From the NCBI GenBank assembly GCA_963726745.1, contig CAVSDR010000003.1, positions 1 to 64,000 of the forward strand: 64,000 nt of DNA, in the 5' to 3' direction. This document shows, piece by piece, positions 1-64,000 of this stretch. The translations under genes and the position numbers were made by a program. This DNA is from an uncultured Verrucomicrobiae bacterium (GTDB lineage Bacteria > Verrucomicrobiota > Verrucomicrobiia > Chthoniobacterales > UBA10450). Each line of letters opens with the position of its first letter. The stretch's first letter is position 1. Under the pieces are notes generated by a model that was given only the letters and a program-made list of their open reading frames with translations, had not been told where the DNA came from and ran no database searches.

Positions 1-162
1 GGCGATGGCCGCCTCATCGATGTGCTTGATGTAGCTGCGGCCGGCGTGCAGCGCCTCGATCTTGGAGGGATCGATGTCGATGCCAAGGACCTCGACGCCT
101 TTGCGCGCAAATTGCAGCGAAAGGGGCAGACCGACGTAACCGAGGCCGATAATGGCGAGCAT
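1..162 (-). CDS. Nucleotide-sugar dehydrogenase (UDP-glucose/UDP-GlcNAc 6-dehydrogenase family), N-terminal part; runs off the window
   Basis: Manual translation MLAIIGLGYVGLPLSLQFARKGVEVLGIDIDPSKIEAL: Rossmann GLGYVGLP motif. Confidence 0.85.
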   Translation of the reverse strand, partial: MLAIIGLGYVGLPLSLQFARKGVEVLGIDIDPSKIEALHAGRSYIKHIDEAAIA

Positions 163-175
163 TTTCTAAAAGGCT

Positions 176-454
176 GAAAGACTGAAAGGCTGAGGAGCTG
201 AAATCAGAAAGCGCAAACTTGAAACGGGATCGAACACGACGCGGCCAAGGGTTCGCGATCCTTCATGTGGCACGGTGGAGCCCTGCCCGCGGGATCGCTT
301 ACTGCGTGTGGGATGCTCCTGAGGGAAGATGAAAGACTGAAAGGCTGAGGAGCTGAAATCAGAAAGCGCAAACTTGAAACGGGATCGAACACGACGCGGC
401 CAAGGGTTCGCGATCCTTCATGTGGCACGGTGGAGCCCTGCCCGCGGGATCGCT
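176..454. repeat. Direct tandem duplication, about 124 bp identical units at 176-299 and 331-454 (155 bp period)
   Basis: gaaagactgaaaggctgagg...cccgcgggatcgct occurs twice. Confidence 0.9.
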
Positions 455-560
455 CTCCCCGCGTGTGGGATTGCCTTCCCTGACCATGGGATGGACCGAC
501 TTTGGCGCGGGATTGCGTTCCCTTCACCCGAATTGGCTTAGCCTTGATCGCGGTATTGGG
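436..560. repeat. Degenerate 21-bp tandem array
   Basis: GGGAT recurs at 446, 467, 488, 509; CCC recurs at 436, 457, 478, 520. Confidence 0.65.
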
Positions 561-787
561 TGCCCAGTGTCGGGGCGGGCAAATACTTCGTCGAGGAATG
601 AAAGGCAGCGCCGCCAGGACTTCAGAGCAGGCCGCCCTTCTACCATATTTCGTGGCTAAAATTGTAGGAGACACCACTAGTAGAAAAAATGTTACAATTT
701 TGCGGTTGAGGCTCTTCCTCTTAGGGAGGTATTTTCCCTTCCGACGCGGTGTCACAGGACACCTACGCAGAAAGGAGGTGATAGAAG

Positions 788-1168
788 ATGCAAGCTCCAA
801 AAGAAATTGCAGAGAAATTGCAACGGGCGGTCCGGGCGTGGGAAAACCTCGCGCCGGCGGATTCGTTCGGCGGAATGACTCTGGCCGAGTTTAAAGGGAA
901 AGTGCAGGAAGCGCTGGACATCCGGGACGCCATTCAGTTGGCGACGGACCAGTTGATGGTGGCACAGAACGCCCGCTCGGACACGGACCGGAAAACCATG
1001 GACGCTTTGCTCCTGGTGGTGAATGCCATCAAGGGCAATCCGGATCATGGCGAGAACAGCTCGCTTTACGAAGCGTGCGGTTACGTCCGGAAGAGTGAGC
1101 GGAAGAGCGGTCTCAGCCGTCGAAAGCAAGAGAACCGCCCCTCCGCCGGAACCAGCGGCCTGAACTAG
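788..1168 (+). CDS. Conserved hypothetical helical protein with basic C-terminal tail
   Basis: Strong SD (AAAGGAGGTG, 771-780), clean 126-aa ORF, LYEACGYVRKSERKSG motif, downstream hairpin. Confidence 0.8.
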   Translation: MQAPKEIAEKLQRAVRAWENLAPADSFGGMTLAEFKGKVQEALDIRDAIQLATDQLMVAQNARSDTDRKTMDALLLVVNAIKGNPDHGENSSLYEACGYVRKSERKSGLSRRKQENRPSAGTSGLN

Positions 1169-1190
1169 CGATAGCGCAGACCGTATGACC

Positions 1191-1220
1191 GAGGCCGGGC
1201 TGCTCACGCGGTCCGGCCTC
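1191..1220 (+). terminator. Hairpin, possible terminator between convergent genes
   Basis: GAGGCCGGGC...GTCCGGCCTC inverted repeat. Confidence 0.5.
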
Positions 1221-1378
1221 CTCCATTTACTAAACCCATGCGCACAGGCGCAGAAAGAATTTTTTTCAGCCGGTGCATGGCTACGACGTCAGAACCTTCG
1301 CCGACGGTTGGGAAGGGCTCGCCGTGACCGGAGACTCGAGACGGGTGATGACGAAATTGCCGAGGGCGAGCAGGTCCA

Positions 1379-3294
1379 TCATTTCAAAGGGGAAGGTGAA
1401 AAGTCTAAAGGGGAAGGTTCGCGAGAGACAGGGACGCTGGAATCCTTCTGCGCTCGTTCGATGAAGAAATTTCCCAAAACCAGGACGTCCATTTTCGTGC
1501 GGAGGAAGCAATCGAGCGCTTCTTCCGGGCGACAGACGACGGGCTCGTTTTCGTTGAAGGAGGTGTTCAGGACCAGCGGGACGGAGGTCTGCGCGTAGAA
1601 GGCGGAAATGAGCTGATGGTAAAGCGGATTGGTCTCGCGATGGACGGTCTGCAAACGTCCGGAGCCATCGGCGTGGCAGACCGCAGGGACAAGGTCGCGC
1701 TTCTCCTCACGGAACTGGAACACTTGCATCATGAACGGGACGTCGTCGTCCTGCTCGAACCACTCGGCGACGGCTTCGCGCAGGATCGACGGGGCAAAGG
1801 GGCGGAAGGACTCGCGGCGCTTGATCTTGGCGTTGAGGATCTCTTTCATGTCGGCGCGGCGCGGGTCGCCGAGGATGGAGCGCGCACCGAGGGCGCGCGG
1901 GCCCCATTCCATGCGCCCCTGGAACCAGCCGACAACCTGGCCGTCGGCGATCGCCCGGGCGGTGCGATCGCAAGAGAGCTGAAAGGCTGAAGCCTGAGCA
2001 GCTGAAAGGCTGAAATCCTGAAAAGCTGAAATGGAACAGCCGGCGTCTTCGATTTCAGCTTCTCTGCTTTTCAGCAGCGCAGCGATTTCCGCATCCGAAG
2101 TAGGAAGGTCCGAGGTAAGCGGAGGACAAAGTGGAAAGTGGAAAGTAGGAAGTAGAAGACGACTTTTGCCCGGATCGTTCCGTTTCTCGGCTCCCACTTT
2201 CTCCTTTCTCCTTCGTCCTTTCCCCTTTCTCCGCCACGACCACTGCCGCCGCGCCGATCGCGCCCCCGGCATCGCCCGCCGCGGCTGGGAGATACATCCG
2301 CTTGAAAGGCGTGTTGAGGTAGACTTTGCCGTTGGCCACGGAGTTCATCGCGCAGCCGCCGGAGAGAGCGAGATTCTCGGACGGATGCTCGCGATGCAGC
2401 GCCTGGAGCAGGGCGAAGAAGGCTTCCTCATACATCGCCTGGGCGGAGCGAGCCAGATCCTTGTGCCGTTGTTCGAGCGGCGCCTGCGGCTCGCGCATCG
2501 GCCCGAGCAGCTCGGCCAGCCCCGGCTTGAACAGGCGGCCGACTTCCGGCGCGCAATCCTTCCAGCTATAGGCCACGTTGTCGGTGTGGTGGCGGAAGTA
2601 TTTCAGGTTTAACTCGAAGGTGCCGTCGGGCTGGATGCGGAGGATTTCGCGCATCTGCGGGAGGTAAGTCGGCTCCCCATAGGGCGCCAGGCCCATGACC
2701 TTGTATTCGTCGCCGTAATGCGGGAAGCCGATGAACTGCGTGATCGCCGAGTAGAAAATGCCTAACGAGTGCGGGAAATAAACTCGCTGGCTAATTTCGA
2801 TCGCGTTCCCCCGCCCCATGCCCAAGGCGGTGCTGGCAAAGTCGCCGAAGCCGTCGACCGAAAGGCAGGCGGCTTCCTCGAAACCGGAAACGAGGAAGGC
2901 GGAAGCCAGGTGCGCCAGGTGATGCTCGACGTGATGAATCTCGGCCGTGATCTCCCGGGCGTAGGCCGTTTCGAGGGCCTCTTTCACGCCCGCGGCGCTG
3001 CGGATGTTCCTGACCTTTTGCAGCAGGAGCCGCGGGTCGGGCCAATGGGTGGCAACGAAGGCAAGGCGGCGCCAATTATTTACTCCCGGCTTCCGGTTGA
3101 CCGCGATGTGGTCGACGTCGCCCAGCGTAGGCGCCGGCCTCGCGCAGGCAGTAATCGATCGCCTGCGTGGGCAACCCGGCCCAGTGCTTGACCCGGCGAA
3201 AACGTTCCTCTTCGGCGGCCGCCAGCAATTCGCCATCGCGAAAAATGCAGGCCGCGGAATCGGCGTGGTAAGCGTTTAATCCTAAAACGATCAT
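1379..3294 (-). CDS. Carbamoyltransferase, NodU/CmcH family (split by 2 frameshifts)
   Basis: MIVLGLNAYHADSAA...EEERFRRVKH; HHLAH; GRMEWGPRALGARSILGDPR; KRRESFRPFAP; LNTSFN across ORFs 3076-3294, 2055-3236, 1379-2272. Confidence 0.93.
2128..2232. repeat. Inverted heptamer array (AAAGNNG ... CNNCTTT) inserted in frame in the carbamoyltransferase
   Basis: aaagtgg aaagtgg aaagtag ... ccacttt ctccttt ctccttc gtccttt ccccttt. Confidence 0.75.
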
Positions 3295-3304
3295 TTTTGG
3301 ATCG

Positions 3305-3452
3305 AAAAGCTGAAAAACTGAAACGCTGATGCTCTGAAATTAAGCCACGGCTTAGGCCCGGACGCAGGATTAGTCGGCGATCTCAAACCTTTCAGCATTC
3401 CGCGTCTCGGCTCTCAGGATTTCAGCTTTTTAGGATTTCAGCTTTTCAGCGT
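3305..3452. repeat. Inverted octamer array (CTGAAAnn ... nnTTTCAG); related arms at 171-205, 1978-2032, 13984-14013, 15850-15873
   Basis: aagctgaaaaactgaaacgctga ... tttcagctttttaggatttcagcttttcagc. Confidence 0.75.
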
Positions 3453-3457
3453 TTCCC

Positions 3458-4225
3458 TCACACATCCGCCCAGCGCGGGCGGAGAGGAGGCAACTCGGAG
3501 CGATAGCGGAAAAGCATCCGGAGATCGGTGAAAGCGATGCCTAATCGGGGCAGCAGCATCCCCGGCTGCGCGACCAAACGGGCAAGCCAGCCGAGCGAGG
3601 CGCTCTCGGCCCATTCGGGCACGGGGCGCTCGCTTCCATTGAGAAAGGCGAGGGCTGCGCCGACGCAATGAATGCACGGTTTGAAGAGGAGATAATCGCG
3701 CAGGTAGCAGGCCAGGTGTTCCTGCGTGCCGGTAGCAGTGGCCACGATGATCTGCTCGGGCCGGGCTTCTTCGATCGCAAGCAGAAGCGAGTGATCCGAT
3801 GCACTTCCCGAGGGGGCGCGGACGAGAATTTGCTCGGGGTGCACGGCTAAGCCCTCGCGCTGCAGGCTCTGGAGCGAAAGGTCGCGTTCGGCCTCGGACT
3901 GGACAATCCACAGGGTCGTTGCAAGTCCACTTTCTCGTAGCTGCGCAAGGAGCGCGCGAAAATAGTGCGACGCGGAGATGGAGCGCATTTTGCGTCTGGA
4001 AAGGAGCGACCAGGTGGAGGCTAGAAGGTGGCTATCGAGCAAGACCATGTCGGCGCCGGTCAGATTTTCGCGGTAGCTGGCTTCGTGCTCGAGCTTGGAG
4101 AGCGCCGGGGCGGAAGGAATGAGGAGCACGCCTTTGCGCGCCTGGAAGAGCGCGATCGCTTCGGCTGCCTCTCCATTAAAAAAATCGATCCCGAGGATGC
4201 GTTCGAAAGAGGCCGGGGACTGCAA
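3458..4225 (-). CDS. WecB/TagA/CpsF family glycosyltransferase
   Basis: RILGIDFFNG, ADMVLLDS, IHCVGAALAFLNG, PEWAESASLGWLARL. Confidence 0.8.
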   Translation of the reverse strand: MQSPASFERILGIDFFNGEAAEAIALFQARKGVLLIPSAPALSKLEHEASYRENLTGADMVLLDSHLLASTWSLLSRRKMRSISASHYFRALLAQLRESGLATTLWIVQSEAERDLSLQSLQREGLAVHPEQILVRAPSGSASDHSLLLAIEEARPEQIIVATATGTQEHLACYLRDYLLFKPCIHCVGAALAFLNGSERPVPEWAESASLGWLARLVAQPGMLLPRLGIAFTDLRMLFRYRSELPPLRPRWADV

Positions 4226-4431
4226 ATTTGCACTCAGATGGCGCCGTCAGCGAGTGGGTGCTTGAGAGCGCAGTTTTAGCCGACCACTTGAAAGCTAACG
4301 GGTGCCGGGCAAGCTGCCGCCCTTGGTCGCATCGTCCGCTGGGGGGACGACTGACCGGACGCGAGCTTTGAAGATGTTTTCATTCGTTGCACCCGGGACG
4401 GCCGCAACTGACGGAACTTGCTACCTTATAA

Positions 4432-5298
4432 TTACGGAATCTGTGAGAGAAGGTTTTTCTCTGATTCGCTCTCCTTCACTGGATCTCCGACTGCGCCGAG
4501 GCTTCGGTTCAGCCGGACCGGAGAGGCGGTTCCGCAGCGCCGTAGCGCAGGAGGAGCCAAAGCAGCCGCCGGGCCTTTCCAGAGGCGGGGGATGAACACG
4601 CGCGGCTGGGTGAGCAAGCGGAGGAACCAGCCGAGATAAAGGCGGTCGGCCCAGTCGGGGATCGCGACCTGGTCGCCGGTGACGAAGCCGAGTGCGCCGC
4701 CGATGCAATGGATCGCCGGCCTCCTTGCGAGGTTCTCGCGCAAATACCAGCCGAGCTTTTCCTGCGCGCCGGCGCCGAGGCCAATGACGATGTGCGCCGG
4801 TTGGAGGTTGCTGGCTAATTCCAGCAGCGCCGGGTCCGTTACTTCGGCACGATAGATCGGCGCGACGTAGCAATGACCGGGCGGAATGCTGACCTCGTGT
4901 CGCGCGGCCCAAGCCAGCAGGTGCTCGCGAGCGCCGTTGTGCGGGAGGATCCAGAGGACATTTTCCGCAGCGCGGAAATCCGGATGGGCTAGCAGCAGTT
5001 TCAGATAAGCCAGCCCGGAGATGCGGCGGACGCTCCGACCGGAGCGCAGCCGCCAAAGTGAGGCCATCAGGCCGCTATCGGCCAGGGCAAGATCGGCGGA
5101 GAAGATCGCGCGCCGATAGGCGGCATCTTGTTCGAGGCGTTCGAAGCAGGTCCCCGAGGGAGCCACGACCAGACCGCCACGCCGCGCAGCGAACTCGACC
5201 GCCTCTGCCGCAGTGGAGCCGTTGAAGAAGCGAATTCCGAGAATCTGCTCCGTGGCGGGATTAGCGGCGGGCGCAGGCGTGCTCACGACGTGATTCAA
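4432..5298 (-). CDS. WecB/TagA/CpsF family glycosyltransferase (paralogue; C-terminus may be frameshifted)
   Basis: ADLALADSG, IGLGAGAQEK, IHCIGGALGF, PDWADRLYLGWFLRL. Confidence 0.85.
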   Translation of the reverse strand: MNHVVSTPAPAANPATEQILGIRFFNGSTAAEAVEFAARRGGLVVAPSGTCFERLEQDAAYRRAIFSADLALADSGLMASLWRLRSGRSVRRISGLAYLKLLLAHPDFRAAENVLWILPHNGAREHLLAWAARHEVSIPPGHCYVAPIYRAEVTDPALLELASNLQPAHIVIGLGAGAQEKLGWYLRENLARRPAIHCIGGALGFVTGDQVAIPDWADRLYLGWFLRLLTQPRVFIPRLWKGPAAALAPPALRRCGTASPVRLNRSLGAVGDPVKESESEKNLLSQIP

Positions 5299-5864
5299 TC
5301 GAGGTGCTGATCAAAGATGCGCTGGAGCTTGCGGAGGATCTCCGGTTCCTCCTTCAGTTCGACCAGGGGACGGAGTTCCTCCCAAATTTGCGCGAGCTTC
5401 AACCTGCGTCCCTGCCGCTCCACGATTCCTTCGAGGTCGATCCAATCCTGCGTCCGACTGGCGAAGGCTTTGTGCACGATCAAATCCTCCGCACTGCACG
5501 TGACCAGCGGATCAATGGCCCGCTGAGCCTCCCATCGACTGGCCCGTTCAATCGTCCGCTCCTCGAAGGGCAAAGCGCCCAAAGCGATGTCTAAGGGAAC
5601 GCCAGCACCGGAGAACACCCGGAGAACCCGCGCGCGTGGAGCGAAGTCGCGCTCGCCGTCGAAACGCGCTCGGAATTTTTCCAGGAGAGGATCGATGAAC
5701 TTTTCCTCGGTGCCAATTCCGGTCAGCAACGTCATGTCCGCATCATGCGTGAAACGCGGCTGCGACCACCGTTGCACCGCCAGGCCGCCGATGAAGCAAA
5801 AGCGCCACTTCCGTTCTTCGCAGAACCTCTGGAGCTCCGCAGCGGCTTCGAGAACATTTCCCAT
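5295..5864 (-). CDS. Nucleotidyltransferase (AbiEii/DUF6036-like pol-beta fold), putative toxin
   Basis: FIGGLAV...PRFTHDADM, EDLIVHKAFASRTQDWID. Confidence 0.8.
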   Translation of the reverse strand: MGNVLEAAAELQRFCEERKWRFCFIGGLAVQRWSQPRFTHDADMTLLTGIGTEEKFIDPLLEKFRARFDGERDFAPRARVLRVFSGAGVPLDIALGALPFEERTIERASRWEAQRAIDPLVTCSAEDLIVHKAFASRTQDWIDLEGIVERQGRRLKLAQIWEELRPLVELKEEPEILRKLQRIFDQHLD

Positions 5865-6125
5865 CACTTTTTTGAGTGAAGCAATTGGAAAAGCCGCTGC
5901 TGCTCCACCAATCCCGCAGACAGCGCGCGACCTGGCTCAACCCAGATTTCATCCGCCGACGAAGTACTCTAAGGTCACCGCTTCGTCGAAGGCCTCCTCC
6001 TCAGTCAAAGCGCGCAGCTCCCGGCGCTTGATTGCTTCCAGCTCCGGGCCGACACGCTTCCAATTCTCCACCCAGGCGCGCATTTGCTCGCGCTCGGGTA
6101 ACTTCGCGACTTCTTTCCAATCCAC
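5864..6125 (-). CDS. Small partner protein of the nucleotidyltransferase (frameshift near 5955), putative antitoxin
   Basis: VDWKEVAKLPEREQMRAWVENWKRVGPELEAIKRRELRAL then DEIWVEPGRALSAGLVEQQRLFQLLHSKK*; TGATG overlap with the NTase start. Confidence 0.65.
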
Positions 6126-6224
6126 CGGGGCAGCGTATCGCGAAGCGCGCGCTTGCGCGAGAGTTGTCGCCAGCATTCCCGGCGTGGCTATGCGCCGCGC
6201 GGAAAGCTGATATACTCTCCCGCC

Positions 6225-7919
6225 GTGCCGGAAACCGCTGCCGCCCCTGCCCTGCCGCGTTCGGTCCCCGGCGCTCCATTATCGCCGCGTGCGGCGTGGG
6301 TTTTCGCCGGGCTGACGCTGGCCGGCCTTTGGTTTGTGCTTTGCCGACACCTCGCGAGCGAATGGGCGATCAACGAGCAATACAGCTACGGCTGGTTTGT
6401 GCCGTTCTTTGCGCTCTTCCTTTTTTGGCTGCGCTGGGAAGAGAGAGGGAAAGTCGACGGGAGAAAGGTGAAAGGAGAAAGACCTCTCGGCTCCGACCTT
6501 CTCCTTTCCACTTCGGCCTTTCTCCTTTTCTTCACTCTTCTGCCTGTCCGGCTGTTCGAGATCGGGAATCCGGATTGGCGGCCGCTTGGCTGGGTGCATG
6601 CGGGCGTGGTCGTGGGGCTGACTTTTCTCTTTCTCGGGCGCCTCGGCGGCTGGGCTTTTGTGCGGCATTTCGCCTTTCCGGTCTGCTTCATTTTTGTCTC
6701 CGTGCCGTGGATCTCCGGGATTGAAATGCCGGTGATCCAGGGGTTGATGCGCGCGGTCGCGGCGGTGGCGGCGGAGACGTTGAATCTCTTCGGCATCCCG
6801 GCGCAGCTCGAAGGCAATCTTATCCGGGTAAGCAGCGGGCTGGTGGGAGTGAACGAAGCCTGCAGCGGCGTGCGTTCGCTCCAGACTTCGCTCATGATCG
6901 GGCTGCTCTTTGGCGAGCTAAAGCGACTCTCAGTGGCGCGCCGCGCGTTCCTGCTCGGCGGCGCGGTCGCGATCGCGCTCCTGGCTAATTGCGTGCGCGC
7001 GCTCTTCCTCGTCTGGCTGGCCGCGAGCGACCAAACCAGCGCGGTCGGCCGCTGGCATGATCTTGCTGGCTATTCCATCGTGGGCGCCGTCTTCCTCGGA
7101 ACCATGGCGCTGGCCGCGGCGTTGGAGGAACGAAGAGCGGAAAGTCCCGAAGCTTCGCCTCCGCATTCGCTGCCGCACTTTCTCCTTTCCCCTTTCCCCT
7201 TTCTACTTTCCCTCCTCTGGCTCCTCGCGGTGGAGGCGGGCGCGGAAGGTTGGTATCGGCTGCATGAGCGCCAGCTCACGCCGGAAAGCGCCTGGACCGT
7301 GCGCTGGCCGGAGCAGGCGCCGGGCTTCCGCGAGATCGAGATCGATGAAGGCGTGCGCCGCACCTTGCGCTACGATGCCGGCCGCGAAGCCGCCTGGCTC
7401 CTCCCAAAAACAGACGACATTCTCACCGCGCCGAAGAGCTCGCCGAATAACGCCGCGACTTGCCTGGCGTTCTTCTTTCGCTGGGAAGCTGGCGGCTCGA
7501 GCGTGCTCCGCGCACGGGCGCATCGCCCGGATATCTGCCTGCCGAATGCCGGCTGGGATAAGCTGGCTGATCGCGGCAGCGCGGACTTCGCGGTGGGCGC
7601 GCTGCAACTGCCGTTTCGGCGCGTGACTTTCCAGCGCTCCGGCGGCGGGCCGATGGCCTACACCTACTTCTGCCTGCAGGAGGATCAACGCCGCCTGCGC
7701 GAGGAGCGACCGGACTTGCTCCCGTTCACCGGGACGCAGCCCGATTGGTCCATCGCCGGTCGCTGGCGCACGGTCCGAAACGGGGTGCGCAATCTCGGCC
7801 AGCAAGTGCTCGAGATCGTGCTCGTGGCCCCGCCCGGCAGCGGCGGCGACGCCGAGGCGGTCGATCGCGAGTTTGCCGGCGTCTTGCGCGGGATCGTCGC
7901 GCCCGCGCCGTCGCGGTAA
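6225..7919 (+). CDS. Exosortase fused to an EpsI-like C-terminal domain
   Basis: Multi-TM protein; catalytic triad contexts EACSGVRSL (Cys), ANCVRAL (Arg), WHDLAG (His); HRPDICLPNAGW EpsI-type motif. Confidence 0.9.
   Translation: MPETAAAPALPRSVPGAPLSPRAAWVFAGLTLAGLWFVLCRHLASEWAINEQYSYGWFVPFFALFLFWLRWEERGKVDGRKVKGERPLGSDLLLSTSAFLLFFTLLPVRLFEIGNPDWRPLGWVHAGVVVGLTFLFLGRLGGWAFVRHFAFPVCFIFVSVPWISGIEMPVIQGLMRAVAAVAAETLNLFGIPAQLEGNLIRVSSGLVGVNEACSGVRSLQTSLMIGLLFGELKRLSVARRAFLLGGAVAIALLANCVRALFLVWLAASDQTSAVGRWHDLAGYSIVGAVFLGTMALAAALEERRAESPEASPPHSLPHFLLSPFPFLLSLLWLLAVEAGAEGWYRLHERQLTPESAWTVRWPEQAPGFREIEIDEGVRRTLRYDAGREAAWLLPKTDDILTAPKSSPNNAATCLAFFFRWEAGGSSVLRARAHRPDICLPNAGWDKLADRGSADFAVGALQLPFRRVTFQRSGGGPMAYTYFCLQEDQRRLREERPDLLPFTGTQPDWSIAGRWRTVRNGVRNLGQQVLEIVLVAPPGSGGDAEAVDREFAGVLRGIVAPAPSR
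6440..6530. repeat. Inverted heptamer array inserted in frame in the exosortase
   Basis: gagaggg aaagtcg acgggag aaaggtg aaaggag ... cttctc ctttcca cttcggc ctttctc. Confidence 0.65.
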
Positions 7920-8045
7920 ATCCGCGGCACGATCGGCCGCCGCGGTCCGGCCTGCTTGGCCGAACGAATTCTCCGCCTTCGCGGCCTCGCGCGAGAAAAT
8001 TTCCGCGCGCTGGTGCGGAAGCTGCATCTGCCCTGCCTAACAACT

Positions 8046-8646
8046 ATGAAACCATCCCTCGTTCTCCGCACCGCCTTCGGCGCTCGCCGCTCTCGTCGCC
8101 GCGCTTCACCGTCCCGCTGACTCCGCCCAGGAAATGGTCGCCAATGGCGGCTTTGAATCCGGGACCTTCTCCGGCTGGACCGTGGTCGACCCGTCGAATT
8201 TCACCCTCGTCGGCACGGACGCGGCCTTCGCCATGTCGGGCAACAACTACCTGAACCTGGGCGCCAGTCCCGGGATCGGCTCGCTCAGCCAGACGCTCGC
8301 GACCACCGCCGGCCAGACCTACATGATCACCTTCGCGCTCGCGAACGACACCTTCGGCGCTTCCGCGCCGAGCAATCAGTTCGAGTTTTATTGGGATGGC
8401 ACGCTGCGCGACTCGATGACGAACGCGCCGGACTTCAACTACAACACTTACAGTTATTCCTTTACCGCGAGCAGTTCCTCGACCGTGCTCGAATTCAGAT
8501 ACCGGAACGACGACGACTTCTTCCGCCTGGATGACGTCTCGGTCGCGGCCGTGCCGGAATCCTCCACCCTGGCCTACGCGCTCATCGGCCTCGGCCTTCT
8601 CGGGACGGTGCAATATCGCCGCCGGCAGACGCGGCTCTCCGCGTAA
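8046..8646 (+). CDS. PEP-CTERM protein with a jelly-roll/CBM-like domain (signal peptide region frameshifted)
   Basis: NGGFESG...LDDVSV domain; C-terminus VPESSTLAYALIGLGLLGTVQYRRR. Confidence 0.85.
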
Positions 8647-8714
8647 GGGCGTGCGCTCGCAGCCGCGCGAAAGCGCGGCAAACGCTTGCACTTCCCCGCT
8701 GTTGTAGCTACTCG

Positions 8715-8754
8715 AAGGCGCTGACCGCAACCCGGTCGGCGCCTTTTCGCTTTT
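8715..8754 (+). terminator. Rho-independent terminator candidate
   Basis: AAGGCGCTGACCG / CGGTCGGCGCCTT stem followed by TTCGCTTTT. Confidence 0.55.
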
Positions 8755-8766
8755 CCCTGCACTTTC

Positions 8767-10559
8767 ATGGCTCGCGCAGACGACTTGATGCTCACCGAGG
8801 CGGAACGGCACGACCGGCAGTCGCGCCGGCGTCGATTGGTGCTCTGGGTCACGATCGCCCTCGTGGCTGGCCTGGCGGCATTTTTCCTCGCGCGTCCGAC
8901 CCGCAACGCGATCAAGGGCTGGCAGGCCCGGCGGCACGCCGCGAAGGCCTTCGAGTTGATCGAGCAGGCGCAATGGAACGACGCCCGCGCCGAGGCCGTG
9001 GCCGCCTACCAACTGCGCGCGACCGAACCGGCAGCGCTCCGCGCAGTGGCGCGTTTCCTTTCGCGCACGCGCCAGGGGCAGGCCTTCGAGTTCTGGGATC
9101 AGCTCGCGAAAAAAGAGCCGCTCACCCGGCCGGACCTGCGCGACCTGGCGGCGCTCGCGCTCGTCTCCGGCGAGACCGGGCGCGCCACGGGCGCGGTGGA
9201 GAAGTTGCTGGCTAATGAGGGCGACGGCCGCGAGCCCGCAGGATTGGCTGCTCGCGGCGCAGCTCCGCCTCGGGCAAAGCGCGCCCGCCCCAGCGCTCGA
9301 GGCTTTGCAAAAAATCTTCGCCAACCCCGCCGCGACTGCGCGCGAACGCCTCCAGGCCACGCTCCTGCAATTGCAGGCGGCCCGCAGCGGCAGCGGCAAT
9401 CGACGCCAGCGAGCGACGAGGAAGCCTGGAAACGCCTCGGCGAGCTCGCGGCCGCGGACGACGCCGTCGGCCTCGATGCGCTCGTGCTCCTCGCGCAGCG
9501 GGAGCTTTCCTCCAAGGAAGCGAGGAGTGGCGACGAGAAATTAGCCAGCCGCTTGGAGGCCCATCCGCTGGCCAAGGCGCCGCAAAAACTGCTCGCGGTC
9601 GACCTGCAAATCCACGCGCAGCCGGAGCAGCGCGAGGCCTTGATCGAGCACGCGATCGCCACCTGGCGCGAGGCCGACGCCGCCGATCTCGCGGTTCTCG
9701 CCACCTGGCTCAACGGCAAAGGCGAATACGAACGCGAGCTCGCGACCGTGCCGCTCGAGCGCGCGGTGCAATCGCGCGAGCTTTTCCTCCAGCGGATGGA
9801 CGCGCTCGGCGCGCTCGGACGTTGGGAGGACATCAGCCACCTGCTCGAGAGCGAACGCTACCCGCTCGATCCCGTGATCCAGCGGATGTATCTCGCGCGG
9901 ACCAACGCCCAGCTCGGCCAGCCGGCCGCGGCGGAGAATAATTGGCAGCGCGCCCTCGAAGCCGCCGCGGGCGATCCCGGGAAGCTCATGAGCCTGGCCG
10001 AATACGCCGAGAAAAACGGCGCCGCCGCGATTGCCGACGCCGCCTACACCCAGGCGATCACCGCCGCGCCTGCCCTGCGCCAGGCCTGGCAGGGCAAGCT
10101 CCGCCTCACCTACGCCGCCGCGACACCCGCCGCATCCACGAAGTCCTCGCCGGCATGCTCGGGCTCTGGCCGCGCGACCCCGCGATCCAAAACGACGAGG
10201 CGTATATGCGGCTCTTGCTGCTCGACCCCGCCAGCGGCGGAGCGCGGATTTAGCCAGCAAGCTGGCCGAGATCGAAAAACAAGCCGCCGATCTCGTCGAG
10301 CGACACCCCACCAGCCTCCCCCACCGCACCCTCCTCGCCCTCGCCCGCCTGAAACAAGGCCGCCCCGCCGAGGCCCTCCAGGTCTACGACGGCCTCCAAG
10401 TCGCCGCCAACGCCCTCACCCCTTCCGCCCTCGCCGTCCACGCCGCCATCCTCGCCGCGAACGGCAAACAGGAGCCTCGCCGCGGAAGAAGCCGCCGCCG
10501 CCCCCGCCGACCGCCTCCTCCCCGAGGAGGAAAATTTAGTCAGCGCCTTGCGCGAATGA
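8767..10559 (+). CDS. Membrane-anchored TPR-like alpha-solenoid protein (several frameshifts)
   Basis: N-terminal RRRR plus TM segment; Ala/Leu-rich helical repeats; ends LLPEEENLVSALRE*. Confidence 0.75.
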
Positions 10560-10560
10560 G

Positions 10561-10608
10561 CCGGAGCGCGGCCGTCCCGGCTGCGCGGCCTGCAGGCGTC
10601 TCGCCTGC
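10561..10608 (+). repeat. 48-bp REP-like element, copy 1
   Basis: Matches the reverse complement of 16026-16073 with 5 mismatches; contains the GCAGGCG...CGCCTGC palindrome. Confidence 0.75.
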
Positions 10609-10624
10609 AGCCAAAGAACCATCG

Positions 10625-10720
10625 ATCCACAGATTTCACCGATTCTCACAGATTAAAAATCCCACCCCGCCATCTGATCCAATTTCCCAAAAATCTGCGT
10701 AAATCTGCGTAATCTGCGGA
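10625..10720. repeat. Inverted 9-10 bp array (CAGATT ... AATCTG); related copies at 13608-13637, 15913-15945, 17358-17377
   Basis: ccacagatttcaccgattctcacagatt ... aaatctgcgtaaatctgcgtaatctgcgg. Confidence 0.7.
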
Positions 10721-11006
10721 CACTTCCCGCAGCCCGCTCCAGCGCCTGGGCCCACTCCGCCTCATCCAAATTGAAGATCTGATCGCCGAGCGTCTCTTGG
10801 TGGCCACGCAACCCCGCTTTGACCCAGAGCGTTGGCAGATCGCCAAAATCTTGCTCGCGGCCGGGTGGAAAGGCTTGGTCACCCTCGATCGCGAAGAATT
10901 AAGGCGCGTCGCCGGGTCCTCCGATTACCGCGTTGGCCCAGAACTCGAGCGCATGATCCTGGAAATCGAAGCCAGCACCTCGAGCGGCAACGATTCGCGA
11001 CCATGA
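10713..11006 (+). pseudogene. 5'-truncated remnant resembling a nucleotidyltransferase C-terminal half
   Basis: Open frame ...LRLIQIEDLIAERLLVATQPRFDPERWQIAKILLAAG...; cut upstream by an in-frame TAA inside the repeat array; family call is from memory only. Confidence 0.35.
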
Positions 11007-11224
11007 ACCCGACCGAGCCCAATCCCGTCATGCCCTCCTTGCCCAGGATCGCCACCTGGGAGGACTGGGAAGCCGGCCGCGCGGCCCGCCGGGCGCTCAG
11101 TAGCACCCTCACCGCCGGCCAACCACTCCGCCGCGCCGCCGGAAATCCACGCAAAGACCGGCTCCTGCGTCTGCTAAACCAAGGCCAGCGCGGCCTCCCG
11201 TGGGCAGACACACCGCTTGCGTAG
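11003..11224 (+). CDS. Small hypothetical protein coupled to the remnant
   Basis: ATGA overlap; MNPTEPNPVMPSLPRIATWEDWEAGRAARR... Confidence 0.45.
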   Translation: MNPTEPNPVMPSLPRIATWEDWEAGRAARRALSSTLTAGQPLRRAAGNPRKDRLLRLLNQGQRGLPWADTPLA

Positions 11225-11239
11225 TTGCCCCGGAGTCGG

Positions 11240-12792
11240 CAAAGTCCAGCCGCTCACGCGCGCGGATTGGCGTGATCAGGCGGCGCTGGCGCTGGCGCTC
11301 AATGAACCTTCACACGCCGAGAGTGCGATCACGAAACTGCTGACCGCGACCACGCCCGCGCCTGGACCGACCGACTGGCTTCTCGCTGCGCAAGCCGCCG
11401 CCCAGAAAGGCGCCGGCGCGGAGATCGGTCCCTTTCTCGACAAAATTCTGGGCAACACAAGCGCGACCGAGCGCCAGCAACTTCAGGCGGCGTTGCTGCG
11501 AGTGACCCTCCTGGGCGATGACGCCTCCGAGACCGCGAACCGCGATCGCAGCGCAGCGTGGGGACGAATTGTCCAGCTTTCCAAAGGCGACTCCGCCGTC
11601 TCGCTGGATGCCCTCCTTGTTCTCGCGCAGCGGGAACTCCGCTTTTCGGGCAAGGGAAACGCCCCGACATCCAGCGAGCCCCCGGCAGAGACCAATCCCG
11701 CCACGAGATGGGCCCGCATCCCGCAGCAGACCCTGCCACCGTTTCGCCGCCCGGACTGCCTTCCTCAGCGGAGCTTGTGGCTGCGCTGCAGCGGCATCCG
11801 CTGGCCCAAGCACTGCAGAAACTGCTCGCGGTTGACTTGCTCATCCACTCTGACCCTTCGCAGAAGCAAACCTTGATCGAACGGGCCGTGGCCGATTGGA
11901 AAGATGCCGACGCGCCTGCCCTCACCGCGCTCGCCACCTGGCTGAATGGCAAAGGAGAACACGAACGCGAACTTGAAACGATCCCGCTCGAGCGTGCAGT
12001 GCAGACACGCGAGCTTTTCCTCCAGCGGATGGACGCCCTCGGCGCGCTCGGGCAGTGGGATGAAATTCGCCGTCTCCTCGAGAACGAGCACTATCCCCTC
12101 GACCCCGTCGTTCAGGCGATGTATCTGGCGCGCACAAACGCGCAACTCGGCAACATCGCCGCCGCGGAAAACAACTGGCAGCGCGCGCTGGAAGCAGCCG
12201 GCGCCGAAGTCGGCAAGCTAATGGCGTTGGGCGACTATTCCGAGCTCAACGGCGCCCTCCCCGTTGCCCAGCGTGCCTACGAAAGAGCGGTCATGGAAGT
12301 TCCACACATGAAGCCCGCCTTAAAGGGACTGCTTCGAGTCGTCTATCGCTCGCGTGACACCGCGAGGATCGAGCAGATTCTTGCGCGGATGCTGGAAATT
12401 TCGCCCGAGGACGCCGCTACGTTGAATGACCACACATACATCCACCTCCTGCTCCTGCCCGCCGATGCCCCAACGCGCGCGGCGGAGGGCATGGCCGCAG
12501 CCGCGAAGGCGCAGGAGTTGATCCACGAGAACCGAACAGTCTCCCGCACCGCACTCTTCTTGCGCTTGCCTATTTGTATCAACAGCGACCAGACGATGCC
12601 ATGGGCGTCTACGCGGACCTCCGGGTCAGCTCCAATGCGCTCACCCCTTCGGCCCAGGCGGTTCATGCAGCGACCCTCGCCCTCGCGGGTCACTTACCCG
12701 AGGCGCAGCAAGCAGCCGCGAAAATTTCCCGCGATAATCTCCTGCCAGAGGAACAACGTTTGCTGGATACTGCCTTAACCCCAGCACTGTGA
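11240..12792 (+). pseudogene. Second TPR-like paralogue lacking its N-terminal anchor (frameshifted)
   Basis: Starts at KVQPLTRADWRDQAALAL, aligning with KKEPLTRPDLRDLAALAL of 8767-10559; shares LATWLNGKGE, RELFLQRMDALGALG, LLPEE. Confidence 0.7.
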
Positions 12793-12858
12793 ACGGTTCA
12801 ATAAATGCGCAGCCCGTTGGAGCAGCTTTCCCTCGACATACGGACTAATTTCTTCATA

Positions 12859-13525
12859 ATGACCACGCACCTGATGAATCCCCTCTTCGCATCACTGCTC
12901 CGACGCGCAATCCTCCATGGCATTTGCGTTCTTAGCGCTCTTCTGACCGTGCCCGCGGCGCACGCAGGCTCAGGGAATCTTTAAGGATTACGTGATCATT
13001 TCGGGAAGCGGCGCGACCTATTCGGGCACCCAGCAATATTTCAATATTATGGGAGGTGTCGGGACGAATTTTCAAGGCTTCAACTTTGGGACGTTCAACC
13101 CCTCGGCCGGCCAAACACTCGTGCTAAATGGATTCGAGGTGAACACGTTCCAGAATAGCGGGGATGACATCCAGTCCGCGTTTGGAGATTACCGGATTCG
13201 GGAGAAGGGCACCACTTTCACGGAGACTTCACTCGGCTTCCGCAACGTTACCAACGGCGACAAAAAATGGGACGTCACGAACTTGAACGTGAACCTTCTC
13301 GCCGGACTCTCTAATGGCACTTATACTTTCGACATCTACACCCGGGCGCACGGGGTAAATAACGGGTTTAGCTTCGACCTCTACGACAATAACGGTGGCG
13401 CAAATTACACCGCAACCTTTACGGTCGTTCCCGAGCCTAGCACCTGGGCGGCGGGCATTCTCGCTTTCTCCGCGCTTGGGTTCGCCCAGCGGCGCCGTTT
13501 CGCCCGGCTCCTCCAGCCCGCCTAA
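12859..13525 (+). CDS. PEP-CTERM protein (frameshift near 12975)
   Basis: Signal peptide ...LSALLTVPAAHA; C-terminus VPEPSTWAAGILAFSALGFAQRRR. Confidence 0.85.
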
Positions 13526-14035
13526 ATCGGGCGCAGTTCCCGTCTGCACAGGCCGTCTTGCGGATCCTAATCCCTGCCAGCGGCTCCACAGCACGAGCTC
13601 TCCCGGATAATCTGCACTCATCCGCGTAGATCTGCGGGCCACCTCGTTCAGCTGCCTTGCGGGGGCCGCCGAATCGCAATCCGCTCGAAAATGCCTTGGC
13701 CGGGATGCACCCCCCCGGCCTACCACGGGGCAGGTCGCGCCTTGGAATTGTTACAACGGCCACAAAAAAAGTCTTGCTCCGGCGCTCGGATCAGCCGCAT
13801 TCTCGCCGCCGTGGTTCCCCTCCCGGCAGTTCGTCCCCAGCCTTCATGCGGCCAGATGTGTCCGAAGACCCGCAAAAAGTCGACCCTTGGCAGACGCGGA
13901 CGCCGTGCGCTGGGTCCCAGTCGGAACTCCTCCTCCACCCCCTTTCTACTTTAGCCTTTCTTCTTTCTCCTTTTACCGCCCCCTCAGCCTTTCAGAATTT
14001 CAGCTTTTCAGCATTTTCCCCAAACTTCCCCTTCT

Positions 14036-15798
14036 ATGAACCATATTCCCTCCCCCTGCCGCGCCCTGCGCAAGATTCACAGACTGACCCCATCTCTCCC
14101 ATCTCTCTTCAGTGCTTTCAGCTGCGTCTTTCGCATTGGTACGCCAACGCGCAACCGACTTACACTTCAGCACAAATAATGTCTCAGACTGGCCGACTCG
14201 GCACAACTTGGATCCCTGTGGCGTGGCGATTACCAGTTTCCCCGGATTGTTAGCCCATATCTCGGGTAACTGGAGACTCCCACTTTCGGTCCATAGCCCA
14301 ACGTCTACGGCATCAACTTTGGGAACGGCACTAACAAACTGGGACGGCGATCAAGGACAATCAGACAGTTCGCTCTCGTTGGCGCGATCGAAATCTACCG
14401 ACACTCTGAACAACGAACGCTCCTCATCGGGCGATAGTTCAGCGTCACATCGACGCTACCATTGAACGGAGCGACGGTGAACAGCGGTTGCCAACGTCGT
14501 CCTGCGCAACAACGACGACAACTCCTTACCTTGGCAGGCTTTAACGGAGGTTCCGGAAGCAAGCCCATGGATAGTGGCCCTTGGAAACGCCACCAACAAT
14601 ATAATCAACATCGATAGCAGCGGCGGCATCACTATAAGTAGCAACATCAAGAATGCAACGGGCGTCACTGCAAAGCTGACCTTAGCAGGGGCCGGGACGG
14701 GCGTACTGACTCTGTCTGGCACGAATACTTACACTGGTGCCACGACTATTAAGCTCGGGCGGAACTTTGGTCGCTGCGTCCGCGAACGCACTTCCTACAG
14801 GCGGGAGCTTTGTAGACGTTTTGAATGGTGGCACATTAGGATTTTCGGGAGGAATCACTGATGCAGGCACGGCTGCAAACAACATCTATCTTGCAGGCGC
14901 CGGCGTCACGAACAAGGCGACACTGTTCAATGTCAGTGGCAACAACTCCACTGCGCGGACTATCAACCTCGACGCTACAAGCGGCGCAGTAAGTATCGGA
15001 GCTGCGACGGCAACTACCCTCAGCGTCACGGGCGTCGTGCAAGACTTTAGTGGGACCGCGCAGCTAAACATCACTGGAGCAGGCACAGTGAAATTTAGCG
15101 GAAGTAACACCTATGCCGGTGCGACGGTCATCTCCGGCACCCTTAACGCCGCCGCAAATGGTGCTCTGGGGAGTGGGACGACGGGAACTGCCAGCGTGAC
15201 GGTCAACACTGGCGGGACGTTGCTCCTGAGCGGGGGTGCGACGACCGATCGCATCAAGAATACCGCGGGTGTGACGCTTAATGGCGGTGCCATATTCAAC
15301 ACCGGCGGTCTTAGCGAAGGAACGCGCCCGACTAACTCAAGTTCCACCGATGGAGTAGCAGGAATGGGTGCCCTCACTCTCCAGACGACGACGTCGGGTT
15401 CCCACGCGACGATTGATTTTTTGACAGGCGCGAATGGAAGCTCGCTCGTATTCAGTAGCCTAGCCGGTGGAAGTGGCGCCTTCGTGGATGTTAAAAATTG
15501 GAGCGGGCTTGCTAACTTCGACAACAGCGCCACAGGAAACGACCGTCTACTCTTTGCAACGGACCCTACCCTGACCACGGCTGACCTCGCCAACTGGCAG
15601 TTCTTCAACGACAGCAACACGGCATTTGCGACCGGCGGAATGATCATCCCCTACGGCAACATGTTTGAACTCGTCCCCGTCCCCGAGCCAAGCACCTGGG
15701 CGGCGGGCATCCTGGCGGTGCTGGCGGTGGGTTGGACGCAGCGGAAAAGACTGCTAAAGGCAAAAGCTGAACACAGCAGCAGGGATGCCGCTGGGTAG
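14036..15798 (+). CDS. PEP-CTERM protein with autotransporter-associated beta-strand repeats (5' part heavily frameshifted)
   Basis: GAGTGVLTLSGTNTYTGATTI and GAGTVKFSGSNTYAGATVI repeats; VPVPEPSTWAAGILAVLAVGWTQRKR. Confidence 0.85.
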
Positions 15799-16025
15799 AC
15801 GGTCGAGCCCGCAAGGTAGCGGGTGCGTAGCGGGGAAGCGGAGTATCAAAAGCTGACAGCCTGAAACGCTGAGATTCGGATCGCGGATTGCGGAACCGAG
15901 GCGGGCAGAGATGATCCACAGATTGCGCAGATTCGCGCAGATTTTTCTGGGGTTCTAAATGATCCATCCCTTTTCCTGCCTTCCTCCTTTCCTGATTCAA
16001 TCTTTCTGGCTTCCCGTTTTCCTCG

Positions 16026-16073
16026 GCAGGCGAGACGCCCGCCAGCCGCACAGCCGGGACGGCCGTGCTCCGG
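16026..16073 (-). repeat. 48-bp REP-like element, copy 2
   Basis: Reverse complement of 10561-10608. Confidence 0.75.
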
Positions 16074-16151
16074 CTTCTCCTGATCTCGCGTTGTGGAACT
16101 GGAGGAGCGGTTTCCTGAAGATTCTTCCTCCTTTCGTGCTTTCCTTGATGC

Positions 16152-16965
16152 ATGACTGCTAGCTGGACTCGCCGCGAAATGCTTCGGCTGGTTGGGGCTG
16201 GGCTTCTCGGGCTGGCGCTGGCGCCCCGGCGCCTGCTGGCGACGGCGGAAGCGGCGGGTGACTTCACTTTCATCGCGGTGAACGATCTGCATTTTCGAGA
16301 AGAAGCTTGCCGGCCTTGGTTCGAGGAGGTGGTGCGGCAGATGAAGGCGAGTGCGCCGGGGGCGGCGTTTTGTTTGCTGGGTGGGGATTTGGCGGACCTC
16401 GGGACGGAGAGCGAGCTTCGGGGCGTGCGCGAGGTTTTTGCGGCGGCTGGGGATGCCGGTGCATGCGGTCATCGGGAATCACGATTATCTCCCGGGGAGC
16501 TTCGATCGCTCGGCTTATCTGCGGGTTTTTCCGAAGCAGTTAAACTACCGCTTCACGCATCGCGGCTGGCAGATCCTCGGGCTGGATACGAGCGAAGGGA
16601 CGCTCTCGCAAGGCACGACGATCTCCGCGGCGACCCTGGCGTGGCTGGATGAGAATCTGCCGAAGATTCCGCGGGGCGCGCCGGTGATCGTGCTGACGCA
16701 TTTCCCGCTGGGCGAAGGCGTCTTTGGCCGGCCGGTCAATGCGGAGGCCGTCCTGCAGCGACTGGCGCAGGTGAACTTGCAGGCTGTTTTTAGCGGGCAC
16801 TTTCATGGCTACACCGAGCGCGCGCTCGGGCCGGCGGTGCTGACGACCGATAAGTGCTGCTCGCGCGTGCGCGGGAACCACGACATGACGCCAGAGAAGG
16901 GCTGGTTCGTGGGTCGCGCCGCCGGCGGGAAAATTAGCCGGCAATTTGTCCAGCTCCGGACCTAG
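16152..16965 (+). CDS. Tat-exported calcineurin-like metallophosphoesterase (frameshift near 16445)
   Basis: TRREMLRL Tat signal; DLH, GGDL, GNHD, THFP, SGHFH motifs. Confidence 0.88.
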
Positions 16966-17526
16966 GCGGCCGGCGCGCCGCTACCTTTGCCAGCCTTCTT
17001 CGCCGCGGAAGGGACAGTCGGAACGGGGTCAGAGCTTACTATCGTCTAGTTGATACTCTTTCTTTACGTCAGATCAAACCAGCGCTTTAGGTCGGTGGCC
17101 CCCACCGTCAGCAGCCGCGCCACCCACTGCGGGCCGGGCGCGCGGGGACTTAACCGCGAATAAACGAGGAGCTTCTCCGCAGGCATGCGCCGGCTCTGGA
17201 ACATTTCACTACCGATCCATCCAGCTCGCTCCTGATCTTGCCCTAAGTAGGTAACGAATCGGGGTCTCCACGGGTCAGACGCAGCGGCCATCTCACTTGA
17301 GTTGCGAACCGGGCCCCTTTTCGCCAAAAAAGAAGTCGAGGTGGCGCGAGAGGCTAGCCACAGATGAACCCAGATTTTGAAAGCCCGGCCGCTGCTCCTT
17401 CACCCGCATTACGGCGGAGTAGCTGCGCTGTCGAGACGGCACGGAGGTCGTCCCTCCATTAACTCATAACCACTAACGGATCACTCGGCGCGCGCGCCGC
17501 ACCGCTTCCTTCGATCGAAAATTGGA

Positions 17527-17554
17527 TTGAAGCCCATTCCCCCTCCCGTAAAGT
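17527..17554 (+). promoter_or_regulatory. Sigma70-type promoter candidate
   Basis: TTGAAG-N16-TAAAGT, 7 nt before GTG at 17562. Confidence 0.5.
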
Positions 17555-17561
17555 TTAGCTC

Positions 17562-17732
17562 GTGGAAAGAGTGGTAAAAAAGAGTCGCAATTTCCGGCAG
17601 GCCGACCTTTGGGACATTCGGCAGAACCTGGCGCTCACGCCCGAGCAGCGCATTCAGATCGCGCATGCTCTGCGCAAACGCGCCTACCCGCCCACGGCCA
17701 AAGACGTTCGCGCATGCCATCGCGCACGATAA
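17562..17732 (+). CDS. Small partner protein (56 aa, not in the ORF track), putative antitoxin
   Basis: Manual translation MERVVKKSRNFRQADLWDIRQNLALTPEQRIQIAHALRKRAYPPTAKDVRACHRAR*; overlaps the NTase start. Confidence 0.7.
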   Translation: MERVVKKSRNFRQADLWDIRQNLALTPEQRIQIAHALRKRAYPPTAKDVRACHRAR

Positions 17733-18235
17733 ACGGCGCCGGCTTTTCGCCCGACATCCTCGCCTTCCTGCGCCTCCTCGCCCAGCATCGCGTCCGCTAT
17801 CTTATTGTCGGCGGCGAAGCCGTCATCTTCCACGGCTATCCCCGCGTCACCGGAGATGTGGACTTCTTTTACGAAAACACGGCCGCAAACGCCCGCCGGC
17901 TCTTCCAGGCCCTGCTCGAATTTTGGGATGGTCGCATCCCGGGGCTGCGCTCTTACGAGGAACTGCGTCAGCCCGGCCTCATCCTCCAGTTTGGCCGGCC
18001 ACCCCACCGCATCGACCTCATGAACCAAATCGACGGGGTCAAATTTCGCGCGGCCTGGCCTTCCCGCATCCTCGTCCGACTGGCCACTGCTGCTGATCTC
18101 GTTTCCGTGCGCTACATCGATCTCCCGACGCTGCTAAAAAACAAACGTGCTACCGGTCGCCCGAAAGATCTCGAAGACGCGCGCCGCTTGGAAACAAGCC
18201 CGCGAGCGCGGCGGAGCAAACCATCCCAAACCTAG
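17714..18235 (+). CDS. Nucleotidyltransferase (DUF6036-like), putative toxin
   Basis: YLIVGGEAVIFHGYPRVTGDVDFF; NKRATGRPKDLED. Confidence 0.85.
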   Translation: MPSRTINGAGFSPDILAFLRLLAQHRVRYLIVGGEAVIFHGYPRVTGDVDFFYENTAANARRLFQALLEFWDGRIPGLRSYEELRQPGLILQFGRPPHRIDLMNQIDGVKFRAAWPSRILVRLATAADLVSVRYIDLPTLLKNKRATGRPKDLEDARRLETSPRARRSKPSQT

Positions 18236-18391
18236 GATGCTGTCATGCACTTTGGGGAATGAACCGCGGAGCTGACAAAACCCCGGAGGGGTCACAAGAA
18301 CGAGGGAATGGGGTCGGAGCTTTATATCGTCGTTAAAGGGCCGAGCGGGGTCAGAGCACGGAACGAATCGCTCTCAGGGACTGAGAATCTC

Positions 18392-19054
18392 TCAGCGTTG
18401 CCAGCCTTCTTCGCTGCCGAAAAGGGAAGTGCGGGCGACGAAAAGGATGAGAAGGAAGCCCAACAGGAGGGTGCTCAGCACGATGGCAATGGGCCAGGTG
18501 CCGCCGAGAAGCAGGAGGCGGGAGAGATGGCGGGTGCGGTCGGTTAAGGCGGAGCTTTGACGGAGGCTTTCGGCTTCCAATTTGTCGGATAAATCGGTCG
18601 CGGCGGCAAGGTAGCGCAGGAAAACCGGGCGGACTTGTTCCTGACGGCGACGAGCGGCTTCTTCGGGTGCGAGGTTGGGCAAGGCCTCAAGATAGGAGAA
18701 GGCGGCGCTGGAAAAATCGTCGCCCGCACGGGCAAAATCTTCCCGGGGAGCAGCCGACATCGTCAACGAGAGCAAATTCTGCCGCAGGGCTTGCTCGCGC
18801 GTGAGGACCTGGCGCGCCTCGGCGAGCAGGCGATCGCGGGTCGACGGCTCGACGAGCAGGAGCGGGTTGGTTTGCTGGTAAGCCTGGGCCGCGGTGGCGG
18901 TGAGGGTTTGCAGCTGGCTTTGCACCGGGACGGAGCCCGCGAGCAGGCGCGAGTATTTCGTGTCCTGCGCTTCCAAGGCGCGATAGCTCAACCACCCGAG
19001 CGCCACGTTGGACGCGAGCAGGAGAAGGACGAGCAGTTTAAGACGGGACGGCAT
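18392..19054 (-). CDS. Two-TM protein with a periplasmic four-helix-bundle sensor-like domain and no cytoplasmic output domain
   Basis: MPSRLKLLVLLLLASNVALG...YSRLLAGSVP...; second TM followed by a short tail. Confidence 0.65.
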   Translation of the reverse strand: MPSRLKLLVLLLLASNVALGWLSYRALEAQDTKYSRLLAGSVPVQSQLQTLTATAAQAYQQTNPLLLVEPSTRDRLLAEARQVLTREQALRQNLLSLTMSAAPREDFARAGDDFSSAAFSYLEALPNLAPEEAARRRQEQVRPVFLRYLAAATDLSDKLEAESLRQSSALTDRTRHLSRLLLLGGTWPIAIVLSTLLLGFLLILFVARTSLFGSEEGWQR

Positions 19055-19331
19055 GGAAGGGAGGACCAACGGCCCGCCTCTCCATAGCAGGGCGCTCGCC
19101 ACTCGTAGAGGCAAATCCAGCGGGCTTCCCGCGAAAACGAAGCCGGATTTCTCCATTTGAAAACGCGCCATCGGAAAGAGCCAGCACCCCCAAAGCGGAC
19201 CCGGCTGAAGATTGCGCCAGAGCCCGAAGCGCTTACGACGAGGGTGGGATCTTTTGCTGATGCACGAGACCTCGCTGGAGCGTTGACATTGCCCCGCGGT
19301 TTCGGTCGCATAGGCGCACAAAAAAAACGCC

Positions 19332-21760
19332 ATGCCCACTCCCCCAGCTGGTCGAAATCCATCCCTCCACTCCCCGAAGCCGGCCGGAAAGCCGCGCGGC
19401 GGCCTGCGCCGGCTGCATTTTTCCCTGGCGCTCCTGGCGCTGGTCGGCGTGGGCCTTTTCGGGCTCGAGCGCTCGGCGGCTTCGTTCCTAACGCTGCCGG
19501 AAGCGGCGGCTCGTTCGCTAGCCGCTTTTGATGCGTTCGTGGCGGATTCGACTCGGTCGGTCAGGGCGGCGGTCACTCGGAACGCCCGCGCGCGCGCCGG
19601 CGGTGGCGCCAGCCGGAAGAGCGACGCCCGCGACCTCCGCGGCTTCGCAGATGGTGTCGACCGAGGCCGGCGTGGGCGTTCCCGTTCCCTCCGCGACAAG
19701 GCCGGCGCCCGTCGCCAGGGCGAGTTCAGGGCCGCGATCCGACACGCTCCGCTTCGCCCCCGGGAGCGGATCGGCCGGGGGCCTGAACGGTTTCGCGATC
19801 ACGGCCGCGACCTGGAACGGCGGCGGGACGACGAACAACTGGAACGAGCAGGCGAACTGGGTGGGATTCAACCCGCCGACGCCGGACCCGAGCACGGTGA
19901 TCCGTTTCGCCGGTTCGACCCGGACGATGCCGAACAATGATTACCCGGCGTTCTCGCTTTTCAGCCAAATCCTTTTCGAGGCCGGCGCGGCTCCTTTCAC
20001 CCTGAACGGCAACGCGGTGAAATTAAACTTCAAGATCGAGAACAACAGCGCCAACACCCAGACCTACAACATGGCCGGGCTGTCCTTGGCGCCTTCGACG
20101 AGCGGCGGCTTCGTCGAGCTCGACCCGACCGCGGGCGACCTGATCGTGGATACGCCGGGGAGCAGCATCTTCCTGGATAACAATGCGGTCCTGCTCGTGT
20201 TCGGCACGCACGTGCTGCGGGTGAATGCGGTGATCGCGAATGGCGGCGGCTCCACGGGTGCGTTCTCGCTGATGGGCGCCGCGACGGTGATTTTCAACAA
20301 CGCCAACACCTACACCGGCGACACGCAGATCAATGCGGGCGACCTGCGCTTCACCCCTGCGGGCTCGGCGAACAGCAGCATCATTCGCCTGGGGAGCGCA
20401 GGGAACAACACGCCCGAGGCCACGCTTTCGCTCGGCGCGAGCAGCGCGGAAACCGGGGTGAATTTAGCCAGCACATTGGTCGTGAGGCCGGGGACCGGCA
20501 CTCAGGGAACGCGCGTGTTGCGCTCGCTGAACACCACGGGATCGAACCAATACTCCGGCGGCATCTTTCTCGACACCGGCTTGACCCTGCGCGCGGCCAC
20601 CGGCGGGACGATGCTCTTGCAAGGCGGGAGCGTGGACGTGAAAGCGCAGACGCTGACGATCGATGACCTCAGCGGGAACGTGAACACGCAGGGGACGATC
20701 CGGATCAACGAGCCGCTGATCAGTTCCTTCGGCGCGGGCGGTTCGCTGGTGAAGAGCGGCGCGGGCACGCTCATCCTGCAAGGGACGAACAACAGCTACA
20801 CTGGCACCGTCGCGACGACGCTGAACGCCAACGGCACGCAGATCAGCGGCGGGATTCTCGGGATCTACGGCGATGGCAGCCTGGGGCTGGTGCCGGCAGG
20901 CGCGTATAACAATGTGCAGTTTACCGGCAGCGGCACCCTGCAGGACACGGCGAACAACGTCACCCTGCATGCGAATCGCAGCGTCAGCATCGCCAACGGC
21001 GCGACCGCCACCTTCGACAGCAACGGAAACATTTTCACGATCAACGGCGTGATCAACGGCCCCGGCGGGAACGTAGCCAAGACCGGCGGCGGCTCCGTGG
21101 TCCTGGCGGGCGCGAATACTTTCACCGGCAGCACCACGGTCAACGCGGGCGTGCTCAACCTTGCCGCCACCAATGCGCTGGCTAATTCCAGCGGGATCAC
21201 AGTGAACAGCGGCGGCACCCTCCTCCTGAGCAACGCCGCGACCAATAACCGCATCGGCGACGCCGTGCCGCTGAGCTTGAACGCGAACGGCTCCGCCACG
21301 GTGGCCTTCGACACCGGCGGCCTCTCGGAGCACGGCGCTAACGAATAACACCGCCGGCCTGGGCGCGCTTACCCTCATCTCGAGCTCGATCATCGACCTG
21401 GGGAATGGCGCAAGCATTCTCGCCTTTGCCGACAGCAGCGGGCAGGCCGCAATCTGGGGCACGGGGAAACTTCTCAGCATCTATAACTGGAGCGGCCTGC
21501 CGATCACCGGCGGGGGCACCGACCAGGTTTACTTCGGAAATAACGCGGGCGGACTTTTAGCCAACCAACTGGCGGAGATTCAGTTCTTCAGCGGCTTCGG
21601 CACCGGCGCCTACCCGCTGGGCGCGGCGATTCTGCCGAATGGCGAGATCGTGCCCGTGCCCGAGCCGGCCACCTGGCTGGCGGCGGCCCTGATCGGCGGC
21701 GCGCTCGCCTGGTCGCAACGTCGGCGCTGGCCGGCGCGCAGCCGTGCTTCTACTCGTTAG
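19332..21760 (+). CDS. Large PEP-CTERM protein with autotransporter-associated beta-strand repeats (frameshifts near 19550 and 21345)
   Basis: TWNGGGTTNNWN, LVKSGAGTLILQGTNNSYTG, KTGGGSVVLAGANTFTG; last frame ends VPVPEPATWLAAALIGGALAWSQRRR. Confidence 0.88.
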
Positions 21761-21956
21761 TCTGCGGAGGCGCGTCTGCGGCGCGCTGGCTTTCCCGCGA
21801 CGCGCGCAGGGTCAGGCTAAGGGTCTCCGCTTCCTCGAGCCACTCGAGCTTTTCGCGGAAGGTGGTGGTGAGCCCGATCAAGAGAACCTGGTCGCGGGCG
21901 CCCTCAAAGGTGCACCAACGCCAACCGGGGTGCGCGTAGAGTTCTTCGTCGGTCAC
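21750..21956 (-). CDS. Small partner protein downstream of the nucleotidyltransferase
   Basis: GTGA overlap with the NTase stop; WRWCTFEGAR...TFREKLEWLEEAE. Confidence 0.65.
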   Translation of the reverse strand: MTDEELYAHPGWRWCTFEGARDQVLLIGLTTTFREKLEWLEEAETLSLTLRASRESQRAADAPPQTNE

Positions 21957-22468
21957 GACAGGCCCTCCTGCTTTAACTTCTGAAGCCTCTCCAAGTCAGC
22001 AATGTCGGCCAGGTCCTGCGGCCGGCCGGCCTCGCGTTTCATCGTCAGCAGAGCGTCGTAACCGACGACTGGCGCATTTAACGAGCCCAGGATCAGCTCG
22101 CGCCGAGCGCTGGCATATTCCCGGTCGAAACCGAAGGGTTCGTAGATGAAGACATCGATCGGCGTTCGGCGGTGGGCATCGCTCCAAAGCTTGAGCACGA
22201 CCATGTTTTTCTCTGCGCGCCACTTCTCACGCAAGGCGGGCTCCGCGAACTGCTCGGGTGAAATGGGAACCGACATATGATAATCGATCGACTCGAGCGC
22301 GCGGAGCCCGCGAATGATATTATCTCGTTCCAGCGCGATCACCAAGTCGACGTCGCGCGTCAGGCGCTCGTAGCCGTGCGCGATGACGGCCAATCCGCCG
22401 ACAATCAAATAACGCACCTGCGCGTCGTTCAAGGCGCGGACGATGGCTTCGACGCTGCGGACTTCCAT
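21953..22468 (-). CDS. Nucleotidyltransferase (DUF6036-like), putative toxin
   Basis: YLIVGGLAVIAHGYERLTRDVDLV; MKREAGRPQDLAD. Confidence 0.85.
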   Translation of the reverse strand: MEVRSVEAIVRALNDAQVRYLIVGGLAVIAHGYERLTRDVDLVIALERDNIIRGLRALESIDYHMSVPISPEQFAEPALREKWRAEKNMVVLKLWSDAHRRTPIDVFIYEPFGFDREYASARRELILGSLNAPVVGYDALLTMKREAGRPQDLADIADLERLQKLKQEGLS

Positions 22469-22471
22469 GGG

Positions 22472-23242
22472 CTAAAAGCGCAGGTGTTTTACGGTCAGGC
22501 CGTTGTTGATTAGCTCGGTCAGCGAATCGATCCCGATGCGCAGGTGAATCTCCATGAAGCGCGAGGTCACGATCTCGTCGCTGATCGCAGTCTTCACGCC
22601 TTCGGGCACCATCGGTTGATCGGAGACGAGCAGGAGCGCGCCGGTGGGGATGGAGTTGTGGAAGCCGGTGATGAAGATGGTCGCGGTCTCCATGTCGATG
22701 CCCATGCAACGGATGCGCGCGAGATGTTTCTTGAAGGCCTCGTCGTGCTCCCAGACGCGGCGATTGGTCGTGTAGACGGTGCCGGTCCAGTAATCGCGGT
22801 TATGATTGCGGATGGTGGTGGAGATCGCTTTCTGCAGGGAGAAAGCCGGAAGCGCGGGAACCTCCGGCGGGAAGTAGTCGGTCGAAGTCCCCTCCCCGCG
22901 GATGGCCGCGATCGGGAGGATGAGGTCGCCGAGCTTGTTCTTCTTTTTGAGGCCACCGCATTTCCCGAGGAAAAGGACCGCCTTGGGCTTGATCGCGCTC
23001 AGCAGGTCCATCACGGTCGCGGCGCTCGCGCTGCCCATGCCGAAGTTCAAAATCGTGATGCCGTTGGCGGTGGCGTTCGGCATCGGCCGGTCGCGGCCTT
23101 TCACTTCCACCCCATAGGCGAGCGCGAAGAGCTCGACGTAGTTGGTGAAATTAACCAGCAGGATGTATTTCGAGAAATCCCGCGCGGCCGTGCCGGTGTA
23201 ACGCGGGAGCCAGTTGGCGACGATATCAGCTTTGGTTTTCAA
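22472..23242 (-). CDS. amn: AMP nucleosidase
   Basis: NWLPRYTG, NFGMGSA, FLGKCGG, YTTNRRVWE, IDMETAT, LLVSDQP. Confidence 0.92.
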   Translation of the reverse strand: MKTKADIVANWLPRYTGTAARDFSKYILLVNFTNYVELFALAYGVEVKGRDRPMPNATANGITILNFGMGSASAATVMDLLSAIKPKAVLFLGKCGGLKKKNKLGDLILPIAAIRGEGTSTDYFPPEVPALPAFSLQKAISTTIRNHNRDYWTGTVYTTNRRVWEHDEAFKKHLARIRCMGIDMETATIFITGFHNSIPTGALLLVSDQPMVPEGVKTAISDEIVTSRFMEIHLRIGIDSLTELINNGLTVKHLRF

Positions 23243-23357
23243 ACAGACGGAACCCGCGACGAGACCTGGCGGGACGGGGTTGATTAAATCAAGCGCGCGC
23301 CGCTTGCCGAGACGAAAATGCGCGCCGCCCCGGCCACGCAGCTCGTTCGCTTTCCCG

Positions 23358-23385
23358 TTGCCGCTCGGGATGCGGTCACTAAAGT
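23358..23385 (+). promoter_or_regulatory. Sigma70-type promoter candidate for icd
   Basis: TTGCCG-N16-TAAAGT, 8 nt before the ATG. Confidence 0.45.
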
Positions 23386-23393
23386 GACGCTTT

Positions 23394-24704
<1,311 letters not shown>

Positions 24705-24712
24705 GCAGCAGG

Positions 24713-26264
24713 ATGGCCGACTCCCTTTGGCAGCGCTTCCGGGAAAACTTCCTCGCCTACGAGGAACTCGGGTTCTCCATCGACATCAGCCGGATGCGTT
24801 TCCCGGCGGATCTCTTCGAGAAATTGCAGCCGGGGATCGCGCGCGCCTTGGCCGACATGCAGGCAGCTGGAGCGCGGTGCGATCGCGAACCCGGACGAGC
24901 AGCGGATGGTCGGGCACTACTGGCTGCGCGCGCCGGAGCTCGCGCCTAACGAGCAATTAGCCAGCGAGATCACAGAGACGAAGGCGCGCATCCGCGAGTT
25001 CGCGGCGCGGGTCCATCGCGAGGGAAAATTCCGGCAGCTGCTGCTCGTCGGGATCGGTGGCTCCGCGCTCGGGCCGCAATTCGTGGCCGATGCGCTCGGG
25101 ACCGCCGACGACCCGATGGAATTGCACTTCCTCGACAACACCGACCCCGACGGCTTCGATCGCGTCTTCGCAAAATTAGCCGACGCCTTCGCGGCCACGC
25201 TCGTGGTGGTGATTTCCAAGTCCGGCGGGACCAAGGAAACGCGCAACGGCATGCTCGAAACGAAGGCGGCCTTCGAGGCGCGCGGGCTCGACTTCGCGCA
25301 GCACGCGGTCGCGGTTACCGGAATAGACAGCGAGCTGGACCAATACGCGCGCACGCATGGCTGGCTGGCGCGTTTCCCGATGTTCGATTGGATCGGCGGG
25401 CGCACCTCGGTGATGAGCGCGGTCGGGCTTTTGCCCGCAGCCTTGCAAGGGATCGACACCGAGCAATTTCTCGCGGGCGCCGCGGCGATGGACGAACGCA
25501 CGCGCGCGGAAGACCCGCACGCAAACGCCGCCATGCTGCTCGCGCTCATGTGGCATTACGCCGGGAACGGCCGCGGCGAGAAGGACATGGTCATCCTGCC
25601 GTATAAGGATCGGCTGATGTTGTTTAGCCGCTACCTGCAGCAGTTGGTCATGGAGTCGTTAGGCAAAGAGCGAGATTTAGACGGCAAGATGGTGCACCAG
25701 GGCATCGCGGTTTACGGGAACAAAGGGTCGACCGACCAGCATGCCTACGTGCAGCAACTACGCGATGGCGTGCTCAATTTTTTCGTCACTTTCATCGAGG
25801 TGCGAAGGGATCGCGCGCAACCGCGCTTCGAGGTCGAGGCGGGCACGACCAGCGGCGATTATCTCCAGGGTTTTCTCCGCGGGACGCGCACGGCGCTTTA
25901 CGCCAGCGGGCGGGAATCGATCACCCTCAGCATCGAGGAGGTGAACGCTTTCACCGTGGGCGCCTTGATCGCGCTCTACGAACGCGCGGTCGGCTACTAC
26001 GCTTCGCTGGTGAAGATCAACGCTTACCACCAGCCGGGCGTGGAAGCGGGCAAGAAAGCCGCCGGCGAAGTCTTGCAACTGCAGGGCCAGGTGCGCGCAG
26101 AACTCGGCGCGGCCCCGGGAAAAACAGCCGACGAATTGGCCGCGGCCATCGGCGCGGACGCGGAAGCGGTTTACCATGTGCTGCGGCACCTGGCGGCGAA
26201 CGACCCCGCCGTGGGCGCCGACCACGCGAGCGCTCCGGCATTGGCAAAATTCTTCAAAACCTAA
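24713..26264 (+). CDS. pgi: Glucose-6-phosphate isomerase (frameshift near 24865)
   Basis: [44 protein letters not shown]. Confidence 0.95.
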
Positions 26265-26965
26265 TGTCCTCCGTCCCTTCCAAACCCGAACCGCTGCACG
26301 TGCCGATGCCGGACATTGTGCAATTCGTCCGGCAACTGAGCCACGACCTGCGCAATCACCTGAACGCGGCTGAGCTCCAGAGCGCCTACCTGAAAGAGGT
26401 GGCCGAGAACGCGGAGATGAAGGACGAGGTCGCGCGGTTGCGAGCAATGCTGGGCGACATGGGCTCAAGCCTGCAGCGCCTAACGAGTCTCCTGGCCACG
26501 CCAAAATTATCCAGCATGCTCTACGAGACGAAGGCGTTTGTGGAAGACTTGCAGGCGAAGGTGCGGAGCCAATTCCCCGAGCAGGAGACGGCCCTCCAGT
26601 GGCAGGTGGAAGTGGGCGCGAGCGAGTTCGAGGTCGATCCGCAATTGCTCCAGCAATCGCTCCTGGAACTGTTCGCGAACGCGTTTCTGCACGGCCGCGC
26701 GCAGGGTGAAATTTGCGTCCGCGCGGAGGAGAAAAACGGCGAGTTCCGCTTCAGCCTGCACGAGCCGAAGGAGGATTTTGCCAGCGAGACGGCGGACTGG
26801 GGCCGGGCGCCGTTTCGCAAGGTGAAGCACGGGCATTATGGCCTTGGCCTGCTTCGCGTGCGCCATATCATTGAGGCCCATCACGGCCGTTACGACGCGC
26901 AATATGACCCTGCCTCCTCCACTCTCGTCACCACGATCGCGCTTCCGCTGGCCGCCGCAGCCTAG
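26264..26965 (+). CDS. Sensorless histidine-kinase-like protein (HisKA plus degenerate HATPase)
   Basis: H-box LSHDLRNHL, N-box ELFANA, GLGL; no DxGxG box. Confidence 0.75.
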   Translation: MSSVPSKPEPLHVPMPDIVQFVRQLSHDLRNHLNAAELQSAYLKEVAENAEMKDEVARLRAMLGDMGSSLQRLTSLLATPKLSSMLYETKAFVEDLQAKVRSQFPEQETALQWQVEVGASEFEVDPQLLQQSLLELFANAFLHGRAQGEICVRAEEKNGEFRFSLHEPKEDFASETADWGRAPFRKVKHGHYGLGLLRVRHIIEAHHGRYDAQYDPASSTLVTTIALPLAAAA

Positions 26966-27007
26966 CGTCGCGGGAGGCGCTGTGCCCGCCGGCCAGGCGC
27001 AGCGGTC

Positions 27008-28399
27008 ATGACGGAGAACCGCCGCATCCTCATCATCGATGACGAGCGCCCGATCCTGCTGACGCTGGAGGCGCTCCTCGGCCGCCACGGTTACCAGGCG
27101 GAAGGCGCGGGCACGGCCGCACTCGGCTTGCGCGCGCTGAAGAATAACAGCCCATCCGTGGTGCTTCTCGACCTGCAGCTGCCGGACGCCGACGGCCTCG
27201 AAATGCTGGATCAGATCAAGCGCGAGTATCCGGAAACGCAGGTGATCATCCTGACGGCGCACGATTCGCTCAACAACGCGATCGAGTCGATCAAGCGCGG
27301 CGCCTACCATTTCATCAGCAAACCCTACGCGCCCGAAGAGCTCCTGAGTTTGATCGAGAAGGCGCTGGAAAAACAATCGCTCCTGCGCGAAACCGAGGAG
27401 CTACGCCAGCGCGCGCTGCAACTGGAGAAGCGCTTGGAAATTGCCGAGACCCGGCTCGCACCGGTTTTCAAAAGCAAGGCGATGCAGGAAATCCACGAGC
27501 TGATCGGCGCGATGGCGCCCTCGGAGGCGAACGTGCTCGTGACCGGCGAGAGTGGCGTGGGCAAGGAAGTGATCGCAAACGTGGTCCACACCCGCAGCCG
27601 CCGCGCGTCCCGCGCAATGGTCAAACTGAACTGCGCGGCCTTCCCGCAGGCAATGATCGAGTCGGAACTCTTCGGTTACGTCAAAGGCGCCTTCACCGGG
27701 GCGATGAACGATTTTCCCGGGATGATCGCGGAAGCGCACGGGAGCACGCTCTTTCTCGACGAGATCTCGGAGATGCCGGCGGAGCTGCAGACGCGTTTCC
27801 TGCGCGTGCTCCAGGAGCGAGAATATCGCTCGTTAGGGAGCACCAAGACGATGAAGGCCGACTTCCGGGTGATCGCGGCGACGAATCGCCCGATCGCCGA
27901 GGCGCTCGCGGAAGGCCGGCTGCGGAGCGATCTTTACTACCGGCTAAACACTTTCCAAATCGAGATCCCGCCGCTGCGCGAACGGAAGGAGGACATCCCG
28001 CCACTGGTGGCTTCGTTCGTCCGGCGGTTCGCCCAGCAGCTCGGCAAACCCGAGCCCGAGATCACGCCAGAAGCTTTCCAAAAACTACTCGACTACTCGT
28101 GGCGCGGAAACGTGCGCGAGCTGATGAACGCGATGGAGTATGCCGTCGTGCTCGCGCGCGACGGACAGATTGGGGTGAAGGAATTGCCCGCGGAAGTGCA
28201 GCTCCCGGTGGTGTTGCAAAATACCGACTGGAATCCGCCAGCCAAGGGCACCTCGCAGCGGCTCTTCGATGTCGAGCGCGAGACGATCTTGAAGGCGCTG
28301 GCCCAGGCGCACGGGAACAAGAAGAAGGCGGCCGAGTTGCTCGGAATCCAGCGGCCGACGCTTTACAACAAGATGAAGCGTTACGAGATCGAGCTGTGA
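27008..28399 (+). CDS. Sigma54-dependent response regulator, NtrC/AtoC family
   Basis: REC domain, GESGVGKE, GAFTGA, DLYYRLN, Fis-type HTH. Confidence 0.95.
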   Translation: MTENRRILIIDDERPILLTLEALLGRHGYQAEGAGTAALGLRALKNNSPSVVLLDLQLPDADGLEMLDQIKREYPETQVIILTAHDSLNNAIESIKRGAYHFISKPYAPEELLSLIEKALEKQSLLRETEELRQRALQLEKRLEIAETRLAPVFKSKAMQEIHELIGAMAPSEANVLVTGESGVGKEVIANVVHTRSRRASRAMVKLNCAAFPQAMIESELFGYVKGAFTGAMNDFPGMIAEAHGSTLFLDEISEMPAELQTRFLRVLQEREYRSLGSTKTMKADFRVIAATNRPIAEALAEGRLRSDLYYRLNTFQIEIPPLRERKEDIPPLVASFVRRFAQQLGKPEPEITPEAFQKLLDYSWRGNVRELMNAMEYAVVLARDGQIGVKELPAEVQLPVVLQNTDWNPPAKGTSQRLFDVERETILKALAQAHGNKKKAAELLGIQRPTLYNKMKRYEIEL

Positions 28400-31162
28400 G
28401 CAGCGAGCGGAAGTCGCGCCAGCCGGACAAGGTGCTGGCGCATGCGGAACGGGAGCTGGCGCAATTTGGCGGCGCGCGCCCAACCGACGTGCTCCCGCTC
28501 TACAAAAAATTCCTCCGAATCGAGGAGCACCGGCTGCGCTTGAAGCACCAGGCCGGCGGCGGTGGCCGGGAGATTTGCCGGCGTCGCTCCAGCCTGCTCG
28601 ATGTCCTCCTGCGCCACGTTTTCACGACCGCGGATCAATTCGCACGCCAGCAGGAGAAAGCGCAGGCGACGCCCTTCGCTCTGCTCGCGCTCGGCGGATT
28701 TGGCCGCCGGGAGCTCAATCCCTTTAGCGATGTCGATGTGATGTTCCTGCACGGCGGCGGCGCGGAGGACCCCTCGCCCTACGCCACGCGGATGATCGAG
28801 CAGATTCTCTATTCCTGCTGGGACATCGGCTTCAAAGTGGGCCACTCCACGCGGTCGATCGGCGAAGCCATCCGGTTGGCTAACGAGGACATGCTCACGA
28901 AGACCGCGCTGCTCGAAGCGCGCTACCTCGCGGGCGAGCGGGACCTGGCGCGCGACTTCCGCGAAGCCTTCCGCGTGGAATGCGTGCAAGGCCGCGAGCA
29001 GGAATACATCCAGCTGCGCATGGCCGACCAGGCGGCGCGGCACGTGAAATTTGGCAACAGCGTTTACATGCAGGAGCCGCACCTGAAGAGCGGCTGTGGC
29101 GGCCTGCGCGATTACCAGAACCTGCTTTGGATTACCTCCTTCCCGGGCGGCATGCTCACGACGACACAATTGGTCGGCAAAGCCTGGCTGGCCGAACCGG
29201 ACCGTCGGCGGATCGACGCGGCCTACGATTTCGTCCTGCGCGTGCGCACCGATCTGCATTACGCGAGCGGCCGCGCCAACGACGTGCTGCACTTGAATAT
29301 CCAGGAACAGCTCGCACAGCGGCTGCATTACCCGAACCGCGGCGGCGCGCCCTTGAGCGAGCTGCTGATGAAGGACTACTACGAGCACACGCGGAATATT
29401 TTCCGCGTGACCGAGCGGGTGACGGAGCAATTCGCCGCGGGCCACAGCGTGAGTGGCGGCCGGCCCGCGGCCGCCGAGGGGGAGGTCGACCAGGGCGAAG
29501 ATTTAGGCGGCTTTTTCAGCCGAAACGGAAAGCTCTTCCTGCAGGACGACAGCCTGCTGGAGCGCGATCCCGCGGAGATCATGCGGCTCTTCGAGCTGGC
29601 GCAATTGCACCGGCTGCAATTGAGCCCGGCGCTGGAGGACCACCTTTCGCGCAGCCCCGCGCTGGTCACGAACACCTTTCGTTATGCGACCGCGCCGCGG
29701 GAGATTTTCAAGCGCATCCTCTCACGCAAAGGCGAAGCGGCCGCGATCCTGCGGATGATGCACCGGGTCGATTTCCTGGGGCGTTACCTGCCGGAATTCG
29801 CGCCGCTCACCTGCCTGGTGCAGCACGAGTTTTTCCATCGCTACACCGCGGATGAACACACGCTCGTGTGCGTGGAAAAGCTCGATGCGCTCGCCTCGAC
29901 GGAAGAGACCAGGCTGATGCCGTATCGCTGGCTCTTCGAAAAATTACCCGACCCTTTCGTGCTCTACCTCGCGCTCCTGCTGCACGATACCGGGAAGGCC
30001 GTGGGCGCGCGCCCGCACTCCGAGGCCAGCGCGCTCTTCGCCCAACGCGCCGCGATGCGCCTGCAACTCACGCCCGCGCAACGCCGCGCGCTTATCCTCC
30101 TGGTCGATCATCACATCACCCTCTCGGTGATGGCGCAGCAGCGGAATCTCGACGACCCGGAGACGACCGTGGAATTCGCCCGGCTGATCCGCGACCAGGA
30201 AAATCTCGACGCGCTCATGCTCCTGACATTGGCCGATGGCCAGGGGACGAGCGCGGAGATGTGGTCCGACTGGAAGGAGTCGTTAGTCTGGCAGCTTTAC
30301 CATGCGACCACGCAGTATTTCGCCGATCGCGCGGTCTTCTTCGAGCAGCGCAAGATCGAGCGCGAATCGCTCCAGAATGCGGTCGCAGAAAAGTTAAGCG
30401 ACGACTTCGCGGAGGAAATCGACGCGCACTTCGAGTTCATGCCGGACAATTATTTCCGCGCTTTTTCCGTGCCCGAAATCACTTCGCACGTGGAGCTGTT
30501 CCGGGAATTCCTGCGCAACCTTTACCAGCGCGAGGAAGCGGCGCTCGAGCCGGCGATCAAATGGGAAGCGGCGGCCAATGGGAGCCACAGCACGGTTTCG
30601 CTCTGCACCTGGGATTGGCAGCAACTTCTGGCGCGCATTGCCGGTTCGCTCTCGGTCGTCCCGCTGAATATTCTCAGCGCCGATATCTACACCCGCGGCG
30701 ATGGCGTGGTCCTCGACGTCTTTCGCGTGGCCGATCTGAAGGGCCGCGCGGTTTCGCACGAGGCCGACTTTCAGCTGGTCGAGCGCACGCTCAGCCGCGC
30801 CCTCGCGGAGCCGGAGTTCGACTTCCAGCCCGTTGCTCGAAAAAGCGCGCCGCGAAGCCCGTCGGCGGCGCACCGCCGAGGTGGAATTTCCCACTGCGAT
30901 CGCGACCGATAACCGCGCGCATCCGCATTACACCCTTGTCTCCATCCAGACGCCCGACCGGATCGGTTTGCTCTACGAATTGCTCGCGGCCCTGCGCGAA
31001 GCCGAGGTCTCGATCGCGCTTTCGCGCATCAGCACGGAGAACGGCGCCGCGATCGACACCTTCTACGTGGTCGATGGTTTGACTCGCGGGAAAATAACCG
31101 ACCACACGCGCATGGCCGACCTGCAAAAGCGCCTGCAGGAAGCCGCGCTCGGTCGGGCCTGA
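28396..31162 (+). CDS. glnD: [Protein-PII] uridylyltransferase (frameshift near 30830)
   Basis: ALGGFGRRELNPFSDVD, KSGCGGLRD, HRYTADEH, LLHDTGK HD domain, two ACT domains. Confidence 0.95.
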
Positions 31163-31213
31163 CGCAATTCCCGCTGGAAGGGCGGAGCGGCCCGCCTAGT
31201 GTCCCGCCACCGC

Positions 31214-31969
31214 ATGAATGTCCTCATCCTTGCCGCCGGTTACGCTACGCGCCTTTATCCGCTGACCCTGACCAAGGCCAAGCCGCTGCTCGACGTGGCC
31301 GGCAAGCCGATGATCGAGTGGGTCCTCGATAATCTCGCGCCGGTGAAAGAAATCGAGACCGTCTACGTGGTCACAAACAACAAGTTTGCGCGCGACTTCG
31401 AGGATTGGGCCGAGCAATACCAGAAGCGTGCCGGCAGTGTGCGGCTGAAGATCATCAACGACAATTCGAACGACGACAGCGACAAGCTGGGCGCGATCGG
31501 CGACATCAACCTCGTGCTCGTGCGCAACCCGGAAGTGGCGCAGGACGACTTGATCGTCGTCGCAGGCGACAATCTCTTTAGCGAGCCGCTGGCAGAATTC
31601 GCCAAGGCGGCGCACGGCACGGAAGCGATGCTCGCGACCTATGACGTGGGCGACCTTGAGGCGATCAAGAAATACAGCGCAATCACGACGAACGAGGAAG
31701 GCGTGCTGACTTCCTTCGAGGAAAAGCCCTCCGACCCGAAGAGCACGCTCACCGGGATCGCGCTCTACTACTTCGCGCGCGACACCGTCTCACTCTTCAC
31801 CACCTACATCGCCGCGGGGAACAATCCCGACCAGCCGGGACGTTTCATTCAGTGGCTCTACCCGCGAAAGCCGGTCAAGACGTTCCTCATCACCGGCACC
31901 TGGTTCGACATCGGAAGCAAGGAAACCCTGGAAGAGGCGAACGAGCTCTTTCAGAAATTCGTTCGTTAG
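31214..31969 (+). CDS. Sugar-phosphate nucleotidyltransferase (NTP_transferase family)
   Basis: ILAAGYATRLYPLT, PLLDVAGKP, FEEKP, WFDIG. Confidence 0.9.
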   Translation: MNVLILAAGYATRLYPLTLTKAKPLLDVAGKPMIEWVLDNLAPVKEIETVYVVTNNKFARDFEDWAEQYQKRAGSVRLKIINDNSNDDSDKLGAIGDINLVLVRNPEVAQDDLIVVAGDNLFSEPLAEFAKAAHGTEAMLATYDVGDLEAIKKYSAITTNEEGVLTSFEEKPSDPKSTLTGIALYYFARDTVSLFTTYIAAGNNPDQPGRFIQWLYPRKPVKTFLITGTWFDIGSKETLEEANELFQKFVR

Positions 31970-31998
31970 GCAGCGAAATGGCCGGCTGAAGTTGTCGG

Positions 31999-32421
31999 CT
32001 ATTTTCTGCGGCCTTCGTCGAACTCGATCAGGTCGAAGTAGGTCGCGATATCTTTCCGCCCCTCCCCGCCGGCTTCCTTTAGGAAGTGCGCGAAACGGGC
32101 GCGCTTAACCGCGGTATCCGGATGGCGCGTGATCATCGCCTGGTTCCACTCTTCGATCTCCTCGGGCGAATGCTGGACGCCGTTCGCCTGGACCCACTCG
32201 AGGATGGCCGCGTCTTCCTCGAGGCGATTGGCCGCTTCTTCGAAGGCGTCGGGATTGAGCTTAAGGAAAGCGAGCAGGTGCTTGTCGAAGCCGACGGTCT
32301 TGTAGTTGTAACCGTCGAGCAAACCCTTGCGATGCAGCTTCGCCTTGTCGATCAGGCGAGGCAGATGCACGTAGCCGCCGAGACGGTCATACGGACTGCG
32401 CGGAGGCTGCTTGATTCGCAT
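31999..32421 (-). CDS. DUF5069-like protein
   Basis: PRSPYDRLGGYVHLPRLIDKAK...FDLIEFDEGR. Confidence 0.8.
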   Translation of the reverse strand: MRIKQPPRSPYDRLGGYVHLPRLIDKAKLHRKGLLDGYNYKTVGFDKHLLAFLKLNPDAFEEAANRLEEDAAILEWVQANGVQHSPEEIEEWNQAMITRHPDTAVKRARFAHFLKEAGGEGRKDIATYFDLIEFDEGRRK

Positions 32422-32437
32422 TGAGCCCGGACTGGGC

Positions 32438-33337
32438 TTAGACGGCGGGGAGCGGTTGGCTCAAGCCCGGGAGCAACTCTTCGCTTTTGGCCGCCACGGG
32501 TTCCGCGGCCGGCGTCGCGGGAAGCAACTCGGCCTGGGTCAGGCCGCCGCTGCCGATCACCAATTGACCGGTGAACATGCCGCCTTTTTCCACGGAAATG
32601 CTCTTCGCATTCACGTTGCCGTCCAGCGAGGCGTTCCGGTGGATCACCACCACGGTGCGCGCCTCGACATCGCCGGTCATGTGGCCGCGAATCTCGATGC
32701 TCTTCACGTGGATCCGGCGGAAAAACTGCACGTCGGCCTTTCGCTCCACCAGGATGTGCTCGGCCGAGATGCGGCCGGGAATTTTGCCGCTGTAATTGAT
32801 CGTGACCATCCCCGAGGAAACAAGGTCGCCCCGGAGCTTCCCCTCGATCAAAGCCGAGCGGCAAATGACGTTGCTGCTACTGAGATCGCCCTTATGGGTC
32901 ACGTGCACTTCACCATGGGTGCGAATGACGCGGCTGAACGGGGTGGTAATTTTGTAATCGCGCAGGTCGAGATGCGCGCTGCACTTCGGACAGGTGGTGG
33001 AGGAAGCCGCGGAAGTGACTTCCTGGGTGGCCTTGCAATCGAAGCACTCGACCACCGAACTGCGCTGCTTCGTCCAGAGGCCCTCGATCCGGTTCATGAT
33101 CGACGAGGCCTGCGCGCTCATGGCCTCGACCGCAGCGGCCGGAGCCGAGACCGCGGCCGCAACCGCCGACTGCGCACCAGGGGTGCGTAGTCGGATCTCC
33201 GGCTGCTTCGGGGCGGAGGGCGCAAACGCGCTCCCGCATTGCCGGCACATCGTGCTCTTGGCCGCGACATACTCCATCTGCTTGAAGCCGCAGTGCGGGC
33301 ATTCCACACTGAGCTTGGCGGGGACGGATCTGGCCAC
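32438..33337 (-). CDS. Bactofilin-domain protein with two N-terminal zinc ribbons
   Basis: CPHC/CRQC and CFDC/CPKC; beta-helical region ending ASLDGNVNAKSISVEKGGMFTG. Confidence 0.8.
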   Translation of the reverse strand: MARSVPAKLSVECPHCGFKQMEYVAAKSTMCRQCGSAFAPSAPKQPEIRLRTPGAQSAVAAAVSAPAAAVEAMSAQASSIMNRIEGLWTKQRSSVVECFDCKATQEVTSAASSTTCPKCSAHLDLRDYKITTPFSRVIRTHGEVHVTHKGDLSSSNVICRSALIEGKLRGDLVSSGMVTINYSGKIPGRISAEHILVERKADVQFFRRIHVKSIEIRGHMTGDVEARTVVVIHRNASLDGNVNAKSISVEKGGMFTGQLVIGSGGLTQAELLPATPAAEPVAAKSEELLPGLSQPLPAV

Positions 33338-33364
33338 GGGGCGCGAAGGCTGGCGGAGGTCTCG

Positions 33365-33784
33365 TTAGGCGCGGGCGCCGAAGGCGGCTTTGACCGGCGC
33401 GGCGGACTCGTCGTTGCGGACGACTTCCGGGCGCGAGTTCGAGGAGGCTTTACCAGCACCGCTGGTCACTTCGGATTTGCCGATGAAAGTAGCGCCTTCC
33501 TCGATCACCAGGCGGGCAGCCTTCAGGTCGCCCTGGAGGGTGCAGCGGCTCTTCAGCTCGCAACGTTCGCCGACGGTGATGTTGCCATGCACCTTGCCGA
33601 ACACGGTGATCGACTTGGTCTTGATCTCACCCCGGATATCGGCGTTTTCGCCAATCGTGAGGACGCCGTCGGAATTGATCTCGCCTTCGACCTTGCCGTC
33701 GATCAGCAATTCCTTCTGAAATTTGATTGAGCCCTTAATCTCGACGTCGCTCGAGAGGATGTCTTTGCCGGAATGTTCTGCCAT
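33365..33784 (-). CDS. Bactofilin (polymer-forming cytoskeletal protein); may start at 33925
   Basis: LSSDVEIKGSIKF...IDGKVEGEI...LVIEEGATFIG. Confidence 0.92.
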   Translation of the reverse strand: MAEHSGKDILSSDVEIKGSIKFQKELLIDGKVEGEINSDGVLTIGENADIRGEIKTKSITVFGKVHGNITVGERCELKSRCTLQGDLKAARLVIEEGATFIGKSEVTSGAGKASSNSRPEVVRNDESAAPVKAAFGARA

Positions 33785-34077
33785 AATTTTTTGGTGATCG
33801 GTAGGTTGAGGTGTCGTTCTGACTTCCTCGCGGGGCGCGAGGCCGTTGTTATCATCAGTGCCCGCGCTTAACGATCCTTCTCCGATCGACGACAGGGGCT
33901 TTTGCGGGATGAATTTTTTCAACACGCGCCATTATTGAGAGCCACGAGGGAAATGTCAACGGAGAGGGTCGCTTAATTTGCGATTTTCGTGGAATAAAGC
34001 GCCGACTTCCGCTTGTCTGGAAAATTCCCTCGCGGCGAAGACGCTCGCACGGGCGCGGTGATATTTAGCCGGCAACC

Positions 34078-34150
<73 letters not shown>

Positions 34151-34269
34151 GTGATTGCGCCCGCGAATTAATCACGCGACCGCACCCTTGACCAATGCGG
34201 AATGCACTCGTTAGGGAACAGGTCGCGCCTTTTGCGATGGAACCGGTGCCTGACCCCGGTGCGTAGAAG

Positions 34270-36099
34270 GTGGTGGAGAAAATCATGGGAGCAGAAGCGA
34301 AGGAAATTTTATCGGAAGGGGCGGAGCTGCTCCCGGAAGGCGTGCGCTATCGCACCTGGTGCAAGCACAGCCGCGCAGCCGTCTCCATTGTCGACGCCGA
34401 GGGCACGGTGCTCCGGCACCTCCCGCTCACGAGTGAAGGCGGCGGCTATTTTAGCGCGCTCGATCCGCAAGGTGCAGCCGGCGATCTCTACCGTTTCCAC
34501 TTTGGCGATAGCCAAGGCTGGCCCGACCCGGCCTCGCGCTGGCAACCACAGGGCGTGCATGGCCCGTCGATGGTGATCGATCCTCATGCCTTCCCCTGGA
34601 CCGACCAGAAGTTCAAGGCGCCGCCTTATTCCGAGCTCGTGATCTACGAGTTGCACCTCGGCACGTTCACGCCCGAGGGCACCTTCCGGTCGGCGATTGC
34701 GAAGCTCGATCATCTGGTCACGCTCGGCGTAAATGCGCTCGAGCTCATGCCGATCGCCGATTTCCCGGGCGACCGGAATTGGGGCTACGATGGCGTCGCG
34801 CTTTACGCGCCGGCGCGGGCCTATGGGCACCCGGACGATCTCCGCGCGCTCGTCGATGCCGCTCACGCGCGCGGCCTCGCGGTCATGCTCGACGTGGTCT
34901 ACAACCACATGGGCCCGGATGGGAATTACCTCGGGGTTTATCACGACCGCTATTTCAACGAGAAGGAACACACGCCCTGGGGCGCGGCGCTGAACTACGG
35001 CCAATCCGCAGTGCGCGATTTCTTTGCGGAAAACGCGAGCTATTGGCTGCGCGAATTTCACATCGACGGCCTCCGTCTCGATGCGACCCACGCGATCATC
35101 GACCACTCCGAGCGGCACATCCTCGCGGAAATTAGCCAGCGCGTTCACACCCTTGGCGGTTTCCTCGTGGCCGAGGACGAACGCAACGAGCCCAGCCTCC
35201 TGCATCCGGTGAAGAGCGGCGGCTGCGCCTTTGACGGCGTCTGGTCGGACGATTTCCACCACGTCGTGCGCGTCATGCTCACGGGCGAGCGCCAGGGTTA
35301 CTACGAGAATTTCACCGGCACGCCGGAGGAATTGGCGGAGACGCTGGAGCATGGCTGGCTTTTTCGGGGCCATCGCAAGACCGTGGAAGGCGAACTCCGC
35401 GGGGGCCCGACCGACGACGTGCCGCCCGAGCGCTTCGTCTCCTGCATTTCGAATCACGACCAGATCGGCAATCGCGCTTTCGGCGACCGCTTGGGCCAGA
35501 CGATCGAACCCGCTGCCTATCGCGCCGCCTCGGCGTTGATCTGCCTGGTGCCCTTCACACCCATGCTTTTCATGGGCCAGGAATGGAACGCCTCCACGCC
35601 CTTTCAATTCTTCACTGAGCACAACGACGAGCTCGGCCGCCTGATCACGCAGGGCCGCCGGAAGGAGTTCCGGCATTTCGCGGAATTCGCCGACCCGGAA
35701 TTGCGCGAGACGATTCCCGACCCGCAGGCGCCGAGCACTTTTGAGAATTCGAAACTGCGCTGGGAAGAAATCGCGCGCGAGCCGCATGCGCCGATCCTTC
35801 GGCCTTTACCGCGAGTTTCTCGCGCTCCGCCAAAGCCAGCCTGCTTTCCGCGACCGCGCGCGCGAGCAGTGGAGCGTGGAGCTGCGCGGCAGAAGGCATC
35901 ATCGCGCTGACTCTCGGCCGGCAAACGGAAGCGCCGCTCCTCGTGCTCATCGATCTCGTCGGCGGGCACAGCCCGCCGGAGCTCGAGGGTTGGCGGCCGC
36001 TGCTTTCGTCGAACGAAGAGCGCTTCGGCGGCGACCGCGTCGGCGGATTTCCGCCAGCCGACCACGGCGGTTTATTTAGGCAGCACTTTGGTGCCGTAG
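34270..36099 (+). CDS. treZ: Malto-oligosyltrehalose trehalohydrolase (3' frameshifts, end approximate)
   Basis: DPASRWQPQGVHGPS, YELHLGTFT, WGYDGV, GLRLDATHAI, NHDQIGNRAFGDRL. Confidence 0.93.
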
Positions 36100-36821
36100 A
36101 TTTCCACCTCGAGATCCTCGGCCACGCAAAGGTGCGCCGGAGGTCCCGCGAGTTCTGCGAAGCCATCGAGCGCCGCCGGCACCAGCGACCACTCGGGCAC
36201 TTCCGCCGGGCGATAGCGATAGCGTGCATGGGCCACCTGCCCGCGCACCAGCCGGCGCCAGCGGCGCGCGTAGAGGTAGTAGCGTTCCAGCAGGAAGAAC
36301 TCGAGCGTGCCCGGCCCGGCCTCGCGTGCTTCCCCCACGCCACGGTAACGAAAGCGCGCTGTCTCCTGCGCCCCGCGCCGGCGCGACTCGTAGTCGACCC
36401 ATCCCCCTTCCACGCGCGCGCTCATCGCCGCATCGCGATAAGGCAAGCCCATGAATTTTTGCGCCAGCTGCACCGCGACCGGCTGGCTGCAATCCAGCGA
36501 GTAGAACCAAACCCCCGGCACGCCCTGCGCGTCATGCACATAAGTGCGCACGTTTAGCTCGAGGAAATTGGAAAGCCACGGCACCGTCGGCAGACCGACC
36601 GGACGCACGCGTTCCATGAAAAACGGGACCACCGCGAGATAGGCCGCACCTTCATAAGTGTCGACCGTCAGGCCGGCTGGCAAAGTGCCCTGGATGCGCT
36701 CCGCCGGCACGGCCCAATGCAGGAAAAGCAGGCGGGCCCAGCGTTGCCGCATGAGCAGCGGCCGCAGCCCATCGGGAGCAAGCGCCGCCCGGCGCGAAGT
36801 CTCGTTAGGCAGCAACATCAC
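36072..36821 (-). CDS. YqjF/DUF2071 family protein
   Basis: MRQRWARLLFLHW, FLELNVRTYV, GVWFYSLD, FFLLERY. Confidence 0.88.
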   Translation of the reverse strand: MMLLPNETSRRAALAPDGLRPLLMRQRWARLLFLHWAVPAERIQGTLPAGLTVDTYEGAAYLAVVPFFMERVRPVGLPTVPWLSNFLELNVRTYVHDAQGVPGVWFYSLDCSQPVAVQLAQKFMGLPYRDAAMSARVEGGWVDYESRRRGAQETARFRYRGVGEAREAGPGTLEFFLLERYYLYARRWRRLVRGQVAHARYRYRPAEVPEWSLVPAALDGFAELAGPPAHLCVAEDLEVEIYGTKVLPK

Positions 36822-36851
36822 TTAGACGGCGGAACCAGCCCGCCGCACTCG

Positions 36852-39800
36852 TTAGCTTTTCCCGAGGATATGCTTGATCCCCCGGAGCGGAATCACCACC
36901 CAATCCGGCCGGTTATTTAACTCGTAGCCGACCTCATAGACTGCCTTGTCCAGCAGGTAAGCATCCAGCATCACCTTGAGATCGTCTTCGCTCCGCGGAA
37001 TAAAGACCGCGCCGCGGCTCGTCTCCAGGTATCTCCGGAGGAAGACATCGCTCATGTGCCGATACCAAAGGTCGGCCCAGCGCTCCAGGAAAGGCATGTC
37101 CTCCGGCCGCATCGACGGCTGCCAGAGCGCGCTATAGGCGGCATATTGGAAAGAGCGCATCATCCCGGCGACGTCGCGCAAGGCCGAGCGCTTGAGCTTC
37201 CGCTCGCTCAAAGGCCGCGCCGGCTCGCCCTCGAAGTCGAGAATAATGAAGTCTTTCCCGGTGTAGAGCACCTGCCCAAGATGGTAGTCGCCATGGATCC
37301 GGATCTTGGCCGCGCCCGCGATGCGGTCGAGAATCCGGCGCTCTTGCGTAAGGATTTCCTCCTCCGCGCCATGCACCGCCGCGGCTTCCTCGCGCACGTG
37401 CGCCGGAAGCTGGTTAAGCTTCTTACCTAACAAGTCCCAGGAACGCCGCAGGAGCGCGCGCATGTTCTGGAAAACCGAACGCTGCGCCATGGCATTGAAC
37501 GGTTCCGGGGCAAAGGCTTTGTCGTCCTCCTTGGAAGCCAGGGCGAGGTGCAGCTCCGCCGTGCGCTGACCCAGGAGTTGGGCGCGTTCGGGATAAATTC
37601 CGCCGATCAATTCGTCGACTAACGGCCCTTCCGCGACCGTCTCGCTTTGCAGGTCCGCCTTGCGCGCCAGGACGCGCTCATAGAACCGGCTCACGGAATC
37701 GAGCGTCATTTCCCAGGCATCCCCTTCACTGCTCACCGCCGTCTGCATCGCGCAGACCACCGTTGGCTCAGCCTTCCCGCGGCGATACTCGATCATGCCG
37801 GCAAAAGCAGGCACGTTGGCGAAGCCACCCTTCTCGGAAAGGAAACGCGTGACTTCCACATCGGGATTCACGCCGTCCTCCAGCTTCCGGTAGAGCTTAA
37901 GGAAGAACTTGCCGTCAAAGATCATCGAGGAATTGCTTTGCTCGACCCCGAGGACCACGGAAGGCAAGCCGCCGTCCACCCCTGCGAGCGCGGCTCCCTG
38001 CGTGCCGACGATGTCACCATTTCTCCCGGGGAAATGCTGTGCCTGTGCCATCAGGCTAAACAGGTTTTCGCGGAAACCGGCATCGTAGATTGCATCGTGC
38101 AGGATGGTCTCCTCGGCGCCCTCAAAGCGGGCGATCACCGCCGGCTGCGCGGTTTCGGAAATCTGCCGCGCGGCCTGCCCGCGAGCAATCGCCACCGGCA
38201 AGGTGTAGGTCTCGGGCGCGCCGTCGCGATAGGTTACTTCGACAAACCAGATTCGCGCCGCTTCCGGCTCGGCCGACACGGAGACCTGCTCCGCAATTCG
38301 CATCCCAGAAATGCTACGCGCCTTCGAGCCAAACCAGCGGCGATTGCGCACGTAAGTCGGCAGGATTTCGCGCTCGATGACCTTGCGCTGGTCGCCACTG
38401 AGCAGGGTGGCAAACTCCGGCACGAAAGAAAGTGTCGGCACTTCCCGCGGCGCCAAGCGCGCGGCGTCCTGTGGCTGTGCACTCAACACGAACCAAAAGT
38501 GCGAGTGCGGTCCGAGAGTCAGCACATAAGGAGTTTCCTTGATCGGCGGGAAGTAATTCTGCCCAAAGACCTCCATTAAAGTGCAGCCGGCAAAACGCGA
38601 GAGATCGACTTCCGCGACCTGCGAGAAGCGCGACAAGTTAACTACCACTAAGACTGTTTCACCTTCGAAGCTGCGGAGAAAAGCCAGCACCTTGGCGTTA
38701 TCCGGCAAGAGGAACTCGAGCGTCCCGCGTGAGAACGCCTTGAAGTTCTTCCGCATCGCGATCACCCGCCGGGTCCACCACAAAAGAGACGACAAGTTCT
38801 TTTGCTGGTTCTCCACGTTGATCGCCTCGTAGTTATACTCCGGGTCGATCACGATCGGGAGGAAGAGCTGCTGTGGGTTCGCCCGCGAAAAGCCGGCATT
38901 GCGATCGGCGCTCCACTGCATCGGCGTGCGGCAGCCGTTGCGGTCGCCGAGGTAAACATTGTCGCCCATCCCGATCTCGTCGCCGTAGTAGAGCACGGGG
39001 GTTCCTGGCATGGAGAAAAGAAGGATATTTAGCAGCTCGATCTTGCGTCGGCTATTGGCCAACAACGGCGCAAGACGGCGGCGAATGCCGAGGTTAATCC
39101 GCGCCGTCGGATCGGTCGCGTAGACGCGCCACATGTAGTCGCGCTCTTCGTCGGTAACCATCTCGAGCGTGAGCTCGTCGTGGTTCCGCAGAAACATGGC
39201 CCACTGGCAAACCTCCGGGATTGCCGGCGTTTGCTCCATGATGTCGATGATCGGAAAGCGATCCTCCATCTGCAAGGCCATGAACATCCGTGGCATTAAC
39301 GGAAAGTGGAAATTCATGTGCGACTCGTCGCCGTTGCCGAAGTAAGTCACGGCGTCTTCCGGCCATTGGTTCGCTTCCGCCAGGAGCATGCGGCCTTGGT
39401 AGTTCGCATCGATGTGCGCGCGGAGTTTCTTTAAGTAGGTATGCGTCTCGGGCAGGTTCTCGCAGCTGGTGTTTTCGCGCTCGTAAAGGTAAGGCACCGC
39501 GTCCAGGCGCAAGCCATCCACACCCATCTGCAGCCAGAAATCGAGCACCTTGAGCACAGCCTCGTGGACTGCCGGATTGTCGAAATTCAAATCCGGCTGG
39601 TGCGAGTAAAAGCGATGCCAGTAGTAAGCCTTCGCCACCGGATCCCAGGACCAATTCGAGAGCTCGAAATCCTTAAAGATAATTCGCGCGCTGCTATACT
39701 TATCCGGTGAATCGCTCCAGACATAGAAGTCGCGCTCGGGCGAGCCGGCCGGCGCGCGGCGCGCTTTCTGGAACCACGGGTTCTGGTCGGAGGAATGATT

Positions 39801-40124
39801 GATCACCAGTTCGGTGATCACCTTGAGCCCGCGCTCGTGTGCCGCGGCGAGGAAGGCCTTGAAGTCGGCCAGCGTCCCGTAGTTCGGGTTCACGTCGAAG
39901 TAGTCGGCAATATCATAGCCGTCGTCCTTTAGCGGCGAAGGATAGAACGGCAGGATCCAGATCGCGGTTACGCCGAGTTCCTGGAGATAATCGAGCTTCT
40001 CGATCAAGCCGCGGAAATCGCCAATGCCATCGCCGTTGCTGTCGTGAAAAGTCTTCACGTGCAGCTCGTAAATGACGGCGTCTTTATACCAAAGCGGATC
40101 GACCGATTGCGTCGCGGAACCCAT
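36852..40124 (-). CDS. treS: Trehalose synthase fused to maltokinase
   Basis: WYKDAVIYE, FLRNHDELTLEMVT, NLGIRRRLAP; C-terminal EQSNSS, RIHGDYHLGQ, DFEGEP. Confidence 0.97.
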   Translation of the reverse strand: MGSATQSVDPLWYKDAVIYELHVKTFHDSNGDGIGDFRGLIEKLDYLQELGVTAIWILPFYPSPLKDDGYDIADYFDVNPNYGTLADFKAFLAAAHERGLKVITELVINHSSDQNPWFQKARRAPAGSPERDFYVWSDSPDKYSSARIIFKDFELSNWSWDPVAKAYYWHRFYSHQPDLNFDNPAVHEAVLKVLDFWLQMGVDGLRLDAVPYLYERENTSCENLPETHTYLKKLRAHIDANYQGRMLLAEANQWPEDAVTYFGNGDESHMNFHFPLMPRMFMALQMEDRFPIIDIMEQTPAIPEVCQWAMFLRNHDELTLEMVTDEERDYMWRVYATDPTARINLGIRRRLAPLLANSRRKIELLNILLFSMPGTPVLYYGDEIGMGDNVYLGDRNGCRTPMQWSADRNAGFSRANPQQLFLPIVIDPEYNYEAINVENQQKNLSSLLWWTRRVIAMRKNFKAFSRGTLEFLLPDNAKVLAFLRSFEGETVLVVVNLSRFSQVAEVDLSRFAGCTLMEVFGQNYFPPIKETPYVLTLGPHSHFWFVLSAQPQDAARLAPREVPTLSFVPEFATLLSGDQRKVIEREILPTYVRNRRWFGSKARSISGMRIAEQVSVSAEPEAARIWFVEVTYRDGAPETYTLPVAIARGQAARQISETAQPAVIARFEGAEETILHDAIYDAGFRENLFSLMAQAQHFPGRNGDIVGTQGAALAGVDGGLPSVVLGVEQSNSSMIFDGKFFLKLYRKLEDGVNPDVEVTRFLSEKGGFANVPAFAGMIEYRRGKAEPTVVCAMQTAVSSEGDAWEMTLDSVSRFYERVLARKADLQSETVAEGPLVDELIGGIYPERAQLLGQRTAELHLALASKEDDKAFAPEPFNAMAQRSVFQNMRALLRRSWDLLGKKLNQLPAHVREEAAAVHGAEEEILTQERRILDRIAGAAKIRIHGDYHLGQVLYTGKDFIILDFEGEPARPLSERKLKRSALRDVAGMMRSFQYAAYSALWQPSMRPEDMPFLERWADLWYRHMSDVFLRRYLETSRGAVFIPRSEDDLKVMLDAYLLDKAVYEVGYELNNRPDWVVIPLRGIKHILGKS

Positions 40125-40195
40125 GGTCTAACACTTGGCGCACAATGCCGCGCCGCGCAATGCACGCAGGCTGGCGCCGGGTATTTCTTCCCCGC

Positions 40196-40585
40196 TCAGG
40201 CGCGCGCGCCGAGCGTCCCGGCGGCGTGGCCCAGCCAAACCGCGAACAAACAAAGAAGCACCGAGACGGCAACGTTGGCCAGCCCGCGGAACCATTCCCC
40301 CGCCTGGAGCAGCGCGAGCGTCTGCAGGCTGAAGGAGGAAAAGGTCGTGTAGCCGCCGCAGAGGCCAACCATCAGGAAAAGCCTGGCCGCGGGGCTTCCC
40401 CACCAGCGGCCTTCCACGATCGCCAAGCCAGCGAACAGGCCGAGGACGAAGGAGCCGGTGACGTTCACCACCAAAGTCCCGAGGGGAAAATGGTCGCCGT
40501 AGCGGGCGGTGAGCGCGCCGGCTAACCAAAACCGCAGGACGCTGCCGAGGGCCCCACCGGCGGCGACGTAGAGATACGGAAGCAT
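40196..40585 (-). CDS. crcB: Fluoride channel Fluc
   Basis: GGALGSVLR, FPLGTLVVN, GLCGGYTTFSSF. Confidence 0.95.
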   Translation of the reverse strand: MLPYLYVAAGGALGSVLRFWLAGALTARYGDHFPLGTLVVNVTGSFVLGLFAGLAIVEGRWWGSPAARLFLMVGLCGGYTTFSSFSLQTLALLQAGEWFRGLANVAVSVLLCLFAVWLGHAAGTLGARA

Positions 40586-40612
40586 GTCGAGCCGCGCCGC
40601 CTGCCCCGCGGC

Positions 40613-41366
40613 CTAACGAACCTCGGTCACGCGGCTGGAGACGCAGCGCCAGCGGCCGTTGCGCTCTTTCCAGGTGTCGATGAAACGCCGGCTAACCTTG
40701 AACTTCTCGCCCTTCCCGGTGACGCCGCTCTCGGTGCTGAAGCCGGTGACGACGGCTGTCTTCGGGCCGGCACTGCGCACGGTCATGCGGTGGGCGCGCG
40801 CGGAGCGATAGGTGTTTTTATCGCGGCGCAGGAGCGCGAGGACGCTGGCCTTCGAGGCCGTTTGGCCGTCGGCCGAGGTGGCTTCGAAATCGGGCGCCAG
40901 CAGCTCGTCGAGCGCTTTGGCATCGTGGTTTTTAATCGCGGCCGCCCAGCGGTTCTCGAGCGCGCGGATGTTCGCAGCCACCACCCAGCTGCTTTCGGAA
41001 AAGTCGAAAGTCGGCTCCGAGGCGCGCGGGCCGCGGTTGGGCGCAGCGGGCACGCGCCGGATGAATGGGGTGCGCTCGTCCAGCGGGCGGACCGGCTTTT
41101 CGCGCAGGCTGCGGCGAGGCGTCGCGGTTTTGGCCGGCTTCGAAGCTGGCGCAGCGGTAGGCGCAGGCGTGGCGCTCTCCTCCGGGGGGGCGACGGGCGC
41201 GGGCGTCTCCGCAGGCTGTCGGCGTGGGCGACGGGGCCGGCGTGGCTGGCGGCGCCTCCGGCGGCGGAGAGCTCCGGCGGAAGGGAGCCGCGGCGTCCTG
41301 CGCGGGCAGGGAAGTTGCCGTCAAAAACACGGCCGAAAATAAGAGGCGGAAGAAAGTGGGGCGCAT
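40613..41366 (-). CDS. Secreted NTF2-like (DUF4440) protein with a Pro-rich linker (frameshifted)
   Basis: Signal peptide MRPTFFRLLFSAVFL; IRALENRWAAAI...RFIDTWKERNGRWRCV. Confidence 0.75.
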
Positions 41367-41636
41367 CGTCGCGGCTGCGCGCGGCAGCCAGGTTTATGGG
41401 CGCATCGTAGTGCGCACACTTGCGCTTTCAACTGCTTTTCCTCCCGCTGGGGCCGCATCGTTTCCGCCGGGACAGGCGCGGCGGAATTCCAGTTGGACGA
41501 AGCTGCTCCAAGGCACTAAAAGACAACCGCGCATGTGCTCACCCTTCCCTTTCGCGAAGCTTTTTCACTCGTTAGGCAGCGAGCTCGCGTCCCGCGCGGC
41601 TGAGCGCGTCGGCTAATTTTTCTCCTCCCTGCCGCG

Positions 41637-42293
41637 ATGGAACCCACCGAGAACGAACCGGCGCCGGAAACGCCCCCGAGAGGCCGCGGCCACTCTACCC
41701 TGAGCGCGCCAGCGCTCGAGCCGGGCGCGCCGACCGACCTGGAATTGATGGAAGGCATCCAGCGCGAGGACCCGGAGGCGCTCTCGCAGCTCTACGATCG
41801 CTACAACGGCATCATCAAGGCGCTCATCCTCCGGGTGATCCACAACGAAGCCGAGGCCGACGATTTGCTGCAGGAGATCTTCATGGAGATCTGGAACCAG
41901 GCGAAGAATTTCTCTGCGCAAAAGGGGAAGCCGCTCGGCTGGATGGTGACGCTGGCGCGGCGCCGCGCGATCGATGGCTTGCGCAAAAAGCAGGCCTACG
42001 CCCGCGCCGGCGAGCGCCTGCAAAGCGAGACCGAGCAGCAGCCGGATGCCTGGGTGCACAACGCCACCGAGGAGGAAATTACCTTCAGCGATACCCGCAT
42101 TCTCGTGCGCCGGGTGATCGAAACCCTGCCCCCAGCGCAGCAGCAGGCCATAAATCTCGCATTTTTTCGCGGAATGAGTCAGCGCGAAATCGCCGCAAAT
42201 ACGAATACACCTCTAGGCACAGTCAAAACGCGGCTCGAATTGGGCCTGAAAAAGATCTACGACGGCCTGAAAGAACTGCGCGATGAACTTTGA
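41637..42293 (+). CDS. ECF sigma factor (SigK-like)
   Basis: LSQLYDRY, ADDLLQEIFMEIW, ARRRAID, PLGTVKTRL. Confidence 0.92.
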   Translation: MEPTENEPAPETPPRGRGHSTLSAPALEPGAPTDLELMEGIQREDPEALSQLYDRYNGIIKALILRVIHNEAEADDLLQEIFMEIWNQAKNFSAQKGKPLGWMVTLARRRAIDGLRKKQAYARAGERLQSETEQQPDAWVHNATEEEITFSDTRILVRRVIETLPPAQQQAINLAFFRGMSQREIAANTNTPLGTVKTRLELGLKKIYDGLKELRDEL

Positions 42294-42519
42294 CGAATTC
42301 CAGAACCGCGCGCGCCTTTACGTGATCGGCGCCTTGGAGCGGGACGAGACGACGGACTTCGAGCAGGCGCGGAAGGAATTTGGCCAGGCAGCGGAGGATT
42401 TCATCGTCGAGTGCTATAACCTGCACGAGGCCTTCGCCCTGAGCCTGCGCCCGGCGCAGGCCGCGGGCTCGATCAAAGATCGCCTGATGGCGCGCGTGCG
42501 GGCGCGCGAGGCGCACTAG
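42283..42519 (+). CDS. Small anti-sigma-domain-like protein
   Basis: Overlaps the sigma gene; LYVIGALE...FE and IKDRLMAR resemble an RskA N-terminus. Confidence 0.65.
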   Translation: MNFDEFQNRARLYVIGALERDETTDFEQARKEFGQAAEDFIVECYNLHEAFALSLRPAQAAGSIKDRLMARVRAREAH

Positions 42520-43025
42520 CCGGCGGCGGGTTCGTTGCCGGGCATCTCCTGGAGGATGAACTCCTGGAGGAAGCCGTAGAAATTGATCTGGAAAAGGCTC
42601 AAGTCACGGCGTGACCCGATGGGCGAGCGATATTGATCGCCCAGCTCCGCCTCGGTAAAGCCATAGCGCGCGGCGATCACCAGGCGCGCCTGGTTGAGCG
42701 CGCTCAGCCAGGCCTCGGCATGCGCCAGCGGGATGCGCAGCGAACAATTGGCGAACGGTTTCGCCTGCCCGTCGAGCGGCTTTAAATCCGCGCTCACCGT
42801 TTCGGTGGCGTGGCGAAAGAGACGGCGCAATTCCGGTTGCACATAGACCTTCCACTCCGCGCAGATTTCGCTCTCGCCGGCGGCGGCCGGTCGGCTGAAA
42901 AGGCGCGCCTGCGCCGGCTCACTCCCATCGGTCTTGGCGCTTTCCGGGATTTGCCGGAGGAGCTCGGCCAGAAAGGGATCGATCTCCGCAATCTCGAGCA
43001 CGTCATCTTGCCGCCTAAGTTCCAT
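42516..43025 (-). CDS. DUF2017-like protein
   Basis: ARLFSRP, AEAWLSALNQARL, YGFLQE; adjacent to clpS. Confidence 0.75.
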   Translation of the reverse strand: MELRRQDDVLEIAEIDPFLAELLRQIPESAKTDGSEPAQARLFSRPAAAGESEICAEWKVYVQPELRRLFRHATETVSADLKPLDGQAKPFANCSLRIPLAHAEAWLSALNQARLVIAARYGFTEAELGDQYRSPIGSRRDLSLFQINFYGFLQEFILQEMPGNEPAAG

Positions 43026-43028
43026 TGC

Positions 43029-43382
43029 TTATGCCGTGCGTTCGATCGTCGCCAGCAGGAGGTAACCGTGCAGCTGCTGCACGTAAAGCTCGCCCCGTTC
43101 GCGCGCGCCCGTCCAGACAATCGAGCGCCCTTGCTCGTGCACCTCGAGCATGTGCTGCTCGGCTTTCTCGCGCGGCATCCCGAAGACTTTCTGGAAGACC
43201 ATAGTCACGTAACTCATGAGGTTAATCGGATCGTTATGCACCACCACCTGCCAGGGAAGATCGATCGCCTCCTGGGTTCTGGTGTCCTGCTCGATCGTGG
43301 GAGCGGCGCCGGCCTGGAACTTTGCCCTAACGAGTGCTTCGCCAGCGGTGCCCGTGCCGGCTCGCCCTGGCTGCCAACTCAT
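43029..43382 (-). CDS. clpS: ATP-dependent Clp protease adaptor
   Basis: WQVVVHNDPINLMSYVTMVFQKVF, MLEVHEQG. Confidence 0.92.
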   Translation of the reverse strand: MSWQPGRAGTGTAGEALVRAKFQAGAAPTIEQDTRTQEAIDLPWQVVVHNDPINLMSYVTMVFQKVFGMPREKAEQHMLEVHEQGRSIVWTGARERGELYVQQLHGYLLLATIERTA

Positions 43383-43411
43383 CTTGCAGGCTAACATACG
43401 GCGTCGGCTCT

Positions 43412-43843
43412 TCAAACCGCGCGCGCCCTGGTCGCGGCCAGCAGGCGCCGCTGCGTCGTCTCCATCCGTGCCGCCTCGGCAGGCGCGTGGTCGTCGTAAC
43501 CGTGCAGGTGCAGCAGCCCATGGAGAATGTAGAGCCGCACTTCCTCCTCCAGCTCGCTGCCAAATTCCCGCGCCTGCCGCGCGGCCGTCTCCGTGCTCAC
43601 AAAAATCTCGCCATGCTGGAAGGTGATCACATCCGTCGGTCCTTCGATGTCCATGAACTGCCGGTGCAGCGCCGCGATCCGGCGATCGGAGACGAGCACG
43701 ACATGCACCTCCGCGAGCGTAGCCAGGACACTCTCGCCGCCGGCCGGCTCGGCTCGCACGAGATCGAGCGCGCGCGCGCAAAACGCCCGAAGCTCGCCTA
43801 ACGAGAGCCGCACTTTTCGTTGCGCGTTCTGCAGCTGGATCAC
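43412..43843 (-). CDS. ybeY: rRNA maturation endoribonuclease
   Basis: PTDVITF, GEIFVS, HGLLHLHGYDD. Confidence 0.93.
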   Translation of the reverse strand: MIQLQNAQRKVRLSLGELRAFCARALDLVRAEPAGGESVLATLAEVHVVLVSDRRIAALHRQFMDIEGPTDVITFQHGEIFVSTETAARQAREFGSELEEEVRLYILHGLLHLHGYDDHAPAEAARMETTQRRLLAATRARAV

Positions 43844-44787
43844 CGGCTCGCGACTCCTTCCGCGAGCGCCCGCAGTTCCTCGTAGAGCAGGGCGAGCCGC
43901 GGCATCTCGGCGCCGGCAGCCAGCGCCTGCCGCAGCGGCTCGCCCCAGATCGATTCCACTTCGAGCACGCGCCCGGCTTCGAAATCGACCAGGGTCGACG
44001 GTTTGTAGGCGCCCATCTTTTCCGTGCGCTTGATCTGCTCGAGCGCTTCCGCCGTGGGCAGGGCATAACCACAGCGGTTCGCGGCCGCGATGACTTCGTC
44101 CATCAGCGCGAGCACTTCCGCGCGGGTCTCGTCGCGGGCCAGGAGCGCGGCGGTATCGACGCCGCCGCGAGCCACGCAGAGGCCGTTAAAGGGGATGTTC
44201 CAGACGAGCTTGCGCCAGCGTTCGAGCGCAAGATTAGCCGTTACACTGCAAACCACCCCGGAGCGCTTGAATTCCCACGCGACCTCATGCGTCCGCGGGA
44301 GCGGATAGCCGGCATATTCACCGAGCACGACCCGCCCGGTGCCGTATTGCTCGATCACGCCCGGCGCGGTCCGGATAAGGCAGGTAAAACAAAGCCCGCC
44401 AAGGATGCGTTCCGCGCCGAAGTGTTCGGCAAGGAAGGCTTCGTTGCCGAGGCCGTTCTGGAGGGTGAGGAGCATCGTGTTCTCCTTCAAGAGCGGCGGC
44501 AAAAGCCGCGGCAACTCCTCGTTAGCCGTCGTCTTCAGCGCGATGATCACGAGGTCGCACGGCCCGATCTCCGCAGTCGACGAAGCGCATTGCACCTTCG
44601 CCAGGCGGAAGCTTTCCGCCTTCCCGCGCACGCGCAAACCGAACCGCCGGACGTCGCGCAGGTCGCCGCGCATGAGGAAATGCACGTCGCGCCCGAAGTA
44701 GGCCAGCTTTGCGCCGTAGTAGCCGCCGATCGCGCCCGCGCCGACGACGGCGATGCGGAAATTTGGAAGCACGTAGCGGGCTCTCAT
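43840..44787 (-). CDS. panE: 2-dehydropantoate 2-reductase
   Basis: GAGAIGG, LQNGLG, WRKLVWN, KPSTLVD, LEVE. Confidence 0.9.
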   Translation of the reverse strand: MRARYVLPNFRIAVVGAGAIGGYYGAKLAYFGRDVHFLMRGDLRDVRRFGLRVRGKAESFRLAKVQCASSTAEIGPCDLVIIALKTTANEELPRLLPPLLKENTMLLTLQNGLGNEAFLAEHFGAERILGGLCFTCLIRTAPGVIEQYGTGRVVLGEYAGYPLPRTHEVAWEFKRSGVVCSVTANLALERWRKLVWNIPFNGLCVARGGVDTAALLARDETRAEVLALMDEVIAAANRCGYALPTAEALEQIKRTEKMGAYKPSTLVDFEAGRVLEVESIWGEPLRQALAAGAEMPRLALLYEELRALAEGVASR

Positions 44788-46059
44788 GCGGGCGGCCGTT
44801 GCTCTGCCTGGAAGTTTCGCGTGATCAAGCGCGCGCCTTTATTGAAGGTCAGGTAAGCCCAGGCCCACTGCAGGAGCACGGCCACGCGATTGCGGAAGCC
44901 GACCAGGAAAATCACATGCACGAAAAGCCACGCGAGCCACGCGGGCAGGCCGCTGAAGTGGACCCAGCGAAGATCAGCCACCGCTTTGTTCCGCCCGATC
45001 GTGGCCATGCTCCCCTTGTCCCAATAGCAGAAAGGCTGCGGCTTGCGGCCTTCGATCATGCCCAGAATGTTGCGCGCGGCATGCCGGCCTTGCTGCATCG
45101 CCACGGGCGAGACGCCGGGGAGCGGCTGGCCGGTTTGGTGGGGGAAGTTGGCCAGGTCGCCGATCACCTGGACCTCGGGGTGATCCGGGATCGTGAGGTC
45201 GGCGTTCACGAGCACGCGGCCGGCGCGGTCGACCGGCGCGCCGAGGGTGCGGCCTAACGAGGAAGCGGTATTACCCGCGGCCCAGATTTTTACCCGGCAG
45301 GGAATGAACTTGCCGGCTATTTCCAGGCCTTCCTCGGTTAAATTCTCCGCGTGCACCCCGGTGATGATCTCGACGCCTAACGACTGGAGCTGCCGTTGCG
45401 CACTCGCCGAGAGATCCTCCGGGAAGCCGGAGAGGACGCGCTCGCTCCCCTCGATCAGGAGCACGCGCGCGTCCGAGGGATCGATGTGGCGGTAGTCTTT
45501 GGCGAGGGTAAAGCGAGCGATCTCGGCGATGGCGCCGGCCATTTCCACACCCGTCGGCCCGCCGCCGATGATCGCAAAGGTCATCGAGGCCGCGCGCGCC
45601 GCGGCGTCCGGCAGGCGGTCGGCTAATTCGAAGGCGAGCAGAAGGCGCCGTCTAATTTCGACCGCATCTTCGAGGCTCTTCAAGCCCGGGGCGAGGCGCT
45701 CCCATTGTTCGTTCCCGAAATAGGAATGCCGCGAGCCAGTGGCGACGATCAGGTAGTCGTAGGGAATCTCGCGGTCGATCGGTACTCACGGTGCGCGCGG
45801 CCACATCGATCGAGCGCGCCTCCGTCAACATCACGTCCACGTTCGGGAATTTGCTGATCACCCCGCGGATCGGCGCGGCGATGTCCGCCGGCGAGAGCGC
45901 CGCCGTGGCCACCTGGTAGAGCAGTGGCTGGAAAAGATGGTAGTTCGTGCGGTCGAGGATGAGCTGGCGCACCGGCGCCCGCCCGAGCACCTTGGCCGCC
46001 TCCAATCCGCCAAACCCGGCTCCAATGATCACCACCTGCGGCTGCTCCTCCGTTTGCAT
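44784..46059 (-). CDS. ndh: Type II NADH dehydrogenase (frameshift near 45775)
   Basis: GAGFGG, HLFQPLLYQVAT, GGGPTGVE, AMQQG, DKGSMATIGR. Confidence 0.92.
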
Positions 46060-46173
46060 TCGCCCAACGCTCCGCAGAAGCGCGCGCGAGGCGAGCAGTT
46101 TTCCGGCAGCCGGCAAAATCCTGCCGCGGAAAGCAGTTGAAGGCGCAAATTCTTGCCCTACAGTTCGCGCCTT

Positions 46174-46383
46174 ATGCCGAAGCCGATAGCGCGTAGCAAG
46201 ACCCGCAAAGCCGTTGCCAAGCGATTCAAAATCACTGCGACCGGTAAGGTCATGCGTTCCCACGCCTCCCGCCGGCACCTGCTCTCCTCGAAGAGCGCCA
46301 AGCGGAAGCGCCACATGGCGAAGTCGGCTGTAGTCGACTCGACCGATACCGCCCGGATCAAGGCGAACATGCCTTTCGCCTAA
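46174..46383 (+). CDS. rpmI: 50S ribosomal protein L35
   Basis: KTRKAVAKRFKITATGKV...RHLLSSKSAKRKR. Confidence 0.95.
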   Translation: MPKPIARSKTRKAVAKRFKITATGKVMRSHASRRHLLSSKSAKRKRHMAKSAVVDSTDTARIKANMPFA

Positions 46384-46416
46384 GCGAAGGCCCGGCGGCC
46401 AGCGGCTGCTCCGTCC

Positions 46417-46659
46417 CTAATGTCCCGGCTGCGGCAGGGTCTCTTCCGGGAAGGTAATGACCCCGTGATTTTGCGTGCCCGGATCGGCCGGCGTGGCTCG
46501 GTGCGTCGCGGGACTCGTGGCCGGCAGGCGCGTCGGCGGCGCGTGGCGATGCCAGAGCTCATACCCTTCCGCGGGCGAGCGATAGAGATCGCGCCGATTC
46601 TCCAGGGTGGTGCAGGAAGCACAGGCGATAACGCAAGCGAGGAGCAGGAGCGATTTCAC
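46417..46659 (-). CDS. Small lipoprotein
   Basis: VKSLLLLACVIACASC lipobox followed by TTLENRRDLY. Confidence 0.6.
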   Translation of the reverse strand: MKSLLLLACVIACASCTTLENRRDLYRSPAEGYELWHRHAPPTRLPATSPATHRATPADPGTQNHGVITFPEETLPQPGH

Positions 46660-46756
46660 GCGGGGATGCAAACAGATGCCACTCCGGGTGTCAATGAATG
46701 CGCGGGGCTTGAAAATGGCGATTGCGCAGCGTGCCGCTCGCGCCAATCTTTCTGCT

Positions 46757-46850
46757 CCGTCAGGGGCTATGGACTGCGGACTTACGAATCCCGCCAGGGC
46801 AGGAATGCAGCAACGGTAGTTTGATCCGCTTTGCCGTAGTTCTCTGGCGG
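46757..46850 (+). ncRNA. ffs: Signal recognition particle RNA (small 4.5S type)
   Basis: Helix-8 motif CCG-CCAGG-GCA-GGAA-TGC-AGCAA-CGG; long closing stem CCGTCAGGGGCTATGG / CCGTAGTTCTCTGGCGG. Confidence 0.85.
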
Positions 46851-47010
46851 TCTTTCTTTGTCCACGCGCAAAGCCCGCGGCCCAGAAACCGCCGGACACG
46901 GGTTCGCTTCACGCCCACACCGACTCACCGCCCACGGGAGCTCCGGTTTGCCGACCGGGTCGGCCGCGGCCAATTACCGCCAGCTCTTCAGGCTGGCTCA
47001 CTTCCCGCTA

Positions 47011-47040
47011 CGGAAACTAGGTGCACTGAGAGAGTTTCCG
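47011..47040. promoter_or_regulatory. Candidate TetR operator
   Basis: CGGAAACT-N14-AGTTTCCG perfect inverted repeat upstream of the TetR operon. Confidence 0.55.
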
Positions 47041-47070
47041 CAGTAGTCTGCTTTGCCAGTCCCCCGCATA

Positions 47071-47850
47071 ATGAGAACGCCCCATCGCACCGCTCGTTCC
47101 TCCCGGGAAGCTGCGGCTGCTGCTTCCACCGCACTCCCGAAGCCGCGGAAGCCTGCGCGACGGGTTCGCGGGGCGGCTATCACAAGGGCGTCGGCTCAAC
47201 CACCGTCTCTTCCCCACACTTCCCTCCCGGAGGGTAGCTCCGCGAAAGGCAAGGCCCGCCGGCTTTCGCTTCGGGCGCGGATGTTGCAGGCCGCCGGCGC
47301 GCACTTTTTCCATCACGGTTTCCGTAGCGTGACGATGGACGACCTGGCGGCGGAGCTGGGCGTGAGCAAGAAGACGCTCTACGCGCATTTCCCCGGCAAG
47401 GAAGCGCTGCTCGAGGCCGTCTTGCGGGAGAAATTCGCCCGGGTGGACGATCACCTTGGGGCGGTGCAGATCGCGGGCGGCGGCAATTTTGCCGTCATTC
47501 TCCGCGCGATGCTCGAGACCATGGAGCGCGAGCTGGGCGAATTGCAGCCGCCCTTCGTGCGCGACATGCGCCTGAAGGCGCCCCACCTTTTCGCTCGCCT
47601 CGAGGAACGGCGGGCGCGCCTCGTGGAGACGCATTTCGGCGCCCTGTTTCGCGCGGGACAACGCTCCGGTCATGTGCGCCGCGACCTTCCCAGCCACCTC
47701 ATGATCGAACTCCTCCTGGCCGCGCTCCACGCGATCGTCACGCCGCCCCGCCTGGCGGCGCTCCGGCTTTCGCCGCGGGAAGCTTTTGCCGACATCCTCG
47801 GGATCGTCCTCCACGGCGTGCTCGTGCCGGCCAAGAAAGGCGCCCGATGA
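47071..47850 (+). CDS. TetR/AcrR family regulator (true start may be 47281)
   Basis: GFRSVTMDDLAAELGVSKKTLYAHFPGKEAL. Confidence 0.9.
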   Translation: MRTPHRTARSSREAAAAASTALPKPRKPARRVRGAAITRASAQPPSLPHTSLPEGSSAKGKARRLSLRARMLQAAGAHFFHHGFRSVTMDDLAAELGVSKKTLYAHFPGKEALLEAVLREKFARVDDHLGAVQIAGGGNFAVILRAMLETMERELGELQPPFVRDMRLKAPHLFARLEERRARLVETHFGALFRAGQRSGHVRRDLPSHLMIELLLAALHAIVTPPRLAALRLSPREAFADILGIVLHGVLVPAKKGAR

Positions 47851-48614
47851 AGTCGCTGGCTCTTTTTGCCCTAACGAGTGCGGCCTTCCTCCTCGGCGCC
47901 TGCCGGAAGACCGCGCCGTCGGATCGCGTGCAAGGCTACGTGGAAGGGGAATACGTCTACGTGAGCCCGGCGCTTGGGGGTGTCCTTGCCGAGCTTGCGG
48001 TGCAGCGCGGCCAGGAGGTGGCCGCCGGCCAGCTGCTCTTTGTCCTCGATGCGACCAAGGAAGAGGCCGCGCATGACCTGGCGCAGTCTGCCTTACAGCT
48101 TTCCGAGGCGGAGTTTGCCCGCCAGGAAAAGCTCTTCCGCATGGGCCCGGCGGCGGCGCAGGATTTCGACCGCGCCCGCGCTGCGCGCGACCAGGATCGC
48201 CAGCGTCTCGCGCAGGCCGCGTGGAACCTCGCGCAGATGCACCAGCAGGCGCCGGCGGCGGGGCTGGTTTTCGACACGCTTTATCGAGCGGGTGAATGGG
48301 TGCCCGCCGGCAAGCCGGTGGTCGCGCTCCTGCCCCCCGCGAATCTCAAGGTGCGCGCCTTCGTCCCCGAGCGTCGCATCGGCTCGATCCACCCGGGCGA
48401 CGCGGCGCGGGTTTTTGTCGATGGCGTGGACGCGCCGTTTTCCGGGCGCGTCAGCTACATCTCGCCGCGGGCCGAGTTCACCCCGCCGGTGATCTACAGC
48501 CGCGAGAGCCGGGAGAAATTTGTCTTCCTGGTGGAGTGCGCTTTCCCGCCGGAAATAGCCGGCAAGTTGCACCCCGGCCAGCCGGTCGATGTCGAGTTCG
48601 CGACGGCGCCATGA
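47847..48614 (+). CDS. HlyD-family efflux periplasmic adaptor
   Basis: Lipobox LLGAC, QGYVEG, ISPRAEFTPP, LHPGQPV. Confidence 0.9.
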   Translation: MKSLALFALTSAAFLLGACRKTAPSDRVQGYVEGEYVYVSPALGGVLAELAVQRGQEVAAGQLLFVLDATKEEAAHDLAQSALQLSEAEFARQEKLFRMGPAAAQDFDRARAARDQDRQRLAQAAWNLAQMHQQAPAAGLVFDTLYRAGEWVPAGKPVVALLPPANLKVRAFVPERRIGSIHPGDAARVFVDGVDAPFSGRVSYISPRAEFTPPVIYSRESREKFVFLVECAFPPEIAGKLHPGQPVDVEFATAP

Positions 48615-49540
48615 ATGCATCCGCGCCCGCGATCGACGTCGAGGGCATGACCAAGCGCTTCGGCACGCGCACGGTGGTCGACGGCGTCGACCTGCGGGTC
48701 CGCTCCGGCGAGATCTACGGTTTCCTCGGCCCGAATGGCAGCGGCAAGACGACCTTCCTGCGGATGCTCTGCGGGCTGCTCCGGGCGGATGGCGGCCGCG
48801 GCCAGGTGCTCGGGCATGACGTGATCGCGGAGAGCGAGTCGATCAAGCGCGAGGTCGGCTACATGACCCAGCGGTTCAGTTTTTGGGAAGACCTGAGCAT
48901 CGAGGAGAACCTCGACTTCGTCGCGCGCATGTACGCCGTCCCACAGCGGCGCGCGGCGGTGCGCGCGAGCCTCGAGGAGCTTGGCCTAACGAATCGTCGA
49001 AAGCAGCTCGCGGGGCAACTTTCCGGCGGCTGGAAGCAACGCCTCGCGCTCGCCGCCTGCCTGCTGCACCAGCCGAAGTTGCTCCTCCTGGATGAGCCGA
49101 CCGCGGGCGTGGACCCGAAGGCGCGGCGCGATTTCTGGGAACAGATTCACGTGCTCGCGGCCCGCGGCCTTACCTTCCTGATCACGACCCACTACATGGA
49201 TGAAGCCGAGCGCTGCCATCGCCTGGCCTACATTTCCTACGGGAAGCTTTTAGCCGACGGCACGGTCGCCGAGGTGATCGCGCAGGTTGGCCTAACGACC
49301 TGGTCGGTCAGCGGCCCGGACCTGCCGGGCTTGGCCGAGCGCCTGCGCGCGCAGCCCGGCGTGCAGCAAGCAGTCGCCTTCGGAAATTCGCTCCATGTGA
49401 GCAGCGACGACGCCGCGGCGCTGGCGCAGGCGATCGCGCCCTTCCGCGCCGCGCCGTACGATTGGCGCGAGATTCCCTCGGGCCTGGAGGACGCTTTCAT
49501 CAGTTTGATGAGCAGCTCGCGCGACAACTTCACCTCGTGA
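48611..49540 (+). CDS. ABC transporter ATP-binding protein
   Basis: GPNGSGKT, LSGGWKQRL, LLLDEPT. Confidence 0.95.
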   Translation: MNASAPAIDVEGMTKRFGTRTVVDGVDLRVRSGEIYGFLGPNGSGKTTFLRMLCGLLRADGGRGQVLGHDVIAESESIKREVGYMTQRFSFWEDLSIEENLDFVARMYAVPQRRAAVRASLEELGLTNRRKQLAGQLSGGWKQRLALAACLLHQPKLLLLDEPTAGVDPKARRDFWEQIHVLAARGLTFLITTHYMDEAERCHRLAYISYGKLLADGTVAEVIAQVGLTTWSVSGPDLPGLAERLRAQPGVQQAVAFGNSLHVSSDDAAALAQAIAPFRAAPYDWREIPSGLEDAFISLMSSSRDNFTS

Positions 49541-50678
49541 AACGTCACCCGCGCTTCTCCTTTGCCCGCCTGCGCGGGATCATCTTCAAGGAGTTCACGC
49601 AGATGCGGCGCGACCGCCTCACCTTCGCGATGATGCTCGGGATTCCGCTCATCCAGCTGACGCTTTTCGGCTACGCGATCAATTCCGACCCGCGGCATCT
49701 GCCCACGGCGGTGCTGCTGGCGGATCGCGGACCGTTCGGGCGCACCGTGCTTTCAGCGATGCAAAACAGCACTTACTTCGATTTCGTGCGCACGTCGCGA
49801 GCGAACCGGAGGCGCAGGAACTCCTGGCTCGCGGAGAAGTGCAATTCGTCGTCAATATCCCCGAGAGCTTCTCGCGCGATCTCCTGCGGGGCGAGCGGCC
49901 GGCGCTCCTGGTCGAGGCGGACGCGACCGATCCCGCGGCCACGGGCAACGCGCTCGGCTCGTTAGGCAGCGTGATCAACACGGCCCTGCGCCACGATTTG
50001 CTCGGCCCCCTCGCCGCGCTCAACGCCACCGACGGGCCGGTCGACCTGCGGGTGCACGCGCGTTACAACCCGGAGATCGTGACCCAATACAACATCGTCC
50101 CGGGACTCATGGGCGTGATCCTGACCATGACCATGATCATGATCACCGGCCTCGCAATTACCCGCGAACGCGAGCGCGGAACGATGGAGAATTTGCTCTC
50201 CATGCCCACGCGGCCGAGCGAGGTGCTCATCGGCAAGATCGTGCCGTATATCCTCGTGGGTTACGTGCAGGTCGCGGTGATTCTGCTCGCGGCGCACTTC
50301 CTTTTTCACGTGCCGATGCAGGGCAGCATCCTTCTGCTCCTGGCGATCTCGCTCGTCTTCATCGCGGCCAATCTCGCCATGGGAATCACTTTCTCGACCG
50401 TCGCGAAGAATCAGCTCCAGGCGATGCAGATGACTTTCTTCGTCTTTCTCCCTTCCATCTTGCTGTCTGGTTTCATGTTTCCGTTTCGCGGAATGCCGCG
50501 CTGGGCCCAAACAGTCGGCGAGATCTTCCCGCTGACCCATTTCCTCCGGATCGTCCGCGGAATCCTGCTGAAAGGAAACGGCCTCGCAGAAGTGCTTCCG
50601 GAGCTCTGGCCGCTCGCGCTCTTCGCGCTCGTCATGGTAACGATCGGTGTGAAGCGCTACCGCCAGACGCTCGACTAG
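49537..50678 (+). CDS. ABC-2 type permease (frameshift near 49795)
   Basis: KEFTQMRRDR, RERERGTME, LLSGFMFP. Confidence 0.9.
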
Positions 50679-50726
50679 CGATCCGGCCTTGCCCCGGCCG
50701 CGCGCGAAGGCGAAAACTTCTGCCCT

Positions 50727-52566
50727 GTGCTCCTGCTGCCCGCGCTCAAAAAACATTTCGGCTACGACGAATTCCGGCCGTTGCAGGAGGAGATCATCCG
50801 CGACGCGCTCGCCGGCCGCGACGTCTTCGCGCTCATGCCGACGGGCGGCGGGAAGTCGCTCTGCTTCCAGTTGCCCGCGATCCTGCGCGAGGGCCTCACG
50901 ATCGTGATCTCGCCGCTTATTTCCCTGATGAAGGATCAGGTGGACGCGCTCCAGGCCAGCGGCGTAGCAGCGACTTTCCTCAACTCTTCGCTCGACGGGC
51001 AGGACGCGCGCAGCCGCCTGCGCGGACTCTACAACGGCGAATATCGCCTGCTCTACGTCGCGCCCGAGCGGTTGATGTTGCCGTCATTTCTCGAGCGGGC
51101 GCTCGAGTGGAAGATCGCCCAGATCGCGATCGACGAGGCGCATTGCATCAGCGAGTGGGGCCACGATTTTCGGCCGGAATATCGCGAGCTGAAGAAGATC
51201 CGCGCGCACCTCCCGGACGTGCCGGTGATGGCCCTGACCGCGACCGCGACCGAGCGCGTGCGCGAGGACATCCTCAAGCAGCTCCAGCTGCGCGAGCCGC
51301 AGATTTACGTGGCCAGCTTCGACCGCCCGAACCTGACCTATCGCGTGATCCCGAAGGCCGAGCCGTATGAGCAGCTGCGCGACCTTCATCGAGGCGCGGC
51401 CGGACGAGAGCGGGATCGTTTATTGCGCGAGCCGGAAGAGCGCCGATTCGCTGGCTAAAAAGCTGCACGAAGACGGCATCGCGGCGAAGCCCTACCACGC
51501 CGGCCTCGAGGGCGCGGAGCGCGCGCGCCACCAGGAGATGTTCCTGCGCGACGACGTGCGTGTGGTCACGGCCACGATCGCTTTCGGGATGGGGATTAAT
51601 AAGCCGAACGTGCGCTTCGTGGTGCACTACGACCTCCCGAAAAACATCGAGAGCTACTACCAGGAAACCGGGCGCGCGGGACGCGATGGCTTGCCGAGCG
51701 AATGCGTTCTCCTCTTCAGCGCGGCCGACGTGGTCAAGCAAACGCGGTTCATCGAGGAGAAGGGCGAGCAGGAACAACGGATCGCGCATGAGCAGCTCCG
51801 GCAGATGGTGCATTTCGCCGAGACCCGCGAGTGCCGCCGCACCGTTCTCCTGCGCTATTTCGCCGAGGAACGGCCGGACGAATCGTGCAACGGCTGCGAC
51901 AATTGCCTGACCCCGCGGGAGACTTTTGACGGCACGATCGCGGCGCAAAAATTCCTCTCCTGCGTCGCGCGGGTGCAGCAGAAGAGCGGCTTCGGTTTTG
52001 GGCTCAACCACATCATCGAGGTGCTGGTGGGCGCGAAGACGGACGCGGTCCGCCAGCGGGGCCACGATACGCTCTCGACCTACGGCATCGGGCACGACAT
52101 CCGCCGCGAGGCCTGGCAGGGCATCGGCCGCGAGCTCGTGCGCATGGGCCTGCTGGAGGCCGCGCCGGGGAAATTCGCGACCTTGAGCCTAACGAGTGAA
52201 GGAATGGAAGCGCTGCGCGCGCGCACCCCGATCACGCTCACGAAGCAGCCGGACGTGGCCCAAAAAGCCCGCGGCGCGCGCGCCGGCACGATCGAGTGCG
52301 ACGAGGCCCTCTTCGAGAATCTGCGCACGCTCCGCCGCCAGCTCGCGGATGAGCGCAACGTCCCGGCTTACGTGATCTTTTCCGATGTCGCCCTGCGCGA
52401 GATGGCCCGGAGCTATCCGACGAGCACCGCGGAATTCCGCCGCATTCCCGGCGTGGGCGAGCAGAAGCTGCGCGATTTTGCCGACACTTTCATCGCCGCG
52501 ATCCGGGACTACCTCGCCAGCCACGAGCGGCAAAGCTTCGGCACGGCCATCCCGCGAAAGCGCTGA
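50727..52566 (+). CDS. recQ: DNA helicase RecQ (frameshift near 51380)
   Basis: MPTGGGKSLC, DEAHCISEWGHDFRP, QETGRAGRDG, Zn-binding CDNC, HRDC domain. Confidence 0.96.
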
Positions 52567-52575
52567 AGTTGCTGC

Positions 52576-53121
52576 CTAACGAGTCCGGCGCTTGAGCGGA
52601 TCTTCCAGGGTGAGCGCCGCGGCGTGGAACGGCCCGGCGGTCAATTGCGGCGCGACTTCGGCGGGGGTGGCGGTGTATTTGTAAAGCGTTGCCTCGGTCG
52701 GCTCGACGAACTCGGCCTGCTTCACTGCGAGCGGCGACTTGAGGATTTTCGAAAGCTCCTGCGCGAGCACGATGGCGATCGCCCGCGGGTCGCGGGTGTA
52801 GACCGGAATGGGGAAGCCGCCGGAATTGCGATCGTAGCCGTAAATCGTGCCCTCGGTTTCCCAGACGCAATAAGCGTGGCCGGCCGGGTGGTTGTCGTAG
52901 CGCACGAGCAGGATCTTGGTCCAGAAATTCGGCTCGAGCTCGTGCTTCGTTTTCACCAGCGCGAGGTAATTGCAGGCTGAGACGACGCAGCCGTTCAAGA
53001 CCACGAGGTCGCCTTCTTTCGGCTCGAGCAGGACCACTTTGTCCGGGCCACAGGCGGTCAGGCAAACGAGGAGCAGACCCAAAAGGGCAAAGCGGCGGCA
53101 ATTTTTTGAAAGGGAGGGCAT
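52576..53121 (-). CDS. Hypothetical lipoprotein with a possible Cys-His-Asp triad
   Basis: LTAC lipobox; NGCVV, GHAYC, YGYD motifs. Confidence 0.6.
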   Translation of the reverse strand: MPSLSKNCRRFALLGLLLVCLTACGPDKVVLLEPKEGDLVVLNGCVVSACNYLALVKTKHELEPNFWTKILLVRYDNHPAGHAYCVWETEGTIYGYDRNSGGFPIPVYTRDPRAIAIVLAQELSKILKSPLAVKQAEFVEPTEATLYKYTATPAEVAPQLTAGPFHAAALTLEDPLKRRTR

Positions 53122-53301
53122 AAAAGTCGCGGAAACAGACAGCAACCTCGGAGGGCTGCGCGCAGGGACAAATCCCACCCTAGCACCAGCGCGCGCGGAC
53201 TGGATAGCGGTCTTTTTTCGCATCCCCACGCGGCCTGCGGGACGAGCGAATCTCCTCGCAGAATCAGGGAAAATCCGGCTGAATACGGGATCAATTCCCC
53301 C

Positions 53302-53724
53302 ATGAAACAAGAAGCCCCCCACCATCAGCCATTGCGGATTCTGTGCGCGGATGACAACGCCGAATTGGTCGAGCTAATTGCCGAAGGCCTGCAGTTTCAC
53401 GGGTATCGCGTGGACTACGTCTTCGATGGCAACCAGGCGCTCGCGGCGATCGAGGCGCAACCGGAAAAGTTCGACCTCCTGATCACCGACATGCAGATGC
53501 CCACGCTCGACGGCTACAACCTGATCGTGCAGGCCCGCGCGGCCGGGTTTCGCGGCAAAGTGATCGTCTTCGCGGGCGCGCTGACCCCGGAGGATCGCGC
53601 GCGCCTGGCCGCGCTCGGTGTGGCCGCAGTGGTGGATAAGCCGGCGCAAAATCGCCATCTCCTGCGCGAAGTCGCGCGCCTGCAGACGGAGCTTTGGGAG
53701 CAATCGAACGCGCACGCTGCCTAA
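53302..53724 (+). CDS. Single-domain response regulator
   Basis: LCADD, LITDMQMP, DKP. Confidence 0.88.
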   Translation: MKQEAPHHQPLRILCADDNAELVELIAEGLQFHGYRVDYVFDGNQALAAIEAQPEKFDLLITDMQMPTLDGYNLIVQARAAGFRGKVIVFAGALTPEDRARLAALGVAAVVDKPAQNRHLLREVARLQTELWEQSNAHAA

Positions 53725-53782
53725 CGAGCCGGAAGCATCCATTTGTCGGCCGGCGCTTTCGCGGGAAAGCTGGGCCGCGTCC

Positions 53783-55076
53783 ATGAACACGACCATCGCC
53801 TCCCTCGGCCCGGCTACGGTGCGCTCGCCTCTCCTGCATGGGAGCGGCGCGCCGACGAAACTCCGCCACGACGCCGAGCGCGTCCTCTTTGACGACAAGC
53901 TCGGCGCAGCAGCCGACGCCGCCGGCGGCGAGCCCGCCAGCTTCGAGCTCGCCGGGCCGCGCGAGTCGCTCTTCTTCGACCCACCAAAGGTCACCGCCGG
54001 CATCGTCACCTGCGGCGGCATTTGCCCGGGATTAAACGACGTCATCCGCGGCCTCGTGCGCACCCTCGCCCTGCGCTACAGCACCACCCGCATCTACGGG
54101 TTTCGCTTCGGCTACGAGGGGCTCGTTCCACGCCTCGGGCACGTGCCCGTGATGCTTAAGCCGGACTCCGTCGACCCGATCCACATTTTCGGCGGAACCA
54201 TCCTCGGCACCTCGCGCGGACCGCAGAACACCTCCGAAATGGTGGACCTGCTCGAGGAAATGAAGATCGATATCCTTTTCGTCGTCGGCGGCGATGGCAC
54301 CCTCCGCGGCGCGGCCGAGCTCTGCGCGGAGATCCATCGCCGGGGCCTCCCGAAGAGCATCATCGGCATCCCGAAGACGATCGATAACGACATCATGTTC
54401 CTCGATAAAAGCTTCGGCTTCGAGACCGCTTTTGCCGAGGCCGTGAAGGTGCTCACCTGCGCGCACACCGAGGCGCTCGGGTGCGATCAATGGCGTCGGC
54501 CTGGTGAAATTGATGGGGCGCGACTCCGGCTTCATCGCCTCCTCGGCCGCGCTCGCCGCGAACGTGGCCAACTTCGTCCTCATCCCCGAGATCCCCTTCC
54601 GCCTCGAGGGCGATGGCGGCCTGCTCGAGATGTTGCGCTACCGGATCGCGCGCCGGAAACATGCGGTCATCGTCGTGGCCGAAGGCGCCGGGCAGGAATT
54701 GCTCCCGCCGAGCTACACCACCGACGCCTCCGGCAATCGGCGCCTCGGCGACATCGGCGTTTTTTTACGCGACGAAATCAACGCTTTCTTCCGCGAGCGC
54801 CGCACGGAAGTGAACGTGAAATACATCGACCCGAGCTACATCATCCGCAGCGTCCCCGCCTCCGCGCAGGACAACTTCTTCTGCTCGCGCCTGGCGCAGA
54901 ATGCCGTCCACGCCGCCATGGCCGGGAAGACCGGGATGGTCGTGGGCCAATGGCACGGCGCCTTCGTCCATCTCCCGCTCGAGCTGGTCACCCAGGGCCG
55001 CCGTCGGGTGAACCCCGAAGGCGAGCTTTGGCAATCGGTCCTCGAGCACACGGGGCAGCCGACTTACATGGGGTAG
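53783..55076 (+). CDS. pfkA: 6-phosphofructokinase (frameshift near 54480)
   Basis: [49 protein letters not shown]. Confidence 0.93.
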
Positions 55077-55186
55077 CGAGCGCGCAAAGAGCCGCGCGGC
55101 GGCCTCGCCTGAGCGCATTTCGGAAACGCCGGGGGTGATCCACAAAGCCCCGGCTTCGCCGGTCCAGCCGCGAAAGCTTTAGGAAG

Positions 55187-55542
55187 TGGAGGCGAGGGGA
55201 GTCGAACCCCTGTCCTCGAAGCCATCTGCGCAAGCTTCTACAGGTTTAGCCGGTGATTTATTTTTAAGGAGCCGAAGGCTGCGCCGGCACACTTCGTCTC
55301 CCGAGCCACCACGAAATTCCTTCACCGTCCGGCGCGGTCACTCCGCCGTCCGATTAGCCTGCTGTCCATGTTCCCGGCCGTAGCAGGCGTCCAACCGGGA
55401 ACATCGCAGTCAATTAAGCCGCGAGAGCGAGATCTTGGTGATCTGCGTTTATTTTTTTTGGTCCGGATTTTAACGAGGCCAACGAACCATCCTCGACCTG
55501 CCGCCTGCGTTTCAAACAACGAGTCGAAACCAGTGCGCCCCC
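55187..55542 (-). ncRNA. ssrA: tmRNA; tag reading frame ADHQDLALAA
   Basis: 5' GGGGGCGCACTGGTTTCGAC; 3' GGTTCGACTCCCCTCGCCTCCA; internal GCAGATCACCAAGATCTCGCTCTCGCGGCTTAA. Confidence 0.95.
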
Positions 55543-55646
55543 TTCAACGCCGCCAGCATACCGCAGCGCGTCGCGCGCTTCAACCTCGCGCTTACCGCAG
55601 AGAATCTCCTTGCGTCCCCTCCCCGTGCGCGTCACGGATTCATCTC

Positions 55647-56459
55647 ATGCCGCTGCGCCTCAATGTCAGCAGTCGCGCCTCCAAGCTGAGCGGCGGCGAT
55701 GCCCTCTGCATCTCGATCCCGAATAGCGGGCGGACTTGGATTCGCACCTTTCTCGCGGCCTATTATTGCGCGCGCTTTGGCCACGAGTTTTCGCTCGCGC
55801 CGGAGAGCTACGGCGACGCCCGCATCCCGCGCGTGATCTACACGCACGATCTCTACGAGCATCATACCAAGGGCCGGGCCTACGATCGTCTCCGGAGTAA
55901 ATATCTCGTCCCGCGCGCGGAGATTACGCGCGCCGCGATCCTTCTGCTGGCGCGCGATCCGCGCGACGCCTTTGTCTCGCATTCGCTCGAATTGCGCCGC
56001 CGCACCGCGGAAACTGCCGGCGAATTGAAAGACCGCAGCATCGGCGAAATCCTGCGCGATCCGATCCACGGGATCGACCTGATGGTGGAGACGATGAACG
56101 CCTGGCTGCGGGAGTTTAGCCAGCGCGCTGATTGCCTCCTGGTCCGCTACGAAGACCTGCACGCCGCGCCGGAGAAAGAGTTCCGCGCGATCCTTGCGCT
56201 CCTCGGCGAGGCCGCGCCGAACGAGGAAAAGTTCGCGCATGCGCTCGGGTTCTCGCAGTTCGGGAACATGAAAAAGATGGAAGCCTCGCGGCAATACGAT
56301 CCGCAACTCCTGCAACCCGGGGACGTGAACGACCCCGAGTCCTACAAGGTCCGCCGCGGCAAGGTCGCCGGCTATCGCGATTACCTCCAGGGCGAAGACC
56401 TGGCCTACGCGGACGCCGCGGTTGCGCGGCTCGACCCGCGCTTCGGCTACGCGGCCTAA
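55647..56459 (+). CDS. Sulfotransferase-domain protein
   Basis: PNSGRTW, RDPRDAFVS, RYEDL, KVRRGKV. Confidence 0.85.
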   Translation: MPLRLNVSSRASKLSGGDALCISIPNSGRTWIRTFLAAYYCARFGHEFSLAPESYGDARIPRVIYTHDLYEHHTKGRAYDRLRSKYLVPRAEITRAAILLLARDPRDAFVSHSLELRRRTAETAGELKDRSIGEILRDPIHGIDLMVETMNAWLREFSQRADCLLVRYEDLHAAPEKEFRAILALLGEAAPNEEKFAHALGFSQFGNMKKMEASRQYDPQLLQPGDVNDPESYKVRRGKVAGYRDYLQGEDLAYADAAVARLDPRFGYAA

Positions 56460-56465
56460 CGAGCG

Positions 56466-58298
56466 ATGTGCGGCATCGCCGGCTACGCCAGCCCGGAAAA
56501 GCGCACGCCGCTGCTGCGCGCGCTCTGCGACGGCCTGCGTCATCGTGGGCCAGATGATGCCGGCTATTTCGAGGCGCCCGGGATTGGCCTGGGGATGCGG
56601 CGGCTGAGCATCGTCGATCTCTCCGGCGGCCACCAGCCGATGGCGAACGAGGACGGCAGCGTGGTGGTGGTTTTTAACGGCGAGATCTACAACTACGTCG
56701 AGCTGCGCGCCGGGCTGGTCGAGCGGGGCCATCGCCTAACGACTCATTCGGACACGGAAACGCTGGTCCATCTTTACGAAGAACACGGCCTCGAGATGCT
56801 CAATTTCCTGCGCGGGATGTTTGCCTTCGCGCTCTGGGATGCACGGAAGGGTCGACTCTTCCTGGCGCGCGATCGGCTCGGGAAAAAGCCATTGAATTAC
56901 TTCCTCAGCGGCTCCGGGATCGTCTTCTCCTCCGAGCTCGCGCCGCTCCTCGACCAGCGCCTGGCCGCATGGGAAATCGACCCCGCGGCGCTCGCGGCTT
57001 ACCTGCAATTTGGCTACATCTCCGCGCCGCGCACGATCGTGCGACAGCTGCACAAACTCCCGCCCGCGCATTACCTCACCTGGCAAAATGGCGCGGTCGA
57101 AGTGCAGCGCTACTGGGCCTTCACGCAGAAGCCGAAGACGCGGCGCACGCACCAGGAAGCGCTCGTGGAAGTGCGCGAGAAGCTCGACGAAAGCATTCGC
57201 CTGCGCTTGCGCAGCGATGTTCCGCTCGGCCTGCTCCTGAGCGGCGGGCTCGACTCGAATGCGATCCTCGCGCGCCTCGTCCGCGGGATCGGTCACAAGG
57301 TCCAGGCTTTCACGGTGGGCTTCGCGGAAAAGGAATACGACGAGACCGCGATCGCGCGCCTTTCCGCGGAGCACTTCGGCGTGGAGCACCATGTCCTGCG
57401 GGGCGACCCCAACCTGCTCGGGCTCCTCCCGGAAGCGGTGCGGCATTACGGCGAGCCGAACGCCGACAAGTCGATTTTGCCGACGCTGCTCGTCTGCGGC
57501 CTCACCCGGCAGCACGTGAAAGTCGCGCTGAGCGGCGATGGCGGCGACGAGGCTTTCGCCGGCTACACGAAGCATCGATTGCAACCCTGGCAGGTGAAGT
57601 TGTCGGCTCTTTTGCCGGCCACTTGGAAGGAGCGCTGGACGCTCGCCTCGATGCTTGGGGGCAGCAAAGCCGGGGGCAAATTGCGCCGCCGCCTCCTCGC
57701 GGAAACGCCGAGCCTCTTCTCCGGCGAAATGTTTTCCGGCGAGCACTTCGCGGCCCTGGCGACGGATCATTTGCGCGCCGAAAGCGATAATTTCCTGCGC
57801 GGCTGGGTGGCCCACTTCTGGGAGGACGAGCTCGAGCCGCTCGAGCGCATCCTCCGCTGGGACAACACCGATCCGCTGCCAAATTCCCTGCTGACGAAAC
57901 TGGACATCGCGAGCATGGCTCGCAGCCTTGAGGTGCGTTCGCCCTTCCTCGACCACGAGCTGGTTGAGCTCTGCGCGCGTTTGCCTAACGAGTGGAAAGG
58001 CAATGCCCAGCAGGGCAAGCTCCTCCTGCGCGAGATCGTCGCGCCGGATCTGCCGCCGGAAGTGCTCCAGGCGCGGAAGCGCGGCTTCTCCGTGCCGCTG
58101 GCGCAGTGGTGGCGCGAAGGGGCACGCGGGCAAATCCGTGACGGACTACAGCCGTTGCATCCCGCGCTCCAGCCTTTCCTCTGCGAAAAGGCGATCGCGC
58201 GACTGCTGGAGGAACATCAATCCGGCCGAGCGAATCACGCACAGCGCCTCTGGAATCTTTGGGTCTTGAACGAATGGGCGCGGCAATTTCTGCCATGA
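56466..58298 (+). CDS. asnB: Asparagine synthase-like amidotransferase
   Basis: MCGIAG, HRGPD, NGEIYN, SGGLDS, LSGDGGDE, EVRSPFLD. Confidence 0.93.
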   Translation: MCGIAGYASPEKRTPLLRALCDGLRHRGPDDAGYFEAPGIGLGMRRLSIVDLSGGHQPMANEDGSVVVVFNGEIYNYVELRAGLVERGHRLTTHSDTETLVHLYEEHGLEMLNFLRGMFAFALWDARKGRLFLARDRLGKKPLNYFLSGSGIVFSSELAPLLDQRLAAWEIDPAALAAYLQFGYISAPRTIVRQLHKLPPAHYLTWQNGAVEVQRYWAFTQKPKTRRTHQEALVEVREKLDESIRLRLRSDVPLGLLLSGGLDSNAILARLVRGIGHKVQAFTVGFAEKEYDETAIARLSAEHFGVEHHVLRGDPNLLGLLPEAVRHYGEPNADKSILPTLLVCGLTRQHVKVALSGDGGDEAFAGYTKHRLQPWQVKLSALLPATWKERWTLASMLGGSKAGGKLRRRLLAETPSLFSGEMFSGEHFAALATDHLRAESDNFLRGWVAHFWEDELEPLERILRWDNTDPLPNSLLTKLDIASMARSLEVRSPFLDHELVELCARLPNEWKGNAQQGKLLLREIVAPDLPPEVLQARKRGFSVPLAQWWREGARGQIRDGLQPLHPALQPFLCEKAIARLLEEHQSGRANHAQRLWNLWVLNEWARQFLP

Positions 58299-59075
58299 AC
58301 GACGCCTCCATCGCCATCGTGGTTTCGAGTTGCGACGCCTTCTTCGATTGCTGGCGGCCGTTCGCATTTTTCTGGCGCAAATATTGGCCGGAGTGCCCGT
58401 TCCCCGTGCACCTGATCACGAATGAGCTGGAGGTGCGCTCGTCGTCGATCCGCGCCCTCCGCGTGGGCCCGGATCGCGGCTGGGCCTCGAACATGATCCG
58501 CGCCCTCGAGCAACTCGAGACCTCGCACGTGCTCTACCTGCAGGAGGATTATTTCCTCGAGGCGCCGGTGCGCGCGGAGATGCTCGCGCAGGATTTAGCC
58601 GACGCCTTGGCCCAGGAAGCGGACGCGTTTTGCTTCCGCGCGCGCTCGGAACTCGAGCCAGACTTTGAGCATTTGAACGACCGCTTTGGTGTGGTTCCCG
58701 TGAACTCCGACGGCCGCACGCGTTGTCAGACGACCCTTTGGAAGCGCGCGTCGTTGCTCGCGGTTTTGCGCGAAGGCGAGGACGCCTGGGAAATGGAGGC
58801 GCAAGGGAGCGCGCGCACCCGCGAGCTGCGGATCCTTTCGTATAGCCAGCGCGCAAACGTCCCCCTGCCCTACCTGATGTCGGCGATCGTGCGCGGACTC
58901 TGGACGCCGGAGGCGCTGGCGATGTGCGCCGCCGCAGGCTGCGAAATCCGGCCGCATTTTCGCGGGACTTACTCGCGCGAACAAACTTTGGCAGCGCTTT
59001 CAGCGCGCGCTTACGCGGCGGCGCCTGCCGGGCGCACGGGCGACGCAAGCCGGGGCGCCGGTGGCGCTGGACTGA
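58295..59075 (+). CDS. Putative glycosyltransferase-like protein (3' frameshift)
   Basis: IVVSSCDAFFDCW, YLQEDYFL, AWEME; ATGA overlap with asnB. Confidence 0.6.
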
Positions 59076-60736
59076 GCACCCGCGCGGCGCGCCGGAGGAC
59101 GCGCGCGCCCGTTTCCGCGAGAAACAAAATCCCCATGCCGACTGCGAGCAAGGCGAAGGCGTATTGCGCTTCGCTGTAGCGCTCGATGTGCATCGAGTGG
59201 AGCACAGAGGTCCCGAGGGTGTTGCCGAAGTTGTAGCCGAAAACGAGCAGTGTGGCCCCGGCCAGCGGCCAGAGCGCCTTCCGCCACGTGCGCCGCAGGA
59301 GAATGCCTAACGAGACCAAAACCGTGCCCAAAAGCACTGGTAAATAAAGAAGGGCGAGGCACCATTTCGCCACGCGCACCAAAAGGCTTTGCGGAATCAC
59401 GGCCTTGGTTTTCGCGAGCCGGGGAAGCTCCGCGAGGTAGCGCGCAAAGATCGGCGCGCGCGCTTCTTCCGTGGTCGCGCGGGTGAGATTCTCCGCGCTG
59501 CCAGCGTAGAAACGATCGAGGTCGAGCGTGCTGCGCCGGCCGAAGCTGGGGTTGCCGCTCCAGCGATAGAAGAGGCCCAGCTGCGTGGCCACCTTGTGCG
59601 CCATTGCGCCGGGCTGCCGGCGGACCGTGCGCCAATAGTAGTGCCGGTAAAAGGCCAGGAGCTGCTCGTGGTCGCCCGCGAAGAAACGCTCCGGCCACGC
59701 CGCGATCCCCGGCGAGTGATAGAAGAGGTAATCGGGATCGAAGCCGAAGCTCTCGTATTGCCGGCTATTTTCCCAGGACTTCACCAGCTCCACGTGCAAA
59801 CTCGCGGCCACTTCCCCGAGCCAGCCGCAGGCATAGGGCGCGCACTCGCCGTGCGCCACATCCGCGTCCATCTGCCGCGCGATCAGGTTCGCATGGATCG
59901 TGAACAAACTCTCCGCGAGGAAGGAGGGCGCACCGGGATCGGATCGGGCCAGCCGGCTTTCGGTCAGGAACAAGGCCGTTGCTACCAGGAGCCCCGCGCC
60001 CAGCACGGCGGCGCGGCGCGACCAGAGTTCCCGCCGAGCGCACAGCGCGAGCAACACCGGCACGACGCTGAACCAAACGGTGAGCGCAAAACTGGTCTTG
60101 AGCGTGGCCAGGAGCGCGGAGTTCACCAGGACCGCGCCCGCCGATCCAGGCCGCACGATTCGACGGCGCCTGCCGAAAGCGCAGGCGAAAAAACCGCAGC
60201 GTGAGCCAGATATTGAGCAATGCAAAAAAAGGCGTGATCGCTTCCGGCCGGAGGTCGAGCTCGTAGTGCAGCGGCCGGCTCGAGTGGAGGTAGATCGCAG
60301 CCAGGCCGAGGAAGAAAAACCGGCTCGCGAGCCGCGGCAGGCCACGCAGGAGCGGCTCGAGTTCTCGCCCCGCCGCGAGCAGGAGCGCGCCCGTGCCCAG
60401 CCCGAGCGCATGCTGCAGCGCGCCAATCCCGGCGAAACTCTTCGTTAGGCCAAGAACCAGGAGAAGGAACCCCGGATAGAGAAAATTCCGCCCGTACGTA
60501 TGGGTAAACGAGCCCCCCGCCAGCTTCGCAATCGCCGGGTGGAGATAGCCCCAGCTATCGCGATCGGCCAGCGGCCAAAGCGGCAGGCCGAAACGCGTCG
60601 TCGCCGCCGAGAGAAACACCAGCGCGAGGAGCGCGAAGTAGCAGAGCGTTCCCGCGAGACGCAGCCCACGAAGGACGGCCGGCGACGGCTGGAGCCGGGC
60701 CCAGAGATTGTCGGCTAAATTTCCCAGCGTCCCCAT
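59011..60736 (-). CDS. Polytopic membrane protein, possibly GT-C-like (frameshift near 60145)
   Basis: Many TM segments; DRDSWGYL, RNFLYPGFL, LRPEAI. Confidence 0.6.
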
Positions 60737-60757
60737 TTGACCCGGGGAAGCATGGCC

Positions 60758-61636
60758 CTAGCGCAACGGTCGCGCCACGAGGATTCCGGTGTGACTGCCG
60801 AAGCGGTTCAAGTAAGTCGAGAGGCTCGAATCCACCACCACCTTGCCGAAATTCCGCGGCGCGGAAGCGTGCATGAAGTGGAGCACGCCATCGCTGGTGC
60901 GATACGCCAGGCCCACGTGCGAAGTGCCGAAGAGCCGGCCGTCGCGCGAGACAATCCCGATGATGTCGCCGCTGCGCAGCTTCCCCTCGATCGCGGCCAC
61001 GCGGCTTTTTGGGATCTGGTAAAGCCGGTGGCTGGAGACCCGCGCCTCCATTTGCGCCAGCGGACGCATGAGCGAGCGATTCGCGCGCAGGTAGCGGTAG
61101 CCGCGCCAGCCACGCGTCATCTCCTGAGCGGCGTGCGGCACGCTCACGCCGCCAAGTTGCCGGGTCAGATCCTCCACCAGGCCGCGGCGGTCGTTATCCG
61201 CCAGCCAATCCTCGAGGTAATGCAGGCGCGAAAGATACTCGCCGGTGCACTCGCCGCCGCGGTAGCGATCGAGCTCAATGAAATGGAGCAAGCGCTGCGG
61301 CGTCCAGTTCTCCTCCGGCTCGGCCAGCATCCGGGCGAAGGCGAGCGAGATCTCAAAGAAGGTCCAGCAATCCTGGCCATCGAAATTCACCGAGGGGGCC
61401 TCGATGCGGTCGTCGATCTCGAGGGTGAAACCTTTGTAGCGCGTCCCGACCATCGCGTGGCCGACGGCGGCGGTGCGCTCGCCGATCGGGAGCGCGCTCC
61501 AGTTCTCCGCGCGCGCTTCCTTGACCAGGCGGTCGAATTTATCGCGTCCCTTGAAGACGGTCGAAAACGGAAGCGCGGCGGCGGGGAGATCCGCAGCAAG
61601 CAAAAGGAGGCAGAGCGAAAAAAAGAGACGGCGCAT
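60758..61636 (-). CDS. DUF1460 N-acetylmuramoyl-L-alanine amidase-like (NlpC/P60 superfamily)
   Basis: Signal peptide; DCWTFFE, RLHYLEDW, SHVG, HAS. Confidence 0.88.
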   Translation of the reverse strand: MRRLFFSLCLLLLAADLPAAALPFSTVFKGRDKFDRLVKEARAENWSALPIGERTAAVGHAMVGTRYKGFTLEIDDRIEAPSVNFDGQDCWTFFEISLAFARMLAEPEENWTPQRLLHFIELDRYRGGECTGEYLSRLHYLEDWLADNDRRGLVEDLTRQLGGVSVPHAAQEMTRGWRGYRYLRANRSLMRPLAQMEARVSSHRLYQIPKSRVAAIEGKLRSGDIIGIVSRDGRLFGTSHVGLAYRTSDGVLHFMHASAPRNFGKVVVDSSLSTYLNRFGSHTGILVARPLR

Positions 61637-61751
61637 TGGTGGAGACACTTCGGTGAAACCTCCAGCGGTGCAAGAAGCAGGCCAGCGTGCGGTGGGTTTT
61701 TGCTCGCTTTTTAGCCGGCAACCTCGGCATCCTCCGCCCGCTCCCATCCCC

Positions 61752-62112
61752 ATGATCACCGGCGCCCACGCGATTATTTACAGCCAGAACGCCGAGGCCG
61801 ACCGCGCCTGCCTGCGCGACGTCTTCGAGCTTTCGCACGTGGATGCGGGCGACGGCTGGCTCATCTTCGGCCTGCCCCCTTCGGAAGTGGCGGTCGCATC
61901 CCGGCGAGGAAAACAGCCGGCACGATCTCTATTTTCTCTGCGACGATGTAGAGGCCTTCCGCGCCGAGGCTGGGAAGCGCGGGCTCACCTGCGAACCGGC
62001 CCAGGACATGGGCTGGGGCGTGCTCACCCATGCGACCCTTCCCGGCGGCGGAAAGATCGGCATCTACCAGCCGCGCCATGCGCGCCCGGCACCGAGGCCG
62101 GCCGCTCGTTAG
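61752..62112 (+). CDS. Glyoxalase/VOC family protein (frameshift near 61900)
   Basis: MITGAHAIIYS...VDAGDGWLIF; LYFLCDDV, GWG, LPGGGKIGIYQPRH. Confidence 0.85.
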
Positions 62113-62151
62113 GCGCATTGCCGGGAGCCCGCGGCGCGGGTAGCTTGCCCG

Positions 62152-63327
62152 GTGGAAGACTTGTTCCAGGTGGAGGAAGAGGTGAAGGCGGTGAAACCGG
62201 CCACGGCCGCGTCCCCCCTGGCCGCGCGCATGCGGCCGCGCTCGCTCGAGGAATACGTGGGCCAGCAGCACATCCTCGCGCCAGGGAAATTGCTCCGGCG
62301 CGCGATCGAGGCGGACCGGTTGCCGTCGGTGATTCTTTCCGGCCCGCCGGGCACGGGCAAGACCACGCTGGCGCAAATCATCGCGGGGATGACCGGGGCA
62401 AAATTCGAGCGCTTGAGCGGCGTGGAAAGCAACGTCGCGGAGATGCGCAAGGTGGTGGCCGCGGCCGCAAACCGCATCCGCACTTCCGGGCAAAAGACGA
62501 TCCTTTTCGTCGACGAGATTCACCACTTCAACAAAGCGCAGCAGGACATCTTGCTGCCTGATGTGGAGAGCGGAAACCTGCGGCTGATCGGCGCCACGAC
62601 CTACAATCCGTTCTTCTACGTGAACAGCGCGCTGGTCTCGCGCTCGCAGGTTTTCCAGCTCGAGTCCTTGAAGGTCGAGGAGCTCGAAGACCTGATCGAC
62701 CGCGCGCTCGCGGACACCGAACGCGGCCTCGGCCAGCACAAAGTGCGGATGGACGCCGGGGCGAAGCGCCATCTCGCAAAGCTGAGCGACGGCGACGCGC
62801 GGAAATGTCTGAACGCACTCGAAATCGGCGTGCTCACGACCGCGCCAGACGAGCGCGGCGTGATTCATTTCACGCTCGAAGTCGCAGAGGAAACCATCCA
62901 GCACAAGGCGATCGTCTACGATCGCGCGGGCGACGCGCATTACGACACGATCAGCGCCTTCATCAAGAGCATGCGCGCCTCCGACGAGAAGGGCGCGATC
63001 TATTGGCTCGCGAAAATGCTGCATGCCGGCGAAGACGCGCGCTTCATCGCGCGCCGCATCGTCATCTTCGCCAGCGAAGACGTGGGCCTGGCGGATTCGC
63101 GCGCGCTCCTCGTGGCCGTGGCCGCGCAGCAGGCGGTCGAGTTTGTCGGCCTGCCGGAAGGCCGAATCACCCTGGCCCACGCGGTCTGCTACATGTGCCG
63201 GGCGAAGAAAAGCCGCGAATCCTACGACTCGTTAGGCAGCGCTTTGGAAGAAGTCGAGACCGAGCACACCCAGCGCGTCCCCGAGCGCTTGAAGAACAAG
63301 CACTTCCCGGTCAACCCGGAGAAATAG
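62152..63327 (+). CDS. rarA: Replication-associated recombination protein A
   Basis: PLAARMRP, GPPGTGKT, DEIHHFNKAQQD, HYDTISAFIKS, SEDVGLAD. Confidence 0.93.
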   Translation: MEDLFQVEEEVKAVKPATAASPLAARMRPRSLEEYVGQQHILAPGKLLRRAIEADRLPSVILSGPPGTGKTTLAQIIAGMTGAKFERLSGVESNVAEMRKVVAAAANRIRTSGQKTILFVDEIHHFNKAQQDILLPDVESGNLRLIGATTYNPFFYVNSALVSRSQVFQLESLKVEELEDLIDRALADTERGLGQHKVRMDAGAKRHLAKLSDGDARKCLNALEIGVLTTAPDERGVIHFTLEVAEETIQHKAIVYDRAGDAHYDTISAFIKSMRASDEKGAIYWLAKMLHAGEDARFIARRIVIFASEDVGLADSRALLVAVAAQQAVEFVGLPEGRITLAHAVCYMCRAKKSRESYDSLGSALEEVETEHTQRVPERLKNKHFPVNPEK

Positions 63328-63347
63328 CCGACACCCTGAAGGGCGGC

Positions 63348-64000
63348 TTAATCGGCCAGCCGCACGAGTTGGAAGAACAAATCATCGCCGCGGTCGAGGC
63401 GCTGTCTGTTTTCGTAATCGGCGGTGCCGTGGACATACTTGAACAGGCTCGAGGGGACGGTGAATTGATAGCTGCGATCATCCACGTGGACGAGGACCAC
63501 GCCGCTTTCGCGGCCCTCATCGGAGCCGCCATGGCCCAGGCGAAAGGTATCGATCCGGTCGAGCCGTCCTCGTTTCCGGAAAGCGACGCGCCTTCCTTCC
63601 GCCTGGCCGCGGAATTGAATGCCGGTGACGGGATGCTCCGCGTTCCACGACACGCTGAAGGAATTATCGTGCAGGGTGACTTCGGCGGCCGGGCGAAAGG
63701 GATTGGCCATCCGCACTTCGAGGCTTTGTTCTTTCTGCATCTCGCCCAGCGGGTAATCGACATGAGAGCCAGGGCACGAGCCGGTCTTGCGCGGGAAGGT
63801 TTTGCATCGCGGGAGCAAGCTGCGGCGCGGCGCGGTCCGGTTCGGCCGGGGGCCACGGCTGCGCGGGATCGCGGGTGAAGCCGTAGGGCAGCTCGAACCA
63901 GAAGGTCTGGCCGGCCAGCCGCCATTCGATCCAGGCCTCGTCGTAGGCGTTGCGGGTCCACGGGAAGAAGTAGATGCGCGAGCGCGTCATGCTCGTCTGG
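63348..64000 (-). CDS. Hypothetical protein, partial and frameshifted
   Basis: Overlapping minus-strand ORFs 63664-63990 and 63348-63818 have protein-like composition. Confidence 0.4.

What the first reader, a model, noticed from the sequence alone, without database searches (positions are those of the whole stretch)
2761..63236. Highly iterated non-palindromic motif CCTAACGA (extended GCTGCCTAACGAG): candidate DNA-uptake-like sequence
Seen: I counted 29 exact copies by eye. Plus strand: 2761, 24945, 26479, 40612, 43326, 43797, 45253, 45376, 47870, 48985, 49291, 52188, 52575, 53720, 56455, 56735, 57984, 59306. Minus strand (TCGTTAGG): 25656, 27830, 31963, 33362, 34208, 36802, 41569, 49959, 60442, 62106, 63229. 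One-mismatch copies lie at 21337, 21754, 28879, 30280, 36849, 44519. The full 13-mer occurs at 36801, 41568, 49958, 52571, 53716, 63228. A rough base-composition estimate predicts only 1-2 copies. Copies sit in pgi, the NtrC-type gene, ybeY, ndh, recQ, asnB and rarA in different frames (S-L-G via TCG TTA GGN, L-T via CTA ACG, P-N-E), using TTA/CTA codons that are otherwise rare, so the constraint acts on DNA rather than protein. Established: Neisseria DUS and Pasteurellaceae USS are dispersed, non-palindromic, about 1 per kb and written into coding sequence; Chi and KOPS are strongly strand-skewed, whereas this motif is only 18:11. Inference: an uptake sequence or chromosome-organising protein site. 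I know of none described for this lineage.
Basis: partly seen in the sequence, partly recalled or inferred. Interest (0 to 1): 0.9.

Follow-up and report, generated by a model that had tools for sequence, protein, structure and literature searches.

The report
Uptake-sequence-like DNA word shared across phyla
A short DNA word (core CTAACGA, usually GCCTAACGAGT) is written about 2,000 times through the genes of this uncultured soil Verrucomicrobium, and is also abundant in many soil Gemmatimonadaceae; it behaves like the "self-DNA" uptake tags so far known only from Neisseria and Haemophilus relatives, but its function is untested.

Summary
All 29 exact CCTAACGA copies lie at the stated coordinates, against 0.84 expected. 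In the whole 3.41-Mb genome it is the most over-represented 8-mer: 1514 copies, 40 times expectation.

The constraint acts on DNA. A codon-aware null gives about 41 copies in genes against 1113 observed, and 489 of 764 Ser-Leu-Gly tripeptides use the rare TTA codon. There is no replichore polarity. The word is scarce in variable surface-glycan loci. It is kept between species far above neutral expectation: 53% of sites shared against about 13%.

The word marks the whole Chthoniobacterales family of this genome. It is also abundant in 32 of 251 sampled genomes of a family whose record title reads Gemmatimonadaceae.

My best reading, at about 0.45, is a DNA-uptake-sequence-like signal. ComEC, DprA and pilus genes are present, but no ComP-type receptor, no terminator pairing and no assay support it.

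A second, independent word (GGCTAATT) also occurs. This scan had already noted comparable uptake-like words on other DNA.

The parts
2761..2768 (+). M1 copy. The carbamoyltransferase gene on the - strand reads TCG-TTA-GG (Ser-Leu-Gly).
24945..24952 (+). M1 copy in pgi, read CCT-AAC-GA (Pro-Asn-Asp/Glu).
25656..25663 (-). M1 copy in pgi, read by the gene as TCG-TTA-GG (Ser-Leu-Gly).
26479..26486 (+). M1 copy in the histidine-kinase-type gene, read xxC-CTA-ACG-A (Leu-Thr).
27830..27837 (-). M1 copy in the sigma-54 activator (NtrC-type) gene, read Ser-Leu-Gly.
31963..31970 (-). M1 copy that supplies the TAG stop codon of the nucleotidyl-transferase gene 31199-31969.
33362..33369 (-). M1 copy that supplies the TAA stop codon of the bactofilin gene 33365-33925 (-).
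34208..34215 (-). M1 copy, intergenic.
36802..36809 (-). M1 copy in the DUF2071 gene, read Pro-Asn-Glu.
40612..40619 (+). M1 copy that supplies the TAG stop codon of the DUF4440 gene 40613-41053 (-).
41569..41576 (-). M1 copy, intergenic.
43326..43333 (+). M1 copy in clpS (-), read xTC-GTT-AGG.
43797..43804 (+). M1 copy in ybeY (-), read Ser-Leu-Gly.
45253..45260 (+). M1 copy in ndh (NDH-2, -), read Ser-Leu-Gly.
45376..45383 (+). M1 copy in ndh (-), read Ser-Leu-Gly.
47870..47877 (+). M1 copy in the HlyD-type gene, read Leu-Thr.
48985..48992 (+). M1 copy in the ABC ATPase gene, read Leu-Thr.
49291..49298 (+). M1 copy in the ABC ATPase gene, read Leu-Thr.
49959..49966 (-). M1 copy in the ABC-2 permease gene, read Ser-Leu-Gly.
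52188..52195 (+). M1 copy in recQ, read Leu-Thr.
52575..52582 (+). M1 copy that supplies the TAG stop codon of gene 52576-53082 (-).
53720..53727 (+). M1 copy that supplies the TAA stop codon of the response-regulator gene 53302-53724.
56455..56462 (+). M1 copy that supplies the TAA stop codon of the sulfotransferase gene 55647-56459. The word recurs at the aligned place in 2 of the 4 relatives' loci that align there (L012, L015), L010 has a one-letter variant and L014 lacks it.
56735..56742 (+). M1 copy in asnB, read Arg-Leu-Thr. It is kept in 5 of 8 relatives' loci (a sixth aligns with a gap); the remaining 3 relatives encode Arg-Phe-Thr or Arg-Leu-Ala there.
57984..57991 (+). M1 copy in asnB, read Pro-Asn-Glu. 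It is kept in 4 of 8 relatives, and a fifth has the G-to-A variant; relatives without the word encode Pro-Ala-Lys, Pro-Lys-Ala or Pro-Pro-Asn.
59306..59313 (+). M1 copy in gene 59011-60156 (-), read Ser-Leu-Gly.
60442..60449 (-). M1 copy, intergenic by my gene calls.
62106..62113 (-). M1 copy, intergenic. It is kept in L015.
63229..63236 (-). M1 copy in rarA/mgsA, read Ser-Leu-Gly. It is kept in 3 relatives' loci and is spanned without difference by one contig of a public soil run.
21337..21344 (+). First-base variant GCTAACGA (core CTAACGA intact).
21754..21761 (-). First-base variant ACTAACGA.
28879..28886 (+). First-base variant GCTAACGA.
30280..30287 (-). First-base variant ACTAACGA.
36849..36856 (-). 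First-base variant GCTAACGA.
44519..44526 (-). First-base variant GCTAACGA.
2769..21336 (.). An 18.6-kb stretch without any core copy. It holds WecG glycosyltransferases, an AbiEii-like gene, exosortase EpsH, a PATR-repeat protein and hypothetical genes, so it is a variable surface or exopolysaccharide locus.

Best explanation
M1 (G-C-CTAACGA-G-T-n-n-W) is a genome-wide self-DNA word that a sequence-specific process keeps intact at the DNA level. The most likely process resembles the DNA uptake sequences of Neisseriaceae and Pasteurellaceae. In that model a DNA-binding part of the type IV pilus / ComEC-DprA transformation route prefers fragments that carry the word. Such fragments are taken up and recombined more often, so alleles with the word replace alleles without it (a molecular drive). 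The word therefore accumulates wherever a protein or intergenic sequence tolerates it, and damaged copies are replaced.

Shown here: the word is real, constrained at the DNA level and non-polar. It rewrites codons and amino acids. It is maintained between species. It is scarce in variable loci. It occurs in two phyla. A full-domain ComEC gene, DprA and pilus/secretin genes are present.

Inferred: that the word is read during uptake, and what the receptor is.
For: 1. Abundance. The window holds 29 copies against 0.84 expected. The genome holds 1514 8-mers, 40 times an order-2 Markov expectation and the top-ranked 8-mer. The 10-mer GCCTAACGAG occurs 820 times against 4.4 expected. The 7-mer core occurs 2025 times, or 0.59 per kb, on all 7 contigs.

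2. DNA-level constraint. Shuffling synonymous codons within genes gives 29.8 sense and 11.3 antisense copies against 522 and 591 observed. Of 764 Ser-Leu-Gly tripeptides, 489 are written TCG-TTA-GGN although TTA is only 2.8% of Leu codons. Of 248 Pro-Asn-Glu tripeptides, 154 are written CCT-AAC-GAG. Copies use four frames, lie in intergenic DNA, and supply 181 stop codons. The tripeptides Ser-Leu-Gly and Pro-Asn-Glu are themselves over-represented, at 1.63 and 2.47 times expectation. Relatives without the word have other amino acids at the same asnB places.

3. No polarity. The strand counts are 609:558 and 181:166 in bins of opposite GC skew, and the orientation of neighbouring copies is random.

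4. Maintenance. G000 and G024 are 74.5% identical in aligned DNA, yet 62 of 117 G000 sites are shared (53%). The neutral chance for seven letters is about 13%. With the word-poor G002, at the same divergence, 4 of 45 sites are shared.

5. Distribution. Copies closer than 200 bp are half as frequent as under a Poisson model. The longest empty stretches are O-antigen or exopolysaccharide clusters and giant surface-protein genes. Word density rises with local GC, r 0.39 to 0.57.

6. Dialect-like variation. G630 uses (C)GCCTAACG(A) without the 3' G-T.

7. Machinery. G000 has ComEC with DUF4131, Competence and Lactamase_B domains, a DprA-SSB-TopA cluster, a PilM-to-secretin cluster, several T2SSE ATPases and about a dozen pilin-like genes. 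All 32 word-rich genomes of the 251 sampled have a ComEC match. The 24 genomes without a match have at most 135 copies.
Against: No uptake or transformation has been shown for these lineages, and searches found no paper on it.

Two hallmarks of known uptake sequences fail. Only 6 convergent pairs closer than 60 bp occur among 2018 neighbour pairs. In the window, at most 1 of 28 copies between 24 and 64 kb touches a terminator-like hairpin, and such hairpins are themselves near chance level.

No ComP_DUS family hit passes the cut-off in 5 word-rich genomes.

The pilin/DUF7305 operon beside dprA is present in word-poor G002 and was not found in word-rich G024, G340 or G041.

ComEC is nearly universal (227 of 251 genomes, and 10 of 14 control genomes), so its presence is weak support.

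One word shared by two phyla, plus a second unrelated word in the same genome, is unlike the one-word-per-lineage picture of the known families.

Flanks of shared sites are no more alike than the rest of the alignment (0.741 against 0.745), and a 332-kb sample of G630 has no near-identical DNA in G000. There is therefore no trace of recent exchange.

At scales of 2 to 10 kb the spacing is roughly Poisson (variance/mean 0.95 to 1.26), so it is not regular.
Confidence: 0.45

Rival explanations
1. The word comes from an intracellular drive. A sequence-specific enzyme, such as a nickase, a mismatch-directed repair enzyme or a partner of a modification enzyme, biases repair or gene conversion towards the word. 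This is what has been discussed (recalled, not from a call) for the HIP1 palindrome of cyanobacteria. No DNA uptake is involved.
For: Word density changes about 30-fold among species of one genus at similar divergence. The same word is patchy in a second phylum. A second, independent word (GGCTAATT) is confined to a few species. I infer that this is how mobile specificity genes behave. The word holds a CpG, and its commonest core variant is the CpG transition CCTAACAAG, with 100 copies.
Against: At seven core positions every kind of substitution is missing, not only deamination products: 1 to 22 copies per variant (up to 50 for the expectation-rich CCGAACGAG) against 960 perfect 9-mers, apart from the G-to-A variant. 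A single-mismatch repair enzyme would not produce this. The deficit of copies closer than 200 bp has no obvious cause under this model. I identified no candidate enzyme, and I did not search for Vsr or methyltransferase genes.
Confidence: 0.2
2. The word is the binding site of an abundant chromosomal protein. This could be a nucleoid-organising factor or an unskewed, Chi-like self marker that protects own DNA from a nuclease. On this view the word is kept by ordinary selection on each site.
For: The core is razor-sharp, as expected for a protein site. Density is uniform at 40 to 50 8-mer copies per 100 kb. Sites are conserved between species. The word is scarce in foreign-looking, lower-GC loci.
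Against: The word is dispensable. G002, G003, G005 and G012 of the same genus have roughly one tenth to one fifth of G000's 8-mer or 10-mer copies. There is no replication polarity, unlike Chi and KOPS (their skew is recalled, not from a call). Thousands of sites written into proteins at a coding cost is not known for any nucleoid protein (recalled).
Confidence: 0.15
3. The word is not a real signal. It would then be a by-product of base composition or codon usage, a dispersed repeat element, or an assembly or base-calling artefact.
For: The window's assembly has few, long contigs, so a long-read origin is possible (inference). Reads could be laid only as small contigs of soil runs that share few sampled words with the window.
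Against: Dinucleotide, Markov and codon-aware nulls all fail by 20- to 190-fold. Flanks are unrelated beyond about 3 bases, so this is not a repeat element. The word is abundant in many independent assemblies. It is conserved at orthologous sites in them.
Confidence: 0.01

Closest known systems
DNA uptake sequence (DUS) of Neisseriaceae, with its dialects, read by the minor pilin ComP
   Same: Both are short non-palindromic words present in hundreds to thousands of copies, inside genes and between them. Frames that would give a stop codon are avoided. Both are enriched in core DNA and scarce in diversifying or acquired DNA, and relatives differ in the flanks of a shared core (dialects). These properties are as described in the introduction of 10.1101/2025.10.24.684340 (read), compared.
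   Different: The phylum differs: Verrucomicrobiota and Gemmatimonadota, by record titles. No ComP_DUS hit passes the cut-off. There are almost no inverted pairs or terminator copies, whereas that preprint's abstract puts about half of such sequences in terminators. The same core occurs in two phyla, and a second word occurs in the same genome. Uptake is untested.
Uptake signal sequence (USS) of Pasteurellaceae, with the minor pilin ComN/PpdA as predicted receptor
   Same: Both have a strict core with weaker, partly A/T-preferring positions a few bases downstream: T at +2 and W at +5 after the core. The AT-rich USS flanks are recalled, not from a call. Most copies lie inside genes and shape peptides.
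   Different: The sequence is unrelated. I did not search for ComN, which I know only from the abstract of PMC12616744 in the listing. Function is untested.
HIP1 (highly iterated palindrome) of cyanobacteria; recalled, not from a call
   Same: Both are hyper-abundant 8-mers written into genes in several frames, with patchy abundance among relatives and an unresolved mechanism.
   Different: HIP1 is a palindrome. M1 is asymmetric, and its reverse complement is a different word.
Chi and KOPS/FtsK-orienting sites; recalled, not from a call
   Same: Both are over-represented asymmetric 8-mers of core DNA.
   Different: Those sites are strongly skewed with replication direction and far less enriched. 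M1 shows ratios of 52:48 and 52:48 in bins of opposite GC skew and 40- to 190-fold enrichment.

Membership tests
DNA uptake enhancing sequences (DUS/USS) | A short (about 9-12 nt) non-palindromic word in hundreds to thousands of copies per genome | tested here: met
   1514 copies of the 8-mer, 820 of the 10-mer and 2025 of the 7-mer core in 3.41 Mb.
DNA uptake enhancing sequences (DUS/USS) | Both strands are used about equally, with no replication polarity | tested here: met
   609:558 and 181:166 in bins of opposite GC skew. The two strands are mixed along a 650-kb contig of G546. GC skew is weak in this genome, so replichores are only roughly known.
DNA uptake enhancing sequences (DUS/USS) | The word is written into coding sequence by a DNA-level force, and stop-giving frames are used only at gene ends | tested here: met
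   The codon-aware null gives about 41 copies against 1113 observed. Four frames are used, and the two stop-giving frames appear only as 181 true gene stops.
DNA uptake enhancing sequences (DUS/USS) | Enriched in core DNA, scarce in acquired or diversifying regions | tested here: met
   19 gaps of 9 kb or more against 9 expected. The largest gaps are polysaccharide clusters and giant surface-protein genes with lower GC. I made no formal core/accessory partition.
DNA uptake enhancing sequences (DUS/USS) | Dialects: relatives share a core but differ in the flanks | tested here: inconclusive
   G630 uses (C)GCCTAACG(A), whereas G000 uses GCCTAACGAGT. CCTAACCCG is only modestly raised, in 5 of 251 genomes. 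Word-poor G002 showed no replacement word in a 254-kb sample.
DNA uptake enhancing sequences (DUS/USS) | Frequent inverted-repeat pairs that act as transcription terminators | tested here: not met
   6 convergent pairs closer than 60 bp among 2018 neighbour pairs. At most 1 of 28 window copies touches a terminator-like site.
DNA uptake enhancing sequences (DUS/USS) | The transformation machinery is encoded (ComEC, DprA, type IV pilus, secretin) | tested here: met
   for G000. 32 of 32 word-rich Gemmatimonadaceae-titled genomes have ComEC. These genes are common in bacteria generally, so this is weak evidence.
DNA uptake enhancing sequences (DUS/USS) | A dedicated receptor: ComP (Neisseriaceae) or ComN/PpdA (predicted, Pasteurellaceae) | tested here: not met
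   Pfam ComP_DUS gave no hit over the cut-off in G000, G024, G340, G041 or G630; the best was 24.6 bits against a cut-off of 27.3. I did not search for ComN.
DNA uptake enhancing sequences (DUS/USS) | DNA carrying the word is taken up or transforms better than DNA without it | not testable with these tools
   This needs a culture and an uptake assay.
Chi / KOPS-type polar sites | Strong strand skew with the direction of replication | tested here: not met
HIP1-type iterated palindromes | The word is a palindrome | tested here: not met
   The reverse complement of CCTAACGA is TCGTTAGG, read directly from the sequence.
Dispersed repeat elements (REP, MITE) | Copies share extended flanks, lie between genes, and form hairpins | tested here: not met
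   Information content falls to zero beyond -2 and +11. By my gene calls, 84% of copies lie in or on genes.

The most novel reading that the evidence does not exclude
The word belongs to a portable DNA-recognition system. A horizontally moving specificity component, such as a pilin-type DNA receptor or another sequence reader, has written the same GCCTAAC(G) core into a Verrucomicrobiota family and into many Gemmatimonadaceae, with local dialects. A second such component would have written GGCTAATT into a few species of this genus. If these are uptake signals, they are the first outside Proteobacteria and the first shared between phyla, which would amount to a common tag for DNA exchange among unrelated soil bacteria.
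Probability: 0.25. Interest if true: 0.95.

Novelty: new variant of a known kind. Interest (0 to 1): 0.8.

Why it matters
According to the 2025 preprint introduction read, uptake sequences are established in only two families of Proteobacteria. A word with the same genomic signature in abundant, uncultured soil Verrucomicrobiota and Gemmatimonadota would show that self-DNA recognition, or some unknown process that mimics its imprint, is much more widespread. It would also give a sequence handle for tracing gene flow in soil metagenomes. Finally, because word density varies from near baseline to about 1 per kb among close relatives in two phyla, it offers a natural comparative experiment for finding the responsible gene.

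Tried and rejected
Papers. A full-text search for the word itself returned only primer-like hits. Searches pairing 'uptake sequence' with Gemmatimonad* or Verrucomicrobia, and natural transformation or competence with these taxa, found nothing relevant.

Receptor hunt. The pilin and DUF7305 genes beside dprA are present in word-poor G002 (68% identity) and were not found in G024, G340 or G041, so I rejected them. A 222-aa pilin with a weak ComP_DUS-like stretch is conserved across the whole family, word-poor genomes included. In G041 it matches only at the pilin N-terminus, so it does not discriminate.

Polarity scare. Runs of '+' matches in the multi-genome listing were a listing artefact; one search shows the strands mixed.

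Only 5 of 251 genomes are modestly enriched.

Recent exchange. There is no raised identity around shared sites and no near-identical DNA between a 332-kb G630 sample and G000.

Reads. Only small contigs of three soil runs from one study could be laid (word shares 0.13, 0.07 and 0.00). One contig spans a copy without any difference, and none of the 40 listed variant places falls in a copy; 122 more variant places were not shown. The run may be the window's own source, so I give this no weight as independent support.

Regular spacing. Only a short-range deficit holds up. At 2 to 10 kb the counts are about Poisson, with extra empty bins.

My gene calls are crude: a home-made codon-model finder gave 2849 genes and 86% coding. 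Frame and intergenic counts are therefore approximate.

In one search I used the 610-aa protein at 56466-58295 believing it was RecQ. Pfam shows it is AsnB. The loci that call fetched are AsnB neighbourhoods.

Not searched: viral contigs, metagenome contigs, Vsr or methyltransferase families, and ComN.

Full report
OBSERVATION. CCTAACGA occurs 29 times in the window (18 on the + strand, 11 on the - strand) at exactly the coordinates given. Dinucleotide-preserving shuffles give a mean of 0.84 and never more than 3. The 13-mer GCTGCCTAACGAG occurs without mismatch at the six stated places. The window's other 14 one-mismatch 8-mers are at chance level. Pfam confirms the named genes: PGI, a sigma-54 activator, YbeY, NDH-2, RecQ, AsnB and MgsA/RarA.

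WHOLE GENOME. The window is the start of contig C3 of a 3.41-Mb, 7-contig assembly with 64% G+C. The 8-mer occurs 1514 times, at 0.35 to 0.63 per kb on every contig. It is the most over-represented 8-mer against an order-2 Markov model, at 40 times expectation. GCCTAACGAG occurs 820 times against 4.4 expected. Aligning all copies shows where the information lies. G precedes the 8-mer in 87% of copies, and the next bases are G (63%) and T (44%). A/T is preferred three bases further on. Everything beyond that is background, apart from a three-base periodicity that reflects codons. Seeding on the 7-mer CTAACGA gives 2025 copies and the logo G(87%) C(75%) CTAACGA G(64%) T(44%) n n W(71%).

THE CORE IS VERY SHARP. 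There are 960 perfect CCTAACGAG 9-mers. Variants at the positions C-T-A-A-C and at the A after the G number 1 to 50 each, which is 0.1 to 2.8 times expectation. Variation is tolerated only at the first C (G 184, A 86, T 63), at the G of CG (G to A, 100 copies) and at the last G (C 265, A 256, T 33).

THE CONSTRAINT IS ON DNA, NOT PROTEIN. I used my own rough gene calls: 2849 genes covering 86% of the genome. The 1514 copies divide as follows.
- 487 are read by the gene as TCG-TTA-GGN (Ser-Leu-Gly).
- 271 are read as xxC-CTA-ACG-A (Leu-Thr).
- 238 are read as CCT-AAC-GAx (Pro-Asn-Asp/Glu).
- 102 are read as xTC-GTT-AGG.
- 235 are intergenic.
- 181 supply the gene's own stop codon (108 TAA, 73 TAG).

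In the window, six copies are stop codons: 31963, 33362, 40612, 52575, 53720 and 56455.

Shuffling synonymous codons within each gene predicts 29.8 ± 7.5 sense and 11.3 ± 3.1 antisense copies, against 522 and 591 observed. This null is generous because it keeps the rare codons that the word itself contributes. Of 764 Ser-Leu-Gly tripeptides, 489 are written TCG-TTA-GGN although TTA is 2.8% of Leu codons. Of 248 Pro-Asn-Glu tripeptides, 154 are written CCT-AAC-GAG.

The proteome is bent as well. Ser-Leu-Gly is 1.63 and Pro-Asn-Glu 2.47 times expectation from amino-acid composition. In asnB, relatives with the word encode Leu-Pro-Asn-Glu-Trp. Relatives without it encode Leu-Pro-Ala-Lys-Trp, Leu-Pro-Lys-Ala-Trp or Leu-Pro-Pro-Asn-Trp. 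Core density is 0.53 per kb in my coding calls and 0.99 per kb outside them. The last tenth of genes is enriched because of the stop-codon copies.

GEOMETRY. The word has no replication polarity: 609 forward to 558 reverse in bins of negative GC skew, and 181 to 166 in bins of positive skew. Neighbouring copies are randomly oriented (535, 496, 494 and 493). Copies closer than 200 bp are half as common as a Poisson model predicts (5.4% against 11.3%). Only 6 convergent pairs lie within 60 bp of each other. At 2 to 10 kb the counts are about Poisson (variance/mean 0.95 to 1.26), with extra empty bins. There are 19 gaps of 9 kb or more against 9 expected. The largest gaps are an O-antigen-type polysaccharide cluster (25 kb, 58% G+C), giant PATR, dockerin or BNR surface-protein genes, and, in the window, the exosortase/glycosyltransferase stretch from 2.8 to 21.3 kb. 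I saw no integrase or phage genes in the gaps I annotated. Word density rises with local G+C, r 0.39 to 0.57. Terminator-like hairpins in the window are near chance level, and at most one touches a copy.

WHO HAS IT. Record titles of the closest AsnB neighbourhoods (63-75% identity) name Chthoniobacterales or Verrucomicrobiota MAGs. I first mistook that query for RecQ; one search shows it is AsnB.

In 24 other genomes of the same genus, the 10-mer count runs from 51 (G002, reversed-word control 40) to 1549 (G024). In 16 genomes of other families of the order it runs from 0 to 14. The reversed word is a poor control, because words containing TA are naturally depleted. For GCCTAACG the outgroups reach only 0.02 to 0.42 of their control. 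Every genome of the genus reaches at least 0.62 (G005), and G024 reaches 6.9. The whole genus is therefore enriched, to very different degrees.

Among 401 Verrucomicrobiota, only G000 and G340 (same family, another genus; 599 against control 75) are strongly enriched. G092, a third genus of the family, has 33 against 74. All others have 33 or fewer.

Unexpectedly, locus L021, whose record title names a Gemmatimonadaceae MAG and whose AsnB is only 41% identical to the window's, has 8 copies in 20.7 kb. Its genome G041 has 583 10-mers against a control of 21. In 251 sampled genomes of G041's family, I count 32 with 200 or more copies of CCTAACGAG and 8 with 1000 or more. The maximum is G630, with 2104 in 6.1 Mb. 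Counts fall continuously to zero in the rest. Both strands are mixed along a 650-kb contig of G546.

A 332-kb sample of G630 shows a dialect. GCCTAACG is its top 8-mer, with 422 copies (1.27 per kb). The preceding C and G are stronger than in G000, the following A is present in only 59%, and there is no 3' G-T preference. That sample shares only short stretches of 65-75% identity with G000, so the two genomes are distant and no recent transfer is visible.

These tallies include unpublished genomes: G001 and G008; G043; G473, G474, G574 and G447. None of the genomes I cite by handle as an example or extreme is among them; they enter only the tallies.

MAINTENANCE AND TURNOVER. G000 and word-rich G024 are 74.5% identical over 239 kb of aligned DNA. 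Of 117 G000 core sites in those blocks, 62 are intact in G024 (53%), where seven neutral letters would survive about 13% of the time. G024 has 171 further sites of its own. Against word-poor G002, at 75.7% identity, only 4 of 45 sites are shared, which is about the neutral value. Sites that are not shared differ at 2 to 5 of 7 letters. The word is therefore actively kept in some lineages and not in others, and sites are gained independently. Flanks of shared sites are no more similar than the rest of the alignment (0.741 against 0.745), so shared sites are old rather than recently exchanged.

MECHANISM. The only experimentally understood process I know of (from memory of the literature; no call lists the alternatives) that gives a hyper-abundant, asymmetric, non-polar word, written into genes at the cost of codons and residues, maintained across species and scarce in diversifying loci, is biased DNA uptake followed by recombination. 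The introduction of 10.1101/2025.10.24.684340 (read) describes these properties. It states that such sequences are established in two families only, with ComP as the receptor in Neisseria and ComN predicted in Pasteurellaceae.

G000 encodes the general machinery. It has ComEC with all three domains and a DprA-SSB-TopA cluster. It also has a PilM-to-secretin cluster, several pilus/T2SS ATPases and about a dozen pilin-like genes. One test that could have hurt the idea did not. All 32 word-rich genomes of the Gemmatimonadaceae-titled sample have ComEC, while the 24 genomes without a ComEC match have at most 135 copies. However, ComEC is present in 227 of 251 genomes, completeness is unknown and relatives are not independent, so this is weak support.

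Several things count against membership in the known families. No ComP_DUS hit passes the cut-off. There is no terminator pairing. One word is shared by two phyla. A second, independent word exists. I found no paper on competence in these groups. I therefore put the uptake-like reading at about 0.45, an intracellular sequence-specific repair or conversion drive at 0.2, a chromosomal protein site or self marker at 0.15, and artefact or composition at 0.01.

SECOND WORD. GGCTAAT occurs 612 times in G000, in the context sAAnkyGCyGGCTAATTy. It lies in several frames, on both strands and between genes. Its bin counts correlate only weakly with M1, r 0.07 to 0.13. Among 40 relatives, GGCTAATT stands clearly above its control only in G011 (221) and G015 (138), and slightly in G017 and G018. 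It is at baseline in the M1-richest genomes.

EARLIER NOTES OF THIS SCAN. Other agents reported uptake-like words in other genomes, including Gemmatimonadales (one of them CCTAACCCG, which shares CCTAAC), soil Verrucomicrobia and Opitutales. I tested CCTAACCCG in the 251-genome sample. Only five genomes are modestly enriched (96-118 against controls of 25-48), and the same five also carry 146-197 copies of CCTAACGAG. These notes are leads, not support.

LIMITS. The gene calls are home-made. Taxon names rest on record titles. Samples of other genomes cover 250-400 kb. Counts from the large tables were read by eye. I opened no supplementary files.

Noticed in passing
window 2789, 4813, 6983, 9210, 9540, 16933, 21180, 24956, 25175, 35131, 41611, 44233, 45621, 55353 (starts of GGCTAAT or its complement): A second hyper-abundant DNA-level word occurs, with context sAAnkyGCyGGCTAATTy. 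GGCTAAT has 612 copies genome-wide, in several frames and on both strands. Six copies lie inside the M1-free stretch of the window. Among 40 relatives it is clearly raised only in G011 and G015, independently of M1.
   Followed up: partly
window 31984-32010 and 41598-41624: Two terminator-like hairpins have a 3' arm and T-tail that read GTCGGCTATTTTC and GTCGGCTAATTTTT. These are copies of the second word, so some of its copies may sit in terminators.
   Followed up: no
G000 genome-wide, not located: Tandem hexamer arrays of the type (GCGTTG)n give about 145 copies of each 12-mer phase.
   Followed up: no
G000:C6:622900-626130 (L101:6916-10130) and G000:C3:584400-586930 (L103:12422-14933): Two paralogous operons of small pilin-like genes followed by a roughly 490-aa DUF7305 protein. 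The first lies next to pth-rpsF-ssb-dprA-topA, and both sit in M1-free stretches of 10 kb or more. The first operon is conserved in G002 but was not found in G024, G340, G092 or G041.
   Followed up: partly
window 5298-5867 (-): An AbiEii-like nucleotidyltransferase toxin domain gene sits inside the exosortase/glycosyltransferase locus.
   Followed up: no
G028 (same order, another family): C7:94047-97613, C21:53993-56302, C13:25-1452: GCCTAACG(AG) recurs in one orientation every 400-950 bp in a few clusters of an otherwise word-free genome. This could be a repeated gene or domain, or DNA acquired from a word-bearing lineage.
   Followed up: no
G002 sample L088-L100: The word-poor congener has other over-represented words: TTGCCGTCCG (29 copies in 254 kb, 24 times expectation), which seems part of a longer unit with ACGGCAAAGTTCT, and (GAAGTAG)n-type tandem repeats.
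   Followed up: no
G630 sample L114-L133: Besides the GCCTAACG word, GGGGTCAGAG (49 copies) and a unit containing TCTCATAAATG (11-12 copies) are strongly over-represented.
   Followed up: no
L021 versus L028: Two Gemmatimonadaceae-titled loci have AsnB proteins 94% identical, yet they differ in word density: 8 copies in 20.7 kb against 1 in 10.1 kb.
   Followed up: no
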